64,000 nt of DNA from the NCBI RefSeq assembly GCF_004010195.1, contig NC_057749.1:12392591-12456590 (forward strand), written 5' to 3'. A model generated the notes under the pieces. The model was not told where the DNA came from, searched no databases, and saw only the letters and a list, made by a program, of their open reading frames with translations. The translations under genes and the position numbers were made by a program. How positions within the stretch are numbered: the first letter of the stretch is position 1; every line of letters starts with the position of its first letter. Source of the DNA: Chiloscyllium plagiosum (lineage: Eukaryota). This document shows positions 1-64,000 of this stretch, piece after piece.

Positions 1-120
1 GGGAAAGGAAGGTGGGAGATGTGGTGGGGATGAAAGGGAAGAGGGGAGACAGATAGGGTGGGGATGAAAGGGAAGGAGGGAGGAGAGCAGTGGGGGGGGA
101 TGGGAATGTGGAGATGGTGA
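1..120. repeat. Purine (G/A)-rich low-complexity tract
   Basis: ggtggggatgaaagggaag occurs twice; almost no C. Confidence 0.7.
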
Positions 121-554
121 TGTTTTTGGGATATTTAGCTGATCTGGCACCATCAGTGGAGACCGAAACTGTTAAGGTTTTATTACACTGCCATTCAAAC
201 TTTCCTCTGAATGATTCTTTTACCATTACCTTTTCCCAACTCCTGTACACCGTGTACTACCAATGAAGGCAGGCATGCTAAACGCTTTCTTCACCATTCT
301 ATCTGCTGTGACTCCACTTTAAAGGTCTTTTGGTTTGGCAATGCTCCCCAGGGCCCTATTGTTTACTGTACAAATTCTGCCCTGGTTTACCTCACATTTA
401 ACTGAATTAAACTCCATCTGCCATTTCTTAGCCCTGATCAAATCTTTGCCCTTTAATCTTTCTCTTCCTTCACTGTATCCTCGACCATCCTTTTTCTTCT
501 TCTCCCCCTCCCACTCCAAAATGACATTAAACCTGTCACGTTTCTACCTCACTT

Positions 555-680
555 CAGCTCTGAGTCATTTTTGACTCCAACTCTGTTTCTCTCGCCACAG
601 TTGCTGTCAGACCTGCTGAGCTTTTCCAACACTTGCTGTTTTAATCCAGCTTACCAGCATTTGCAAGGATTTTGCTTTAA
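555..680 (+). mobile_element. Degenerate Penelope-derived terminal-repeat fragment
   Basis: tgctgtcagacctgctgagcttttccaacac...ccagcatttgca resembles the better preserved copies at 12885, 18170 and 32419. Confidence 0.55.
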
Positions 681-735
681 TTATACTATCACTGGGTAGT
701 TCTTAGTTCTGCTGACTGCTTTTCTGTTCTGCTGA

Positions 736-1014
<279 letters not shown>

Positions 1015-2117
1015 TGACAGGCCGTTGCCCACAGGCCAACGCCCAGTTTAAATCCAGCAGAAGAGAAAACAAGCTAAATCAAGAAGAATTGATTAGATGA
1101 CAGCAAAATAGTTGGAGGAATAGTTGAAGGTGTAAGGTGTTGAGACATTTGGAGTTGCACAGTCTTGAGATTCTAGGGAAGAATGAGTTATTTCAGGAAA
1201 GGGTAAAGGGAATGAGAAAGACTGAGAGAAGTTTGTCTGAACATGGAAGGCGCTAATAAATTCAATGCCTGAAAGTGTTTCACATCCATTTCAGGAAATA
1301 CCCTTCAATGCCTAAGTGAACAAGGCAGAATTCCACATGTACAATGAAGTACGTGACTAGAGTATCTGATTAGTGCACAAACATGAAAGATGTATTAGAC
1401 AGGGCCACTGTTTAACATCTCATTCATAGGATATAGATTGAAATGTTAAGAGAGACAAGAGAGGAAAATTCGCAGGAAAATTTGCAAAGGAGGGCAAAAG
1501 GTTTTCTCAAGCTCCACTCCCTCAGCAGCTAGTATTTGACTTGGAAGTTTGGGAACTTGTGCCTCTGTGATATTTGTATAGACTTGTGAATATTGTTTAT
1601 CCTGATTGAGTATATGAAATGGATTAAGTTTGTGATATTAGAACTGACTAAGTTTTATTACATTCTGTAACTTGGCAGAGGAAATTTATCTTGTGCAGCT
1701 TCGGTTCGCAATCTCCCTGGATCCAGTTGTCAGACAGGCTATGACTTAGTGGAATAATGATCATAAAGAAATAGCTATTATTTTATAATCAGTTGGTTTC
1801 TAAAGATAGACTTAACTCCTGATTTTAAAAAAATACATCAGTTGATCAGAAGACAGTGGAACGAGATGCATAAAATGAGTTTTTATGTCACGTCTGGAAG
1901 CAGTGTGTGAAAACTAACCAGAAATGGTGTAGTAAAATGCCTTCAATAACTCAGAGCCAACTTTTACACAAAGGGTTTTTGTCAATGAATCCAGACCCTG
2001 TCTGTGTACTAAATAGGAATACTAATAGCCCTGCATGTTGAAAACTAATATATGATATTTTGGACATAATTATTTCCTATCTTGGCTAGTACTTTTCTCA
2101 TCATTAATTACTTTTTA

Positions 2118-2720
2118 CATAGACATACAGGCACAGAAACAGACTCTTGGTTCAGCTCGTCCGTGCTGACCAGATATCCCAATCTGACCTAGTCCCATTT
2201 TCCAGCATTTGGCCTATCTTCCTCTAAACCCTTCCTATTCACATACTCATACCTTTTAAATGTTGTACCTGCTTCTACTACTTCCTCCGGTAGCGCTTTC
2301 CATATATACATTATCCTCTGCATGAAAACGTTAACCTTCAGGTCTGCTTTAAATCCTCCCCCTCTCACTTTAAACCTGTGCTGTCTAGTTTTGGACTCTC
2401 TCTCTCCCCCCCACCACCCTAGGAAAAAATACTTTAGCTATTCACCCTATCCATGCCCCCCATGATTTTAAAAACCTCTACCAGGTCAGTTCAGCCTCTG
2501 CTCCAGGGAAAAAAAGCCCTAGCCTATTCTGCCTCTCCTGACAACTCATCCTCCAATCCTGGCAACAATCATAAATCTTTTTCTCACCCTTCAAGTTTAA
2601 AGACATCCTTCCTATAGAAGAGCGACCAGAATTGTACACTGTATTCTAAAGGTGGCCTCACCAGTGTCCTGTATAGCCACAATGTGACCTCCCAACTCCT
2701 GTATTCAATATTCTAACCAA
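2118..2720 (-). mobile_element. CR1 LINE 3' fragment (degenerate), ADPGK intron 2
   Basis: Reverse complement resembles the RT C-terminus and 3' UTR of the CR1 copy at 15910-16864. Confidence 0.85.
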
Positions 2721-2817
2721 TCATTGAGGTACAGTTCCAGAAGGTGCTGACACTCATTGGAATAGAGTTCCTGAAGCTGCTGGCTCTCCCTGGGGACAGG
2801 TGTTGACTGTAATCTCT

Positions 2818-3001
2818 ATATAGAATCCCCACTGTTTGGAAACAGGCCATTTGGCCCAATGAGTCCACATCGACCCTCTGAGGAGTATTCCACCCAGACC
2901 CATTCCCTTGCCCCTATTACTGTACATTTCTCCTGACTAATGCACCTAAACTAGACATCCCTGAACACTATGGGCAATTTAACATGGCCAATTCACCTAA
3001 A
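2818..3001 (-). mobile_element. HE1/V-type SINE 3' half
   Basis: agaatccccactgtttggaaacaggccatttggccc...ggcaatttaacatggccaattcacctaa matches the SINE at 27258-27541. Confidence 0.8.
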
Positions 3002-3604
3002 TGGCATTGACCTTTAATATCATGAGAACAGAAATGAAACAGTTATTAATTCTGCTGAAGGTAAATAGCTTCAAAACATGTTCAGATTCAAACATCAGTG
3101 ATGGTTTTAGGATGATGTGGTAATTAGCAACTGCTTGTTATAGACTGACTCTCACCATGCATCTGAGCTTTCATGGTGAGTGCTGAGGTGGAGAAATTTG
3201 ACTTGCGAAGACTTGACAAAACATCACAATGAAAATTTGAATTTATCATCACTGTCTTGTCAATGTTAAACATGGCCATTTTCAAAAACTTCCTTTACTT
3301 ATTTTGGACTTCTCTAGGAGGCATTTTACACTTTGTAACAAGTGTTAAAATGCAGAAGAGTAGGAATTAACAGTCAGCGAGTGTGGGAAAAATTTGGGGC
3401 GGTGGTTTGTGTTTGGAGCATTACCAAATATTAGTGTCTTAATTTCACCAGTTATTCTGATTGAGTTTTGGATGCAAAACTCAACATGGCCCAAGGGACA
3501 GATCTGGAAGACATGGTTGGGAAGGTGCAGAGCAATTTGAGCAGATGAATTAAGGTCATTCTTGGCTGTCACTGACATTGTTTCTCTATTTAATTTTTTA
3601 ACAG

Positions 3605-3667
3605 CACTTTGTTGGAGGAAATGCTGCCCTGATCGGTCAGAAGCTGAGCACGAATCTAAACCTCTCG
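3605..3667 (+). CDS. ADPGK: ADPGK coding exon 3 (63 bp)
   Basis: tttttaacAG|CAC...TCG|gttagt. Encodes HFVGGNAALIGQKLSTNLNLS (GGNA motif of ADP-dependent kinases), phase 0/0. Too short for the ORF track. Confidence 0.95.
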
Positions 3668-3834
3668 GTTAGTCTGTTATTCCTATTTGCTGGAGCAGGG
3701 ATAGAACAGTCTCAGAAAGGTTGGAAATAGAATCCTTACTATTTTCAGCTCGGTTATTTTGTCAATTTTGTTCTTGTAGCTTAAATCCATATAGTGCGGA
3801 CTTACGGTTAGTGATCCAGGTGTATTGATCCTGA

Positions 3835-3997
3835 ATGGGATACATTTCTTGAAGGTGCTGACTCTCACTGGGATGCAGTTCCTAAAGGTGCTGACTCTCA
3901 GTGGGATACAGTTCCTAAAGGTGCTGACTCTCAGTGGGATACAGTTCCTAAAGGTGCTGACTCTCACTGGGATACAGTTCCTAAAGGTGCTCACTCA
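3835..3997. repeat. 33-bp minisatellite, ~5 copies (aaggtgctgactctcactgggatacagttccta)
   Basis: Units start at 3852, 3885, 3918, 3951 and 3984. A diverged relative lies at ~2725-2795. Confidence 0.93.
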
Positions 3998-4520
3998 CTC
4001 TTGGACTATTTTAGTATGTTCTGATTTCCCAAAGTATGAATCTTGACCTCTTCGTGCTTGTTGAGGCAGCAGTGATTCCCAATCCTTTGTTCCTTTACGT
4101 TCCATGTGCTGCAGAGGCGAGGAGTTTGAATCTTAAGTGATTTTCAGCTTTCTTATCCCGTTGTGTGAGGCCATTTGTTAACACTGTATGGAATGGTATG
4201 GATTGGTCCTGTATTGTTTTCATCTGAGTTAACTAACAGTGCTGTGCAAAATATCCTTTGATGACATTAATTTGGCTCAGCAGTGATCAACAGCTTTAAC
4301 ACTACTGGTGTCTCTGGATGTACCAGAGATTTAGTTCCTTAAGTGTTTCTCTGAGCACTTTATCCCTGCCTGAAATTTGATGAAGGGCTCACCGTTTCTG
4401 GGAAAATATTGGCATAGGCCTCCGTTAGTGGCTTTGTGTTGTACATGCCCTGAATGTGTTGTGATAGCTGGTGTACTTTATATAGTGCTGTTATTGGGAT
4501 GAATATTATACTTAATTTGA

Positions 4521-4685
<165 letters not shown>

Positions 4686-5429
4686 TAACATCAATTACTT
4701 CCAATGGCATCCTCTTCCTGGGCTTGACTGGTGAATCCACCTGCCAGAATTCCTTATCCAGTGACCCTCGCAAGGAACATGTCCTTATTGAATGAGGCAG
4801 AATTGGGCTAGGCTGTGATGCCTTCTTTCATAATGTTGACGAATGATGTGATATTGAATATAGGTAATTCCTGTTATGGTCACAGTGTCCCAAAGTACTT
4901 TAAGACAATCAAATGTTATCACAGTTGTAATGTAGGTGAGAAAGACTGAAACAATAATGCAGCGGAATAGTAAAGTGGTGGGAGGAGTGGAGGAATTAGT
5001 GTTCACTTTCAATTAAAGATGCTTATAGGGAGATGATTAAAATTTGAGATGGCAATGTTCACTGGTTGAGCAGCTTTATCTTACTATGCCTGACTGAATC
5101 ATTTCTGCCCCAAAATGAGGATTGCTGTGTTTGAGCCCCATTCTCAGGTATTGAGCATATTATCTAAGACAGTACTATACTCCAGCAATATGTTAATCTG
5201 CACCCTGCTTCTTCTAGAGCAAATTTAAAAACTTTTCAGTGCTGTTTGCAGGAGAACGTCTCCACTGTGTATACGTAATGCTCAGCCTTTGTCACATTGT
5301 AAGTCCTGACATCACTCCATGTAACTGTTAGCTCAATTCTCACTCAAAACTCTGCCATACAGCCGCCGGGTGGGCCTACAGTGAGAGCTGAAGTTAAAGC
5401 TCTGTCCTGCTGGATAATATAACATATGA

Positions 5430-5687
<258 letters not shown>

Positions 5688-6519
5688 TAATGACTGTCTC
5701 TCATTGCGTTGAACTCAGGATGGTGATACAGCAGTCTTTAATCACTCCTCTTGGAAAGAATTCCTTAAACATCTGTCATTCAGAACCTTCGAAGCCTTTC
5801 TTTGTTCTGTTTTGAAAGGACCAAGGTAATTTTAGATTGCACAGTGAAGATCAACTCCTATCATGTAAACCATATTATTCTGTTTTCTAATACTTCACAA
5901 ATACCATGAGATTTTTTAAAAAACGTGTTGCAGGTACTGCACAATGTAGATTATTGCTGTTAGACTCTGGACTGTGTTGGGTAATGTCATAAATAATGAT
6001 GTTAAAATATTTTCAGGACCTGGTATGGTCCTGTAATCAACACTTAACTGAGACCTGGAGATGGGATTTAGTACTAAAATAAATAGATGTTTATAATTAA
6101 TGAGATAAGCTAAAGTTATGTGCAAAACAGAGAGAGTTGAAATTGAGGATGTGCATCTGTTAAGCTGCACAGGGTCTAAAACAGCTATTCAAACACATTA
6201 TTTTTCCCATTCTAATCTCTGTTTCCATTAATTCCTTTCACCTGTCTCCAATTTTCCCTTCCTGTTTGGGGTATTGTCCATTTTCTCATTTCACTTTTAC
6301 GCAAGAATGTTTTTTAATCTCTTTGCCCTCTCTTTCTACTTGCAAACCTTTTGATTTTAACATTCATACATTTTTTAACCTAGAGGTTTGGTACTTCTCA
6401 ATGGTTCCTCAGTCATTTCAGAGGACTTCTAAGAGTCAACTGCATTGATCTGACCTTGTAGGTTAGATTAGGTAGGGGTGAGATTTTCTCTTTAAAGATT
6501 ATTAATGAACTATTTGAAC

Positions 6520-6830
6520 TGGGGAGGCAACATCACTAAGTTATTAATCCAGAGGCCCAAATCATGTTCTGGTGATCTGACTTAAAATCCTACAGTAGAA
6601 AATGGTGAAATATGAATACAATAAAAATCTGGAATTAAGAGTCTAAAGTGACCATTGTTAGGAAATCCTTTAGGGAAGGAAATCTACTGTCCTTACCTGG
6701 TCTGGCCTATGCGTGACTCCAGATCCACAGCAATGTGGATGCCTCATAACTGCCCTCTGGGCAATTAGGGTGGACACTTTATGCTGGCCTAGACAACAAT
6801 GCCCATATTTTGTGAATGGATGAAAAAAAA
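6520..6830. mobile_element. Dispersed non-autonomous repeat (LINE 3'-end derived); related copies in the opposite orientation at ~46480-46820 and ~55595-55900
   Basis: Shared motif tccttagggaaggaaatct...ccttacctggtctggcctat...gactccagatccacagcaatgtgg...ctgccctct. Confidence 0.6.
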
Positions 6831-7330
6831 ATTACGAATCTTCCATGGCCAAGAAATTGTCCCAGTCATAAATTCTAGAACTGTTGTCTGTTGTGTCGTA
6901 CATGTTTCCTGTTCCTTCATTGATCTATATTGATCTGATCTGCTCTGCTATCCAGCAATTCCTGCTGGAAATTGGCCTTTGGCATCAGGTGATTTCAGAA
7001 ATGAGCTTGGCTGCAATACCCTGTATGAAAGCTAAGCTGTGAGTAGATGTTGTAAAGCTGATATTCCATGGCACTGCACTCTGAGTTGATGTCATCAAGA
7101 ACATTTAGGCAGGGATATTGACTTTTCCTATACATGAATCATTAATCATTGTAGGAATACTTGTCATTTTCAGACCTGGGATATAGCTTTCATTGCTTCA
7201 TATGGAAGGGTTCATGTTGAGGTTTGTCACAGGTTTGCAAGAAGTTTGTTAAAGAATGTTACTCAACTGCACTCCAATCCTTGTGTTTGATTTTGAACAT
7301 AATGCCTTTTTCAATTCCCCAAAACAACAG

Positions 7331-7429
7331 GTTAGTGTGTTAATCTCAGAGATACCAAATGAGATTTCAGTACACCTGGAGCTGGCCAGCATGACCGACA
7401 AGACGTATATGAATACCATTGTTGATCAG
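7331..7429 (+). CDS. ADPGK: ADPGK coding exon 6 (99 bp)
   Basis: caacAG|GTT...GATCAG|gtaaac. Encodes VSVLISEIPNEISVHLELASMTDKTYMNTIVDQ (HLELAS motif). Confidence 0.95.
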
Positions 7430-7644
7430 GTAAACATTATTTTAGGTGGTGGTGGGATTGGGATTCTGTACATAAGAATGTGGATGTAACTGATCAGGTC
7501 ATAAGGCTCTTGGACTTGCCTTCTGGTGTCTGCTGAGTTGCCTGATCTCAGTCAGTTCTTCAGTTGCTAAAATAAAGGTGATCTTGATTTCTGTGGGCTC
7601 AGTCAGCTCAGGTACTTGCTGCTCTTTGCTGTCCAGTCAAACAT

Positions 7645-8010
7645 CAAAAGGTAGAAAATTGGAGCAAAGGGAGACTGTTCAACCCATTAAGTTTGCTTTG
7701 CCATTCAGTATGATCCTCCATCTCCATGCCATGGTCTCTCCCCTTACCACTTGACACCTTTAGTGTCTGGAAGTCTAACTACTAGTTAAATATATTTGGT
7801 GACTTTGCCCCCACTATCTTCAGTGATCGAGAATTCACAGATTTATCACCATCTGAGTGAAGGAATTTTGCCTCATCTCAGTCAAAATGCCCCACTGCAT
7901 ATCTTGAGACGGCACTCCCTTGTTGTGAACCCTTGGCCAGTGGAGACATCAACTCTGCATCATTTTGTCCAGCCCTATCAGAATTTTGTGTTTTGATTAG
8001 ATCCCTTTTC
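7645..8010 (-). mobile_element. Old CR1-type LINE 3' fragment
   Basis: agaattcacagattt...tctgagtgaaggaattttgcctcatctcagtc is the reverse complement of the FFTQRVV.LWN region. Confidence 0.6.
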
Positions 8011-8199
8011 TTCAAGGAGGCCACTCAGTCCATCGTGTCTGCACTAGTTCTCTGGGCTAAGTTGACTAAGATGCTTGCTGCTCTTTACTGTGCAGCTACC
8101 CTGGTGGAGAGTGCAGTCTTATTAGGATGGACATGTACACATGCATGAATGCACACACCTTCTGCCAATGAAGAGTGTATGTTAGGAATGTGTTAGTTT

Positions 8200-8930
8200 A
8201 TCTCCATCTCCCTTTTCACTCACAAATCTTAACTATGAACCTCTCTGATCAGGTTTGTACCCCAGACTCAGCACTGAAACATCCTTCGTTGAAGTCACAA
8301 ATTACTATGATGTACTATTCCTCCTCCACATTCTCCACAGCCTGTCTGCTGAAATTGATGTGGTCGCCACTTGTCTCCGATGCCTCTCCATTGTCTTTCC
8401 TTCTTTATAAATATCATTCTGACGTCCTATATTGCTATAACTAGAGCATTTCTATTATTGGCCTGTCTTTCTGCTACTGTGATGTTATCTCTTGTGTCCC
8501 TAAAAAGCGCAACCTTGACCATTTCCTATTGCTTCTTTACATGCTGTCAACTAAATCAACCTTGGCTTTGGTGTCAGGTTCCATGTACGCAATGACTGCA
8601 TGAACTTTATCTCACTGCACCTTTCCTTATCCTTTCACTGTCTGTAGTCAGACTGCTTGTCCAACACCAGTCCTACAGAAGTTACTATTCCAGTTAAGCC
8701 TTAGGAAGACTGAAGCCATTATCTTCAATCTACTCCAATAATTCCATCCCCATCTTTGGACGCTTTATCAGGCTGAAGCAATTTATGGACAATTTTGATG
8801 AATGGTTTGAACCTGATCGCAGTTTCCTAATCTCATCCCCTCCATTGCAAGTACTGCACTGTGGCACTATCCATCTCTGCTCCTCCCTTCAGCTGCTGTC
8901 CACGCCCACATCTTAACTTGATTTTTCAAT
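8200..8930 (+). mobile_element. Highly degenerate L2-like LINE fragments
   Basis: C/T-rich + strand with remnants such as aagactgaagccatt (KTE motif); similar to ~50700-51010. Confidence 0.45.
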
Positions 8931-9005
8931 TTCAGAATTACCTCTTGTGTATGTTGGGCATACTGTTGGTTCATTACTCTGCTGATCAGTTTTTATTCTT
9001 CTTAG

Positions 9006-9572
<567 letters not shown>

Positions 9573-12400
9573 ACCTTCCTGTACAAAAATACCGAACAAA
9601 ACTCTGTATTTAAGGCAAATACTCTGTGTCTATTGTGTAGGAATTGGGGTGGTGGTGGTCAAATAAACTCCAGCAGGAGCAGGAAACAGCTGAGGCTTTT
9701 GCTCCGTTTAGACCAAAGCCTGATGTATAAAAGTTGACCAGGACTTGATCCAGAAACGCACTCTTCTTTTTGCTATTTCCATTTGCTAATACCCCTTACT
9801 CTTTATTGTATTTGTTACAGTTTTAATTTTTTTCCATCAGGAAATGACTGCAAGTTCTAATTTCTTTCTGTTGTGTTAAAGTGAACTTTGGAAATCTGGG
9901 TGGAGAGTGCTTGTCTTGTCTTGTTTGAGAAACCGTGATTTTGTGACTGGCATATTTTCAGTGTTGTGGGTTGTATGATGCCAATGTTAGATTCTGATTC
10001 TTCATCTTGGGAACCTGAATTCTGATCGAGCCCCGTTTGTTTGGGTGAAAATCTTCACCATCTGATCACTGTGAAGATCTTCAGTTGGTGGTTTTAATTC
10101 AATGGGTTTAAGTTTACAACATTGTGCTTCCCCTAATTTGACACGAATGATAGAAACCAAATGATAATCAGTATGAGAGGTGGAACGCTAACTTGAGTAA
10201 CGCAGTGGGGTGCTTTGCTGAGTTAAGGGTTGGGGCATCTTATTGGGAAATTGCAGAGAAATCTTTACTACTGTGGTTGGCTCTTGAAGTGCTTTATTCT
10301 GCAGTCCCAGAGCAGATTGAATAAGCCTGTAGAGTGTACACTGTTTGAGAACCTAAAGGAAACGTTCATCTCCAGGGGAGGGGCAGCTCATGGTAGCTCC
10401 TTATACTCCTGTAAATGAGAAAGCTAATGCAAAAAAAAGTAGATTTTTAAAGAAAATATTTATTTGCAAAATTCATTTAAACTATTAGTTTAGTGTGACA
10501 ATTTTTGGAGTGGAAAAACAATACCTGTACTTGCTTTGTTTCCAGTTTAGGTGCATGATAAAATACAAGAAAAATTCGTTGGAACTGTTTTCACTTCATT
10601 AGCTGTGACTGACAGATATCAATCAGTACTTCCTCTGTGTTATACAGCTCCAAATGTGTCTCCATAGATTTGGCAGACCATGATGTAGAATTGTGCAGGA
10701 GTTTAAATAGTCATATTCTGTTACATTTTACTGATCTCTGCTGACAGTAATTCAGCTGATTTTTGTTCAAATTATTGTTATACTGAATGGTTTCAGCTTT
10801 GTCTTCTATATGGCATTAGGTGAGGTTAATAACTTGTATTTTTGTGCTTAATTAAATTGCTACTAGCTAATAACATTGATTCAGGGAAAAAAATCTCCTC
10901 CATGGGATCCCTGAATTTCTATTTATTTCGGGAGGATTTGGTGAAATAAAGAGCGGATGAAGGGGGAAAATTGCTAAATTTTCCCTGTTTTTAGGAAGTG
11001 CTTGAACTGATTTTGATCATGATTCTGATTTTTAGCTATGCCTAACGTGGCTGAAGACAAAACGTAGTTCTACCAAGTAACAATGTAAGTATAAAAGTCC
11101 CAGTTCCCACGGAGATGCTGTCTTATGTGATGCTGAATCAGCTGACCGGGAAGTTGCAAAGTTTGATTGACAGTCTATGCTGTGTCGGCTAATTTTCACG
11201 TTGGGGCAGCTATACTGTTCTGTAGTTCATTCTGAACCAGAATGGAAAAAGCTGAGGTTCCTGATATCCCTGGTGCAGACTCAGATTTTTGCTTAAGAGG
11301 CTGAATCAGACTCTGCTGTTATGTTCCACATAGAATAGCCTCCTAACCACCATGCAAAGTTGCATGTGAGGCTTTGGCGTTGGTGCTTGTATAATAGGAT
11401 TTGATGTCTGGTATTTAAAATTCCTGTAATTCAGCTGGAGAATATATACACCTGATCCATAGAGGGAAATTAAAAATAAATAAGAACCTGAAAATCAGAT
11501 TGTCTTCCTCCCACCATTCACTCCAAATTAGATTATCCCTTTGAGAACAGTATTTGAATCAGAAGCAAATGGCAGAATTAGTGGTGTGTACAGCTAACCT
11601 CCCCCTCTCTGAGAGCTTTTGGGAATATTGCTGAGTCAACAACACGCTGGGGCTTAAACTGCTTTCTCTTTTATTCCTTGATGGATTCTTGTAGGAAATC
11701 AATTCCACTTCTATTGGAAATATTGATTTGGGTATTTAATATTTGCTTTCTCAAGCAATGAGTTACATTCTTTATTCTCCCTGTCTGCTAATTCCTTTTA
11801 AAAAGCTCCTGGATTGTGGTTGTGCTGTTACATTTTTCAGAGGGAAGACCATTGTTGCAGGAAGAGGTGGTGGCAAATGTTCTGTTGGTGGTTCATTCAA
11901 CCGTTGCTTTTCACAGCCCTTAGTGTCAGAGGCATGTCTATACTGTCTCCTTGCCCCCTCTTGTGACACTGCTGAGAACAACATAAGTTTGTCCACTGTG
12001 GCAAGGATTTGACCATGTGGCTATTAGAGCTTCAGTTCATTTGCAAGGACCAATTTTTTTAGTTTTCTCCATAATATATACTTGTTAGCATGAACATATG
12101 GTTTAAATTGCGATCGATTTTGCAGAATGACGTTTGACAGTTTTGGTTGACTCTTGCTATTTTTTTAACACTGGTTGCTGTATGTTATCTTTCACATCCG
12201 TATAAAGAAGTCTGGTGGTAACTCGTGGGAATGCTGAATTCATGTCTTCTATCTCTTGATCAAAGTGCTGTTGTCAAACATTACTTGAAAATTGAGGTTT
12301 TTTCTGTAACATATGTGGTTTAAGGCACTGTATCAATCTAGTAAATATATAACTTTTTTTAAAGCAAGATTTTGCAATAAATTGTTTTTTTTCTAACAAT
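9573..12400 (+). other. ADPGK: Probable long 3' UTR of ADPGK with a distal AATAAA at 12376-12381
   Basis: T-rich and nearly free of recognisable young transposons for ~2.8 kb. AATAAA at 12376 is followed by T/GT-rich sequence, and the first LINE insertion starts just after (~12590). Earlier AATAAA hexamers exist (~10946, ~11475), so the 3' end is uncertain. Confidence 0.5.
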
Positions 12401-12589
12401 GTAGCAGTGAAAGATGTTTTCTATTTGAGGAAATGATTGCAAATATGTTTTGGATGTGTGCAATACTGCATTGATTCATTCAGAGTATACCTGTTTGTCT
12501 ATTATATTCTGCACTAAGGCCAGGTCTGAAACACCAATCTCATGGGGACCTTCTGTGAGGGAGGAATATCTGTAATTCATGTTGCCTTC

Positions 12590-13583
12590 CTCATGGCAGG
12601 CAGTGACCAGTGGGGTACCGCAGGGATCAATACTGGGACCGCAGCTTTTTACAATATATGTTAATGATATAGAAGATGGTATTAGCAATAACATTAGCAA
12701 ATTTGCTGATGATACTAAGCTGGGTGGCAGGGTGAAATGTGATGAGGATGTTAGGAGATTACAGAGTGACCTGGACAAGTTAGGTGAGTTGTCAGATGCA
12801 TGGCAGATGCAGTTTAATGTGGATAAATGTATGATTATCCACTTTGGTGGCAAGAACAGGAAGGCAGATTACTACCTAAATGGATTCTGGATTAGTGGTG
12901 CTGGAAGAGCACAGGAGTTCAGGCAGCATCCGAGGAGCAGTAAAATCGATGTTTCGGGCAAAAGCCCTTCATATTCCTGATGAAGGGCTTTTGCACGAAA
13001 CATCGATTTTACTGCTTCTCAGATGCTGCCTGAACTGCTGTGCTCTTCCAGCACCACTAATCCAGAATCTAGTTTCCTGCATCTGCAGTCATTGTTTTTA
13101 CCTGCTACCTAAATGGAATCAATTTAGGTAAAGGGGCAGTACAGAGAGATCTGGGTGTTCTTGTACACCAGTCAATGAAGGTAAGCATGCAGGCACAGCA
13201 GGTAGTGAAGAAGGCTAATAGCACGCTGGCCTTCATAACAAGAGGGATTGAGTATAGAATGTTTCCGCTGATGGGTGAGTGCCGAACCAGAGGACACAGC
13301 TTAAAAAAAACGGGGTAGACCATTTAGTACATAGATGAGAAACTTCTTCACCCAGAGAGTGGTGGCTGTGTGGAGTGCTCTTCCCCAGAGGGCAGTGGAG
13401 GCCCAGTCTCTGGATTCATTTAAGAAAGAGTTGGATAGAGCTGTCAAGGATAGTGGAATCAAGGGTTATGGAGATAAGGCAGGAACAGCATACTAATTAA
13501 GGATGATCAGCCATGATCATATTGAATGGTGGTGCAGGCTCAAAGGGCAGAATGGCCTAATCCTGCACCTATTGTCTATTGTC
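12590..13583 (+). mobile_element. CR1 LINE 3' fragment (RT), internally deleted at ~13260 and interrupted by a fold-back insertion
   Basis: [20 protein letters not shown]...[11 protein letters not shown]...[10 protein letters not shown]; ends in a ctattgtctattgtc microsatellite tail. Confidence 0.92.
12885..13104 (+). mobile_element. Penelope-derived fold-back mini-element with hammerhead-ribozyme motif, 13-bp TSD
   Basis: ctacctaaatgga duplicated at 12872-12884 and 13105-13117. Inverted arms ~12884-12972 and 12980-13068. CTGATGA at 12977-12983 is followed by AGGGC-TTTT-GCAC-GAAAC. Confidence 0.85.
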
Positions 13584-14821
13584 ATCGTGGAGAGTGAAAT
13601 AACTCCATCTACCCTTTACAATGAAGTATGTGGGGGCTGTCTCCTTTCATAAAATGCAGGTATCCTTTTGGATTATTAATCCAGTATTCCAACTTGGTAC
13701 TTCATTTCTATTTAGAAAGGTTATTGAAAGTGGGACCTGAAGCAAAGATATGAACCTGAACCATTATTAAGCACTCCGCGATGTTAGCCAACTGGAGAAT
13801 GTTAATCTAAGGTTACCTTATTCTGAGGAAGTTTGGTACAATTAGAGAGCCAACATTTAGATGAGACATTAGACTGAAGTCTTCCCTTGCCTGTTGATTA
13901 CTTGAGAGTTGGTAGGGTTTGTCCCAGTGCCAATTCCAATGTGTCTCAAAGCAGCATCATTAAAATAGAAAATTATTACATATGTTTTCTTCATTAAAAC
14001 AGTGACTGTGCTGAAACAGCCACGAAAGAGCTTTGGATTTGATTTCACGTTCTGAAATGCTCTGGCGTGAACCCAACTTGATTATCTAATTACTATGATT
14101 GTACGGGTATGATGAGTTCCAGTCAAAAATAATAACCGAAAGTTGAAACTTCAATTAATTGTAACTTTTTAAAGGATCAGATAATGTCAGGCCCCTGGGT
14201 CAGGTCCAGGAGGGTGTGATGGGTGAGGGATAATGTACTAAGTTGAATCCTAAAACTAAATGTTGTCTGTGTTGGTCTTGTCCAGGTTTTTGCTGCAGTG
14301 CGTCTAGTCCTTCCTATTACCNNNNNNNNNNNNNNNNNNNNNNNNNNNNNNNNNNNNNNNNNNNNNNNNNNNNNNNNNNNNNNNNNNNNNNNNNNNNNNN
14401 NNNNNNNNNNNNNNNNNNNNNNNNNNNNNNNNNNNNNNNNNNNNNNNNNNNNNNNNNNNNNNNNNNNNNNNNNNNNNNNNNNNNNNNNNNNNNNNNNNNN
14501 NNNNNNNNNNNNNNNNNNNNNNNNNNNNNNNNNNNNNNNNNNNNNNNNNNNNNNNNNNNNNNNNNNNNNNNNNNNNNNNNNNNNNNNNNNNNNNNNNNNN
14601 NNNNNNNNNNNNNNNNNNNNNNNNNNNNNNNNNNNNNNNNNNNNNNNNNNNNNNNNNNNNNNNNNNNNNNNNNNNNNNNNNNNNNNNNNNNNNNNNNNNN
14701 NNNNNNNNNNNNNNNNNNNNNNNNNNNNNNNNNNNNNNNNNNNNNNNNNNNNNNNNNNNNNNNNNNNNNNNNNNNNNNNNNNNNNNNNNNNNNNNNNNNN
14801 NNNNNNNNNNNNNNNNNNNNN

Positions 14822-15100
14822 AAACTGAGATTAAGAGTGACAAAATCAGAACCATCAAAAACCTGGATGGAGAAGAAGGGACTGGAAGTGATGACAGTAC
14901 TCAGCAATAACTGAGGAAGAGTCTGGAATGCCCACAGGGTAATGGGTGGCAGTGACCTAACACCCAGAGGGAGATATTAGGGATAGAGAGGGATAAGGAG
15001 CTGCCTGTGAATACAACAGAAATTATTAAGAATAATGTCAAGAGATGGGGAATTCTTGGAGAGCACAATTGTGTTTGTTGGGAAAGTGAGGAAGAGAATC
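14822..15100 (-). mobile_element. Degenerate L2-like LINE fragment
   Basis: Purine-rich + strand whose reverse complement resembles L2 RT; appears to continue at ~16870-16940 after the CR1 pair. Confidence 0.4.
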
Positions 15101-15103
15101 TGG

Positions 15104-15870
15104 AACATAGAGATGTACAGCATGGAAACAGACCCTTCAATCCAACCCGTCCATGACGACCAGATATCCCAACCCAATCTAGTCCCACCTGCCAGCACCC
15201 GGCCCATATGCCCCCAAACCCTTCCTATTCATATACCCATCCTGATGCCTTTTAAATGTTGCAATTGTACCAGCCTCCACCACTTCCTCTGGCAGCTCAT
15301 TCCATATCCATACGACCCGCTGAGTGAAAAAGTTGTCCCTTAGGTCTCTTTTATATCTTTCCCCTCTCACCCTAAACCTATGCCCTCTAGTTCTGGACTC
15401 CCCCCACCCCAGGGAAAAGACTTTGTCTATATATCCTATCCAGGCCCCTCATGATTTTATAAACCTCTATACGCTCACCCTCAGCCTCCCACACTCCAGG
15501 GAAGACAGCCCCAGCTTGTTCAGCCTTTCCTTTTAGCTCAATCCTCCAATCTTTGCAACATCCTTGTAAATCTTTTCTGAACCCTTTCAAGTTTCATAAC
15601 AACATCTTTCCGATAGGAAGGAGACCAGAATTGCACGCAATATTCCAAAAGTGGCCTAATCAATGTCCGCAACATGACCTCCCAACTCCTGTACTCAATA
15701 CTCTGACCACTAAAGGAAAGCATACCAAAGGCCTTCTTTACTCTACTATCTCCCTGCGACTCCACTTTCAAGGAGCTCTGAACCTGCAGTCCAAGGTCTC
15801 TTTGTTCAGCAACACTCCCCAGCACCTTACCAGTAAGTGCTTAAGTCCTGCTAAGATTTGCTTTCCCAGA
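15104..15870 (-). mobile_element. 5'-truncated CR1 LINE (pseudogenised RT C-terminus plus 3' UTR)
   Basis: Minus ORFs RDLGLQVQSSLKV...RPLLEYCVQFWSP and FFTQRVVWIWNELP. Confidence 0.93.
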
Positions 15871-15909
15871 ATGGGAAACGCAGGGATGGAAGAACAAATG
15901 AGATTGGAA

Positions 15910-16864
15910 ATATGGATGCGAACATAAGAGGTACAGTTAGTAAGTTTGCAGATGACACCAAAATTGGAGGTGTAGTGGACAGCAAAGAGGGTTACCTCAG
16001 ATTACAACAGGATCTTGATCAGATGGGCCAATGGGCTGAGAAGTGACAGATGGAGTTTAATTCAGATAAATGTGAGGTGCTGCATTTTGGGAAAGCAAAT
16101 CTTAGCAGGACTTATACACTTAATGGTAAGGTCCTAGGGAGTGTTGCTGAACAAAGAGACCTTGGAGTGCAAGTTCATAGCTCCTTGAAAGTGGAGTCGC
16201 AGGTAGATAGGGTAGTGAAGAAGGTGTTTGGTATGCTTTCCTTTATTGGTCAGAGTATTGAGTACAGGAGTTGGGAGGTCATATTGCGGCTGTACAAGAC
16301 ATTGGTTAGGCCACTGTTGGAATATCGCGTGCAGTTCTGGTCTCCTTCCTGTTGGAAAGATGTTGTGAAACTTGAAAGGGTTCAGAAAAGACTTACAAGG
16401 ATGTTGCCAGGGTTGGAGGATCAGAGCTACAGAGAGATACTGAATAGGCTGGGGCTGTTTTCCCTAGAGCGTCGGAGGCTGAGGGATGACCTTATAGAGG
16501 TTTACAAAATTATGAGGGGCATGGATAGGATAAATAGACCAAGTCTTTTCCCTGGGGTCGGGGAGTCCAGAACTAGAGGGCATAGGTTTAGGGTGAGAGG
16601 GGAAAGATATAAAAGAGACCAAAGGGGCAACTTTTTCACGCAGAGGGTGGTACGTGTATGGAATGAGCTGCCAGAGGAGGTGGTGGAGGCTGGTACAATT
16701 GCAACACTTAAGAGGCATCTGGATGGGTAAATGAATAGAAAGGTTTTGGAGGGATATGGGCCGGGTGCTGGCAGGTGGGGCTAGATTGGGTTGAGATATC
16801 TGGTTGGCAGGGACGGGTTGGACCGAAGGGTCTGTTTCCATGCTGTACATCTCTATGACTCTAT
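15910..16864 (+). mobile_element. 5'-truncated CR1 LINE, RT C-terminus nearly intact
   Basis: [11 protein letters not shown] then the 226-aa ORF MEFNSDKCEVLHFG...FFTQRVVRVWNELP; ctctatgactcta tail. Confidence 0.95.
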
Positions 16865-16964
16865 ATCTTTGGAACTGGCAGAAATTGCGAATAGCTAGCA
16901 GTGAGAAAACTGAGGGAATGTGGTTGGATCAACAATGCAAAGTGATGAGTCATGTCACTGTTTT

Positions 16965-17200
16965 GCCGCTGTCCTGAGCGTGTTTAGTGGGAGATAGTGT
17001 AGAGGCATCTTCACTCTGTGCCTAACCCTGTGCTGTCCCTGTCCTGAGAGTGTTTTGATGAGAATGGTGTATAGGGAGCTTCACTCTGTATCTAGCACTG
17101 TGCTGTCCTTGGCCTGGGAGTGTTTGATGGGATGTTGTAGAGAGAGCTTTACTCTGTATCTAACCTTGTGCTGTACATGTCTTGGGAATGTTTGAAGAGA
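16965..17200. repeat. Degenerate ~69-bp tandem repeat (actctgtatctaaccctgtgctgtccctgtcctgggagtgtttgatgg...gtagagggagcttt), ~3.5 copies
   Basis: actctgt recurs at ~17013, ~17083 and ~17151. Confidence 0.8.
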
Positions 17201-17669
17201 TGATTACAAATAACTGAAATGTATTTTGAGTTGTGGTTCTGGGTTGCTGAGCCTTGTGTGATGATAGTTAACACATGTCAAGTGTTTGTTACTGGTCTGT
17301 TAGAAACCAAGTACCTTGCGTTTCTCTTTATTTTTTTGTTCAATTTTCTCACTTCTGTCCTGAAAATGCTGACTTCTGTAGGAATGAGTTCATGTACTGT
17401 GTCCAATGGACCAGTTGTATGAGAGTCTGGTCAGTGAGTGCAAAAAACAATTAGACTTGAGTGAGTTCCAATTGAATCTAATCTTTTTCTAACTCAATGT
17501 CTATACTGCCACAGAGTTGACTGGATAGTGATTGGAAGGGGCAGCCCTGAGATCTGGAAATGCTTCATGATGGTTATTGTATTTCTGCTATCACTCAAAT
17601 TCAGCACTTGCCAGGAATCAGATTGAGTTTAGGCTGAGTGAGACTGCAAACTATCACTGAGACTCACAC

Positions 17670-17815
17670 AGATTCTTCATTGGTAAGGGGATCAAGGGTT
17701 ATGGGTTAAGGCAGGAGAATGGGGTTGAGAAATATATCAGGCATGATTGAATGGCAGAACAGACTTCATGCGCCAAATGGCCTCATTCTGCTTCTATATC
17801 TTATTGTCTTATGGT
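17670..17815 (+). mobile_element. CR1 3' end fragment
   Basis: ggatcaagggttatggg...aaggcaggagaatgg...atgattgaatggc...aatggcct...tcttattgtcttatg, similar to 13450-13583. Confidence 0.75.
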
Positions 17816-18169
17816 CAAACCCTTTAGAAGGGTCTGATGGAAAAATGAAATAATTTCAGGACAGACCCTGCATTATCACTGGATTTGAATCCGGTTTAGC
17901 TGGTGGAGGAATGGTGCTTGTAATTAATCTTCTTTTCACTTGAACTGTGAAATACACCTCAAATCGTTCCCAACACAGGTTGCATGCTTTTGATGTGCAT
18001 AGCATGAGTATGGGAGCAGGAAGAGAGAGCCAGAGCTGTCATTGGCTGTGGTAGCAGTTTGCAATGATAAAATTAGGAGTCTTACAATCTTACAACTAAA
18101 GTTGAATTAGGCATAAATTTTCCTGAAACGTTTTCTGAGCGATCATTGGATTCAGCATGAAACTGTGTT

Positions 18170-18306
18170 TAAAAAAACCTAAGAACTGCAGATGCTGAAA
18201 GTCAAAACAAAAACAGAAATTGCTGGAAAAAAACTCAGCAGGTCTGGCAGTATCTGTGAACAGAAAGAAAGTTAATGTTTCAAATCCAGTGACCCCTCTT
18301 GAGAAT
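18170..18306 (-). mobile_element. Penelope-derived terminal-repeat fragment with a decayed hammerhead motif
   Basis: gaactgcagatgctg...attgctggaaaaaaactcagcaggtctggcagtatctgtg...gttaatgtttc; tgaaactgt occurs on both sides (possible TSD). Confidence 0.65.
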
Positions 18307-19609
18307 AGTGAAACTGTTTCTTGGTTTTATGGAAATAGTTTTACTAAAACCATTTGGTTGGGTATCTTATCTTTTAGCTTTTGGCACAAATAATTGTTAG
18401 TGTTGTGGAAGTGTTAATGCTTTATCTGCTGTTGTTACTAGTCCAGTTACTGATTATATCTGGGCTGGGATAATTGTATAAATTTGCTGTTGCAGTGCCA
18501 GTTGCTGGTGGGTAGTTCTTGGTGTCAAAGAAACCTTGGCACCTATAAACTGAAAGAGATGCCACTTTCTTTCACTTTCTGCATCTGAGCAGTGAACTTG
18601 ATGCTGCAGGAATGTTGTGCTATTCTATAGGCAATGGAATCACTTTCTAAGTACAACGTTTTATAATCCTTTTTACACATAATTTCATCCCTCATTTTCC
18701 TGAAAATGCTCATGACAGATACCGCCACTTTGTCTGGGTTCTTTTTGTTTGAGTGTTGATGCTTTAGACAAATCTGATCCTTTTCACAACCAATATGAAT
18801 ATTGTATAACAGAAGTGACTGAGCATTGATTGGGAGTGAGACCAGAACCATGGAACTTGTTCCCCACCCTGTAAACCAACAACTCATTTCCTATTGGATT
18901 CAGGCTTGAACTGACTTGTTGCTGTTTAACATCCATGACATGGCTCTCCAGGAAAACCATCCGTGCACTTGTGAGCTGGTGTATCAACTGAAATGATCAT
19001 GCAGGTGTCACAGCACAGCATCAGGGAGAGAGAATGGTAGAACTGTTTAAACAAAAGATTTGCACAAGTGGAATCTATTTGCTGGGTATTGTTCCTATGA
19101 GTATAGGGAGGGTAAGCACACACACCTCCGATTGGGCATATGCTGCAGCTGTTTCATTCAGAGGTGTTAATGCTTAGGCAGTAACATGATAGCTACCTGC
19201 CGCGATAATAAAGGATAGCTGGGGATGGGATATTAACAGGATCGCTGAGTGACACGGGCACTGATGAGTTTCAGGTCCTGTTACTGATTAAAAAATCTGC
19301 TTCACCTCTTAGGAACCCTGCTCAAAACATGTGTTTCAAATTAATTTATAAGAAACCTCCAAGCTCTCTTATTGGTCAAGTGAGTAAAGGATAATCTGTT
19401 GTTGGATAAGTAAGAATATGCACCAGTTTTATTGAGAGATTGGTCTCAGCTTGGACAGCAATTGGGTGCTGTCTAGAATTGGAGGGAGGTGAGGCTGGGG
19501 ATGAATAAATGCTGATTCTGTCCCTGACTGTGGGCCCCTGCCAGGATGTTTCCTTGAGGATTAGGAAGCGGTTCCTGATTAGCTGCAATCTCCATAATAA
19601 ACCAAAATA

Positions 19610-20140
19610 AATTCTTGAATTTTTACAGAGCATTTTACATCCTCAGGACCTTTTATATCCAATGATGTACTTTTGAAATATAAACACCCCGGTAAGTTAG
19701 GAAATGTGGCAGCTGGTATGTGCACAGCAAAACTCCACGCAATGTTATAATGTTCATGTAATCTTCTTTCAACTGATGTTAGTTGCTGGACAGACATTGT
19801 CTGAAGATGCCATGGAGAACGCTCCTGCTCTTCTAACAGTCCTATGGGATTTTTAACACCTACCCTTCTCAATCTTTCCCCTTGTCTGCGGAATGGTGAC
19901 CCTTGGGTTAAACCACCACCAACCATCTCTCATGAGAGAGCAGCTCTTCATTCTGGTAGAACTATGGCAACTTCACTATTGATACTTTTCCCCCTCTTTA
20001 CCCTGTGACGATCGGCTGCGTCTCATCTGAAAGGCAGCAACACTCAATACTGGCTGCCTGGATTCAGTGTTGAAGTCTAGCGTGGAACTTGAACCGGTAA
20101 CCCACTGATTAAAAGGCAAGAGTGCTTCACAGTGAGCTTT
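19610..20140 (-). mobile_element. Ancient tRNA-derived Deu-domain-type SINE (SacSINE/AmnSINE-like), degenerate
   Basis: Reverse complement of the copy at 39917-40315 (gcagc...tgtgcacagcaa; gagaac.c.cctgctctt; tctcatctgaaagg; cttgaacc B-box remnant). Confidence 0.6.
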
Positions 20141-20917
20141 GACTCGCATCGGTAGTGTATAACAGAGAGAAAAGGCCATAGAGATGCTGGAAATGGTTAG
20201 CTAGGAGCAAGAAATCAAAGGGATAAAATAAATGCTGTTATTTCTATTGTATCATTCAAGGTGCCTCTCATATTTTCAGAGTGACTGTTTCCCTATCACC
20301 TCGAGTTCAATTTAAAACAAGTTATGAGATTGCAAATCCAGTCTTAAAATAATACCTCATCTGTATAATGTACTTTGGGCTCAGACTGCTTCCCCTGGAG
20401 GTGTTGACTCTTCCTGGGATTTGGATCCAGCAATATAACAGCCTGATGATAGCTGTGTGAGATCAGATAAATGGCACCGACAAGTTGGAGGACAGCACAA
20501 GCAAATGTCATTTTCTAACTGGTTCAGAAATGGTCTCTCTTCTTCAGCTCAGGGAGATTTGTGATATGGGATTTTTTCTGAATGATATAGTTCATTGCTA
20601 TGTTGTATCGTGTGTTTATTTGCAAGGTCACTCTCCTCACCATCCTACAGTCATCACACTCAAATGTCTCAGTGAATTTTGTGGAATTGGTTCCACAAAT
20701 TTGAGCTTTGACACAGACTTTCTGTGTAACATGAGAATGTTAATTAATTTACACTGTTAGGTTTAGGTGTAGGAGAATCAAGTATCAGAGAAATATGTTT
20801 ACAGATTTGACAGTTATACAATGTACTTTACCAGTGCTAATGACTCAAGAAATTTACATGACAGGATGGAGGCCATTTAGCCCATCATGTCGGTCCAGTC
20901 CAGAACTGACCTCATTA

Positions 20918-23408
20918 GAACATAGAACATAGAAGAATACAGCGCAGTACAGGCCCTTTGGCCCTCGATGTTGCGCCGATCCAAGACCACCTAACCTATA
21001 CTAACCCACTATCCTCCATATACCTATCCAATGCCCGCTTAAATGCCCATAAAGAGGGAGAGTCCACCACTGCTACTGGCAGGGCATTCCATGAACTTAC
21101 GACTCGCTGAGTGAAGAACCTACCCCTAACTTCAGTCCTATATCTACCCCCCCTTAATTTAAAGCTATGCCCCCTTGAAATACCCGACTCCATACGCGGG
21201 AAAAGGTCCACACTGTCAACCCTATCTAACCCCCTAATCATCTTGTACACCTCAATCAAGACACCCCTAAACCTTCTTTTCTCTAATGAAAACAGCCCCA
21301 AGTGTCTCAGTCCTTACTCATACGATCTTCCTTCCATACCAGGCAACATCCTGGTAAACCTCCTCTGCACCCGTTCCAGTGCCTCCAAATCCTTCCTATA
21401 GTATGGCGACCAAAACTGCACACAATATTCCAGATGCGGCCGCACCAGAGTCTTATACAACTGCATCATGACCTCAGGACTCCGGAACTCAATTCCTCTA
21501 CCAATAAAAGCCAGTACGCCATATGCCTTCCTCACCGCACTATTTACCTGGGTGGCAACTTTCAGAAATCTGTGTACATGGACACCAAGATCCCTCTGCT
21601 CATCCACACTACCAAGTATCCGACCATTAGCCCAGTACCCCATCTTTTTGTTATTCTTCCCAAAGTGAATCACCTCACACTGANNNNNNNNNNNNNNNNN
21701 NNNNNNNNNNNNNNNNNNNNNNNNNNNNNNNNNNNNNNNNNNNNNNNNNNNNNNNNNNNNNNNNNNNNNNNNNNNNNNNNNNNNNNNNNNNNNNNNNNNN
21801 NNNNNNNNNNNNNNNNNNNNNNNNNNNNNNNNNNNNNNNNNNNNNNNNNNNNNNNNNNNNNNNNNNNNNNNNNNNNNNNNNNNNNNNNNNNNNNNNNNNN
21901 NNNNNNNNNNNNNNNNNNNNNNNNNNNNNNNNNNNNNNNNNNNNNNNNNNNNNNNNNNNNNNNNNNNNNNNNNNNNNNNNNNNNNNNNNNNNNNNNNNNN
22001 NNNNNNNNNNNNNNNNNNNNNNNNNNNNNNNNNNNNNNNNNNNNNNNNNNNNNNNNNNNNNNNNNNNNNNNNNNNNNNNNNNNNNNNNNNNNNNNNNNNN
22101 NNNNNNNNNNNNNNNNNNNNNNNNNNNNNNNNNNNNNNNNNNNNNNNNNNNNNNNNNNNNACCTTATCAAACGCCTTACTACAATCCATATATACCACAT
22201 CTACCGCTTTCCCCTCATCAACCTCCTTCGTCACCTTTTCAAAGAATTCAATAAGGTTTGTGAGGCATGACCTGCCCTTCACAAAACCATGCTGACTATC
22301 CTTGATCACATTATTCCTATCCAGATGTGCATAACTCCTATCCCTTACAATTCTCTCTAAGACTTTGCCCACAACGGAAGTGAGACTCACCGGCCTATAG
22401 TTACTATGGTTATCCCTACTCCCCTTTTTGAACAAGGGGACCACATTTGCTATCCTCCAGTCTTCTGGGACTACTCCTGTAGACAAAGAGGACATAAAAA
22501 TCAAGGCCAATGGCTCTGCAATCTCCTCCCTTGCTTCCCAGAGAATCCTAGGATAAATGCCATCAGGCCCAGGGGACTTATCTATTTTCACCTTTTCCAG
22601 GATTTCCAACACCTCTTCTCTATATACCTCAAAGCCATCCATTCTACTTATTTGTGCCTCAGTATTCTCATCGACAACAATGCCCTGTTCCTGAGTGAAT
22701 ACTGAAGAAAAGTATTCATTCAGTGTCTCCCCCATCTCTTCCGCCTCCACACGCAACTTCCCACTACTATCCTTGACTGGACCTATTCCTACCCTAGTCA
22801 TTCTTTTATTCCTAACATACCTATAGAAAGCCTTAGGGTTTTCCTTAATCCTACCGACTAAGGACCTTTCATGTCCCCTCCTTGCTGCTTTTAGCTCTCT
22901 CTTCAGGTCCTTCCTGGCTACCGTATAACTCTCAATCGCCCCAATTGAACCTTCACGTCTCATCTTGAGATAGGTCGCCCTCTTCCATTTAACAAGGGAT
23001 TCCAATTCCTTATTAAACCACGGCTCCCTCGCACGACCCTTTCCTCCCTGCCTGACAGGTACATAATTATCAAGGACACTCAATAGTTGCTCCTTGAACA
23101 AGCTCCACATATCATTTACACTCTTGCCTTGGAGTCTACTTTTCCAAGCCACACATCTTAAGTCATGCCTCCCCGCATCATAATTTCCCTGACCCCAGCT
23201 ATAACTCTTGCCCTGTAGTACACACTTATCCCTCCATCACGAGAGTAAAAATCACCGAATTATGGTCACTATCCCCAAAGTGCTCACCTACCTCTAATTC
23301 TAACACCTGGCCTGGTTCGTTACCCAGAACCAAATCCAGTATGGCCTCACCTCTTGTTGGCCTGTCTACATATTGTGTCAGGAAACTCTCCTGCACACAT
23401 TGTTTTGC
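20918..23408 (-). mobile_element. Young 5'-truncated CR1 LINE (ORF2: end of endonuclease, tether, RT), spans an N gap
   Basis: PTRGEAILDLVLGN...GDSDHNSV; DKSPGPDGIYPRIL; NYRPVSLTSVVGK; QHGFVKGRSCLTNLIEFF; RPHLEYCVQFWSP; (ttctatg)n tail. Confidence 0.96.
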
Positions 23409-26400
23409 AGAAATCTCAGAGGTCTGAATCTTTTCTTCAAACGTTTGTCCAGTATTATAAACTCGGACACTTGAAAATAGTTTCAAACTGTGCTGTTGAT
23501 GCGGCTAGATTATTGGAAGGTGCAGCCCATTTTTAAGTTTATTCAGAGACAGAGTACCATGATCATAGTTCCCTTTTCCATTTTGCAATTTCTTTTGCAC
23601 CTGCCTTCTGAAGGAGCTGCCTTCTTATATGGTTGAGTTTCTGTGCAGATACACTGTGGTATTCGATGTAAGAGAACTGTCTCTTTGTGGTTGGACAGAG
23701 AATTGCAGTATCCTCTGTTTTTGCCTTAAGTGAGTGTTCCATCACCATTCAGTGGTGAGATCAAGTTCCAAATCCCTGGTCAATGATATTGGCTCATTGA
23801 AATGTCCAGCTTTTGTTTGATGGTGATCCATGACCTCAGTGGTAGGAGTCAGTACCTACTAAACTGGGGTCTTCAGTTTGGTATATTTCTGCATCACATC
23901 CACGTTTTATCACTAAACTATGAGAGTAGACAACAAAATGCCACCAAGACATAAACCTTTATTATAATGCCTGCTGTATTTTAGATCATCTCTATGTGGT
24001 AGAGCATTTTTTGAAATATACCTGAATTACCTGGTTACTCTCTAGAATTCTTTCCCTAACTTCCTGTCTATCTCCAACCTTATCTCTACTAAAACCACCA
24101 TTAAAACCTATCTGTTCATCCCTCCATTTATTCATTATTTCCTGAAGTGCTTTGGGACATTTTTCTTTCCATGTTCAAGGTGTTGTTGTATGACCACTTC
24201 TATCAGTAAATTTGAATTTGTGTTCTTTGAAACTTTAGGAACTGGTCTTGAAGACAGATGTTGTGCCTACTGACAGCTTTTGTGGATTGTTATTTTGCAT
24301 TGCTCAAATGTTTGTGTCTTCCAACCTGTCTTCCTTTGCTGTTGTTGCAGTTTCTGCTGACTCTGAATGCCAGCGTTTGGAATCATTTGAATCATTCAAG
24401 TATTCTTGAAGCTGCACCTCTCCAAGGCTATGATCTTGTTCTCCTGGGCAGTTGTTGCACAGTTAGTGAAGAGCCATTTTTTAAAATTTGCCATTTCTGG
24501 CTGAGAAAGCTCTCTTAAGAAAGATTGAGAATTGAGTAGCCTTGCATTTCTTTGGGGCAGATGTGTTCTTCAGGGGGGAGGACGTACTGTTGGCATCAGT
24601 CTATTGCCCACCATCTGCTGTGGCTTCCATTTTCTTTTAGTTGCCAAATGCCATCAATGTAATTTGATCTGACTATTGATGTGCCATATTTCTGATCACC
24701 GTCAGCTGCTCCCATGTCACAATATAGCTCATTACCTAACGAGAAGAGACGAAAAACTCCACAGAATGTAAATTGGCATGACTGAGCCATAGCATGCAGC
24801 AACATGGATTCAAATGTGCCTTAAATGAAACGCAGCAACTTCAATTTGGATGGCAGCTTTAATATGGTAAAATGTCCCAAGTTGCTTTACAGGAACATAG
24901 GAACATTATGACATAATATATAATATTAGGCTATATGAAGAGATGTTGAGCAAAACATCCATTGGGACAGTCAAGTGTGAAAATAGAGAAAGAATGAATT
25001 AATGTTTCAGCAGCAGATGGGTTGAGTTAGAAGTAAAGTCAAGCAATGTTAAAGAAGTGGAAATAGGCTGATTTAGTAATGGCGCAAATATATAATCAGA
25101 AGCTTTTCTTGTGGTCAAATATGACAATGCTGAGTTTGGTTTTTCCTTTATGCCAGTGAGTTTATTATTTGTACTAATCTCCCATCTAACTGCCAAATCA
25201 TTCAGGCTTCATCAAGAGTGGCAGATATCAGCTAAGCAAGGTGGAATGGTGGGAGTGTGAAATTTAACATGACCAATGAAGATTAACCAGCAGCAGGATG
25301 ATAGATTCTGTTTGAAATTGGGTTGTGTATTGAGGGCACTGGTATTAGTTACAGGAAGCGAATTAAGAATATTGCATTAAAAAAGGCAATTATTAAATGT
25401 TATTGACCCAGGAGTCGGTATTTGTACAAATAGCGAGATCATGCTCAATGACATGACTATCTCGAAGCAAACATCATTGCCCATGTTGCAGACCACCATA
25501 ATCCCTCCAATTGCACTGTGTGGAGGTAACTTCATAGTCAGTTTACTGTTTACTGATAGATTTGTTGGCATTTTCTGGAATATTGGATGGTTAAGTTTTC
25601 ATAACAAAGTAAAATTCCTTTCAAAAGATATGACTGTCAATCTGACTGTAGAATTTGAGGGGAGGATATTAAAACTGCTGTCAATGGCCTTTGATGAACT
25701 GTCCTCCAACTTTGAGGAGTCTGTTCCCTGGCTCGGCAGAAGAGGCCAGTTTGTCCTGTTGGAATGTGAGACCAATATCATTATTCCAGAAAGCTGTGTT
25801 GAAGGATAAAACTAGAAACAATTTTTACACGCTTTTATAAACATTGCAAACATGCCGCTCTTTATTCAACAACCACCATTTCAGTTTATTCTTTCTTTTG
25901 AGACAGAAGCAAATCCCAGCTAATGCACACCGGTTGCACACAGTTAAATATAAGTATCGAGCATGTCAAGCACAAGTACTTCACCTTCAAAACCTTGGTC
26001 CAATAATGCTACTGGCCTTGAAGACGTAGGTTTCCCAATTTGAGCTTCAAGCTGTTACAGTCATATGGACACACAGTAGTAGATCATTCGATCCCTCATG
26101 CCAGCTATTCCAGTCAGTAAGTTCATGGCTGTTCTGTTTGAGTTTTCAATTCCACATGGTCATGTACTGCCAATAAACCTTGATTCCCTTGCCTAGCAAG
26201 AATCGTATCAATCTCTGACTAATATGCTTCAACCCTCTCTCTCTTCCCCCTCTTCCTCCACTCCCTTCTCCTCCACCTGTTGCTTGTTGCTGCACTCATT
26301 ATGGTTTGAGCTAAAATCATGCTGAGTTCCTGAGGAGCAGATGAGATTGCCAGCTGAATTGGAACGCACACTGAGCCCTGCCGGGATATAGAGCTGGCGT

Positions 26401-27257
26401 CATTAGGATATTGTTTTGCTTCAAACTAATTTTTTAATGAAGTGTTATTTAAAACTGTAATTATTTTGTATCTTGTCGGCTTGTGGGTACCAATGACAGT
26501 GATTGTGAACTGTTTGCTGGATAGTACATGGATTCATACAGTAAGTGTTGATTATAACTGAATCCACTACTCTATATTTCAGTCCTGGTCATAAAATAAG
26601 TCTTTGGCAAACATTTATTGTTAGGAGATGGTACCTGCTGTTTTTATGATCAGGTGGAGGTTCCTGTGTCAGGAATGTGTTTCTGCTATCCAATGTAAAC
26701 TAATGAGACTTACAGAATGGAACTTCCTTTAGTTCTACTCTGGATCTGAATAGTATTAGTTGATTGTGAGTTGATAAAGGGTAGGGCATCTCTGGGGTTG
26801 GTTCCCTCCACTGCTGTTGTTTGTGTGTGCGTGCAGGTTGGGTAAAGAAAAGATTTGATTCTAGTCTGTGATAGCCAAAGAGAGATCCTGCTGAGGGTCG
26901 CTGTCCCGACCCACATTTGTCAACTCGTGATTCAAAAGAGTCAGAGGGTGGCAGGTATTTCTGAAACTGGGGTGGGTTTCAATCAGTAGCATCAGGAAAG
27001 GAGGGGATTTAGTTGCCAGGATGAAGGTCAACTGATTTTGTGAATTGTTTATGATACAGAGAAGTGGATACTGTAACCTGGAAACCATACTTCCTGTGAA
27101 TTGAGGTGTGGAATGGAGCATCTGCTCAGTTTATTTTTGGATGCACAGAATATTCTACATCTATTTAGAAGGCTGCTTAAAACCTCTGTGTGGGAAAGGC
27201 TGCAATTTAATGTTTTACATTTGAACAACCAATGTCTCTTCCTCTGAGTTTGTTTTA

Positions 27258-27541
27258 GATTAGATTCCCAACAGTGTGGAAACAGACCCTTCGGCCCTAC
27301 AAGTCCACACCGGCCCTCCAAAGAGTAACCCACCCAGACCCATTTCCCTCTGACTAATGCACCTAACACTACGGACAATTTAGCATGACCAATTCACCTG
27401 GCTGCACATCTTTGGATTGTGTGTGGAAACCAGAGCACCCGGAGGAAACCCATGCAGACACGGGGAGAATGTGCAAACTCCACACAGACAGTTGCCCGAA
27501 GCTGTGAGGCTGCAGTGCTAACCACTGAGCCACCGTGCTGC
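27258..27541 (-). mobile_element. tRNA-derived HE1/V-type SINE
   Basis: Reverse complement begins ggcagcacggtggctcagtggttagcactgcagcctcacag (A box), has the V-domain gtgtggagtttgcacattctccccgtgtctgc and an (aatct)n tail. Confidence 0.9.
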
Positions 27542-27969
27542 CTGTTGTAAGTAATCACACTAAGCTAATGTCTGGACTTAACACAGAAGTAACCTGGCTA
27601 GGCCTGGTTAGATTCTGTAATTTGTTTCTGAGCCCAAGTATAGAGTTCCATTGCTTCAGATGTTTGCATTGGTTCTGTGATTTAAATTCCTCCAGGAACA
27701 GTGAGGGAACCCAGGCTGTGAAATGGCTTGATCCTGTTGGTTTCGTTATTTGCTGCTTGAGGAGGCAGAGCAATGACTGACTCAGAAATTGGAGCCTGCT
27801 AATAGGCAGCCCAGGCAGATCCTTAGTGCAAGTGGAGAGGTGAATGTAGGGACCAGTTCACTAAGTAGGAGAGAGAAGGAAATTTGTGGAAGGATTTGGG
27901 TAAATAAGAAGTGATAGCAGGCAGAAGTTTATTGATTGTGAGGCTCGATTCTCCATTTACATGGAGCAA

Positions 27970-28350
27970 AAAATAACAGGTGTCTGTACAGCACATTTAA
28001 CATGGTGAAATGTCCTGGTGTGCTTCACAGGAACATTATTAAGCAAAGTATGACATCTAGTTAAATAAAGAATTAAGGTGGGTGAACAATAGCTTGGTTA
28101 AAAAGATTGGTTTTATGGAGAGTCTTAAAAGGAGGAAAGTGCGGTACAGGCAGAGAGGTTTAAGGATGAAGTTTCAGACCTTAGGGCCTTAGCAACCGAA
28201 GACACGGTTACCACTGATAGTCTAAAATCAGTGATGCTCAGGAAACCAGAATTAGAAGATTGCAGATACCTCGGTGGGTTGTGAGCTGCAGGACACTACG
28301 TCATTTCAGACGGGTGAGGCTATGGAGGGAGATTTAAATAATAAGAATTT
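27970..28350 (-). mobile_element. Old L2 3' end fragment
   Basis: tacagcacatttaacatggtgaaatgtcc...gcttcacagga...gtcttaaaaggaggaaag; related pieces at ~24835-24900, ~44120-44700 and ~45645-45830. Confidence 0.55.
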
Positions 28351-28359
28351 TATCTTGTT

Positions 28360-28830
28360 ATCTAAATGGGGAGAAACTTCAGAGTGCTTTGGTGGGATCT
28401 GGGTGTCCTTTTGCATGAATTACAGAAAACTAGTATGCAGTACAGCAAGTAATTAGGAAGGCAAATAGAATTTTGGCATTTTTTTGCAAAAGGAATAGAG
28501 TGTAAAAGAAACAGTGTAAAAGAATGGAAGTTTTGCTATAACAGAACACTGCACTAGTGAGACTGCACCTGAAGTATTGTGGATAATTTTGGTCCCCTTG
28601 AGGAGGGATGTAATTGTATTGGAGGCAGTTCAAAGAGGTTCACTAGATTGATTCCAAAGATGGTAGGTTTGTCTTATGAAGAAAGATTGAGTAGTTTAGG
28701 CCTAAACTCTCAGGTTCAGAAGAATTAAAAGAGATGTTATTGAGGTATATTAATAGCTAAATTATATTGACAAAGCCTACATGAAGTGTTTCCTCACATG
28801 GGCCAATCTCAAATGAAGAGATGGGTCTCT
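28360..28830 (+). mobile_element. Old CR1 RT 3' fragment
   Basis: attaggaaggcaaatagaattttggc...gtgagactgcacctgaagtattgt...ttttggtcccc...ggttcactagattgattcc. Confidence 0.75.
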
Positions 28831-29823
28831 GAGATGAGGTGAGCTCAGAAAGCAAGGCAGGAGAAAGGCAAATTTCAAAACCATGTAAATTCATGATTAT
28901 GGTTAGAGGTGTATAACAGGAGGTTTAGCCAGGTGGTCGAATGGAAGCAAAGGTCACCAATAGAGCGAGCTGATTCAATTGTCTCAATCTTAATGACAAA
29001 AAGGAATGATGCTATTACTGGTGTCTGTATTTTCAGTATCTCGGCCCTAAACTCTGGAATTCCCTCTCCACTTCTCTTCTCCTACAGGACACACTTGACT
29101 TTCTCTTTAACCAAGCCCTGATATGTTTTGTTTTGGTTTAGTGTCAGATTTTTTCCAGTTCTGGTCCTATTGAATTCCTCTATGTTCAAAGATCTGTATA
29201 AATTCTGTTGTGTGCTTTACAGCTTTTGATTCCAATTGGGGAAGTCGTGTTTTGCACAAAAAAAATTGACTACCCCACCAGTCCTTATGAGGAAGCTATT
29301 GCAGTGCTTGAATGCTTTAGAATTTGGCTTGTGGAATGAAATAGAAAGGAAGCTTGGGTGTTGGAGCAAGGGACACACAGTCCCAGGTCTGTTCAATCAT
29401 TTGATGCCTTGTTCAGTTTTGGTACTCTACACACCAGCCCCCGGGTTTATGCCTGGCCTGTGACTAATCTCATTTGGAGCCTCAATGGTTTTAGTCTGTG
29501 GAGGAGAAATCACTTTTGCAGCTAACTACTAACCAGTGAGTGCTGCTAAAAAGTGTGCATGTGGAAATATGAAACAACTGAGATTTAGGCCCTCCAGCAA
29601 GGACAGACTGACCCATGAAGATTGGGCACTTGGTGATGTTCTCACATCATTGAACTGTACCCTTTAATAATAACAGGGAAGACACAAAGGTCCATTAAAT
29701 TGCTTGAGCTGGTGTTAAAATGATTTGCTGTCACATGGGCCATCTGAGTTGTGGCCTCTACAGCAAAGAGCCACTAGCCCATCGGCAAATCTGAAATTAG
29801 TAGAAACAGGTAGAGAAACTGAA

Positions 29824-30230
29824 GGGGTGGCATGGTGACCTAGTGGTTAGCACTGCTGCCTCACGGTAGCGGGTACCGGGTTTGATTCCAGCCTTAGGCA
29901 GCGTGTCTGTGTGGAGTTTGCTTGTTCTCCCTGTGTCTCTGTGGGTTTCCACTGTGCTTCCTCCCACAGTCCCAAGATATGCAAGTTAGGTAGCTGACTG
30001 TGAACCAACAGCACTTAAAATTAGTTGATTTTCAGACACACACATGCACACACACACCAGTGCTCAATTATCCATGGTGTTCAGGGATGCTTAAGCGAGG
30101 TGTATTAGCCATGGGAAATGCAGGGTTACAGAGATTGAGTAAGGGGATGGATCTGGGATGCTCTCTGGAGGGTTGGTGTGGACTTGTTGGGCCGAATGGC
30201 TTGTTCCCACACTGTGGGGATTCTGTTCTA
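29824..30230 (+). mobile_element. HE1/V-type SINE with an internal inverted insertion
   Basis: gtggcatggtgacctagtggttagcactgctgcctcac, V-domain, and 3' gggccgaatggcttgttcccacactgtggggattct. Confidence 0.85.
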
Positions 30231-32086
30231 AAAAAGGTCTCACTGGGATTTCTTGTCTTATAGGGACCCTTGTTAAGGCTGCCAACAGAAATCTGTTTCT
30301 CTCTCATAGACAGGCTGAAATAACGAACAAAAAACAGTGAGAGAGACTGAAGTTGAGGTGTGTGTCTGAAAATCAGCTAATTTTAAGTGTTGTTTGTTCA
30401 CATTCAGCTATAGGCCCCTCCAGAAATCAGTCATTCATCCAGCTTTTGCTCTTGTTTTCTTTGGAAACACAGGCAGGCCTTTTGAACGATGCCAAGAGCC
30501 ACAGGCTGTGAGTTTATAACCTGGACACACGAGTCTCTCTGTGTGCGTGCTTCTCATGAAATGCCCATTTAGAAACCAGTGTGGAAAAAATTGCGTTTTG
30601 AGATCTTTTCAAATGCTGGGCAGCAATTAAGTAGTAAAGTGCTATTTATTTGAGATTGGCTGGCGGAAATGATCCTCAATACACTAATAAAGCAGTGAAG
30701 TAGATTAGCATATGACTTGGCTTTAGACATGTTTTGAGGAACTGTTACTTTATGAAGAAGAAAATATGTGAGGCCCTTGCAGTATTCCGTGTGAGGGAGG
30801 AATGTCTGGGTCGGCTGAATCTGGGTGGAAGGTCTTGGTTTGTGTTGGGAGTTTGAAGCTTTGTTTACAGCTGTGCAATTGTTTGAAGTTGCTGAAAGTT
30901 GGAACTTTTGGCAAATGCATTTTAAATCAACTCAAATTGTGAGCAGTTCAACGTGTACACTATAATTAAAAAATAGTTTTCGAGATGTGTGCTTAATTAG
31001 CTGACCAATATTGAAGGAGGGTTGGGCGGAGTAGATCATTCAGAGTTCCTGATCTCAGTGGCTGAAAACATTTGGCTGTTGAATGAAGACAGTATTGTGT
31101 TCAGCTCTGAACCTTTGTGGTTGAATGACTGGCTGATGTTGATGAATTGCTATTTGAATCGTAGTACAAGATTGCTACCTTCTAGTCCAGTATCTCAAGA
31201 AATGGGCAGGACGTTTGGAATGGACTTGGATAGAAATTGACATTTAAAATGTTTTGGAATCAAGTTGGCATCATCCTGATAGAGGCTGTGAATCAGCTGC
31301 ACAAAGTTATTGGAGTTTAACTGATTTTCAAGGAAGGATAATGAATCTTAGAGAAGTTTGCATGATTTGCACAAACTTGTTTTAAGTCAACATTGCAGCA
31401 GAAGCATCTTATGCAGAATCCTTAAAATAATTTTAATCTTGACAACAAGAAGTTTTTCAAAAACAATTTACACATATAAATATTCTCTGTTTCTCCCACA
31501 ATCCCTGTTCTCTTTCTCTTTGACCATTGGATTTTTTTTGGAGGTCTATTACGTAAACTGCAGAGATTGTTCTGCAGGTTATAGAGGCCTGTTTCTCAAC
31601 TATAGAGGCCTGTTTCTCAACAGCTTAAATGTTACTAGATGTGTAACAGTATAGTCACTGTTTATTCAGGTGAGGGCGTCTTACTGTCTGACTATGCACA
31701 ACACTATTTTCCCACCAGGGTAAGGCATCTATATGCCCCATTGTAGAGTGCAGTCAGGATCTTGTTGTGGAAGACTGTGGATAAATACATTACATGTATT
31801 AGTTGCTGATTTGTTGAAGATAGCTGTGGTGGGAATATTACCTGTGTGGTTTTCCAGAAAATACAAAGATTGGTTGAGAGACAACTCTAATTACAGGGCA
31901 TTGCTGCGTTATGCTCTCGTACAGTTGGACAGGCTGTGGAACTAGTGGGATTTGTGCTGTTGCCCTTATCGTGTGGAACATGAAATGTAGATACTGGAGG
32001 TGTGTGGGGGTTTAGAAGGGAGTGAGATTGCTTTTCCTGGAAACCATTCCCTTACAAATTATCATATTTAATGCAGCTTTTTGAAA

Positions 32087-32222
32087 TCAAAAGTCACATG
32101 ACGCTAGGTTATGGTGCTGCTCCGAAAGCTTGAGATTTTACTTAAATCTGTTGAACTATAACCTGGTGTTGTGTGACTTTTGACTTAGTCCACTCCAGTC
32201 CAACACTGGCGGCTCCACATCA
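32087..32222 (+). mobile_element. Penelope-derived fold-back fragment (same subfamily as 37989-38226)
   Basis: tcaaaagtcacatgacgctaggttat...gctccgaaagct...ataacctggtgttgtgtgacttttga. Confidence 0.7.
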
Positions 32223-32418
32223 CGGGCCTTTTGAAAACATTGTTGTATTTTTGCAATGATCCTATTTTGTCTGGTTGACCCAGAAGAGGGAGGGATGTTA
32301 TTGCCGTTGCATGTTGTAACATGGGCAAGCAGAAATGTTATCCTTGCAGCTGATGTGCATGAGAGTTGCAGGCGAAGGAGAACAAAATGTGAACAAGGCT
32401 GGGTCTGATGAAAGCATG

Positions 32419-32596
32419 AGCTGAAAATGTGTTGCTGGAAAAGCGCAGCAGGTCAGGCAGCATCCAGGGAACAGGAGAATCGACGTTTCGGGCATAAGCC
32501 CTTCTCCTGTTCCCTGGATGCTGCCTGACCTGCTGTGCTTTTCCAGCAACACATTTTCAGCTCTGATCTCCAGCATCTGCAGACCTCACTTTCTCC
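32419..32596 (+). mobile_element. Penelope-derived fold-back mini-element, 14-15 bp TSD
   Basis: tctgatgaaagcat(g) at 32404 and 32597. Inverted arms 32418-32479 and 32502-32563. The centre retains half a hammerhead (minus strand GAAGGGC-TTAT-GCCC-GAAAC-GTC). Confidence 0.88.
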
Positions 32597-34559
32597 TCTG
32601 ATGAAAGCATGTTGGCCTCTTGGGAATAGGAGGCTGGATTGGCTGAGCTTTATTTTTGTTAAGTAAAATTGCTATTCCAAGAAACAGATCTTCTGTTTAA
32701 TTTGTTTCATTATTCAATCATAAAAACTTAATTTGTTTTAAATAAAAAATCTGGTGGTGTAGGTGCTGAATGTAAACTGGACCTGGAGTAATTTGGGAAA
32801 TTCAGCCATGTGCCTCTTACACATTTAGTCAGTTTTATTTTATTGGTACCCACAAAGAAGCTGTCTTTTAACTAAATAGGACTTTTTCTTTTTCAATGAC
32901 ATTGCTGTTTGCTTGGGTATTGTTGCATGTTTCAGTGAGAGCTCCCTGGATGGAGCCTTGCCTGGGGCCTGGTTATAGTGTCACAATGGCTGGTACATTC
33001 ACTGACTGATGCAGAGGCTGAGTGAGGATCTGTGTGTCTGACATTTGAGCAAGGTTTCAGGATGGCAGCTGCTCTTTGCAACTTGTTTGAGAATCTCTCC
33101 CTTTGCTATGTCATTGTGTAAACCCAATCCCTGCGATAAGCATCTGTTCGGCTATTTATTGTTCATTCCTTAGGGCTGCACCCGCTGTTCCTCCTGAGAT
33201 TAACAGGAACCTAGTGCCTTGTTACTCTGCTGGCTTTTCGGATGATAGATTCCTAGATGACAAATGCAGCGAATCCGACTGTGGTAACCTAGTAACTACA
33301 TCCATTAATGACCTGACAATTCCTAACCTTTGACCTGGCCTCTTGGGAATATACAATGGTACTGGACTGTTAGTTGGGTTGTCATTTATTACAGAGCCAG
33401 GAAGAGAACTGATGATATAACCTCTGTCAGCCTCAAGTCCTGCCCTTTCCACTGAGGCAATGCATATTAAAGCATGAGAGAAACAAGGAAATATACAGAG
33501 GGTCTGTGTATTTGTAGCATGGAAAAGTGGCAATGTTATCCTTGCAGCTGATGTGCATGGGAGGTGCAGGCGAATGAGAACAAAATGTGAGCAAAGCTAG
33601 GTCAGGTAAAGGAATGTTGGCCTCTTGGAAATGGAGACTGGATTGAGTGAGCTTTATTTTCTTCAAATAGAATTGGTATTCCAGGAAACTGGTCCATATC
33701 TTCCCCCTCTCTGCTGACCACAGAGTGTCTATGAGCCCCCTCTCTGCTGACCACAGTGTCTGTTAAAGGAGGGGACTTTTTCACAGTCCTTTCGGCGTTT
33801 GGTGATGATATGATATTGTTGCTAACTGTAGAGTAATAGCAGTTCTACAATTTGGTAGCCGGTCATTTGCACTTAGGTCTTTGCTTGTGTTAGAAGTTCT
33901 TCTTTTTAGAGTCTTTTTCTCACTTGTAGAGGATAAGAAAGAGTGAAACCTGCATTCTTTTTAAACCCTGAGTTGGAGAGAAAGAGAGCAACCTGTCTTT
34001 GCTTGCAGGCCTCTTGGAGGTCTGAGTTCAACTGCCTTCCCACAACAGTGACAAACTGCAACTTAAAGAAGATCCAATGGCTACTGTTGGACAGATTTTC
34101 AATTCAAAGGCACCCGCTGATTGCTTGTCTCAGAAAGTATTAAATTCAGCTTCTCAAAATGTTACATGACCTTGTGAAATCAATCAGGGATGCCACACAA
34201 TTCCAGGTCTGATCTTCAGTTTGCCCAAAAAAAGCTAAGAAAAGGTAGAGAGAATGCTGGAAAAACCCAGCAGCTCTGGCGGCATCTGTGGAGAGAGAAA
34301 CAGAATTAACATTTCAAATCTGGTATGACTTCATCAGAACAAAGAGACACATCTGGTACATTCTTTGCAATCCAGCAGTGTTCAAATGTCTATTTTCGTC
34401 AGTTAATACTTCTGAAGGATATGTACTTGTACACTTTAAAGAGCTTTTCTGTTTAATTGGTTCTGTGATTGGGGAGGGGTTACTTGCTTAATGAAGATGT
34501 GAATTCAAGCCAACTACACAACTGAAGCAAGTGGTCGGGAGGTTACAGTCAGGAAGTCT

Positions 34560-34945
34560 TTCAATTGTGTGAAGAGGTTACGTAATTTGGGGTGACTGAG
34601 GGGAAGGAGATACCTAGTTGGGGAGATGAGGGTTATGTGATTGAGGTCGGGGAGCAGTTATGCTGTTCGGTTTGGTGTGGGAAATGAGTGGGAGTTATAA
34701 TGGGCAGTAGGAATAGGATTTACATGCTGGAGGAGGGAGGTACATATTGGAAGGGATTTACACGGGTGGGAGAAGGGGGAGGATTTTGCACAATGAAGAA
34801 GGGATTAAGCTATTGGGGAGAGGGTTACATGGTGCAAGGGGGTTAGGCGATTACACAGTGGGAAAGGGGTATTACATGGAGGTGGAGGGAAGGGGGTTTT
34901 AATTGATTAGGGATAAATTACACAGTTTGAGGTGGAGAGAAGCTG
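34560..34945. repeat. G/purine-rich degenerate repeat tract (ggggagggttaca-like)
   Basis: Many G3-G5 runs with recurring ttaca spacers. Confidence 0.55.
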
Positions 34946-35394
34946 ATTTCAGTTTGTAGAGCATGAGGACAATTCTGTTCTGAGTCACTGACAATAATTT
35001 TCTGACCACTGGGTTCCTTCGGCCAGTTGACTTCAACTCATGTCCTTTTAACCAGTTGCCATGTTGTGGGAAGAGAAGAGATCAACAATGTTGGCCCTGG
35101 CTCAGTAATGGACCCGTAGTGGTATGTGCAGATAACCAGGAACTGTTGCCGGCAGGAGAAGCTTTGGTTAATTTTCCTTCACTTCAGTGCAGAACGTCAT
35201 GAATTATGAATGACTCTGAGACTGCCCAAGTATCCTGCTGGTCTCTGCAGCTGATTAGCCGCCAGCAAGTAGGCTGTGGATGTTTGAAAAGTGAAAGGCT
35301 TGGTGTGATTTAAGCTACAGGACTGAGACTGAACATTGTCCTTCGGTTGCCTCTTAAACGCAAGGCATCTTTGTTTAATATCTACAGGTCTCCT

Positions 35395-35735
35395 GGGGAG
35401 CCATGATGGCTCAGTGGTTAGCATTGCTGCCTCACAGTGCCTGGGACCTGGGTTCAATTCCACATTCCTGTGTGTCTGTGTGAAGTTTGCACATTCTCTA
35501 CATGTCTGTGTTTCCTCCCACAATCTATAGATGTGCAGGTTAGGTGGATTGGCCATTCTAAATTGCCCCATATAGTCCAGGGATGTGCAGATTAGGTAGG
35601 TTAGCCATAAGAAATGCAGGGTTACATGGACATGGAAGGGGATTGGTCCTGATTGGGATGCTCTTTGGACAGTCGATGGGGACTTGATGAGCCTAATGGC
35701 TTGCTTCCATACTATACGGAGTCTGTGATTCTATA
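35395..35735 (+). mobile_element. HE1/V-type SINE (older)
   Basis: tggctcagtggttagcattgctgcctcacagtgc...gggttcaattcc (A and B boxes) plus V-domain. Confidence 0.85.
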
Positions 35736-36184
35736 AATATAAACAATGAAGGAATTACCTAAATAAGTGTTTAAGAAGATTGGAGTAGATAATGTAGATG
35801 AGGGAAATTATTTCTTCAAGGAGGTAGGAGCATTCCTGAACAATGAGGTGTTAACCTTAAAATTAGAACTACATGTTCAGGACTCTTGTGCTGTGGTAGT
35901 GTCCCTAACTAAGCCAAAAATCTGTTTTCAAGTCTCACCCAGTCCAGAGGTGTGGCTCAAGTTGAACAAGTTGATTAAAATACCTAGAATTAGACATTGA
36001 TCAGGTTGATGTCAGGAAGCACAGCTTTGCCTCCACAATAGTGGAAATCTCAGAAGGCTGTTGAGACAGAGAGTCATTTGAAAATTTCAAAACTAAGATG
36101 GATGATTTTATGTTAGGTAAGGTTAGTGGATGGAATTAAGTTACAGATCAACCTTGATTTAATTAATGTTGGAACAAGGCCTAT

Positions 36185-36446
36185 GGGCGGCACGGTGGCA
36201 CAGTGGTTAGCACTGCTGCCTCACAGCGCCAGAGACCCGGGTTCAATTCCCGCCTCAGGCGACTGACTGTGTGGAGTTTACACGTTCTCCCGTGTCTGCG
36301 TGGGTTTCCTCTGGGTGCTCCGGTTTCCTCCCACAGTCCAAAGATGTGCAGGGTCAGGTGAATTGGCCATAATAAATTGCCCGTAGTGTTAGGTAAGGGG
36401 TAAATGTAGGGGTATGGGTGGGAGTAATCTAATCTAATCTAATCTA
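36185..36446 (+). mobile_element. Young HE1/V-type SINE
   Basis: gggcggcacggtggcacagtggttagc (A box), gggttcaattccc (B box), CpGs retained, (aatct)4 tail, flanked by aaggccta/aagcccta (TSD-like). Confidence 0.93.
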
Positions 36447-37988
36447 AAAAGCCCTAGGAGTTGAACAGTGTCCTCCTGTTTCTAAGAGATGTTGCGATGA
36501 GTAGAGGGCTCATCATGTGATTTCAGTAAGACTTTAATATTGTTTGTTAAAATTGGTGCTATTCAGGAGCGAAATGAGGAAACATTTCACAAAAGGGGGA
36601 TGGAAATTTGGAAGTTTTTTTCTCCAAAGGGCTATGATTGCTGCAACAATTGGAATCTTTCAAAACTAGGATTTTGATCAGATTTAAATGTTATTTGAGA
36701 CAGGAGCAGGGTATGAGGCATGCCTTGGAACCTGCTGTGTTGCTCAGTTAGATCACCACCTTAACTCAATTTACCAGCCTTTGTTCCATATCTTATGTTG
36801 CCCTTAGTGAATAAAGATCAAAGTGTCCTGATTTCATTCAGTAGCTGATCACTAATCTTAAGGTAGTCTCCCAATTCTGGATTCCTCCCCTGGTGAAAAG
36901 AGGTTGTCTATATATAACCTGGTAAATTCATCAGTAACATTTAAAAAGACCTCAATCAAATATACTTCAATATCTGAAATTCAGCAAAATTCCCTCATAA
37001 TTTAACCCAGAATATTATTTTGAGGAATTTACATTGTACCCTTTCCAAGGTTAATATATCCTGCCTAAGATGTGTTAACTGTTAGTCTGAGTTTTGACTA
37101 GAGTTCTGTGCAACTCTCACAGTGCTTAATATCCAAGATTCCTTGAGATAAAGGCCATTGTTTAATTATGAGTTTGTTTCTTTTAAACTTGTTTTTATAT
37201 TATTTTGTTTAATTTATTTACTAGTTTTTAATGATGTTTAGGAGGTCATTTAGTGCAGTGGAAGTGTCCCTACCTCTGAGCTAGATGTTTCAGGTTTGAA
37301 TCCCACTCTAGCACTTGTTGCCCAAGGAGGTCAAGTTTATAATGTGTTCAGACAGGTTGAGTATCAAATTGAAAATCCTTCTAAAATACTCCAATTTCCC
37401 ACACTGGACCAAACAGTCTAACTGCGCCCCAACCTCAATCGCATAACCCTCATTTCCTCAACTGGATATGCCCTCCCCCATTAGTCACCCCAAATAATGT
37501 AACCTCTTCACACAATTGAGAGAGTTCCTGACTGGAAATAAATTGCAGCTCCTTCCATTGCAATCTGTAGCTCCCTACAACAATGCGCCTGTAAAATTGT
37601 TTGTTGCAACAATGGCTTGGGTCCTATGGGGGCACAATTAGCTGGATGGCTGGTTTTAATCAGATTAGTGCCAATAATTCCATTTTGAGATTTGATCTCC
37701 ATTTGGGCCAGGATGGATTTGGGACCTACTTCCTTGCTCTCCCTGTCCTGGATGTTATGGCACTGTGGGTTGGACCTGCCATTGGAAGTAGTGCTGAAAA
37801 ATAAGTCATGCATATATGAACGTCCAAATCTTTTCTCCTCCATAATGGGTAGTTTCTCACTGTTGCTCACTAGAGGTTACTCCAATTTATATTTCTCTGG
37901 ATATCAGACTTGCCTAAATTGAGTGCTGTCTGCCACACCGTCTTGGCCATTTATGGTTCAACACGTTACAACTGTCAGCTTTAATCAA

Positions 37989-38226
37989 GATGTGGAAGAC
38001 ACCGTGCTGGACTAAGGTGGACAAAGTTAAAAATCACACAACTCCAGGTTACAGTCCAACAGGTTTATTTGGAAGCACTAGGTTTCGGAGCACTGCTCCT
38101 TCATCAGGTGGTTGTGATGAAGGAGCAGCGCCTTCTTTATCAATCACCCGATGAAGGAGCAGCGCTCCGAAAGCTAGTGCTTCCAAATAAACCTGTTGGA
38201 CTATAACCTGGTGTTGTGTGATTTTT
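37989..38226. mobile_element. Penelope-derived fold-back mini-element with two opposed hammerhead motifs, 12-bp TSD
   Basis: agctttaatcaa at 37977-37988 and 38227-38238. Inverted arms with hammerhead motifs at 38076-38110 (-) and 38145-38179 (+). Confidence 0.88.
38145..38179 (+). ncRNA. Minimal type I hammerhead ribozyme motif (U4C variant)
   Basis: CAC-CCGAUGA-A-GGAGC-AGC-GCUCC-GAAAGC-UA-GUG. The opposite-strand copy at 38076-38110 keeps CUGAUGA but has GAAACCUA. Confidence 0.7.
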
Positions 38227-38699
38227 AGCTTTAATCAATATTACTTAAAGCTCTTCACTGTCATGTATAACCTTGAATGCTATTGTCTATTCCATCAACA
38301 TAAAAGCAATATACTGTGGATGCCAAAAACTGAAAATAAAAACTGAGAATCCTGGCAATACTTGGTGGGTCTGTCAATATCTGTGAGCAGAGAAACAGAG
38401 TAAGTCTTTCAAACAATGTTTCTGAGCATTGCAGGACCTTCTGGCTTTATTTAGATGGAAAGCTGAGAACCCAGAGCCTGAGGGAGTACCACATGTCACA
38501 TCCCCACCAATCAGAGACTATGGCCCCTTTAATTTCATTATCTGTTTCCTGTTTCAAAGCCAATCATCAGCCCAAGGGCCTCTGTGAAAAATCCCTCCTG
38601 AACATAACTTCGCTGCAAAACACTTCAGGATGTCCTGCAGTGAAAGAGTCTATGCAAGTGCATGCTTTGTTTTTTTTTTGCTATCTTTCATTTTACATT

Positions 38700-39420
38700 T
38701 AATCATTGACTGGCCAAATTAGCATTTCTTGCCCATTCTTAATTGCTGTGGAGAAGCCAATGGTGAGCTGCCTTCCTGAATTGTTGCAATTCTTTGAGTG
38801 TATTTACATCCACAAAGCTGTCAGGGAGGGAGTTCTAAGTCAGGATGGTCTGTGACTTGGAGGAGATCTTGCTGGTCGTGGTAGAGGACACAGGTTTAGA
38901 AGGTGTTGTTGAAGGAGCCTTGCTGAGTTACTGCAAAATGTCTTGGAGATGGCACACTGCTGCCATGGTGGTAGAGGGAATGAATGTTCAAAGTGGGGGA
39001 TGGGGTGCCAATCAAGTGGGTTGCTTTATCCTGGATTTCATTGTGCATCTTGAGTGTTATAGAAACATAGAATATATGTTGCAGCAGCTTAAATCCAGGC
39101 AAGTGGCAAGTTTTCTGTCATGCCCCTGACCTATGTCTTATTAAATAGTAATAAGCATGAGGCAGACAAGAGCTGGTTACATGCCACAGATGTGTGTAAT
39201 CTCTGACCTGCTGTTGAAGTCACAGTATTTATATGGCTGGTTTCTTTCAGCTTCTGGTTCATGGTAATCCCAGGATGTTGGTAGTGGGGAATCAATGATA
39301 GTAAGGCCATTCAATGTCGAGGGGCGATGGTTATATTCTTTTGTTGAAGTTGGTCATTGTGTGCAGTAACAGGAGATTGTAGAGAACAGACCTAATCTTT
39401 GAACCACTGGATATTGTTCT
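38700..39420 (-). mobile_element. Ancient LINE (CR1/jockey-group) RT 3' fragment
   Basis: Minus ORF IQDKATHLIGTPSPTLNIHSLYH resembles non-LTR RT C-termini; shares its end with the repeat at 6520-6830. Confidence 0.55.
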
Positions 39421-39916
39421 AGATTTTGCTTGCCACAAAGTGGACATGAGAAAGAAGTTCAGAAATCAGATCAGGTGTAGCTCCGGACCCCAAGAGAGAA
39501 GGATATAGTCCACATCCACAGAGAAAAGAGAAATCTTTCAGCTATCAGACCCCCTTGGACTTCGTTGCAAATTCAGCTCTATGGGCCAGTTAGTGTTTCA
39601 CGGCTCTGTGCCATAATGATCATAAAATGCATATCCTCTTGACTCCACTGGCTGCTTCCCAGCTCTGTTGGTAATTCTCGGCTATCAGTACTGAGTGACA
39701 TTATAACTCCAATCTAGTATGAAATTTTCAGTGGAATTAAACTCTATTGATCAACAGTTGAGCAAATCACATTGTCAGTTCCTATTAATTTTCCCTATTT
39801 TGTGACTAGTATGCTGGTGGTTCCAGATGCCATGAATCACTTGCAGGTGACTTTCTTAGAATTAGGAGACTAATCAAAGACTTATTCCCCTTTCAAACAC
39901 TTTTCTGTAGGTGCTG

Positions 39917-40315
39917 GCCAGTCCTGACTCAGTCAGTGCTTCTCTTAGCTCAGATTCAGAGAATTTGAGTTCAAGCCCTGTCACAATTCAGACTAACACG
40001 TGCAGTGCTATGACGCGGGAGTGTGGCACTACCAGATGAGATTTAAATCAAGGTCTAAACTGCCCTTTAAGGTCAATGTAAACGATCTTGTGGCACGATC
40101 TGAAGAACAGGGAATTCTCCCTATACAATGGACAATATGTATCCCACAAATAACATTAATTTGTACTTTGTCATTTGAGACTAGTGGGATCTTGCTGTGT
40201 GCAAATGGCTGCTACATTTTGTAACTGCGACCTCACTCCAAAACTATTCATTGGCTGGGAAACACTTTTAGGGATCCTGAGGGTTTGAAAGTTTCCAGAG
40301 AAATGCATGTTCTTC
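39917..40315 (+). mobile_element. Ancient Deu-domain-type SINE (SacSINE/AmnSINE-like)
   Basis: Decayed tRNA head (gagttcaagcc), then cagatgag...taaa...aaggtc, tgaagaacagggaattctccc, gtgggatcttgctgtgtgcaaatggctgc and an L2-like tail. Confidence 0.65.
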
Positions 40316-40715
40316 CTGTTTTAAATGTTAGGAAATTTATCTGTAAGCATGTTTGTAATCTGTTCGCATGTGCCTCTTACCTCATCTCCCTCTTCATTCC
40401 AGTCTTCCCCTCCTTGGCTATTCTTTCCTTCCTTTCCCATATTTGAGTATTGCTGGTGTGTCCAGTTGTGGTTCCAGCCCAGATGGATTCAAAGAGGAGT
40501 GATGGGTTAGTGAATGGCAGAGAGACATGGCTGTAGCAGTGTGGACAGCTCTAGATATTGTGGCTGAATCTTCAGATCAGTAGTGAGTAGCTTTCTTGGT
40601 TCATTTGGCTCAACACTATTTTGGGCAATGCCTTCACCTGTCGAACTAATAGCCAGTGTTTGAACGGTAGTGTCTCAGTGAAGTTTGTTTTATTGCAGTG
40701 CTGACTGAACATTTG

Positions 40716-40729
40716 GTCACCATGGAAAC
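40716..40729. promoter_or_regulatory. RFX X-box consensus match GTCACCATGGAAAC
   Basis: Exact match to GTHNYYATRRNAAC. Confidence 0.4.
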
Positions 40730-40829
40730 GTCTTTGTTAGTCCGTGGGTGTCATGCTGGGTTTGTACCTGTGCGAGTTCACAACTCTGAAGAAATCACTT
40801 GACTCATAAATATCACTTCATCCACAGAG

Positions 40830-43560
40830 CTTTATTTCGTTTCAAAAATATACTTCATTCATAAAATATCTTTCTATACAAACAGTATCACTGGAGCAGT
40901 TTGATTCTGTACAGTTTTTACATATGGAAAACAAACATAAGTCATTTCTTAATTATACAAGACTATATTTATGTGCATTTGAGGTATCGAGAGGATCCAA
41001 AAACTGAACAGACCCCCATTGTACTTCAGCAGGAAGAGCTCAGGCAGTGGGTCTTGCCTTACTGCACCTTGGGGCAGCTGCCTGAACTTTGTGTGTCCCT
41101 CAACATGTAATCCTGGACCTTGGAATGTGCCAGTCTGCAACACTCTGTCAAGGCCAACTCCTTGTTCTGGAAGACAAACATGTTTAAGCCAGAAGAAAGA
41201 GCATCTTTCACCAAGTTGATGGTCCTCCAGGAGCAGTCAATGTTTGACTGGTGTGGTTCCCAGAGAACAGACTGGAGATTACTGCGTCACCGAGATGCAC
41301 GGGATGAACCTCGACAAAAATAGCTGCATTTCTCTACAAACTTTCTTTGCAAAGGCACATTTTAGCAGGAGATGTGTGACAGTTTCTGCCCACCAACAAC
41401 TGCTTTGAGGGCAGCATGTGGTGATGCAGAGAGTTTGGGTTTACATGAAAGATGTCACAGTAGTCCCTTTCTTACCACCAGCCAAGAGATGTGTTGGTAC
41501 TTGTTGGAAAGTTCTGGTGATGAGGCATTCTCTGAAATAACTTTGACAGTCTGCTCAGGGAACCACACAACAGGATTCACGCTCTCTTTTTGCCCTTGAA
41601 TCTCCAAGATGCCATATGCTGACCATTTCCTGTTGGATTGTGGGCAAAGATGTTATCCTTTCCAAAATTGTCCATGAAGAACAGGTGGTATGGAGCAGTC
41701 AAACTACTTGGAGCGTTCTACAGCAATGAAGACACACCCATCCTTTGCCACACTGGGAATAGGTAGAACCTCATTACGTAGTGACATTTGTTGTTTACAT
41801 ATTGAGGGTCTGTGCATAGCTTGATGTAGCTGCACATGAAGGTGGCCATCAGGATGAGGGTGGCGTTGGGCATGTCCCTCCCTTGCCTTGTCCAGAGCTT
41901 TGTACATGGTTTCCCTGCAGACATGGTCAGTCTTAGACCTCAGACGAAGTGGAAGATGGCTCACGTGACTGCAATGATAGAAGTTCAGAGAATAGTCCAG
42001 AACTGCGCCACATACAACAGACAGAGTACCCCACACCTGATGACCAAGTTTTTACCCCAAAAGCTCAGTTTCTGACTCAGGTTGGCATGATGCTTCTCCC
42101 AAGTTGTTGCGTACTGCTTGGCCCCCACAAAACACTGAAATGATCATAACCCTGAGGAGTGCGAAGTTCTCTGAAATCGTCCTGCGCAGTACAGCACAGG
42201 TTTGATTGGGGTGAATCACCAATCTCAGAGGAGACATCGCCGAGTTGGTAATGACCTTAGAAATGATTTTGTAATCTGCATTTTGTTGCCGATTTCTAAT
42301 TTTTTCCCTCTCCTCCTTCCACTTGTAGATGAGGGTGATAATACCTTTCCTCATGGATTTGCTCATGGTACCTGACAGAAGCATACTGTTTTACACCCCC
42401 ATCAGGTCCTGGCCAATCAAGTCTCACAGAGCCGAATACAACTCGGCTGGTAAGCCATTGTTTCTGGGAGTTTTATTCATTTCTAAAGATTTGAGAACCT
42501 TGGTCAGTTTATCCAGAGATAACGGCTGATCCAGCCTGTCCTAAATGCTGTCCTCGAAGACCTCCGTGAGAGATGACAAGAGTGACTGGAAGGCCGTGCT
42601 GTCTGTGGGCTTAGTGTCATGCAGACTGACATAAATGGATTTGCTGACCCACAGTGTCAGACTGAGGTGACGTTACCGAGCCATCTGCTTTCTTCAGTCT
42701 ACTGAGAACAGAGCTCTCCCTTATGCCCCTTCTGGAAAACGAAACACAAGCACTGTCTTGTCCTGTTCCAAGGTGCGGAGCCCAGACCGGGAGATTATCT
42801 TGAAGGCCATTGAGGCAAAGAGCGCAGTTTGCTGGCTGTGCATCTCCTGGAGATCTTCCTGATGTCAGTCCCCATCATCTGCACTAGGAGTATGTTCTGC
42901 ATGGTTTTCTGGAGTTTGGAGAGTTCTCCTCGTCTCTCTCTTTTCTCTCTCCCTCTCTCTCTCTCTCTCACGACTTCTGAACATCTTTGAGGATAAAGAA
43001 TCTCTTGGTGTTCCCTTTGACTGTCTCCCACCAGTCCGCCAGAGGCTCAGAGGTGTTTCACGGTTCTCCAATTTCTGTAATCCTTTTTGCGCTCCTCAGT
43101 GTTTTCTGGGATCAACAGTTTTGACATCAGATAGGCTAGTACGATTGCAACATTTAAAAGGCATCTGAATGGGCATATGAATAGCAAGGGTTTGGAGGGA
43201 TACAGATTGGGTGCAGGCAGGTGGGACTAGATTGGGTTGGGATATCTGGTCGGCATGGACAAGGTGGACTGAACACAGACAGGAAATCTTGAACGGATAG
43301 ATCCATCTGGCTGTGGCCAGGTGTATTTACATTACACACTGTCCGTAGCGCAGCTCGATGACTTTAACCGTTTCCATCATGAATCTGGACATGGAGGCCA
43401 GTTTGCTGTCAGTCCTTCTGGATTGTCCATCCACATTGATGATGCAGCTGAAGTCTCCGGCCAAAATGAGCAACCTGGACTTTCCAACAGCAGTGGGAGC
43501 TGCTGCAGGATGGCCAGCCACTCACCTTTACTACTGACTGCCAAATGATAATAACATCTA
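40830..43560 (-). mobile_element. Degenerate Tx1/L1-clade LINE (APE endonuclease and RT remnants)
   Basis: Minus ORFs LLILAGDFSCII (APE) and RKGIITLIYK...NADYKIISKVITN...VIHPNQTCAV..RTISENFALLR (RT). A-rich 3' end at ~40830. Contains (TC)n at ~42933-42968 and a CR1 3' fragment at ~43135-43280. Confidence 0.85.
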
Positions 43561-45029
43561 GTCTGTGTGATACTGTGAACAATGCTGACATTGGCTGTTG
43601 ACCACTTTGAACCTGTTTCTCTTGTTCTAATTTCACAACATATATGTGGACTGAAAGTTGCCTGTTTTCATGCTGGAAATGCTCAACTTTCTGTAGTTCT
43701 TTGCTACATAACTTAGGATGTCACCAATTAGCCTTGTGTCTCTTTTCTGCACAAGCTCCTCAGTATTTCAGAGGTCAGAATCTGGGTAGAGTACTGAACC
43801 TGCATCCTAGTCTTCACTTTGGGTTCATTTAAAAATATAATGTACTTTTTGTGTTTGTTTTGACTGTGCTTCACCTGACTGAACCCATTGAGTAACAAAC
43901 CAAGATCTGGTTCACCTCCACACTGCTTGCACCGTGTTCAGTCAGTGCTTTTTCTCCTGGTGTGCAATGGCTGGTGTATACCTAAAACTGTTGTGAAATT
44001 TCGTGTGCCCATTTACTGATTTTATCCAACTGCTTTCAGTAACTTTTAGCTTCCTCATCACATTTCACTGCAGCCTGGATTTAGTCCTCTCAGGAAATCT
44101 GATTTATTTTTAATAGAAGCAATTGTGTGCATTTACATAGCACCTTATACTAAAAGGTCCCAAAATACTTTGCAGGATTGTTATAAACCAAAATTTGGCG
44201 CCAAGTCCCAGATGCTAGGTCAGAGAACAAAGTTTGTATATGACAGCAGAGTTTCATATGGAATTGGGTTTATTGGGTTAGAAGAAGATGGCAGACTGGC
44301 TGTAGATGTTGAGATAGTCCAATCTAATAGGTGGGAATGGTGGTTTCAGCAGCACATGAATCAAGGCAGGAACTGAGTTAGATGATGGAGGTGGAAGTTC
44401 ACCTCGGAGTCAAATGTTGAAAGCACGGTTGCAAGTGGTCTCATTCAACCTCAGGTAGTTGCAGTGTGAGGAGGTAAAGAGTGGGAGGTTTTAGTGTGGA
44501 CCAAAGACAATGGCTTTGCATTCCCAGTCTTCATTTGGAAGTAATTTACTGGATGTCACATAAATGGTGTGACAAATTACACTGAGTGGGAAGGTCAAGC
44601 AGCGTGGTGGTGAGATAGAGCTGGCAGCATAGACAGGAATCTGATAGTGTTTTCAAATGACGTCGCCGAGGGGCAGCATGTAAATGGGGAAATAATTCAA
44701 GTAATGATTGTAAGTTCCAACAATAGGGACCTCAACACTGACCCCTGGGATGTGCCATTCAATGTATCTCGCCAGAACCTTGAAAGGGGGAGGGAGAGGA
44801 TGTGGAGAAGGGAGAGGGACAGTGAGAAAGGGTAGAAGGACTGGGGGTTGTTTATTCCTGGGATCTAATTACATAGGGAGCCTTTTTCAAACCATGCTGT
44901 GTTGCAGTTATCCAAGAGGCAAGTCTCCATGAACTAGAGCTATGCTTAAACAAAAGCGAAGCTGTGTCTGCTGCAGGAAGTAGACAGACTCCACCCCACC
45001 CCCATTTTGAGGTCCCTCACTGACTGAAG

Positions 45030-45043
45030 GTAACCATGGAAAC
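45030..45043. promoter_or_regulatory. RFX X-box consensus match GTAACCATGGAAAC
   Basis: Exact match to GTHNYYATRRNAAC; ETS-like CAGGAAGT ~50 bp upstream; non-repetitive context. Confidence 0.45.
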
Positions 45044-47344
45044 CTTTGGCATGTGTAGCTTTATTCTCTTTCATTAGCCTGTGGATATGGGTTCCTTAGA
45101 TTCATGAAACATGCAGTACCCTGCACTGCCTTTAGTCAGGAGAAAAAGAGAGAGAGAACGTGCACTGAAAGATAGTGTGTGTCGGCAGGCTAGGAGGAGG
45201 CTATGGAGAGAGGGAAGGTTACTTCCTTCTGAAGGAGAGAGCTAACGAAGAGCACCCTGAAAGCACAATTACTGATAGGGAGTGAGTTTGGATACTGAGA
45301 AAATATGGCTGCTCTTAGGCCCATGTAAGAGACATTTCCCTAAGTTGTGATTTAAATGCCAATAATGTGTGATGGTGACTTTCTTAAGTTCCATGCACTG
45401 TCCATTTGAAAACTATCCTGCATTAAAAGAACATTGATTCACTGTTCTCAATTGGGAAGTGTTTACGGTGTATAGTTTGTGTATTGGTCTGTTATTGAGT
45501 GTGGGAGCTGTTTAAGATAATGAATGAAAAATCCCTCAGTGGAAACATATTAGCTTAAGAGATATGGTCATATTCTTGCTGCACAGTAATGAATTGTGGG
45601 TTTAAGTTGCACTCAGAGACTTGAATGCATGAATTTGTAGTAATCATAACTTGTATTTATAAAGTATCTTTAATGTCGTAAAACATCCCATGTTATTTCA
45701 CAAAAGGAATTATCAAACACTGAGCTACATAAGGAGTTTTTAGGTTAGTTCATAAGCTTGATCAAAAAGATTAATTTTAAGGAATGTCTTAAAAGAGGAA
45801 CAGGAAACACAGAAAGTTTAGGGCATTGGGATAAATAGGAGTGCTGCATTGTTAGAAATATCTTTCTTAGAGTGAAAGATCTTTCCTTCTTGGATACTGT
45901 TTATTCAAGCACATGTTTCAGTGCACCCCTGATCCAGGTAAGATTGGGAAGCTGAAAATGATTTCAGATTCAGTGTGCATTGATTCCCACCTTGCCCTGT
46001 GCATCACAGACAAAACCATCGCTGGTGAAATTCCCCTTCTATTTTTAAGCTGGTATTGACTAAATCAATGGATAAAACAATGAGGAGTTTTAATAAAGTA
46101 AGGAGAAAATATTCTCAAGAGAAATCAAGTTGGTAACTAGTGCATACAATTGAAGGAAATTGGCAAATGAACGAGGAGATGAGAAGTTGTTTTAAAGCAG
46201 TGAGGTGTTGTTTTCTGGAATGTGCTGCCTGAAATGACTGGAAGCAGGTTCAGTACTAATTTTCAAGAAAGACATTGTATTAATACTTGAAAAGGAGGTA
46301 TGTGAAAGTCAGTGGGGAGGAGGTGGGAGAGTGGGACAAATTGGATGGTACTTTCTCAAAGAGCTAGCACAGACATGCTGGGACAAACACTCTCTACTCA
46401 GTATCATCCAATGATACATACACATTTGTGATTTCAGAAACTTCTCATAAAAACTTGATTTATTTTTCCCTCTTTTTATTATGATACGTGGGTGCCATTG
46501 GCAAGACCAATATTTGTTTCTTATTATAATTGTTTTTTAATTGAGTGGCTTGCTCCGCTAGAGGACAGTTCAGATTCAACTACAGTGCTGTGGGTCTGCA
46601 GTCATATGTTGGCCAGACGAGGTAATGATGGCAGATTTACTTCTTTCAAGAATATCTGGGCATATTATAGGCTTTTGTGACAATTGATAGGTTTATGGTC
46701 ACCATTCAATTTCAAACTTTTAATTTTTTTATTAATTAATTTCAATTCCACCATGAACCCAAAGCATTCGTCTGGACCCCTGGATTTCTAGTCCAGTAAT
46801 TTTGCCATGAGACTGCCTCTGCCAGGGTGACCTTTGAAATTGCAGTTCAGCTTCAAATAGGGGCATAATGTAATGATATCTCAGCTGTGTATCTTCCTGG
46901 GCTACTGCACAGCAAATATGCTACTGCCTAGGGGAAGTTGTAAGACTGAAATCCCATTCATTTTCAGGTACCTCAAGTTGTTTTTACTGGGAGATCGTGA
47001 TTTGCCAGTTTGTAATTTGTCCACTAATGAATAGTTACTTTTACATGAGCTTCAAACAGCAGATAAGTGCAGAGAGTCACTTGGGCATTGTGGTTTGCAG
47101 CGTCAGCTTGGGTAATGAATAGGTTGGATGCATTGATTCAGATATACCAGTTTTGAGCCACAGTAGCACCTGGACATGGTGCACTTGTTCAACATATTGG
47201 CAGGATCAGTCTGGGCTCCAGCTCCTCTTCAGGATCCAGTGACCCCTTTTGGAAAGTTTTATATGTGTGATTGTGGCCTGAGGGATTTGGCTGCGTCGTA
47301 TATCTTGCCATCCTTTAAAGATCTTGAAAAACATTCATATTACA

Positions 47345-48253
47345 GAAGAGGTGGTGCTGGACATCTTAAAGGTGGATAAATCCCCAGGATTTGATCAGGT
47401 GTACCCAAGATGAGTGGCAGATGGAGTTTAATTTAGTTAAATGTGAGGTGCTATATTTTGGAAAGGCAAATCAGAGCAGGATTTATACACTTAATGGTAA
47501 GGTCCTGTGGGCTGTTGCTGAACAAAGAGACCTTGGAGTGCAGGTTCATATTTCTTTGAAGATGGGGTCACCGGTAGGATAGTGAAGAAAGCATTTACTG
47601 TTGCTTTCCTTTATTGGTCAATACATTGACTAAAGGAGTTGAGAGGTCATGTGGCTGTACAGGACATTGGTGAGGCCACTTTTGAAATACTGCACTCAGT
47701 TCTGGTCTCTCTGTTATAGGAAGGATGTTGTGAAACCCGAAAAGGTTTACAAGGATATTGCCAGGGTTGGAGGGTTTGAGCAATAGGGAGGGGCTGAAAA
47801 GGGTGGGGCTGTTTTCCCTGGAGCATCGGAGGCTAAAGGGTGACGTTATAAAGGTTTATAAAATCATGAGGGGCGTAGATAGGATAAATAGACACGGTCT
47901 TTTCCATGTCTTGGGGGGGGGTGGGGGTGGGAGGAGTTTGGTTTGGGGGGAGTCCACAACTGGAGGGCATAGGTTTAAGATGAGAGGAGAAGGATTTTAG
48001 AAGGGACTTAAGGGACAACTCTATGATATAGAGGATGATGCGTGTATGGAATGAGCTGCCAGAGGAAGTGGTAGAGGCTGGTACAATTACAACATTACAA
48101 AGGTATCAGGATGGGTATATGGAAAGGGAGGGTTGAGAGGGATATGGGCCAAGTGCTGGCAAATGGGACTACATAAATTTAGGATATCTGGTCAACATGG
48201 ACAAGTTGAACCTAAGGGTCTGTTGCTGTGTTGTACATCTCCATGACTCTATA
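47345..48253 (+). mobile_element. Degenerate, internally deleted CR1 LINE
   Basis: gtggataaatccccagga (DKSPG) joined to WQMEFNLVKCEVLYFGK...; ccatgactctata tail. Confidence 0.9.
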
Positions 48254-51016
48254 ACTGAGAGTGGATGTTTGACTGACCAGTCAGATACTGCTGACCCAAT
48301 AAGGATTACTGTCTTCAGACAGGAGAGCAGAATTTCCTCTTTTAATGTCTGTAAAGCGGATGCAGTACTCTGGCTGGTAAAATTAAACCCTGATCATGTT
48401 CTATCTGGACGTGTGATTGTTACAATACCTCTGAGGATCTCCATTTGGGGAGAGCTCCCTGTTTATTCCATCACCCTTCTTGTCTTCATTATCACTAATG
48501 TGAAACTTGTGAGATGCCATACATTGTGTTGAGGTCTCTGACCTATTTAGAAAAAAGGTCCCAAAACAGTCCTCTTGGCCTTGTTTCTGGTATTTGAAGA
48601 ATTCCTGTCCTTGTTGTTGTCAGTGAGCACTGTGTCCGATTCCTGCATCCGAGACTGTGTTAATGAGTGTTAGCCTGTCATCTCCTGCTCTGCTAATTAG
48701 TATTCATGCCTTGGCTGGTGTTGGGTGGTGTGACTGTTCTGGGACTGCACAGGGTCTCTATGTGGCTGTCACGATATAAGTGTGCCATTTATCTCTGTCT
48801 GCTTCCTCGCAGCCACTGTTTGCTGGAGGGAGCTGTGATCATACTGCGATGAATATTCAGCAGAAGGATGAGGTCGGGTTTGCTTTGCACTGATCTGTGA
48901 GGAGGAGGAATGTCACTTGCTTGACATTAATTTTCTTTCTGATGATCCTGTCCCTTGTACACATCCTATGAAGAGCTGACCCTTTCTGACGTCTGGTCCT
49001 ATAGCCACCAATATCCCCACCATAAGTGGCTGTTCCATCAATGGGGACAGGAGACGTGTGAAGGATATAGGTGCAATGGGACACCACATGTCACCCAATC
49101 CTCTCTTTGTCCACGTTTTTTTCAAATTGAGTGTGGTGAAGGTTTGTTTTGACGCACCTGAAGCACTTGCGAGAATTTGATGTTTAATGGTGTGTCTTTA
49201 AAGATGTGTTCAGTTAGTGTACTGCTGCTAAATGAGGACACTGTGCACCTGCAAGGGTGTGGGTGGAAGCAGCTCCTGTGTATCTGTTGATAAGATCCTA
49301 GAAGTGCTGGGGTAGATGTGTAAATACTACCTCTACCTGTTGGGATGATCTGTTCTAATCTGATTTTTCTCATTTCTTATGTAGCTTCATATGAAATACA
49401 TATGTCTTACACAATCATTTTTAAATTAAACACATCTGTTGTAGGTATTCCTCCCTATTCAATTTTTACCTTTCTTGAAAAGCTAACAAATATAATCATT
49501 TCTGCAGGTAGGAACTGGCCCCTTCATTTCTGTTTTGCTTTTGTAGGCTGATTAAGTGTTGACCATGGAGTTCTCAACAACTGCATAGAATGTTTAAGTC
49601 CTCTGATGCATAAAGATCTTACTGTTCTGCTTTAACATTTAACTGAACGTGCATTGGAGTTGGAATGGTCTCTGCTAGTGTGTAGTGGATCTCCATTGTG
49701 ACAACAGAACTATTATATCTTGATTAATCGTGAGAGACTTTGTCTGAGAACCATATTTAATTTTAATGGTATTGTTTTCTTGATAGTTGGAATGACTACC
49801 TTACTTTAGTATTGATCTGGTTTCTTTCTTATTGGGTATTGTGTGTTGATGCTTGTATAGTTTACTGTGGCTCAGCACATGAGGCATGCTGGGCCACAGG
49901 ATCAATCTTATACACAGGGAAGGAGCAGGCTTTATGTTTGGGTGCACAGGATTTGGGACTCATACGTGGAGATGTGCAGGTTTGTGAGAACACGCTGTTG
50001 ACATCAATTCTAGGCTTATGTTTGTCCAGAATCGATGTGTTGGTGTGGCTGCTAAGCTCAGTCCACCCAGGTTACTCATAGTGTTTTAACAGGTTTGTGT
50101 TCTCATTCTGACTGAAAAGTGATGTGGAAGGAAATATCAATGAAATATTTCCTGTTTTTCTTGCAATAAGTTCCTAATTTGAGTGGACTGTACAAGTGAA
50201 GAGGAAATGTGAATTGAACACAAACATCAGCACGTGGCTGACAGCATGCGGCCAGCTGAACTCCACCTCAGCCCACGTGCTCCAACAGAGTCTGGAGCCC
50301 TGCTGTGGCAGCAGCTCACTCCCGTTCACTGCTTCTGGAGAGATTGTATCAGTTCTATACACACACGAGAGCCAGGATCAACACTAATACTGCGACTATG
50401 TGTAAAATAGGATGCATCCTTCAGAATGCAAAACCTTGGTGACCCTGCACTATGCTGAGAATATCTTTTACACTCTCCTAGGGTGACAACTCTTTGCACC
50501 CCCTTCCCCTGAAGCTCTTTCCCCTTCCTAGGTAGTTTCTGACTCCCAGCTAGATTCCTCCTTGATCAATGAGTGTCAGCACAAGGTCACTTGTTGCTTT
50601 GTTACTGTGAGTTCCCAGAGGTTTATAGAGCCATGGTTTGCTCCGTCATTCTCCAAAAATACCTTAGTTTATTCATGTGCAAAGGATACAAAACAATATC
50701 TGAAATCTGAAATAAAACCAAAAATTTGGACATCATTCTCCTCCAACACTTTATTGCCTAGCTCTGTGGCAGAGTGCTTGCTTTTCCTTGGATCATTCCA
50801 GTTCTTGACCCAATTGCTGACCCTCGGCTACGCTGTTCTCAAAGACAATCAACTTCCACACGCACGCTATGCTAAGCTCATCTTTTTCACCACTTTTACT
50901 CTCCTGCCGCACTGCTTCTCTGACATTTAGACCTAGATTAGCTACAGTTTCCATTTGTTAAAGACTGGAAAGACTAAATCCATCTTCTTTATAAACTCTG
51001 TTTTCACCAGCCTTAC

Positions 51017-53952
51017 GCTGGAGGATTCTGGGTAATCCAAGATGGAGGACGGGAAAAATTTCTGGCTGTAACAGCTGCTCCTTTTTTGAGGTATTTTAGG
51101 TGCTGGATGTGATTTCCTTGATTTCCTTGAATTCCAGTAAACAGCAATTACTGTTTTGTATACCGTTGCATTGTTTTGGAACTTTGGATAAAAAAGTAAA
51201 ATCAACAGTTTTAAAAGGGAGAAGTACAGACAAAGGAAGCACATGGTGAAGTCAGTGCAGGAGAGAGAGAAAGAAAGAAACTGACACTGCCTTTGCTGTT
51301 TGAATTCATGGATCGCTGGACATTGGAGTGCATCCGGGAAAATTAACAAACAGTGAAATTCACAACTGATCTTGGAGGAACTGTTGGGTGAAGTTCACAA
51401 CACAGAAGCAGATAAGTGTATTGTTGTTTTAAGTGTGATCTGCAGTAGTGAGTAGAGTGGGTTCTTTCTTGATTATATGTTTTTGGAGATATATCTCTTG
51501 ATAAAATATAATCCACAACTATTAATTTAACCTGGGGCAGAGTTTGTAGAGGAATAAGACGGTGTTGTTTTCTGGGTCTGTAGATTGTGAAGAAGCAAAA
51601 TGGCCTTTAGTAGAGTGAAATGTGCTTCTTGTCAGATGTGGGAGTTTAAGATACAGCGGATTATATCTGCCATAAATGCTGTTGGTTGCGAATCTTATCA
51701 GATCGAATGGATTGATTGGAGAGACAGTTAGAAGCAATGAGAAATTTGCTGCAACAACAACAGTATGTGATGGATGGCAGTTATAGGAATGGGGGAAAGT
51801 CTCAGATTCAGTCACATAGATGGGTTAACTCCAGGAGAGGTAAGAGAGGTAGGCAGCTAGTGCAGGAGTCTTCGGTGGCTATACCCATTTCAAACAATTA
51901 TGCTGTTTTGGAAAATGTAGTGGGGGTGGTGGAGATGGATTCTCAGGGGAACGTAGCACGAACAGCCAAGTTTCTGGTGTTGATACTGGCTCTAATGCAA
52001 CAAGGGGTACATCGGGTTCCAAGAGATCAATTGTGTTTGGTGATTCTCTAGTCCGAGGTATAGACAGACATTTCTGTGGCCAGCAGCGAAAAAGCAGAAT
52101 GGTGTGTTGCTTCCCTGGTGCCAGGATCAAGGATGTCTCAGAGAGGGTGCAGAATGTTCTCACGGAGGAGAGGGGCCAGCAGGAGGTCATTGTACACATT
52201 GGAACCAACAACATTGGAAGGGAAAAGGTTGAGACTTTGAAGGGAGATTACAGAGAGTTAGGCAGAAATTTAAAAAGGAGGTCCTCAAGGGTAGTAATAT
52301 CTGGATTACTCCTGGTGCTACGAGCCAGTGAGGGCAGGAATAGGAGGATGAATGCATGGCTGAGGAGCTGGTGTATGGGAGAAGGATTAACCTTTTTTAG
52401 ATCATTGGAATCTCTTTTGGGGTAGACGTAACCTGTACAAGAAAGACGGATTGCACCTAAATTGGAAGGGGACTAATATACTGGCAGGGAAATTTGCTGG
52501 AGCTGCTCGGGAGGATTTAAACTAGTAAGGTGGTGGGGGGGGACCCAGGGAGATAGTGAGGAAAGAGATCGATCTGAGACTGATACAGTTGAGAACAGAA
52601 GTGAGTCAAACAGTCAGGGCAGGCAGGAACAAGGTAGGACTAATAAATTAAACTACATTTATTTCCATGCAAGGGGCCTAACAGGGCAGATGAACTCAGC
52701 GTATGGTTAGGAACATGGGACTGGGATATCATAGCAATTACAGAAACATGGCTCAGGGATGGGCAGGACTGACAGCTTAATGTTCCAGGATACAACTGCT
52801 ATAGAAAGGATAGAAAGGGAGGCAAGAGAGGAGGGGGAGTGGCATTTTTGCTAAGGGATAGCATTATAGCTGTGCTCAGGGAGGACATTCCTGGAAATAC
52901 ATCGAGGGAAATTATTTGGGTAGAAGTGAGAAATAAGAAAGGGATGATCACATAATTGGGATTGTATTATAGACCCCCTAACAGTCAGAGGGAAATTGAG
53001 AAACAAACCTGTTAGGAGATCTCCGCTATCTGTAAGAATAATAGGGTAGTAATGGTAGGGGATCTTAACTTTCCAAACATCGACTGGGACTGCCATAAGT
53101 GTTAAAGATTTTGATGGAGAGGAATTTGTTAAGTGTGTATAAGAAAAATTTCTTATTCAGTATGTGGATGTACCTACTAGAGAAGGTGCAAAACTTGACC
53201 TCCTCTTGGGAAATAAGGCAGGGCAGGTGACTGAGGTGTCAGTGGGGGAGCACTTTGGGGCCAGCCACCATAATTTTATTAGATTTAAAATAGTGATGGA
53301 AAAGGATAAACCAGATCTAGAAGTTGAAGTTCTAAATTGGAGACAGGCCAATTTTGACGGTATTAGGCAAGAACTTTCGAAAGCTGCTTGGGGGCAGATG
53401 TTGGCAGGTAAAGGGACGGCTGGAAAATGGGAAGCCTTCAGAAATGAGATAACAAGAATCCAGAGAAAGTATATTCCTGTCAGGGTGAAAGGAAAGGCTG
53501 GTAGGTATCGGGAATGCTGGATGACTAAAGAAATTGAGAGTTGGTTAAGAAAAAGAAGGGAGCATATGTAAGGTATAGCCAGGATGGATCGAGTGACTTC
53601 TTAGGAGAGTATAAAGGCAGTAGGAGTATACTTAAGAGGGAAATCAGGAGGGCAAAAAGGGGACATGAGATAGCTTTGGCAAATAGAATTAAGGAGAATC
53701 CAAAAGGTTTTTACAAATACGCTAAGGACAAAGGGGTAACTAGGGAGAAAATTGGGCCCCTCGAACATCAGCAAGGCGGCCTTTGTGTGGAGCCACAGAA
53801 AATGTGGGAGATACTAAACGAGTATTTTGCATCAGTATTTACTGTGGAAACGGATATGGAAGATATAGACTGGAGGGAAATAGATGGTGGCACCTTGCAA
53901 TATGTCCAAATTACAGACGAGGAAGTGCTGGATGTCTCGAAATGCATAAAGG
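51017..53952 (+). mobile_element. Near full-length CR1 LINE 5' part: 5' UTR, ORF1 (~51600-52525; Cys motif plus SGNH esterase) and ORF2 APE endonuclease, frameshifted
   Basis: ATG at 51600 gives MAFSRVKCASCQMWEF; GDSLVRG, VHIGTNNIG and DGLHLN esterase blocks; IAITETW, YYRPP, GDLNFP and PTREGAKLDLLLGN endonuclease motifs. Confidence 0.92.
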
Positions 53953-54342
53953 TTCAAAGTTTGGGAGAAGAATTGTAACTCGGGTGCTCGTTGTTGTGGT
54001 TCTGGTCGCCAAGCTGGGAATTTGTGTTGCAGATGTTTCGTCCCCTGTCTAGGTGACATCCTCAGTGCTTGTGAGCCTCCTGTGAAGCGCTTCTGTGATC
54101 TTTCCTCCGGCATTTGTAGTGTTTTGAATCTGCTACTTCCGGTTGTCAGTTCCAGCTGTCCGCTGCAGTGGCCGGTATATTGTGTCCAGATCGATGTGCT
54201 TGTTGATTGAATCAGTGGATGAGTGCCATGCCTCTAGGAATTCCCTGGCTGTTCTCTGTTTGGCTTGTCCTGTAATAATAGTGTTGTCCCAGTCGAACTC
54301 ATGTTGCTTGTCATCTGAGTGTGTGGCTACTAAGGATAGCTG
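53953..54342 (-). mobile_element. Penelope-like element 3' end: GIY-YIG endonuclease C-terminus plus terminal repeat with hammerhead motif, inserted in CR1 ORF2 and running into the gap
   Basis: QLSLVATHSDDKQHEFDWDNTIITGQAKQRTAREFLEAWHSSTDSINKHIDL (H..H.FDW, R...E, IN pattern of PLE GIY-YIG). Hammerhead motif at 54029-54068. Confidence 0.88.
54029..54068 (-). ncRNA. Minimal type I hammerhead ribozyme motif (PLE-type, probably decayed)
   Basis: Minus strand GCA-CUGAGGA-U-GUCACC-UAGACA-GGGGAC-GAAAC-AUC-UGC. Confidence 0.7.
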
Positions 54343-54999
54343 NNNNNNNNNNNNNNNNNNNNNNNNNNNNNNNNNNNNNNNNNNNNNNNNNNNNNNNNNN
54401 NNNNNNNNNNNNNNNNNNNNNNNNNNNNNNNNNNNNNNNNNNNNNNNNNNNNNNNNNNNNNNNNNNNNNNNNNNNNNNNNNNNNNNNNNNNNNNNNNNNN
54501 NNNNNNNNNNNNNNNNNNNNNNNNNNNNNNNNNNNNNNNNNNNNNNNNNNNNNNNNNNNNNNNNNNNNNNNNNNNNNNNNNNNNNNNNNNNNNNNNNNNN
54601 NNNNNNNNNNNNNNNNNNNNNNNNNNNNNNNNNNNNNNNNNNNNNNNNNNNNNNNNNNNNNNNNNNNNNNNNNNNNNNNNNNNNNNNNNNNNNNNNNNNN
54701 NNNNNNNNNNNNNNNNNNNNNNNNNNNNNNNNNNNNNNNNNNNNNNNNNNNNNNNNNNNNNNNNNNNNNNNNNNNNNNNNNNNNNNNNNNNNNNNNNNNN
54801 NNNNNNNNNNNNNNNNNNNNNNNNNNNNNNNNNNNNNNNNNNNNNNNNNNNNNNNNNNNNNNNNNNNNNNNNNNNNNNNNNNNNNNNNNNNNNNNNNNNN
54901 NNNNNNNNNNNNNNNNNNNNNNNNNNNNNNNNNNNNNNNNNNNNNNNNNNNNNNNNNNNNNNNNNNNNNNNNNNNNNNNNNNNNNNNNNNNNNNNNNNN

Positions 55000-55427
55000 A
55001 ATAGGCTGGGGCTGTTTTCCCTGGAGTGTCGGAGGCTGAGGGGTGACCTTATAGAGGTTTACAAAATTATGAGGGGCTTGGATAGGGTAAATAGACAAAG
55101 TCTTTTCCCTGGAGTGGGGGAGTCCAGAACTAGAGGGCATAGGTTTCGGGTGAGAGGGGAAAGATATAAAAGAGACCTAAGGAGCAACCTTTTCACGCAG
55201 AGGGTGGTACGTGTATGGAATGAGCTGCCAGAGGAAGTGGTGGAGTCTGGTACAATTGCAACATTTAAGAGGCATTTGGATGCGTATATGAATAGGAGGG
55301 GTTTCGAGGGATATGGGCAGGGTGCTGGCAGGTGTGACTAGATTGGGTTGGGATATCTGGTCAGCATGGACAGGTTGGACTGAAGGGTCTGTTTCCATGC
55401 TATACATCTCCATGACTATGACTCTAT
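55000..55427 (+). mobile_element. CR1 LINE 3' end (possibly of the element starting at 51017)
   Basis: RLGLFSLE...LFTQRVVRVWNELP; catgactatgactcta tail. Confidence 0.93.
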
Positions 55428-56769
55428 CTACCTCCCCAGTCACTGACTCGATCTGAACCAATCATTTCATTACTAAGGTGTGTTAAGTGTCCCTAAGTTG
55501 ACTTTCCCGACTGGACAAATGCTCCATTTTCAAATCCAGCTGGGTCTAACTCTACAAGATTACCTGGTTTTGCCTCTGCTTTATTTGCATTTTAAAAAAT
55601 TCATTCTGAGGATCTGGAAGATGCTGGCTAGACCAGCATTTATTATCTAGCTGTAATTATTTTGGAGAATGTGGTATTGACAATATTTGGCATCAATGGA
55701 CAACTAAGAGTCATCCATGTTGTTGTAGATGTGGAATCATGTGTAGGCCATACAGGGTAAAAAGATGGCAAATTTCCTTCCCTCAAGGCCATAGTTAAAT
55801 CAGCTGGGCTTTTATGACTACCTGTTATTTTACATCATCTTTTTCAGTTGTACTTGACGTACTGGGTCCAATTCACAAATTTGAATTTGTACCTCCAGAT
55901 TATTGCCTAACCTTTTGTGTTCCTGTTCATTCCACTGCTATGATACAGCCTTCCCATGCTGAGATCCTCCAAGCTATTGTTCATTCTAGACAAAGTTATT
56001 CTAGTACTCTGTTGTTTGGCCTCACATCTACCATCTATAAACTTTAAGTCATCCAAAACTCTGCCAATTTTACATCAATTCACTGCAAACCACATTTGGA
56101 ACTATTTTGCTGTTCCTTCATTATCATTGGATCAAAATGCTGGAACTCTGTCCCTAACAGCAACATGGGTGTCCTGCACCACCTGCTCAAGGGCCGTTCA
56201 GAATACACAATAAATGCTGACCCAGCCAGAGACACCCACATCCTCTGAAAGAATTTTTTAAAAACTAAGCCCAGTTAGTCCATGCCTTTTGTATTTGCTG
56301 ACCTATCTCAGCTCCTGTTCTCAACATAACTTGACTTTATAATTTTTTTTGCATTTAAAGCCCTTCATAGCTTACCGTTTATCTCACTTATCCTGTGACT
56401 TACTGGGATCTTTCCAGCTCTTTCTATTCCCAATGGAACTATCTTTTCTCTATGTTGCTGTCATTCAGAAGCTGCTCTGTGCTTTCCTGCAGTTTGCTTA
56501 ACAAATATTTCCCACCTAATGGTCTAGTTTCTCTGTCATTCATTTGGGGGCAGAGTTGGGATTATTCCCTTGTAGTTCCTCTAATGTGATCAGACAAACA
56601 CAGACTATCCGCTTTTTAGTTCCTTGTTAGCTTTACATCATTTGCAGGAAAATTGTTAGTGTCTATTATAAAAGATGTAACAACAGAGCACTTGGAAGAT
56701 AGTGACAAGATAAGACAGTCAGCATAGATTTATGAAGGGGAGGTTGTACTTAACAAATCTGCTGGAGTA

Positions 56770-56898
56770 CTGCTCCTTCATCAGGCGGTTGCGCTCTGAA
56801 AGCTAGTGCTTCCAAATAAACCTGTTGGACTATTTCCTGGTGTTGTGTGGTTTTTAACTTTGTCTATGCCAGTCTAATACTGGCAACTCCAAATCATG
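56770..56898 (+). mobile_element. Penelope-derived fold-back fragment (37989 subfamily)
   Basis: ctgctccttcatcaggcggttgcgctctgaaagctagtgcttccaaataaacctgttggacta. Confidence 0.8.
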
Positions 56899-57560
56899 AA
56901 AAGAAAAAAGTGTGTTATATACAGGGGCAAATGTAACTTGGAGTGTGGAGTTCTGCCAAACACTTTTGTTGTGTTTCAATACCTGTGATATTAGTTAAGG
57001 AATAGTGGATGTTGCTTATTCACAGTGCTGGGAAATACCAACTGTGGAAAATGCTGAAATTCAGGACACACTCCTTCATTCACACTGTAGGTCAGTAGGA
57101 GGAAACCGGTTTGATGGAATAAGTTTATTTGCAAATTGTTAACCTTAATCTTGATTCATTTCTGTGACCGACCCCTCTTTATCTGTTCTCCATTATACAG
57201 CTCTATTATTCCATATTTTTAAATCTCTGATGCACTTATCTCTTTTTGTCTCTATTATGTGTTTATGTCTCACTTCCTTATATTTCATGTTTCTATTTAA
57301 TTCACTGCTTCTCTGTACCAGCTTTCTTTATTTCTGTAGTCCATTTGTTTCTTTCTGCTTTATGCTTTTCTATCCCTTCTTGTGGTCTACCCTTTCTCTC
57401 AGGCAGTTTCTCAAAATTAAGGACAACGTGCTTCCACTCTAGTTCAATAGGTTCTGAGCTGCCTGATGAATCCAACATATAACCTTCAAACTGTACATTA
57501 TTCAGGCCAGGTAATGCTTCAGAGTTTGGGATAGAAGGGTTGTCTGGTGGTTTTGAGATA

Positions 57561-57700
57561 GTGAGGACTGCAGATGATGGAACGTCAGAGTTGATAAAGT
57601 GTAGAGATGGATAAAGCACAGGAAGTCAAGCAGCCTCAGAGGAGCAGGACTGATGAAAGGTTCAGATCTGAAATGTCGTCTCTCCTGCTTCCTCTTTGAT
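57561..57700. mobile_element. Decayed Penelope-derived fold-back fragment
   Basis: gtgaggactgcagatg...gaggagcagga-ctgatgaaaggttcagatctgaaatgtcg...tcctgcttcctc. Confidence 0.65.
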
Positions 57701-57739
57701 GGTTTGCAAACTTGTTCTGTTGCCTTGATTTTGCATTTG

Positions 57740-58060
57740 TCCATTCCTGACAATGTCTGTTATGTGTTCTGAGATTTCCCTCTTTTGGTCAGTGGAGTCT
57801 TGCATACACACAACTTGTCCTGTCCAGTGGAGCTGATTTTGAGTGATTAGCACCTCAGTAATGGTCTGGTCTCTGCCCAGTGCTCTGGCTTTCTGCTCCA
57901 TTTGCCCCTCTCTTGTCTTGTGACTACTTCAGTTTCTGGCTAGTTCCTCTCAATTTCACTGCTTCCCATTGTTATAAAGTCTTCAGTGTTGCAATCACAC
58001 AGCTTCAGTAAGTCTGTATAGCAGTAGGTACCTAAAGACAGGCTGCTCAGTGCCTTGTGT
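57740..58060 (-). mobile_element. Degenerate RTE-clade LINE fragment
   Basis: Minus ORF EVLITQNQLHWTGQVVCMQD resembles the RTE motif QLRWAGHVVRM. Confidence 0.6.
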
Positions 58061-58689
58061 TCTACATTCTAATTATAAGTATACTCAGTAACCTTTGTTC
58101 TGTGGAAGTGTTGGCTCCCAAGGGCTTCTTGTAAGAGTGGAGTGATTTTAATTGTCATCAAGTACAATGACCTCAAGTTGGAAAATGTGGTCAGGGTAAG
58201 AAAGTATTAGTTCATTGGTTGTAATGCAGTGAACTCTTCATTAGGGAGCTGATCAAGGACAATTAGCCCTAACTGAGTTAATCAGTTCTTGAAATGTTAA
58301 TGAGATGATGTATATGTGAGCATGTGAGACCATCCTTTCTCCCCCGCCCTCACTGAATGTGAATTTTAATCATTGCTGGTGGGTTATAATGCCATACCCT
58401 CATGTGCATTGTATTAGACCCAGCTGGAACATTCTGGAGAGTTAGTGATCACTGTCTGAGCTTGCACAGACAGAATAAGACACCACAGTAAAAGTCTGTC
58501 GATGCCTGTGGAGCCATACCTCAGCAAAGTGTCAGTATGTTCACGAGAGGTGAAATCTGATTTCAAAGGTGATGCTGAGGACTGAGTGAATGAAAGGTCT
58601 GGGCTAACAGATAACCAAGATGTACAGTCAATAACGAAGGAAAGTGTTTAGCCCTTCACTTTTGTTGCTCAGACCTTTGAGTAAAAGAG

Positions 58690-59202
58690 TTTGTTCATCA
58701 TGTTGAGGTTGGTCAGGAGGGTATATTGTTAAGCTGCAGAAGGTTCAGAAGAGATTTACCAAGATGTTGCCTGCATTAGAGGGTTTGAGTAAAAAAAAGT
58801 AGGCTGGATAAATTGGAACTTTTTTCGCTGGAGAGTAGGAGGCTGAAGGGTGACCTTTATAGATGTTTATACAATCATGAAGGACAAAGGTACGGTGAAC
58901 AGCAACGCTCTTTTTCTTAGGATGGGGGACTGTAAAACAATGGGGCATATTTTCAATGTGAGAGAAAAATTTAAAAAGGACGTGAAGGGCAATATTTTTA
59001 TGCTGAAATGAACTGCCAGAGAGTGGTGGATGCAGGTACAGTTACAACATTTATAAGACATTTGGGTAATTACATGAATAGGAAAGGTCTGGAGAGATAT
59101 GGACCAAATGCAGGCAGATGGGACTAGTTTAGTTTGAGAAGGTGGTTGGTGAGGGCGAGCTGGACCAAAAAGAGTCTGTTTCTGTTTTGTATAACTCTAT
59201 GA
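58690..59202 (+). mobile_element. Old CR1 3' fragment
   Basis: ggttcagaagagatttaccaagatgttgcc...ggtgacctttatagatgtttat...actctatga tail. Confidence 0.85.
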
Positions 59203-60499
59203 TTGATTCAAGTCAACCAGAGAAATCTTGAGAGCATTTCTGCTCATTGAGGTGAGTTTAGCTTTGAGGTACAGATAGCAGTATTGATTGGGACAGGAAA
59301 TGGTATAAGACATCTTATGCAAGGAAACTGGAGGACTATATCAAGGGCTGTCAGGAGTGATCTTTTCAGAAGCTTGTCACAGTTTGATAGAAATAATGTG
59401 AGCATGTGCAACTCTTTTCAAATCAAACCACCTCCAAGTATTGTTTAAGAGAACCTATTGCCATCACTAGGAGATATTGCAATAATTTAATTCATATATC
59501 TGTACCTTCTGTTTTAATAAAAATCCTCACATCATCCAGCTTGAAGAGCTCATTGAGTCTGAGTAAGAGGCAGTTGCAGTGGTATCAGACAAGACGCACT
59601 CGGTACAAGCTAGGAGGTGTTACTGGGTGAAACCCTGCAAGAGGATTACTTAGCTGCATCTGTATTTTGAATTCAGTTTGCTTATACTGTTGGGTTAAGT
59701 GACTCCTCCAAGTCAATATATTGCATTACTAAAGTTACTCTCTGGACAGCATATCCACCATGCTATTTACATTATCGGGTCTTCTCTAACAAAATAATTG
59801 AACTCCTTCAATGCTGCTGTCTGAGTCGGTATCTGGGAGTAAGGGCAGCCCATATTGAATATGAAGTCCAGGAAAGACTTCCCATATGAAATTTGAACTT
59901 TGTGCTGACATGCTCTTGTTTAAGCCAATTTCATTTTAATATGGGCATTGATATTTTTGTGTGGGGAGGCAAATGTGGGAGCAGTATTAATTGGGCTAGG
60001 AAAAGGAAAAAAGGCCCTCAAACATTTCAACGAGCTTCAGGTACAGTGAGGTACTTTTAAATGGAGCTGACACTATAATCTTGGCAAATGCATCATCCAT
60101 TTTATGTACCATAACATTCCACCGATTGTAGTTTAGTTTTGTTTAGTGAGGGAAGGATTATTGACTAAGAGACTGGGGATGCTGTACCGGTAGTACCATG
60201 AGATCGTCAATATCCTCTGAACAAGAATGTGGGAGCCTCAGAACAACTTCTAATTATGTGCTAACAAATTAGAAGTTTACAAGACAGTGAGAGAGAGACT
60301 TGTACATCATCCTGATTCCTTCCAACAAACTTGTACATTATCTCCACGTACAATCTCCTGTAGTATAGTGCCTTTGTTCCTCCCTTTTTAAACCTCCGGC
60401 TTGAGATACCTATTCAAGGTGATGCAGTGGCAACCCACTGACGGTCCCCAGTTCATTGAATAAACCCCAGTAATGCTACCGTGTGATAATTAGTTTCAG

Positions 60500-63400
60500 T
60501 GACCATAGACATTGTAGTTGTACCCACGTTCACCACCTTTTCAGGAGATTCTTTCCACACTGTGTAAAAAAAACAAAGTCTCATGTATTTTAAAATCTCT
60601 CTCCTCTCACTTTTAAAAAAAAATGTTGCCTAGTCATGAAATTCCCCATCCTAGGAAAAAAGACAACTACCAATAATTCTATCTATAACTCTAATTATTT
60701 TATAAACTTACATAAGATCCTCTCTCAACCTCCTATGCTCCAGTGGAAAGAGTCCCAAGCTATCCAGCTTTTCTCTGTAACTCAAACCTTGCATACCTGG
60801 AAACATCCTGGTGAATCTCTTCTGAATCCTCTCCTGATTGATAATTTCCTTATAACTGGATGACCAGAACTAGACACCGTACTCCAGAAGAGGCCTCACC
60901 AATGTCCTGTACAACCTCAACATGACGTCCCAACCCAGAGGTGGGGGACCTTTTCATGTTGGAAGGCCGCATTATGTTAGTTGTAATCTAATAAGGCTGC
61001 ATCCAAGAAACTTCAATTATATATTCTTCAAAATTCACATTATTTTGTAAAAATCTAACTACTATGTACTAACTAACAAAAAATGAAAACAAAAGTTAAT
61101 TCTAAAGTGAACTAACCTTTTAATGACTTTGTTGTGACTGCTTTTTGAAGGAAAGCATTTGAGTATTTGGTTGCAGCATGGAGGTCTGCAGTTTTAGCTG
61201 ATCCTCTAGATGGGTATCCGTCATTTGTGACCTTAAGGGCGTCTTTATTTTGGTTAAGTAGGAGAATGTAGATTCGCAGCAATAAGTGGTTGAAAAGCAA
61301 GAAAACATTTTTTGTGCATGTTGCCGAAGGCATGGGTATTCTATTTCATTTTTCCATATTTCAATCTGATCTTTCTTAGCATCAAAATAAGGACTTTAAA
61401 ATGTCATCTTCTGAGAGCTCAATCAATTCCATCTGTAGTTCTTTAGGAGCCTTATGACTTACCAATTTTTTAATTGTGGCGGTCAGTCTGTGAGGATTAT
61501 TCGTTGAATTTTCTTTTACTCTCTGGTATTTTAAATACATTCATTTTAAGATTAAAATAAAAATAATAAAGGACAAAAAAACATATTAATAAAAAATAAA
61601 AGATTTGTTCTGCAAAATTTGGATTCATTCAAAAGGCCACACACAATGGCCTAGAAGGCCACAGGTTCCCTACCCCTGTCCCAACTCCTTTATTCAAAGG
61701 ACTGAGCAGTGAAGGCAAGCTTGCCAAATGCCTTTTTAACCACCCTGTTTGTGTGACACAAACTTTAAAGAATTATGTACATGCACCCCTAGGTCCCTCT
61801 GTACTATAACACTACCCAAGGGCTTACCTTTAATTATATAAGCTCTACCCTTGTCTTAAAATGCAATAACTTGCATTTATCCAGATTGAACTCCATCTGC
61901 CATTTTTCAGCCCATTGACCCATTTGATCAAGATCCTTTTGTAATCTTAGAAAACCTTCACTGTCTACTATACCACCAATTTTGGTGTCGTCCACAAACT
62001 TACTAACCATGCCTTCTATATTCATATCCAGATCAGTTATATAACTGACAAACGAAAGAGAATCCAGGGCTGATCTCTGTGGAACACCACTGATCACATG
62101 CCTTCAGTCCGAAAAACAACCTTCCACCATTACTCTGTCTCCTGCCGTTAAGCCAACTATGGAAGCAATTGGCAAGCTCGTCCTGAATCTCATGTGACCT
62201 AACTTTACTAATCAGTCTACCAGGCGGAACTTTGTCAAAGGCTTTACTAAAATCCAAATAAACAACGTCTACTGCTCTGCCATCATCAATCTTTTTGCTA
62301 ACTTCCTCAAAAGAACTCAATCAAGTTTGTGAGACATGATTTTCCTTGCACAAAACCATGCTGACTATCCTTAATCAATTTTTGCCTCTCTAAATATCCA
62401 TAAATCCTATCTTTTATAATTACCTCCAACAATTTACTCACATGTCTATAGTTCCCCGGTTTCTCCTTACAACCTTTTCTTAAACAGAGCTGCAACATTA
62501 GCAACCCTCCAGTCATCAGGCACTTCACCTGTACTTGTAGATGATGCAAATATTTCAGCAAGGGGTCTCGTAATTTCCTGTCTTATTTGCTAAAACTTTC
62601 TGGGATACATTAGATCAGGTCCTGGAGATTTATCCACCTTTATATTCTCGAAGACTTCCTAAATTTCCTCTTCTGTAGTGTGAACTGTTTTTAAAACATC
62701 AACATTTATTTGTGTGCATTTTCTAGACTCTGTTTCTTTATCCACAGTAAAAATTGACAGGAAATATTCATTTAGTATCTCCCATCTATTGGGTTCAACA
62801 CAAAGATGATCGCCTTGATCGTTAAGAGGCCCTACTCTCTCCCTACTTACCCTCTTGCTCTTAATGTATTTGTAGAATTTCTTTGGATTATCCTTAACCT
62901 TATCTGCCAATGCTATCTCATGTCCCCTCTTTGCCTTCCTGATTTCTCTCTTAAGGATGACCCTATCTTGTTTATATTGATTAAGAGATTCAGTTGAACC
63001 AAGTTGTCTATATATAAAATAAGATTCTCTTTTATTCTTGATTGGAACCTCAATATCTATATTCATCCATTTTTCCTTAGTCTTAGCAGCCTCACCCTTC
63101 ACTCTAAGGAACTCTCATCATCACATTCTTAAACACCTTCCACTTGTCAGACATCCTTTTACCTGTGAACAGTCTACTCCAATCAACTTTTGAAAGTTCT
63201 TGTCTCATATCATTAAAATTTGCCTTAGTCCAATTAAAAGCTTTAACTTTTATGGAAGGCTTATCCTTTTCCATAACTATTTTGAAACTAATAGAACCAT
63301 GATTGCTAGACCCAAAGCGTTCCCCCATTTTTAACTTCAGTCACCTGCCCTGCCTTATTGCCCAAAAGAAGGTCTAATTTTGCTCCTTCTCGAGAAGGAG

Positions 63401-64000
63401 CATCCAAATATTGATGATGATAAATTTTCTTGAACCCATTGAACAAATTCTTCACCATCCAAACCTTTAACACTACGGTAGCCATAGTCAATGTTTGGAA
63501 AATTAACATCCCCCATTATTGCAACCTTATTATGCTTACACATATGGGAGATCTCTCTCCATATTTGTTTCTCAATTTCCCTCTTACTATTGGGGGACCT
63601 ATAGTATAATTCCATAAAAGTGATCTTTCCTTTCTGATTTGTCATTTCTACCCATATATTTTTACTGGACGATTTTTCAGAAATATCTTGCCTAGTTACA
63701 GCAGTAATGTAATCCTTAATCAAAAAAGCCATCCCTCGCCCCCTTTCTTGCCTCCTTTTCTATCCTTCCTGTAGCATCTAAAACCTGAAGCATTGGGCTG
63801 CCAGTGTTGTCCATCTCTCAACCAAGTTTCTGGAATAGCTATGACAACCCAATCCCATGTTCTTAAATATGCCCCGAGTTCATCTGTCTCATCTGTAAGA
63901 CTCCTTGCATCGAAATAAATGCCATTTAGTTCTTCAGAGTTACCACATACTCTTGACTCTGTCTGTCTTTCTTTTCTATATGATGTGCTTTCCTCACATT
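60500..64000 (-). mobile_element. Degenerate CR1 LINE ORF2 (APE plus RT), continues past the window end, interrupted by a hAT element
   Basis: LYYRSPNS...MGDVNFP; QHGFVQGKSCLTNLIEFF; VDVVYLDFSKAFDKVP; SKFVDDTKIGG. Confidence 0.93.
60936..61678 (-). mobile_element. hAT (Charlie/Buster-type) DNA transposon, internally deleted, retaining the transposase C-terminus
   Basis: TIRs cagaggtgggggacct / aggttccctacccctg (13/16 match). 8-bp TSD tcccaacc / tcccaact. Minus-strand LQMELIELSEDDILKS and FSTTYCCESTFSYLTKIKTPLRSQMTDTHLEDQLKL (hAT dimerisation domain). Confidence 0.92.

Follow-up and report, generated by a model that had tools for sequence, protein, structure and literature searches.

Short fold-back insertions in shark DNA as probable independent products of Penelope elements

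Introduction

In complex insertions of EN+ Penelope elements (PLEs), an inverted, 5'-truncated pLTR is accompanied by a tail of 30-40 bp (PMC3846280, PMC8557442, PMC2377424, in the parts available), and this inverted-pLTR-plus-tail structure itself is already published. PAc, a Poseidon element of Anolis, cuts and extends both target strands; its two RT start sites bound the tail, its targets are AT-rich, and RNA to +172 of the ORF is required (PMC11167929). The minimal type I hammerheads of PLEs are characterized by a short helix I, an extra base between positions 9 and 10.1 and a palindromic 15.2-16.2 segment, and "dual" motifs lie on opposite strands, 100-700 bp apart, in Schistosoma (PMC4209133, available portion). 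Animal non-LTR retrozymes are described as tandem units arranged head-to-tail, with a complete hammerhead in every unit (bioRxiv 10.64898/2026.07.22.740005, available portion). The formation of tandem and inverted PLE structures, as well as hammerhead cleavage in vivo, has been flagged as open (PMC8557442, PMC4209133, PMC11167929, the accessible sections).

The window, i.e., the whole 64,000-nucleotide stretch of DNA analyzed here, contains short fold-backs that are very probably independent, dead-on-arrival insertion products of EN+ PLEs.

Results and Discussion

The window holds 11 PLE-related loci in 62,366 called bases, or about one per 6 kb. All 10 loci of families A-C are devoid of ORF sequence (tblastn), and an inverted partner is present in six of them (E1-E4 and the split copies at 56764 and 57555), so that true fold-backs amount to about one per 10 kb; the density of one copy per 6 kb in the original prediction is correct for all 11 loci but not for fold-backs proper. 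The three fold-backs proposed at 12885-13104, 32419-32596 and 37989-38226 are present (178-238 bp, arms 92-98% identical). All seven suggested relatives, at ~555, 18170, 32087, 34245, 38320, 56770 and 57561, have homologous arms, against one match per 20 shuffles in shuffled windows. Of these decayed relatives, E4, E5 and E6 have an inverted partner; for the loci at 555, 18170, 34245 and 38320, a partner was sought in the window and none was found. These four are single arms of family C, which is related to family A: a decayed one (579..665, plus strand), one with a degenerate hammerhead and a tail (18180..18312, minus strand), one with a CTGATGA core in which no tail was seen (34245..34345, minus strand), and another decayed one (38313..38413, minus strand). 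No direct, head-to-tail tandem occurs among the 11 window loci, all pairs being inverted. A weak tblastn match at 31009-30821 (E 0.19) was rejected as a PLE.

The best preserved copies are delimited by both arms and TSD. E1 (family A, 12885..13104) consists of an antisense tail-less arm (12885-12972) and a sense tailed arm (~12973-13104) with hammerhead C3 at 12977 and the tail at 13070-13104; the arms are 94% identical over 95 nt, and an exact 13 bp TSD lies at 12872..12884 (plus strand; second copy 13105-13117). The element sits inside a CR1-type LINE RT frame, and the LINE peptide resumes beyond the insertion. In E2 (family A, 32419..32596; arms 98% identical over 62 nt), the tail-less arm (32419-~32504) extends into the hammerhead, to +5 and with no CUGA, and the tailed arm (~32502-32596, tail 32563-32596) begins 2-5 nt 3' of the predicted cut. 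Its exact 15 bp TSD is at 32404..32418 (plus strand; second copy 32597-32611), and an empty paralogous site of its target is found at 33512-33689. E3 (family B, 37989..38226; 92% over 92 nt) has its tailed arm at 37989-38116 (sense on the minus strand, C3 at 38107, predicted ribozyme cut between 38079 and 38078), a private center at 38117-38140 that includes a short abortive repeat, and a tail-less arm at ~38141-38226; the exact 12 bp TSD is at 37977..37988 (plus strand; second copy 38227-38238).

The remaining three copies are more degraded or split. E4, a decayed family B fold-back (32084..32225), has a tail-less arm of 28-32 nt, a tailed arm at 32118-32221 that starts in stem II, and a weak TSD of 8 exact bp, or of 11 bp if one mismatch is allowed. 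E5 (family B, 56764..56899) is an inverted 5' hammerhead half (56764-56791, -7 to +20) fused to a tailed arm starting at +16. In E6, an old family A copy (57555..57691), the tailed arm (57555-57649) terminates ~5-7 nt 3' of the predicted cut, and the opposite arm (57650-57691) is short and carries the hammerhead core. No TSD above chance was found for E5 or E6.

None of 1000 random boundary pairs had 11 exact bases (best 10), which bears out the predicted TSDs of 12-15 bp. The unpaired tail of ~35 nt on one side was likewise confirmed, at 34-35 nt in all four scorable copies (E1 35 nt, E2 34 nt, E3 34-40 nt as its arm overlaps the TSD, and E4 35 nt). Long inverted arms, no ORF and a high copy number would also be seen in MITEs derived from a DNA transposon with terminal inverted repeats similar to PLE ends. 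However, a fixed short TSD is expected of MITEs and DNA transposons, and here TSDs of 12, 13 and 15 bp are found, the repeat ends ~35 nt short of one end, the interior is variable and the architecture is that of a hammerhead, so that the probability of a MITE origin is close to nil.

All six window centers differ, and no arm among the six fold-backs extends more than ~10 nt past C3. The E1 arms are 94% identical to each other and 82-84% to those of E2, indicating that the two arms of an element share their subfamily of origin. In half of the copies (E2, E5 and E6), each arm contains sequence absent from the other, which simple snap-back copying of the tailed arm cannot produce. This bears on self-priming, according to which the fold-backs are of PLE origin and the second arm arises as the cDNA folds back and copies itself, with endonuclease resolution leaving a one-sided tail. 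For the PLEs of Adineta, self-priming was put forward on the basis of palindromes at their inverted junctions (PMC3846280), and the tail was attributed to EN-mediated resolution (PMC8557442; both as far as the available sections go); it accounts for the strict one-tail asymmetry and fits E1, E3, E4 and four of the five clean outside loci described below. However, the tail-less arm of E2, E5, E6 and the outside locus L083 has 5' sequence missing from the tailed arm, and PAc extends both strands, the tail agreeing with its two RT starts (PMC11167929). Self-priming is thus considered rather unlikely and, given independent PLE products, we lean toward two-strand priming over a snap-back, although the one-tail asymmetry (4/4) is unaccounted for by two-strand priming because PAc uses its start sites without strand difference. 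A later deletion at the axis could also mimic the two-primer signature.

Read evidence was obtained for the family B arm, using contigs from DNA runs of three species (three runs) and, from one poly(A)-selected run, 3,523 RNA reads. The arm is matched by 37,772, 41,075 and 36,491 contigs in the three DNA runs. Loose ends, as read from 24 of 733 rows, cluster at ~38004, in the tail and at the divergence point of E3's own tail, and at 38023-38026, where the flanks are AT-rich (agreement 0.34-0.38); two fixed outer ends ~35 nt apart are thus seen in all three DNA runs. The X1 depth falls from 2.5-2.8 million (38045-38074) to 10,322 (38117-22), 962 (38129-34) and 0 (38135-46), and raw RNA reads drop toward the E3 center in the same manner (980+119, then 0.17+0.5, then 0). 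The 10 opposite-strand joints listed, among 15 of 85 joint rows, are all different, with 1-5 contigs each per run; De Bruijn contigs break at hairpins, and E3's own locus is not spanned. A search of sequencing runs listed no RNA run containing the segment 31000-40000, which speaks neither for nor against its transcription. The short arm of E3 carries the majority letter at all four overlap positions where the long arm deviates. The idea of an abrupt stop immediately 5' of the hammerhead was rejected, since 325-419 contigs per run extend further upstream at 38109 and likewise at 38116, and outside fold-backs have longer arms.

The question of whether boundaries recur or vary is therefore answered in two parts for family B: the outer ends recur at two sites, and the centers vary, with approximately zero sister depth. 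Fixed outer ends combined with private centers point to independent PLE products and not to an amplifying fold-back family or retrozymes. In an amplifying family, retrozyme-like or SINE-like, the whole hairpin would be transcribed, self-cleaved and reinserted, in keeping with the high copy number in three species and with the outer ends common to copies. For E3 this is largely refuted by its center, with approximately zero sister depth in four runs, and more generally the differing centers of the six window copies, the lack of both an intact hammerhead (0/6) and head-to-tail units, and the shared flanks of repeated metagenome centers make an amplifying family highly improbable. Of the two options left by the original prediction, minimal PLE insertion products are accordingly supported by fixed ends and variable centers, as expected from the published inverted-pLTR-plus-tail structure. 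A retrozyme-like system is not supported as an amplifying fold-back, given the near absence of sister copies of the E3 center in four runs, the lack of head-to-tail units and the mostly broken ribozymes.

With regard to the hammerhead, helices I and II and the CUGANGA and GAAA boxes can be recognized when families are considered (in the long arm of E3, in the majority letters of family B and in family D). The stems vary between families but still pair, and the hammerhead is broken in most single copies. None of the six window fold-backs has a fully intact one: in E1, C3-U4 is missing from one arm and stem II of the other contains a mismatch; E2 has no CUGA box, the nearby CTGATGA belonging to its TSD; and E3 is nearest to intact, with a single change at 15.2 in one arm and U4>C in the other. 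The proposed hammerhead at the symmetry axis thus stands for the family-level core but is not fully intact in any of the six fold-backs. Strict core matches in the window number 2, against 0.23 in shuffles (maximum 2), and, with one mismatch allowed, 13 rows were listed, compared with 4.2 in shuffles (maximum 8). Covariance-model searching did not recover the motif, as no hammerhead family appears among the 12 Rfam matches to the window up to E 5, the best being sub-threshold miRNA models. The 15.2-16.2 palindrome is ACGT in E2 and AGCT in family B (at 38082, 96% of the X1 depth), is lost in E1, the E3 long arm and family D, and is present in 62 of 81 distinct metagenome motifs among the matches listed (the pattern allowed 2 of 6). 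In monomer folding of seven short segments, the hammerhead was never the minimum-energy fold; some of its helices formed. A conserved stem pairing the post-hammerhead segment with the tail was noted in several copies, with z below -2 in only 2 of 11, and is a weak lead.

The GTCACC/GGGGAC stem II, assigned originally to a fold-back subfamily, belongs instead to the single pLTR of a PLE end at 54065. This Poseidon-type 3' end (family D, 53952..54342, minus strand, by homology) is 391 bp long, is inserted in a CR1-type LINE, and comprises the 97 C-terminal codons, which contain a single in-frame stop near 54135 and continue into the pLTR hammerhead. C3 lies at 54065, the ATG at 54059 marks where stem II starts, and the end is 108 nt past the ATG. 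Over 97 aa it is 87% identical to P0001, which has RVT_1 below the curated cutoff; the relative P0007 gives a weak GIY-YIG match (E 0.027) with visible motifs, and Pfam returned no family for the 69-aa PLE piece. The predicted GIY-YIG Penelope element is therefore present as a PLE 3' end, but neither its GIY nor its YIG motif can be seen, the 5' part being lost in an N gap (54343-54999).

A hammerhead scan of metagenomes gave at least 120 loci, whereas the pattern was not found in viral contigs; among the metagenome loci listed, none matches a window arm beyond 31-35 nt of hammerhead. Of 13 distinct outside fold-back loci in unrelated eukaryote DNA (among the matches listed), five have a clean TSD of 9-15 bp and a one-sided tail of 28-47 nt, and one of these five, L083, shows the two-primer signature. 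Their hammerhead-bearing arm extends up to 30-40 nt upstream, in one case at least 120 nt, and starts at the predicted cut in 1 of 13 (L078, +29), with L102 at +23 to +30, among the matches listed. Recurrent centers among the listed metagenome loci had common flanks, on both sides in four groups and on one side in two pairs. Family B is 91% identical to L061 and L029 over 35 nt, and its tie to an ORF runs only through L061 from outside DNA; for families A and C an ORF link was sought and none was found. In L061 the B-like pLTR lies 755 nt behind an ORF that is GIY-YIG-like by pairwise comparison, with no Pfam match; among four outside ORFs, Pfam placed GIY-YIG above cutoff in one, below it in one and in neither of the other two. 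The L061 arrangement weighs against the proposal that the A-C RNA donors were short non-autonomous PLE derivatives (a pLTR with little flank), mobilized in trans and each making its own junction. The proposal agrees with the ORF-less state of all 10 A-C loci, with known non-autonomous derivatives (Chlamys MRC1 and retrozymes, in the accessible literature) and with an agreement of only 0.42-0.49 among upstream loose ends in the DNA runs. However, hundreds of contigs extend upstream of the arm, and internal priming near the RNA 5' end would yield ORF-less products from autonomous RNAs too; short donors are therefore regarded as improbable.

Taken as a whole, separate PLE insertions with two-strand priming and head-to-head joining form a probable account. 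The GIY-YIG domain would cut AT-rich target DNA on both strands, with 12-15 nt between the cuts, as suggested by the TSDs seen here and by two-strand cutting demonstrated in vitro for PAc. Each 3'-OH would then prime RT within the pLTR/ORF-start RNA. The distal start would serve one of them and the proximal start the other, and the ~35 nt between the two starts would become the one-sided tail, an equation of tail and gap taken from PAc. Both cDNAs would halt after ~30-130 nt, within the hammerhead region or immediately 5' of it, and would presumably be joined head-to-head at a variable point, sometimes with microhomology or short extra pieces; gap filling would then presumably generate the TSD. 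On this account, the hammerhead owes its place at the axis to its position in the pLTR, whose 5' part it marks, and is not required by the fold-back.

A poly(A) signal is located in the family B pLTR (38049..38069, minus strand; AATAAA at 38069-38064, sites at 38053 and 38049), with a GU/U-rich stretch downstream. Poly-T loose ends on 892 and 761 RNA reads mark these sites, so that 1,653 of 3,523 reads indicate polyadenylation inside the pLTR, upstream of both RT starts and 25-30 nt from the nearer one; family B copies thus appear to function as poly(A) sites. Of the 10 listed inverted junctions, seven end at the predicted ribozyme cut, a clustering that may hint at ribozyme self-cleavage and is only a lead. 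Raw-read depth was inspected for a step at the cut and shows none (minus column 447, 416, 381); the predicted 3' cleavage product, of 25-29 nt, is beyond the reach of poly(A)-primed reads. Literature searches found no prior report of a poly(A) site within a PLE pLTR or of inverted junctions ending at a predicted ribozyme cut.

A more speculative and doubtful reading is that the fold-backs are fossil "strong-stop" products, with the family B pLTR arranged like retroviral R-U5. A poly(A) site upstream of the nearer RT start would yield a polyadenylated transcript primed only in the 5' pLTR; the short cDNA would run off the RNA 5' end, sometimes one made by hammerhead cleavage, and two such cDNAs, one per target strand and perhaps held by a hammerhead dimer, would join into a hairpin. 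A jump to the 3' repeat instead would give a pLTR-ORF-pLTR element. If true, thousands of junctions would testify, at the genome level, to cleavage by PLE ribozymes in vivo and to strand transfer, and would also spread poly(A) signals over both strands of shark genomes.

Conclusions

The finding as such is modest, and the fold-backs keep a readable record of PLE copying. Shark genomes are rich in these minimal products, in which TSD, both priming sites and the join lie within less than 250 bp; an assembly census could discriminate between two-strand priming and self-priming, and address termination at the cleavage site. In annotation, such fold-backs are easily mistaken for MITEs or microRNA hairpins.

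Family D resembles PAc in having its ATG at stem II and its end at +108 (PAc, +111-118), in contrast to families A-C, where no ORF start at stem II is seen by eye on decayed copies. The PAc requirement for RNA to +172 exceeds what a fold-back contains, and the main text of that paper discusses neither fold-back products nor a poly(A) site (PMC11167929). The features listed for minimal PLE hammerheads, and their mostly dispersed copies, are shared with the window; the available portion of that work makes no mention of sharks and does not dissect opposite-strand pairs as single TSD-bounded events (PMC4209133). Retrozymes, as far as their description is available, are likewise ORF-less and PLE-derived with a type I hammerhead, whereas the window fold-backs are head-to-head with mostly broken hammerheads. 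In L1 twin priming, priming from both target strands leaves an internal inversion with a TSD. The fold-back model shares these traits and differs in that the arms overlap almost fully, which implies two RNAs or two passes, and in that priming occurs at two fixed internal sites. Relative to the EN+ PLE complex insertions, in the sections available, the window fold-backs have no ORF between the arms, a very high density and TSDs of 12-15 bp (8-10 bp in Adineta PLEs), and share with them the head-to-head inverted copy, the one-sided tail, the TSD and the hammerhead-bearing pLTR.

Structure and Distribution of the Fold-Back Insertions

The three fold-backs originally predicted as insertions, E1 (12885-13104), E2 (32419-32596) and E3 (37989-38226), are real, with paired arms of 95 nt (94%), 62 nt (98%) and 92 nt (92%), respectively. 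Their target site duplications (TSDs) are exact over 13, 15 and 12 bp, against a best value of 10 in 1000 random boundary pairs, and the proposed one-sided tail is present as 34-35 extra nt on one arm in E1-E4. The boundaries of E1 are independently backed by a LINE peptide that runs on across the insertion, and those of E2 by an empty paralogous site (33512-33689) matching both flanks. The E2 TSD (32404-32418) resembles the 5' hammerhead box (CTGATGAA), a likeness that the empty paralog near 33600 lacks and that is due either to chance or to an older remnant. At the tail-less ends of E1 and E3 (12878-12884 and 38227-38232) the TSD is similar to the next 6-7 bases of the element, with 5 of the 6-7 matching, hinting at primer-template microhomology; in E2 the similarity extends over 1 base only.

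A BLAST search with eight window arms returned eleven loci, compared with 1 match in 20 shuffles. Family A comprises E1, E2 and the decayed fold-back E6 at 57555; family B comprises E3 and the decayed E4 (32084) and E5 (56764); family C, related to A, lies at 579, 18180, 34245 and 38313; and family D is a Penelope-like element (PLE) end on the minus strand in the 54342-54052 region. The predicted shared inverted architecture stands for the six A and B loci only, as no inverted partner is seen in the family C or D loci. For E4-E6, the TSD signal is weak or no better than chance.

The window, of animal origin, has abundant CR1-type LINE pieces and three N gaps. An ADP-dependent glucokinase-like gene (PF04587) has its last coding exon at 9006-9572. 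Two CR1-type LINE 3' pieces form a head-to-head pair at 15106-16868 (779 nt at 89%, no clear TSD), representing either two insertions or one old twin-primed insertion. A SINE-like-sized dispersed repeat family occurs at 2821-3000, 27253-27542, 29824-30233, 35395-35726 and 36185-36394, and short tandem arrays with periods of ~33 and ~70 nt at 3836-4004 and 16958-17202. Further inverted pairs, at 29991-30410 (53 nt, 92%) and 55590-56263 (60 nt, 78%), do not match the hammerhead arms.

Hammerhead Motifs

The fold-back motif corresponds to the minimal type I PLE hammerhead as defined in PMC4209133, in which helix I is short, helix II is preceded by an extra base and a palindrome of four bases replaces helix III. 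The helices vary between families with pairing kept; E2 has the palindrome ACGT and family B has AGCT. Among the metagenome matches listed, 62 of 81 distinct motifs are palindromic, under a search pattern in which 2 of 6 dinucleotides could be palindromic. The predicted hammerheads hold as a family-level motif with paired helices, while none of the six fold-backs carries a fully intact copy: E2 lacks the CUGA box, and in E5 the ribozyme is split over its junction. An Rfam search of the window found no hammerhead. The GTCACC/GGGGAC stem II, assigned originally to a fold-back subfamily, is part of the PLE end D.

Recurrent Ends and Private Centres

Genome-wide questions were addressed with sequencing runs, for family B only. 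Four of the 24 runs listed, namely three DNA runs of three species and one poly(A) RNA run, were aligned to the long arm of E3 extended by 30 nt of centre sequence, yielding 37,772, 41,075 and 36,491 DNA contigs and 3,523 RNA reads. Outer ends recur at two places among the best 24 of 733 loose-end rows: the tail (38004; 474, 526 and 557 records) and 38023-38026 (358+352, 456+362 and 466+478 records). At 38004 the E3 tail diverges and the consensus continues for ~17 nt; at 38023-38026 the flanks are AT-rich and non-conserved. The E3 centre is private: the depth (data set X1), 2.5-2.8 million on the arm, declines through 10,322, 4,860 and 962 to 0 within 38117-38146, with a parallel drop in raw reads. 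The best 15 of 85 joints include 10 between opposite strands, all different and each supported by 1-5 contigs per run, in assemblies whose contigs break at hairpins and do not span E3's own locus. At 38109, 325-341 contigs per DNA run continue into a second type of upstream sequence, which is complementary to the region around the hammerhead cut site and possibly marks a subfamily with built-in inhibitory pairing.

The centres of all six window fold-backs also differ. An inverted arm is present in 25 of the 123 metagenome matches listed; where centres repeat there, the flanks are shared too, on both sides for four groups and on a single side for two pairs, and these cases are interpreted as one locus combined with misassembly. 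Five of 13 distinct metagenome loci among the matches listed combine a clean 9-15 bp TSD with a one-sided tail of 28-47 nt, which indicates that this build is general to PLEs.

Polyadenylation Site and Junctions at the Predicted Cut

In the RNA evidence, which amounts to ~2% of one run, poly-T loose ends (median 67-70 nt) occur in 761 reads at 38049 and 892 at 38053, out of 3,523. These poly(A) sites lie 15 and 11 nt past AATAAA, with a GU/U-rich stretch downstream, and 904 of 2,579 plus-column reads over 38068 carry the letter giving ATTAAA. No poly-T ends at these positions appear among the DNA entries of the best 24 of 733 loose-end rows, and minus-column depth shows no step at the poly(A) site. 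Reads below 90% identity to E3 make up 2,401 of 3,523 for RNA, compared with 13,831 of 37,772 DNA contigs; the probable source of the RNA is therefore host transcription of many old copies rather than an active element. Both reverse transcription (RT) starts lie downstream of the poly(A) site, an arrangement suggesting that priming on a polyadenylated RNA is restricted to its 5' pLTR.

Fold-backs might accordingly be short cDNAs primed in the 5' pLTR and running off an RNA 5' end, sometimes one left by ribozyme cleavage. In seven of the 10 inverted joints (best 15 of 85 joint rows), one side falls at 38075-38078, which is 0-3 nt 3' of the predicted cut; the tailed arms of E2 and E6 begin 2-7 nt 3' of their own predicted cuts. 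Against cleavage, these joints coincide with a CAC microhomology, and a cut-site start is seen in just 1 of the 13 outside loci among the matches listed. Raw-read depth shows no step at the predicted cut. RNA-seq of the anole Poseidon element PAc lacks ends at the cut, and in vitro this element can dispense with cleavage (PMC11167929). Run-off combined with a cleavage footprint is an unlikely origin.

The PLE End D and Links to Open Reading Frames

The Poseidon-type PLE 3' end D (53952-54342, minus strand) matches, at 54342-54052 (-), the C-terminal 97 residues of protein P0001 at 87%, across one stop. Its nearest proteins are labelled Chiloscyllium, Hemiscyllium, Stegostoma and Rhincodon, so the genome is carpet-shark-like; RT and GIY-YIG-type motifs are present in P0001 and in a second similar protein, P0007, with Pfam scores below curated cutoffs. 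The D frame terminates within the hammerhead; at stem II there is a new ATG, 108 nt before the end of the insertion. This is also the layout of PAc, in which the ORF begins at stem II, with RT starts 111-118 nt inside it (PMC11167929). Since D belongs to another family, it is not taken as the driver of the fold-backs. The nearest link for family B is the metagenome locus L061, in which a GIY-YIG-like ORF is followed at 755 nt by a similar hammerhead that has an AATAAA downstream; a Pfam search of this ORF matched no family.

Four annotated shark host proteins (P0002, P0003, P0008 and P0013; MAP3K7, NT5DC1, CUEDC2 and WBP2-like isoforms) contain the C-terminal segment of D, through either exonisation or gene-model artefacts. 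Long frames begin 7-105 nt behind the hammerhead start at L035 and also at L019, L036, L052 and L075; L035 has a GIY-YIG frame upstream as well, forming a tandem PLE junction. Upstream of the LINE hosting D, an SGNH/GDSL-like frame (51853-52425, below cutoff) is of a kind we take to be typical of CR1 ORF1.

Proposed Mechanism

In the PAc system both strands of the target are cut and extended, and the distance between two neighbouring internal RT start sites equals the tail; PAc is also a predicted dimer and requires RNA that extends to +172 of the ORF (PMC11167929). Combining these facts with the present data, we infer that a staggered double cut of the target would allow each strand and each start site to give one cDNA, both short, which would then be joined head-to-head. 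A fold-back ending at the distal start would lack the downstream RNA needed by PAc, which fits one-off products. The one-tailed asymmetry does not follow from the PAc data, which show no strand bias.

The second arm could instead arise by self-priming (snap-back), as proposed in PMC3846280. The loop should then belong to the tailed arm, but it belongs to the tail-less arm in E2, E5, E6 and the outside locus L083; E1, E3, E4 and four outside loci are uninformative on the choice between snap-back and two-strand priming. Subsequent loss of sequence at the axis could obscure this signal.

Comparison with Known Systems

A full-text search of open-access literature, judged mostly on titles and abstract starts, returned nothing on shark fold-backs, PLE twin priming or a pLTR poly(A) signal. 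Retrozymes are head-to-tail by definition, according to 10.64898/2026.07.22.740005; the window fold-backs are not, and the retrozyme-like reading originally offered is not supported. For EN+ PLEs, PMC3846280, PMC8557442, PMC2377424 and PMC8969392 already describe an inverted pLTR with tail and TSD, and PMC4209133 notes opposite-strand hammerhead pairs from truncated PLEs. The window fold-backs are real and abundant shark members of this known class of PLE insertion products, and their origin is explained in its main lines.
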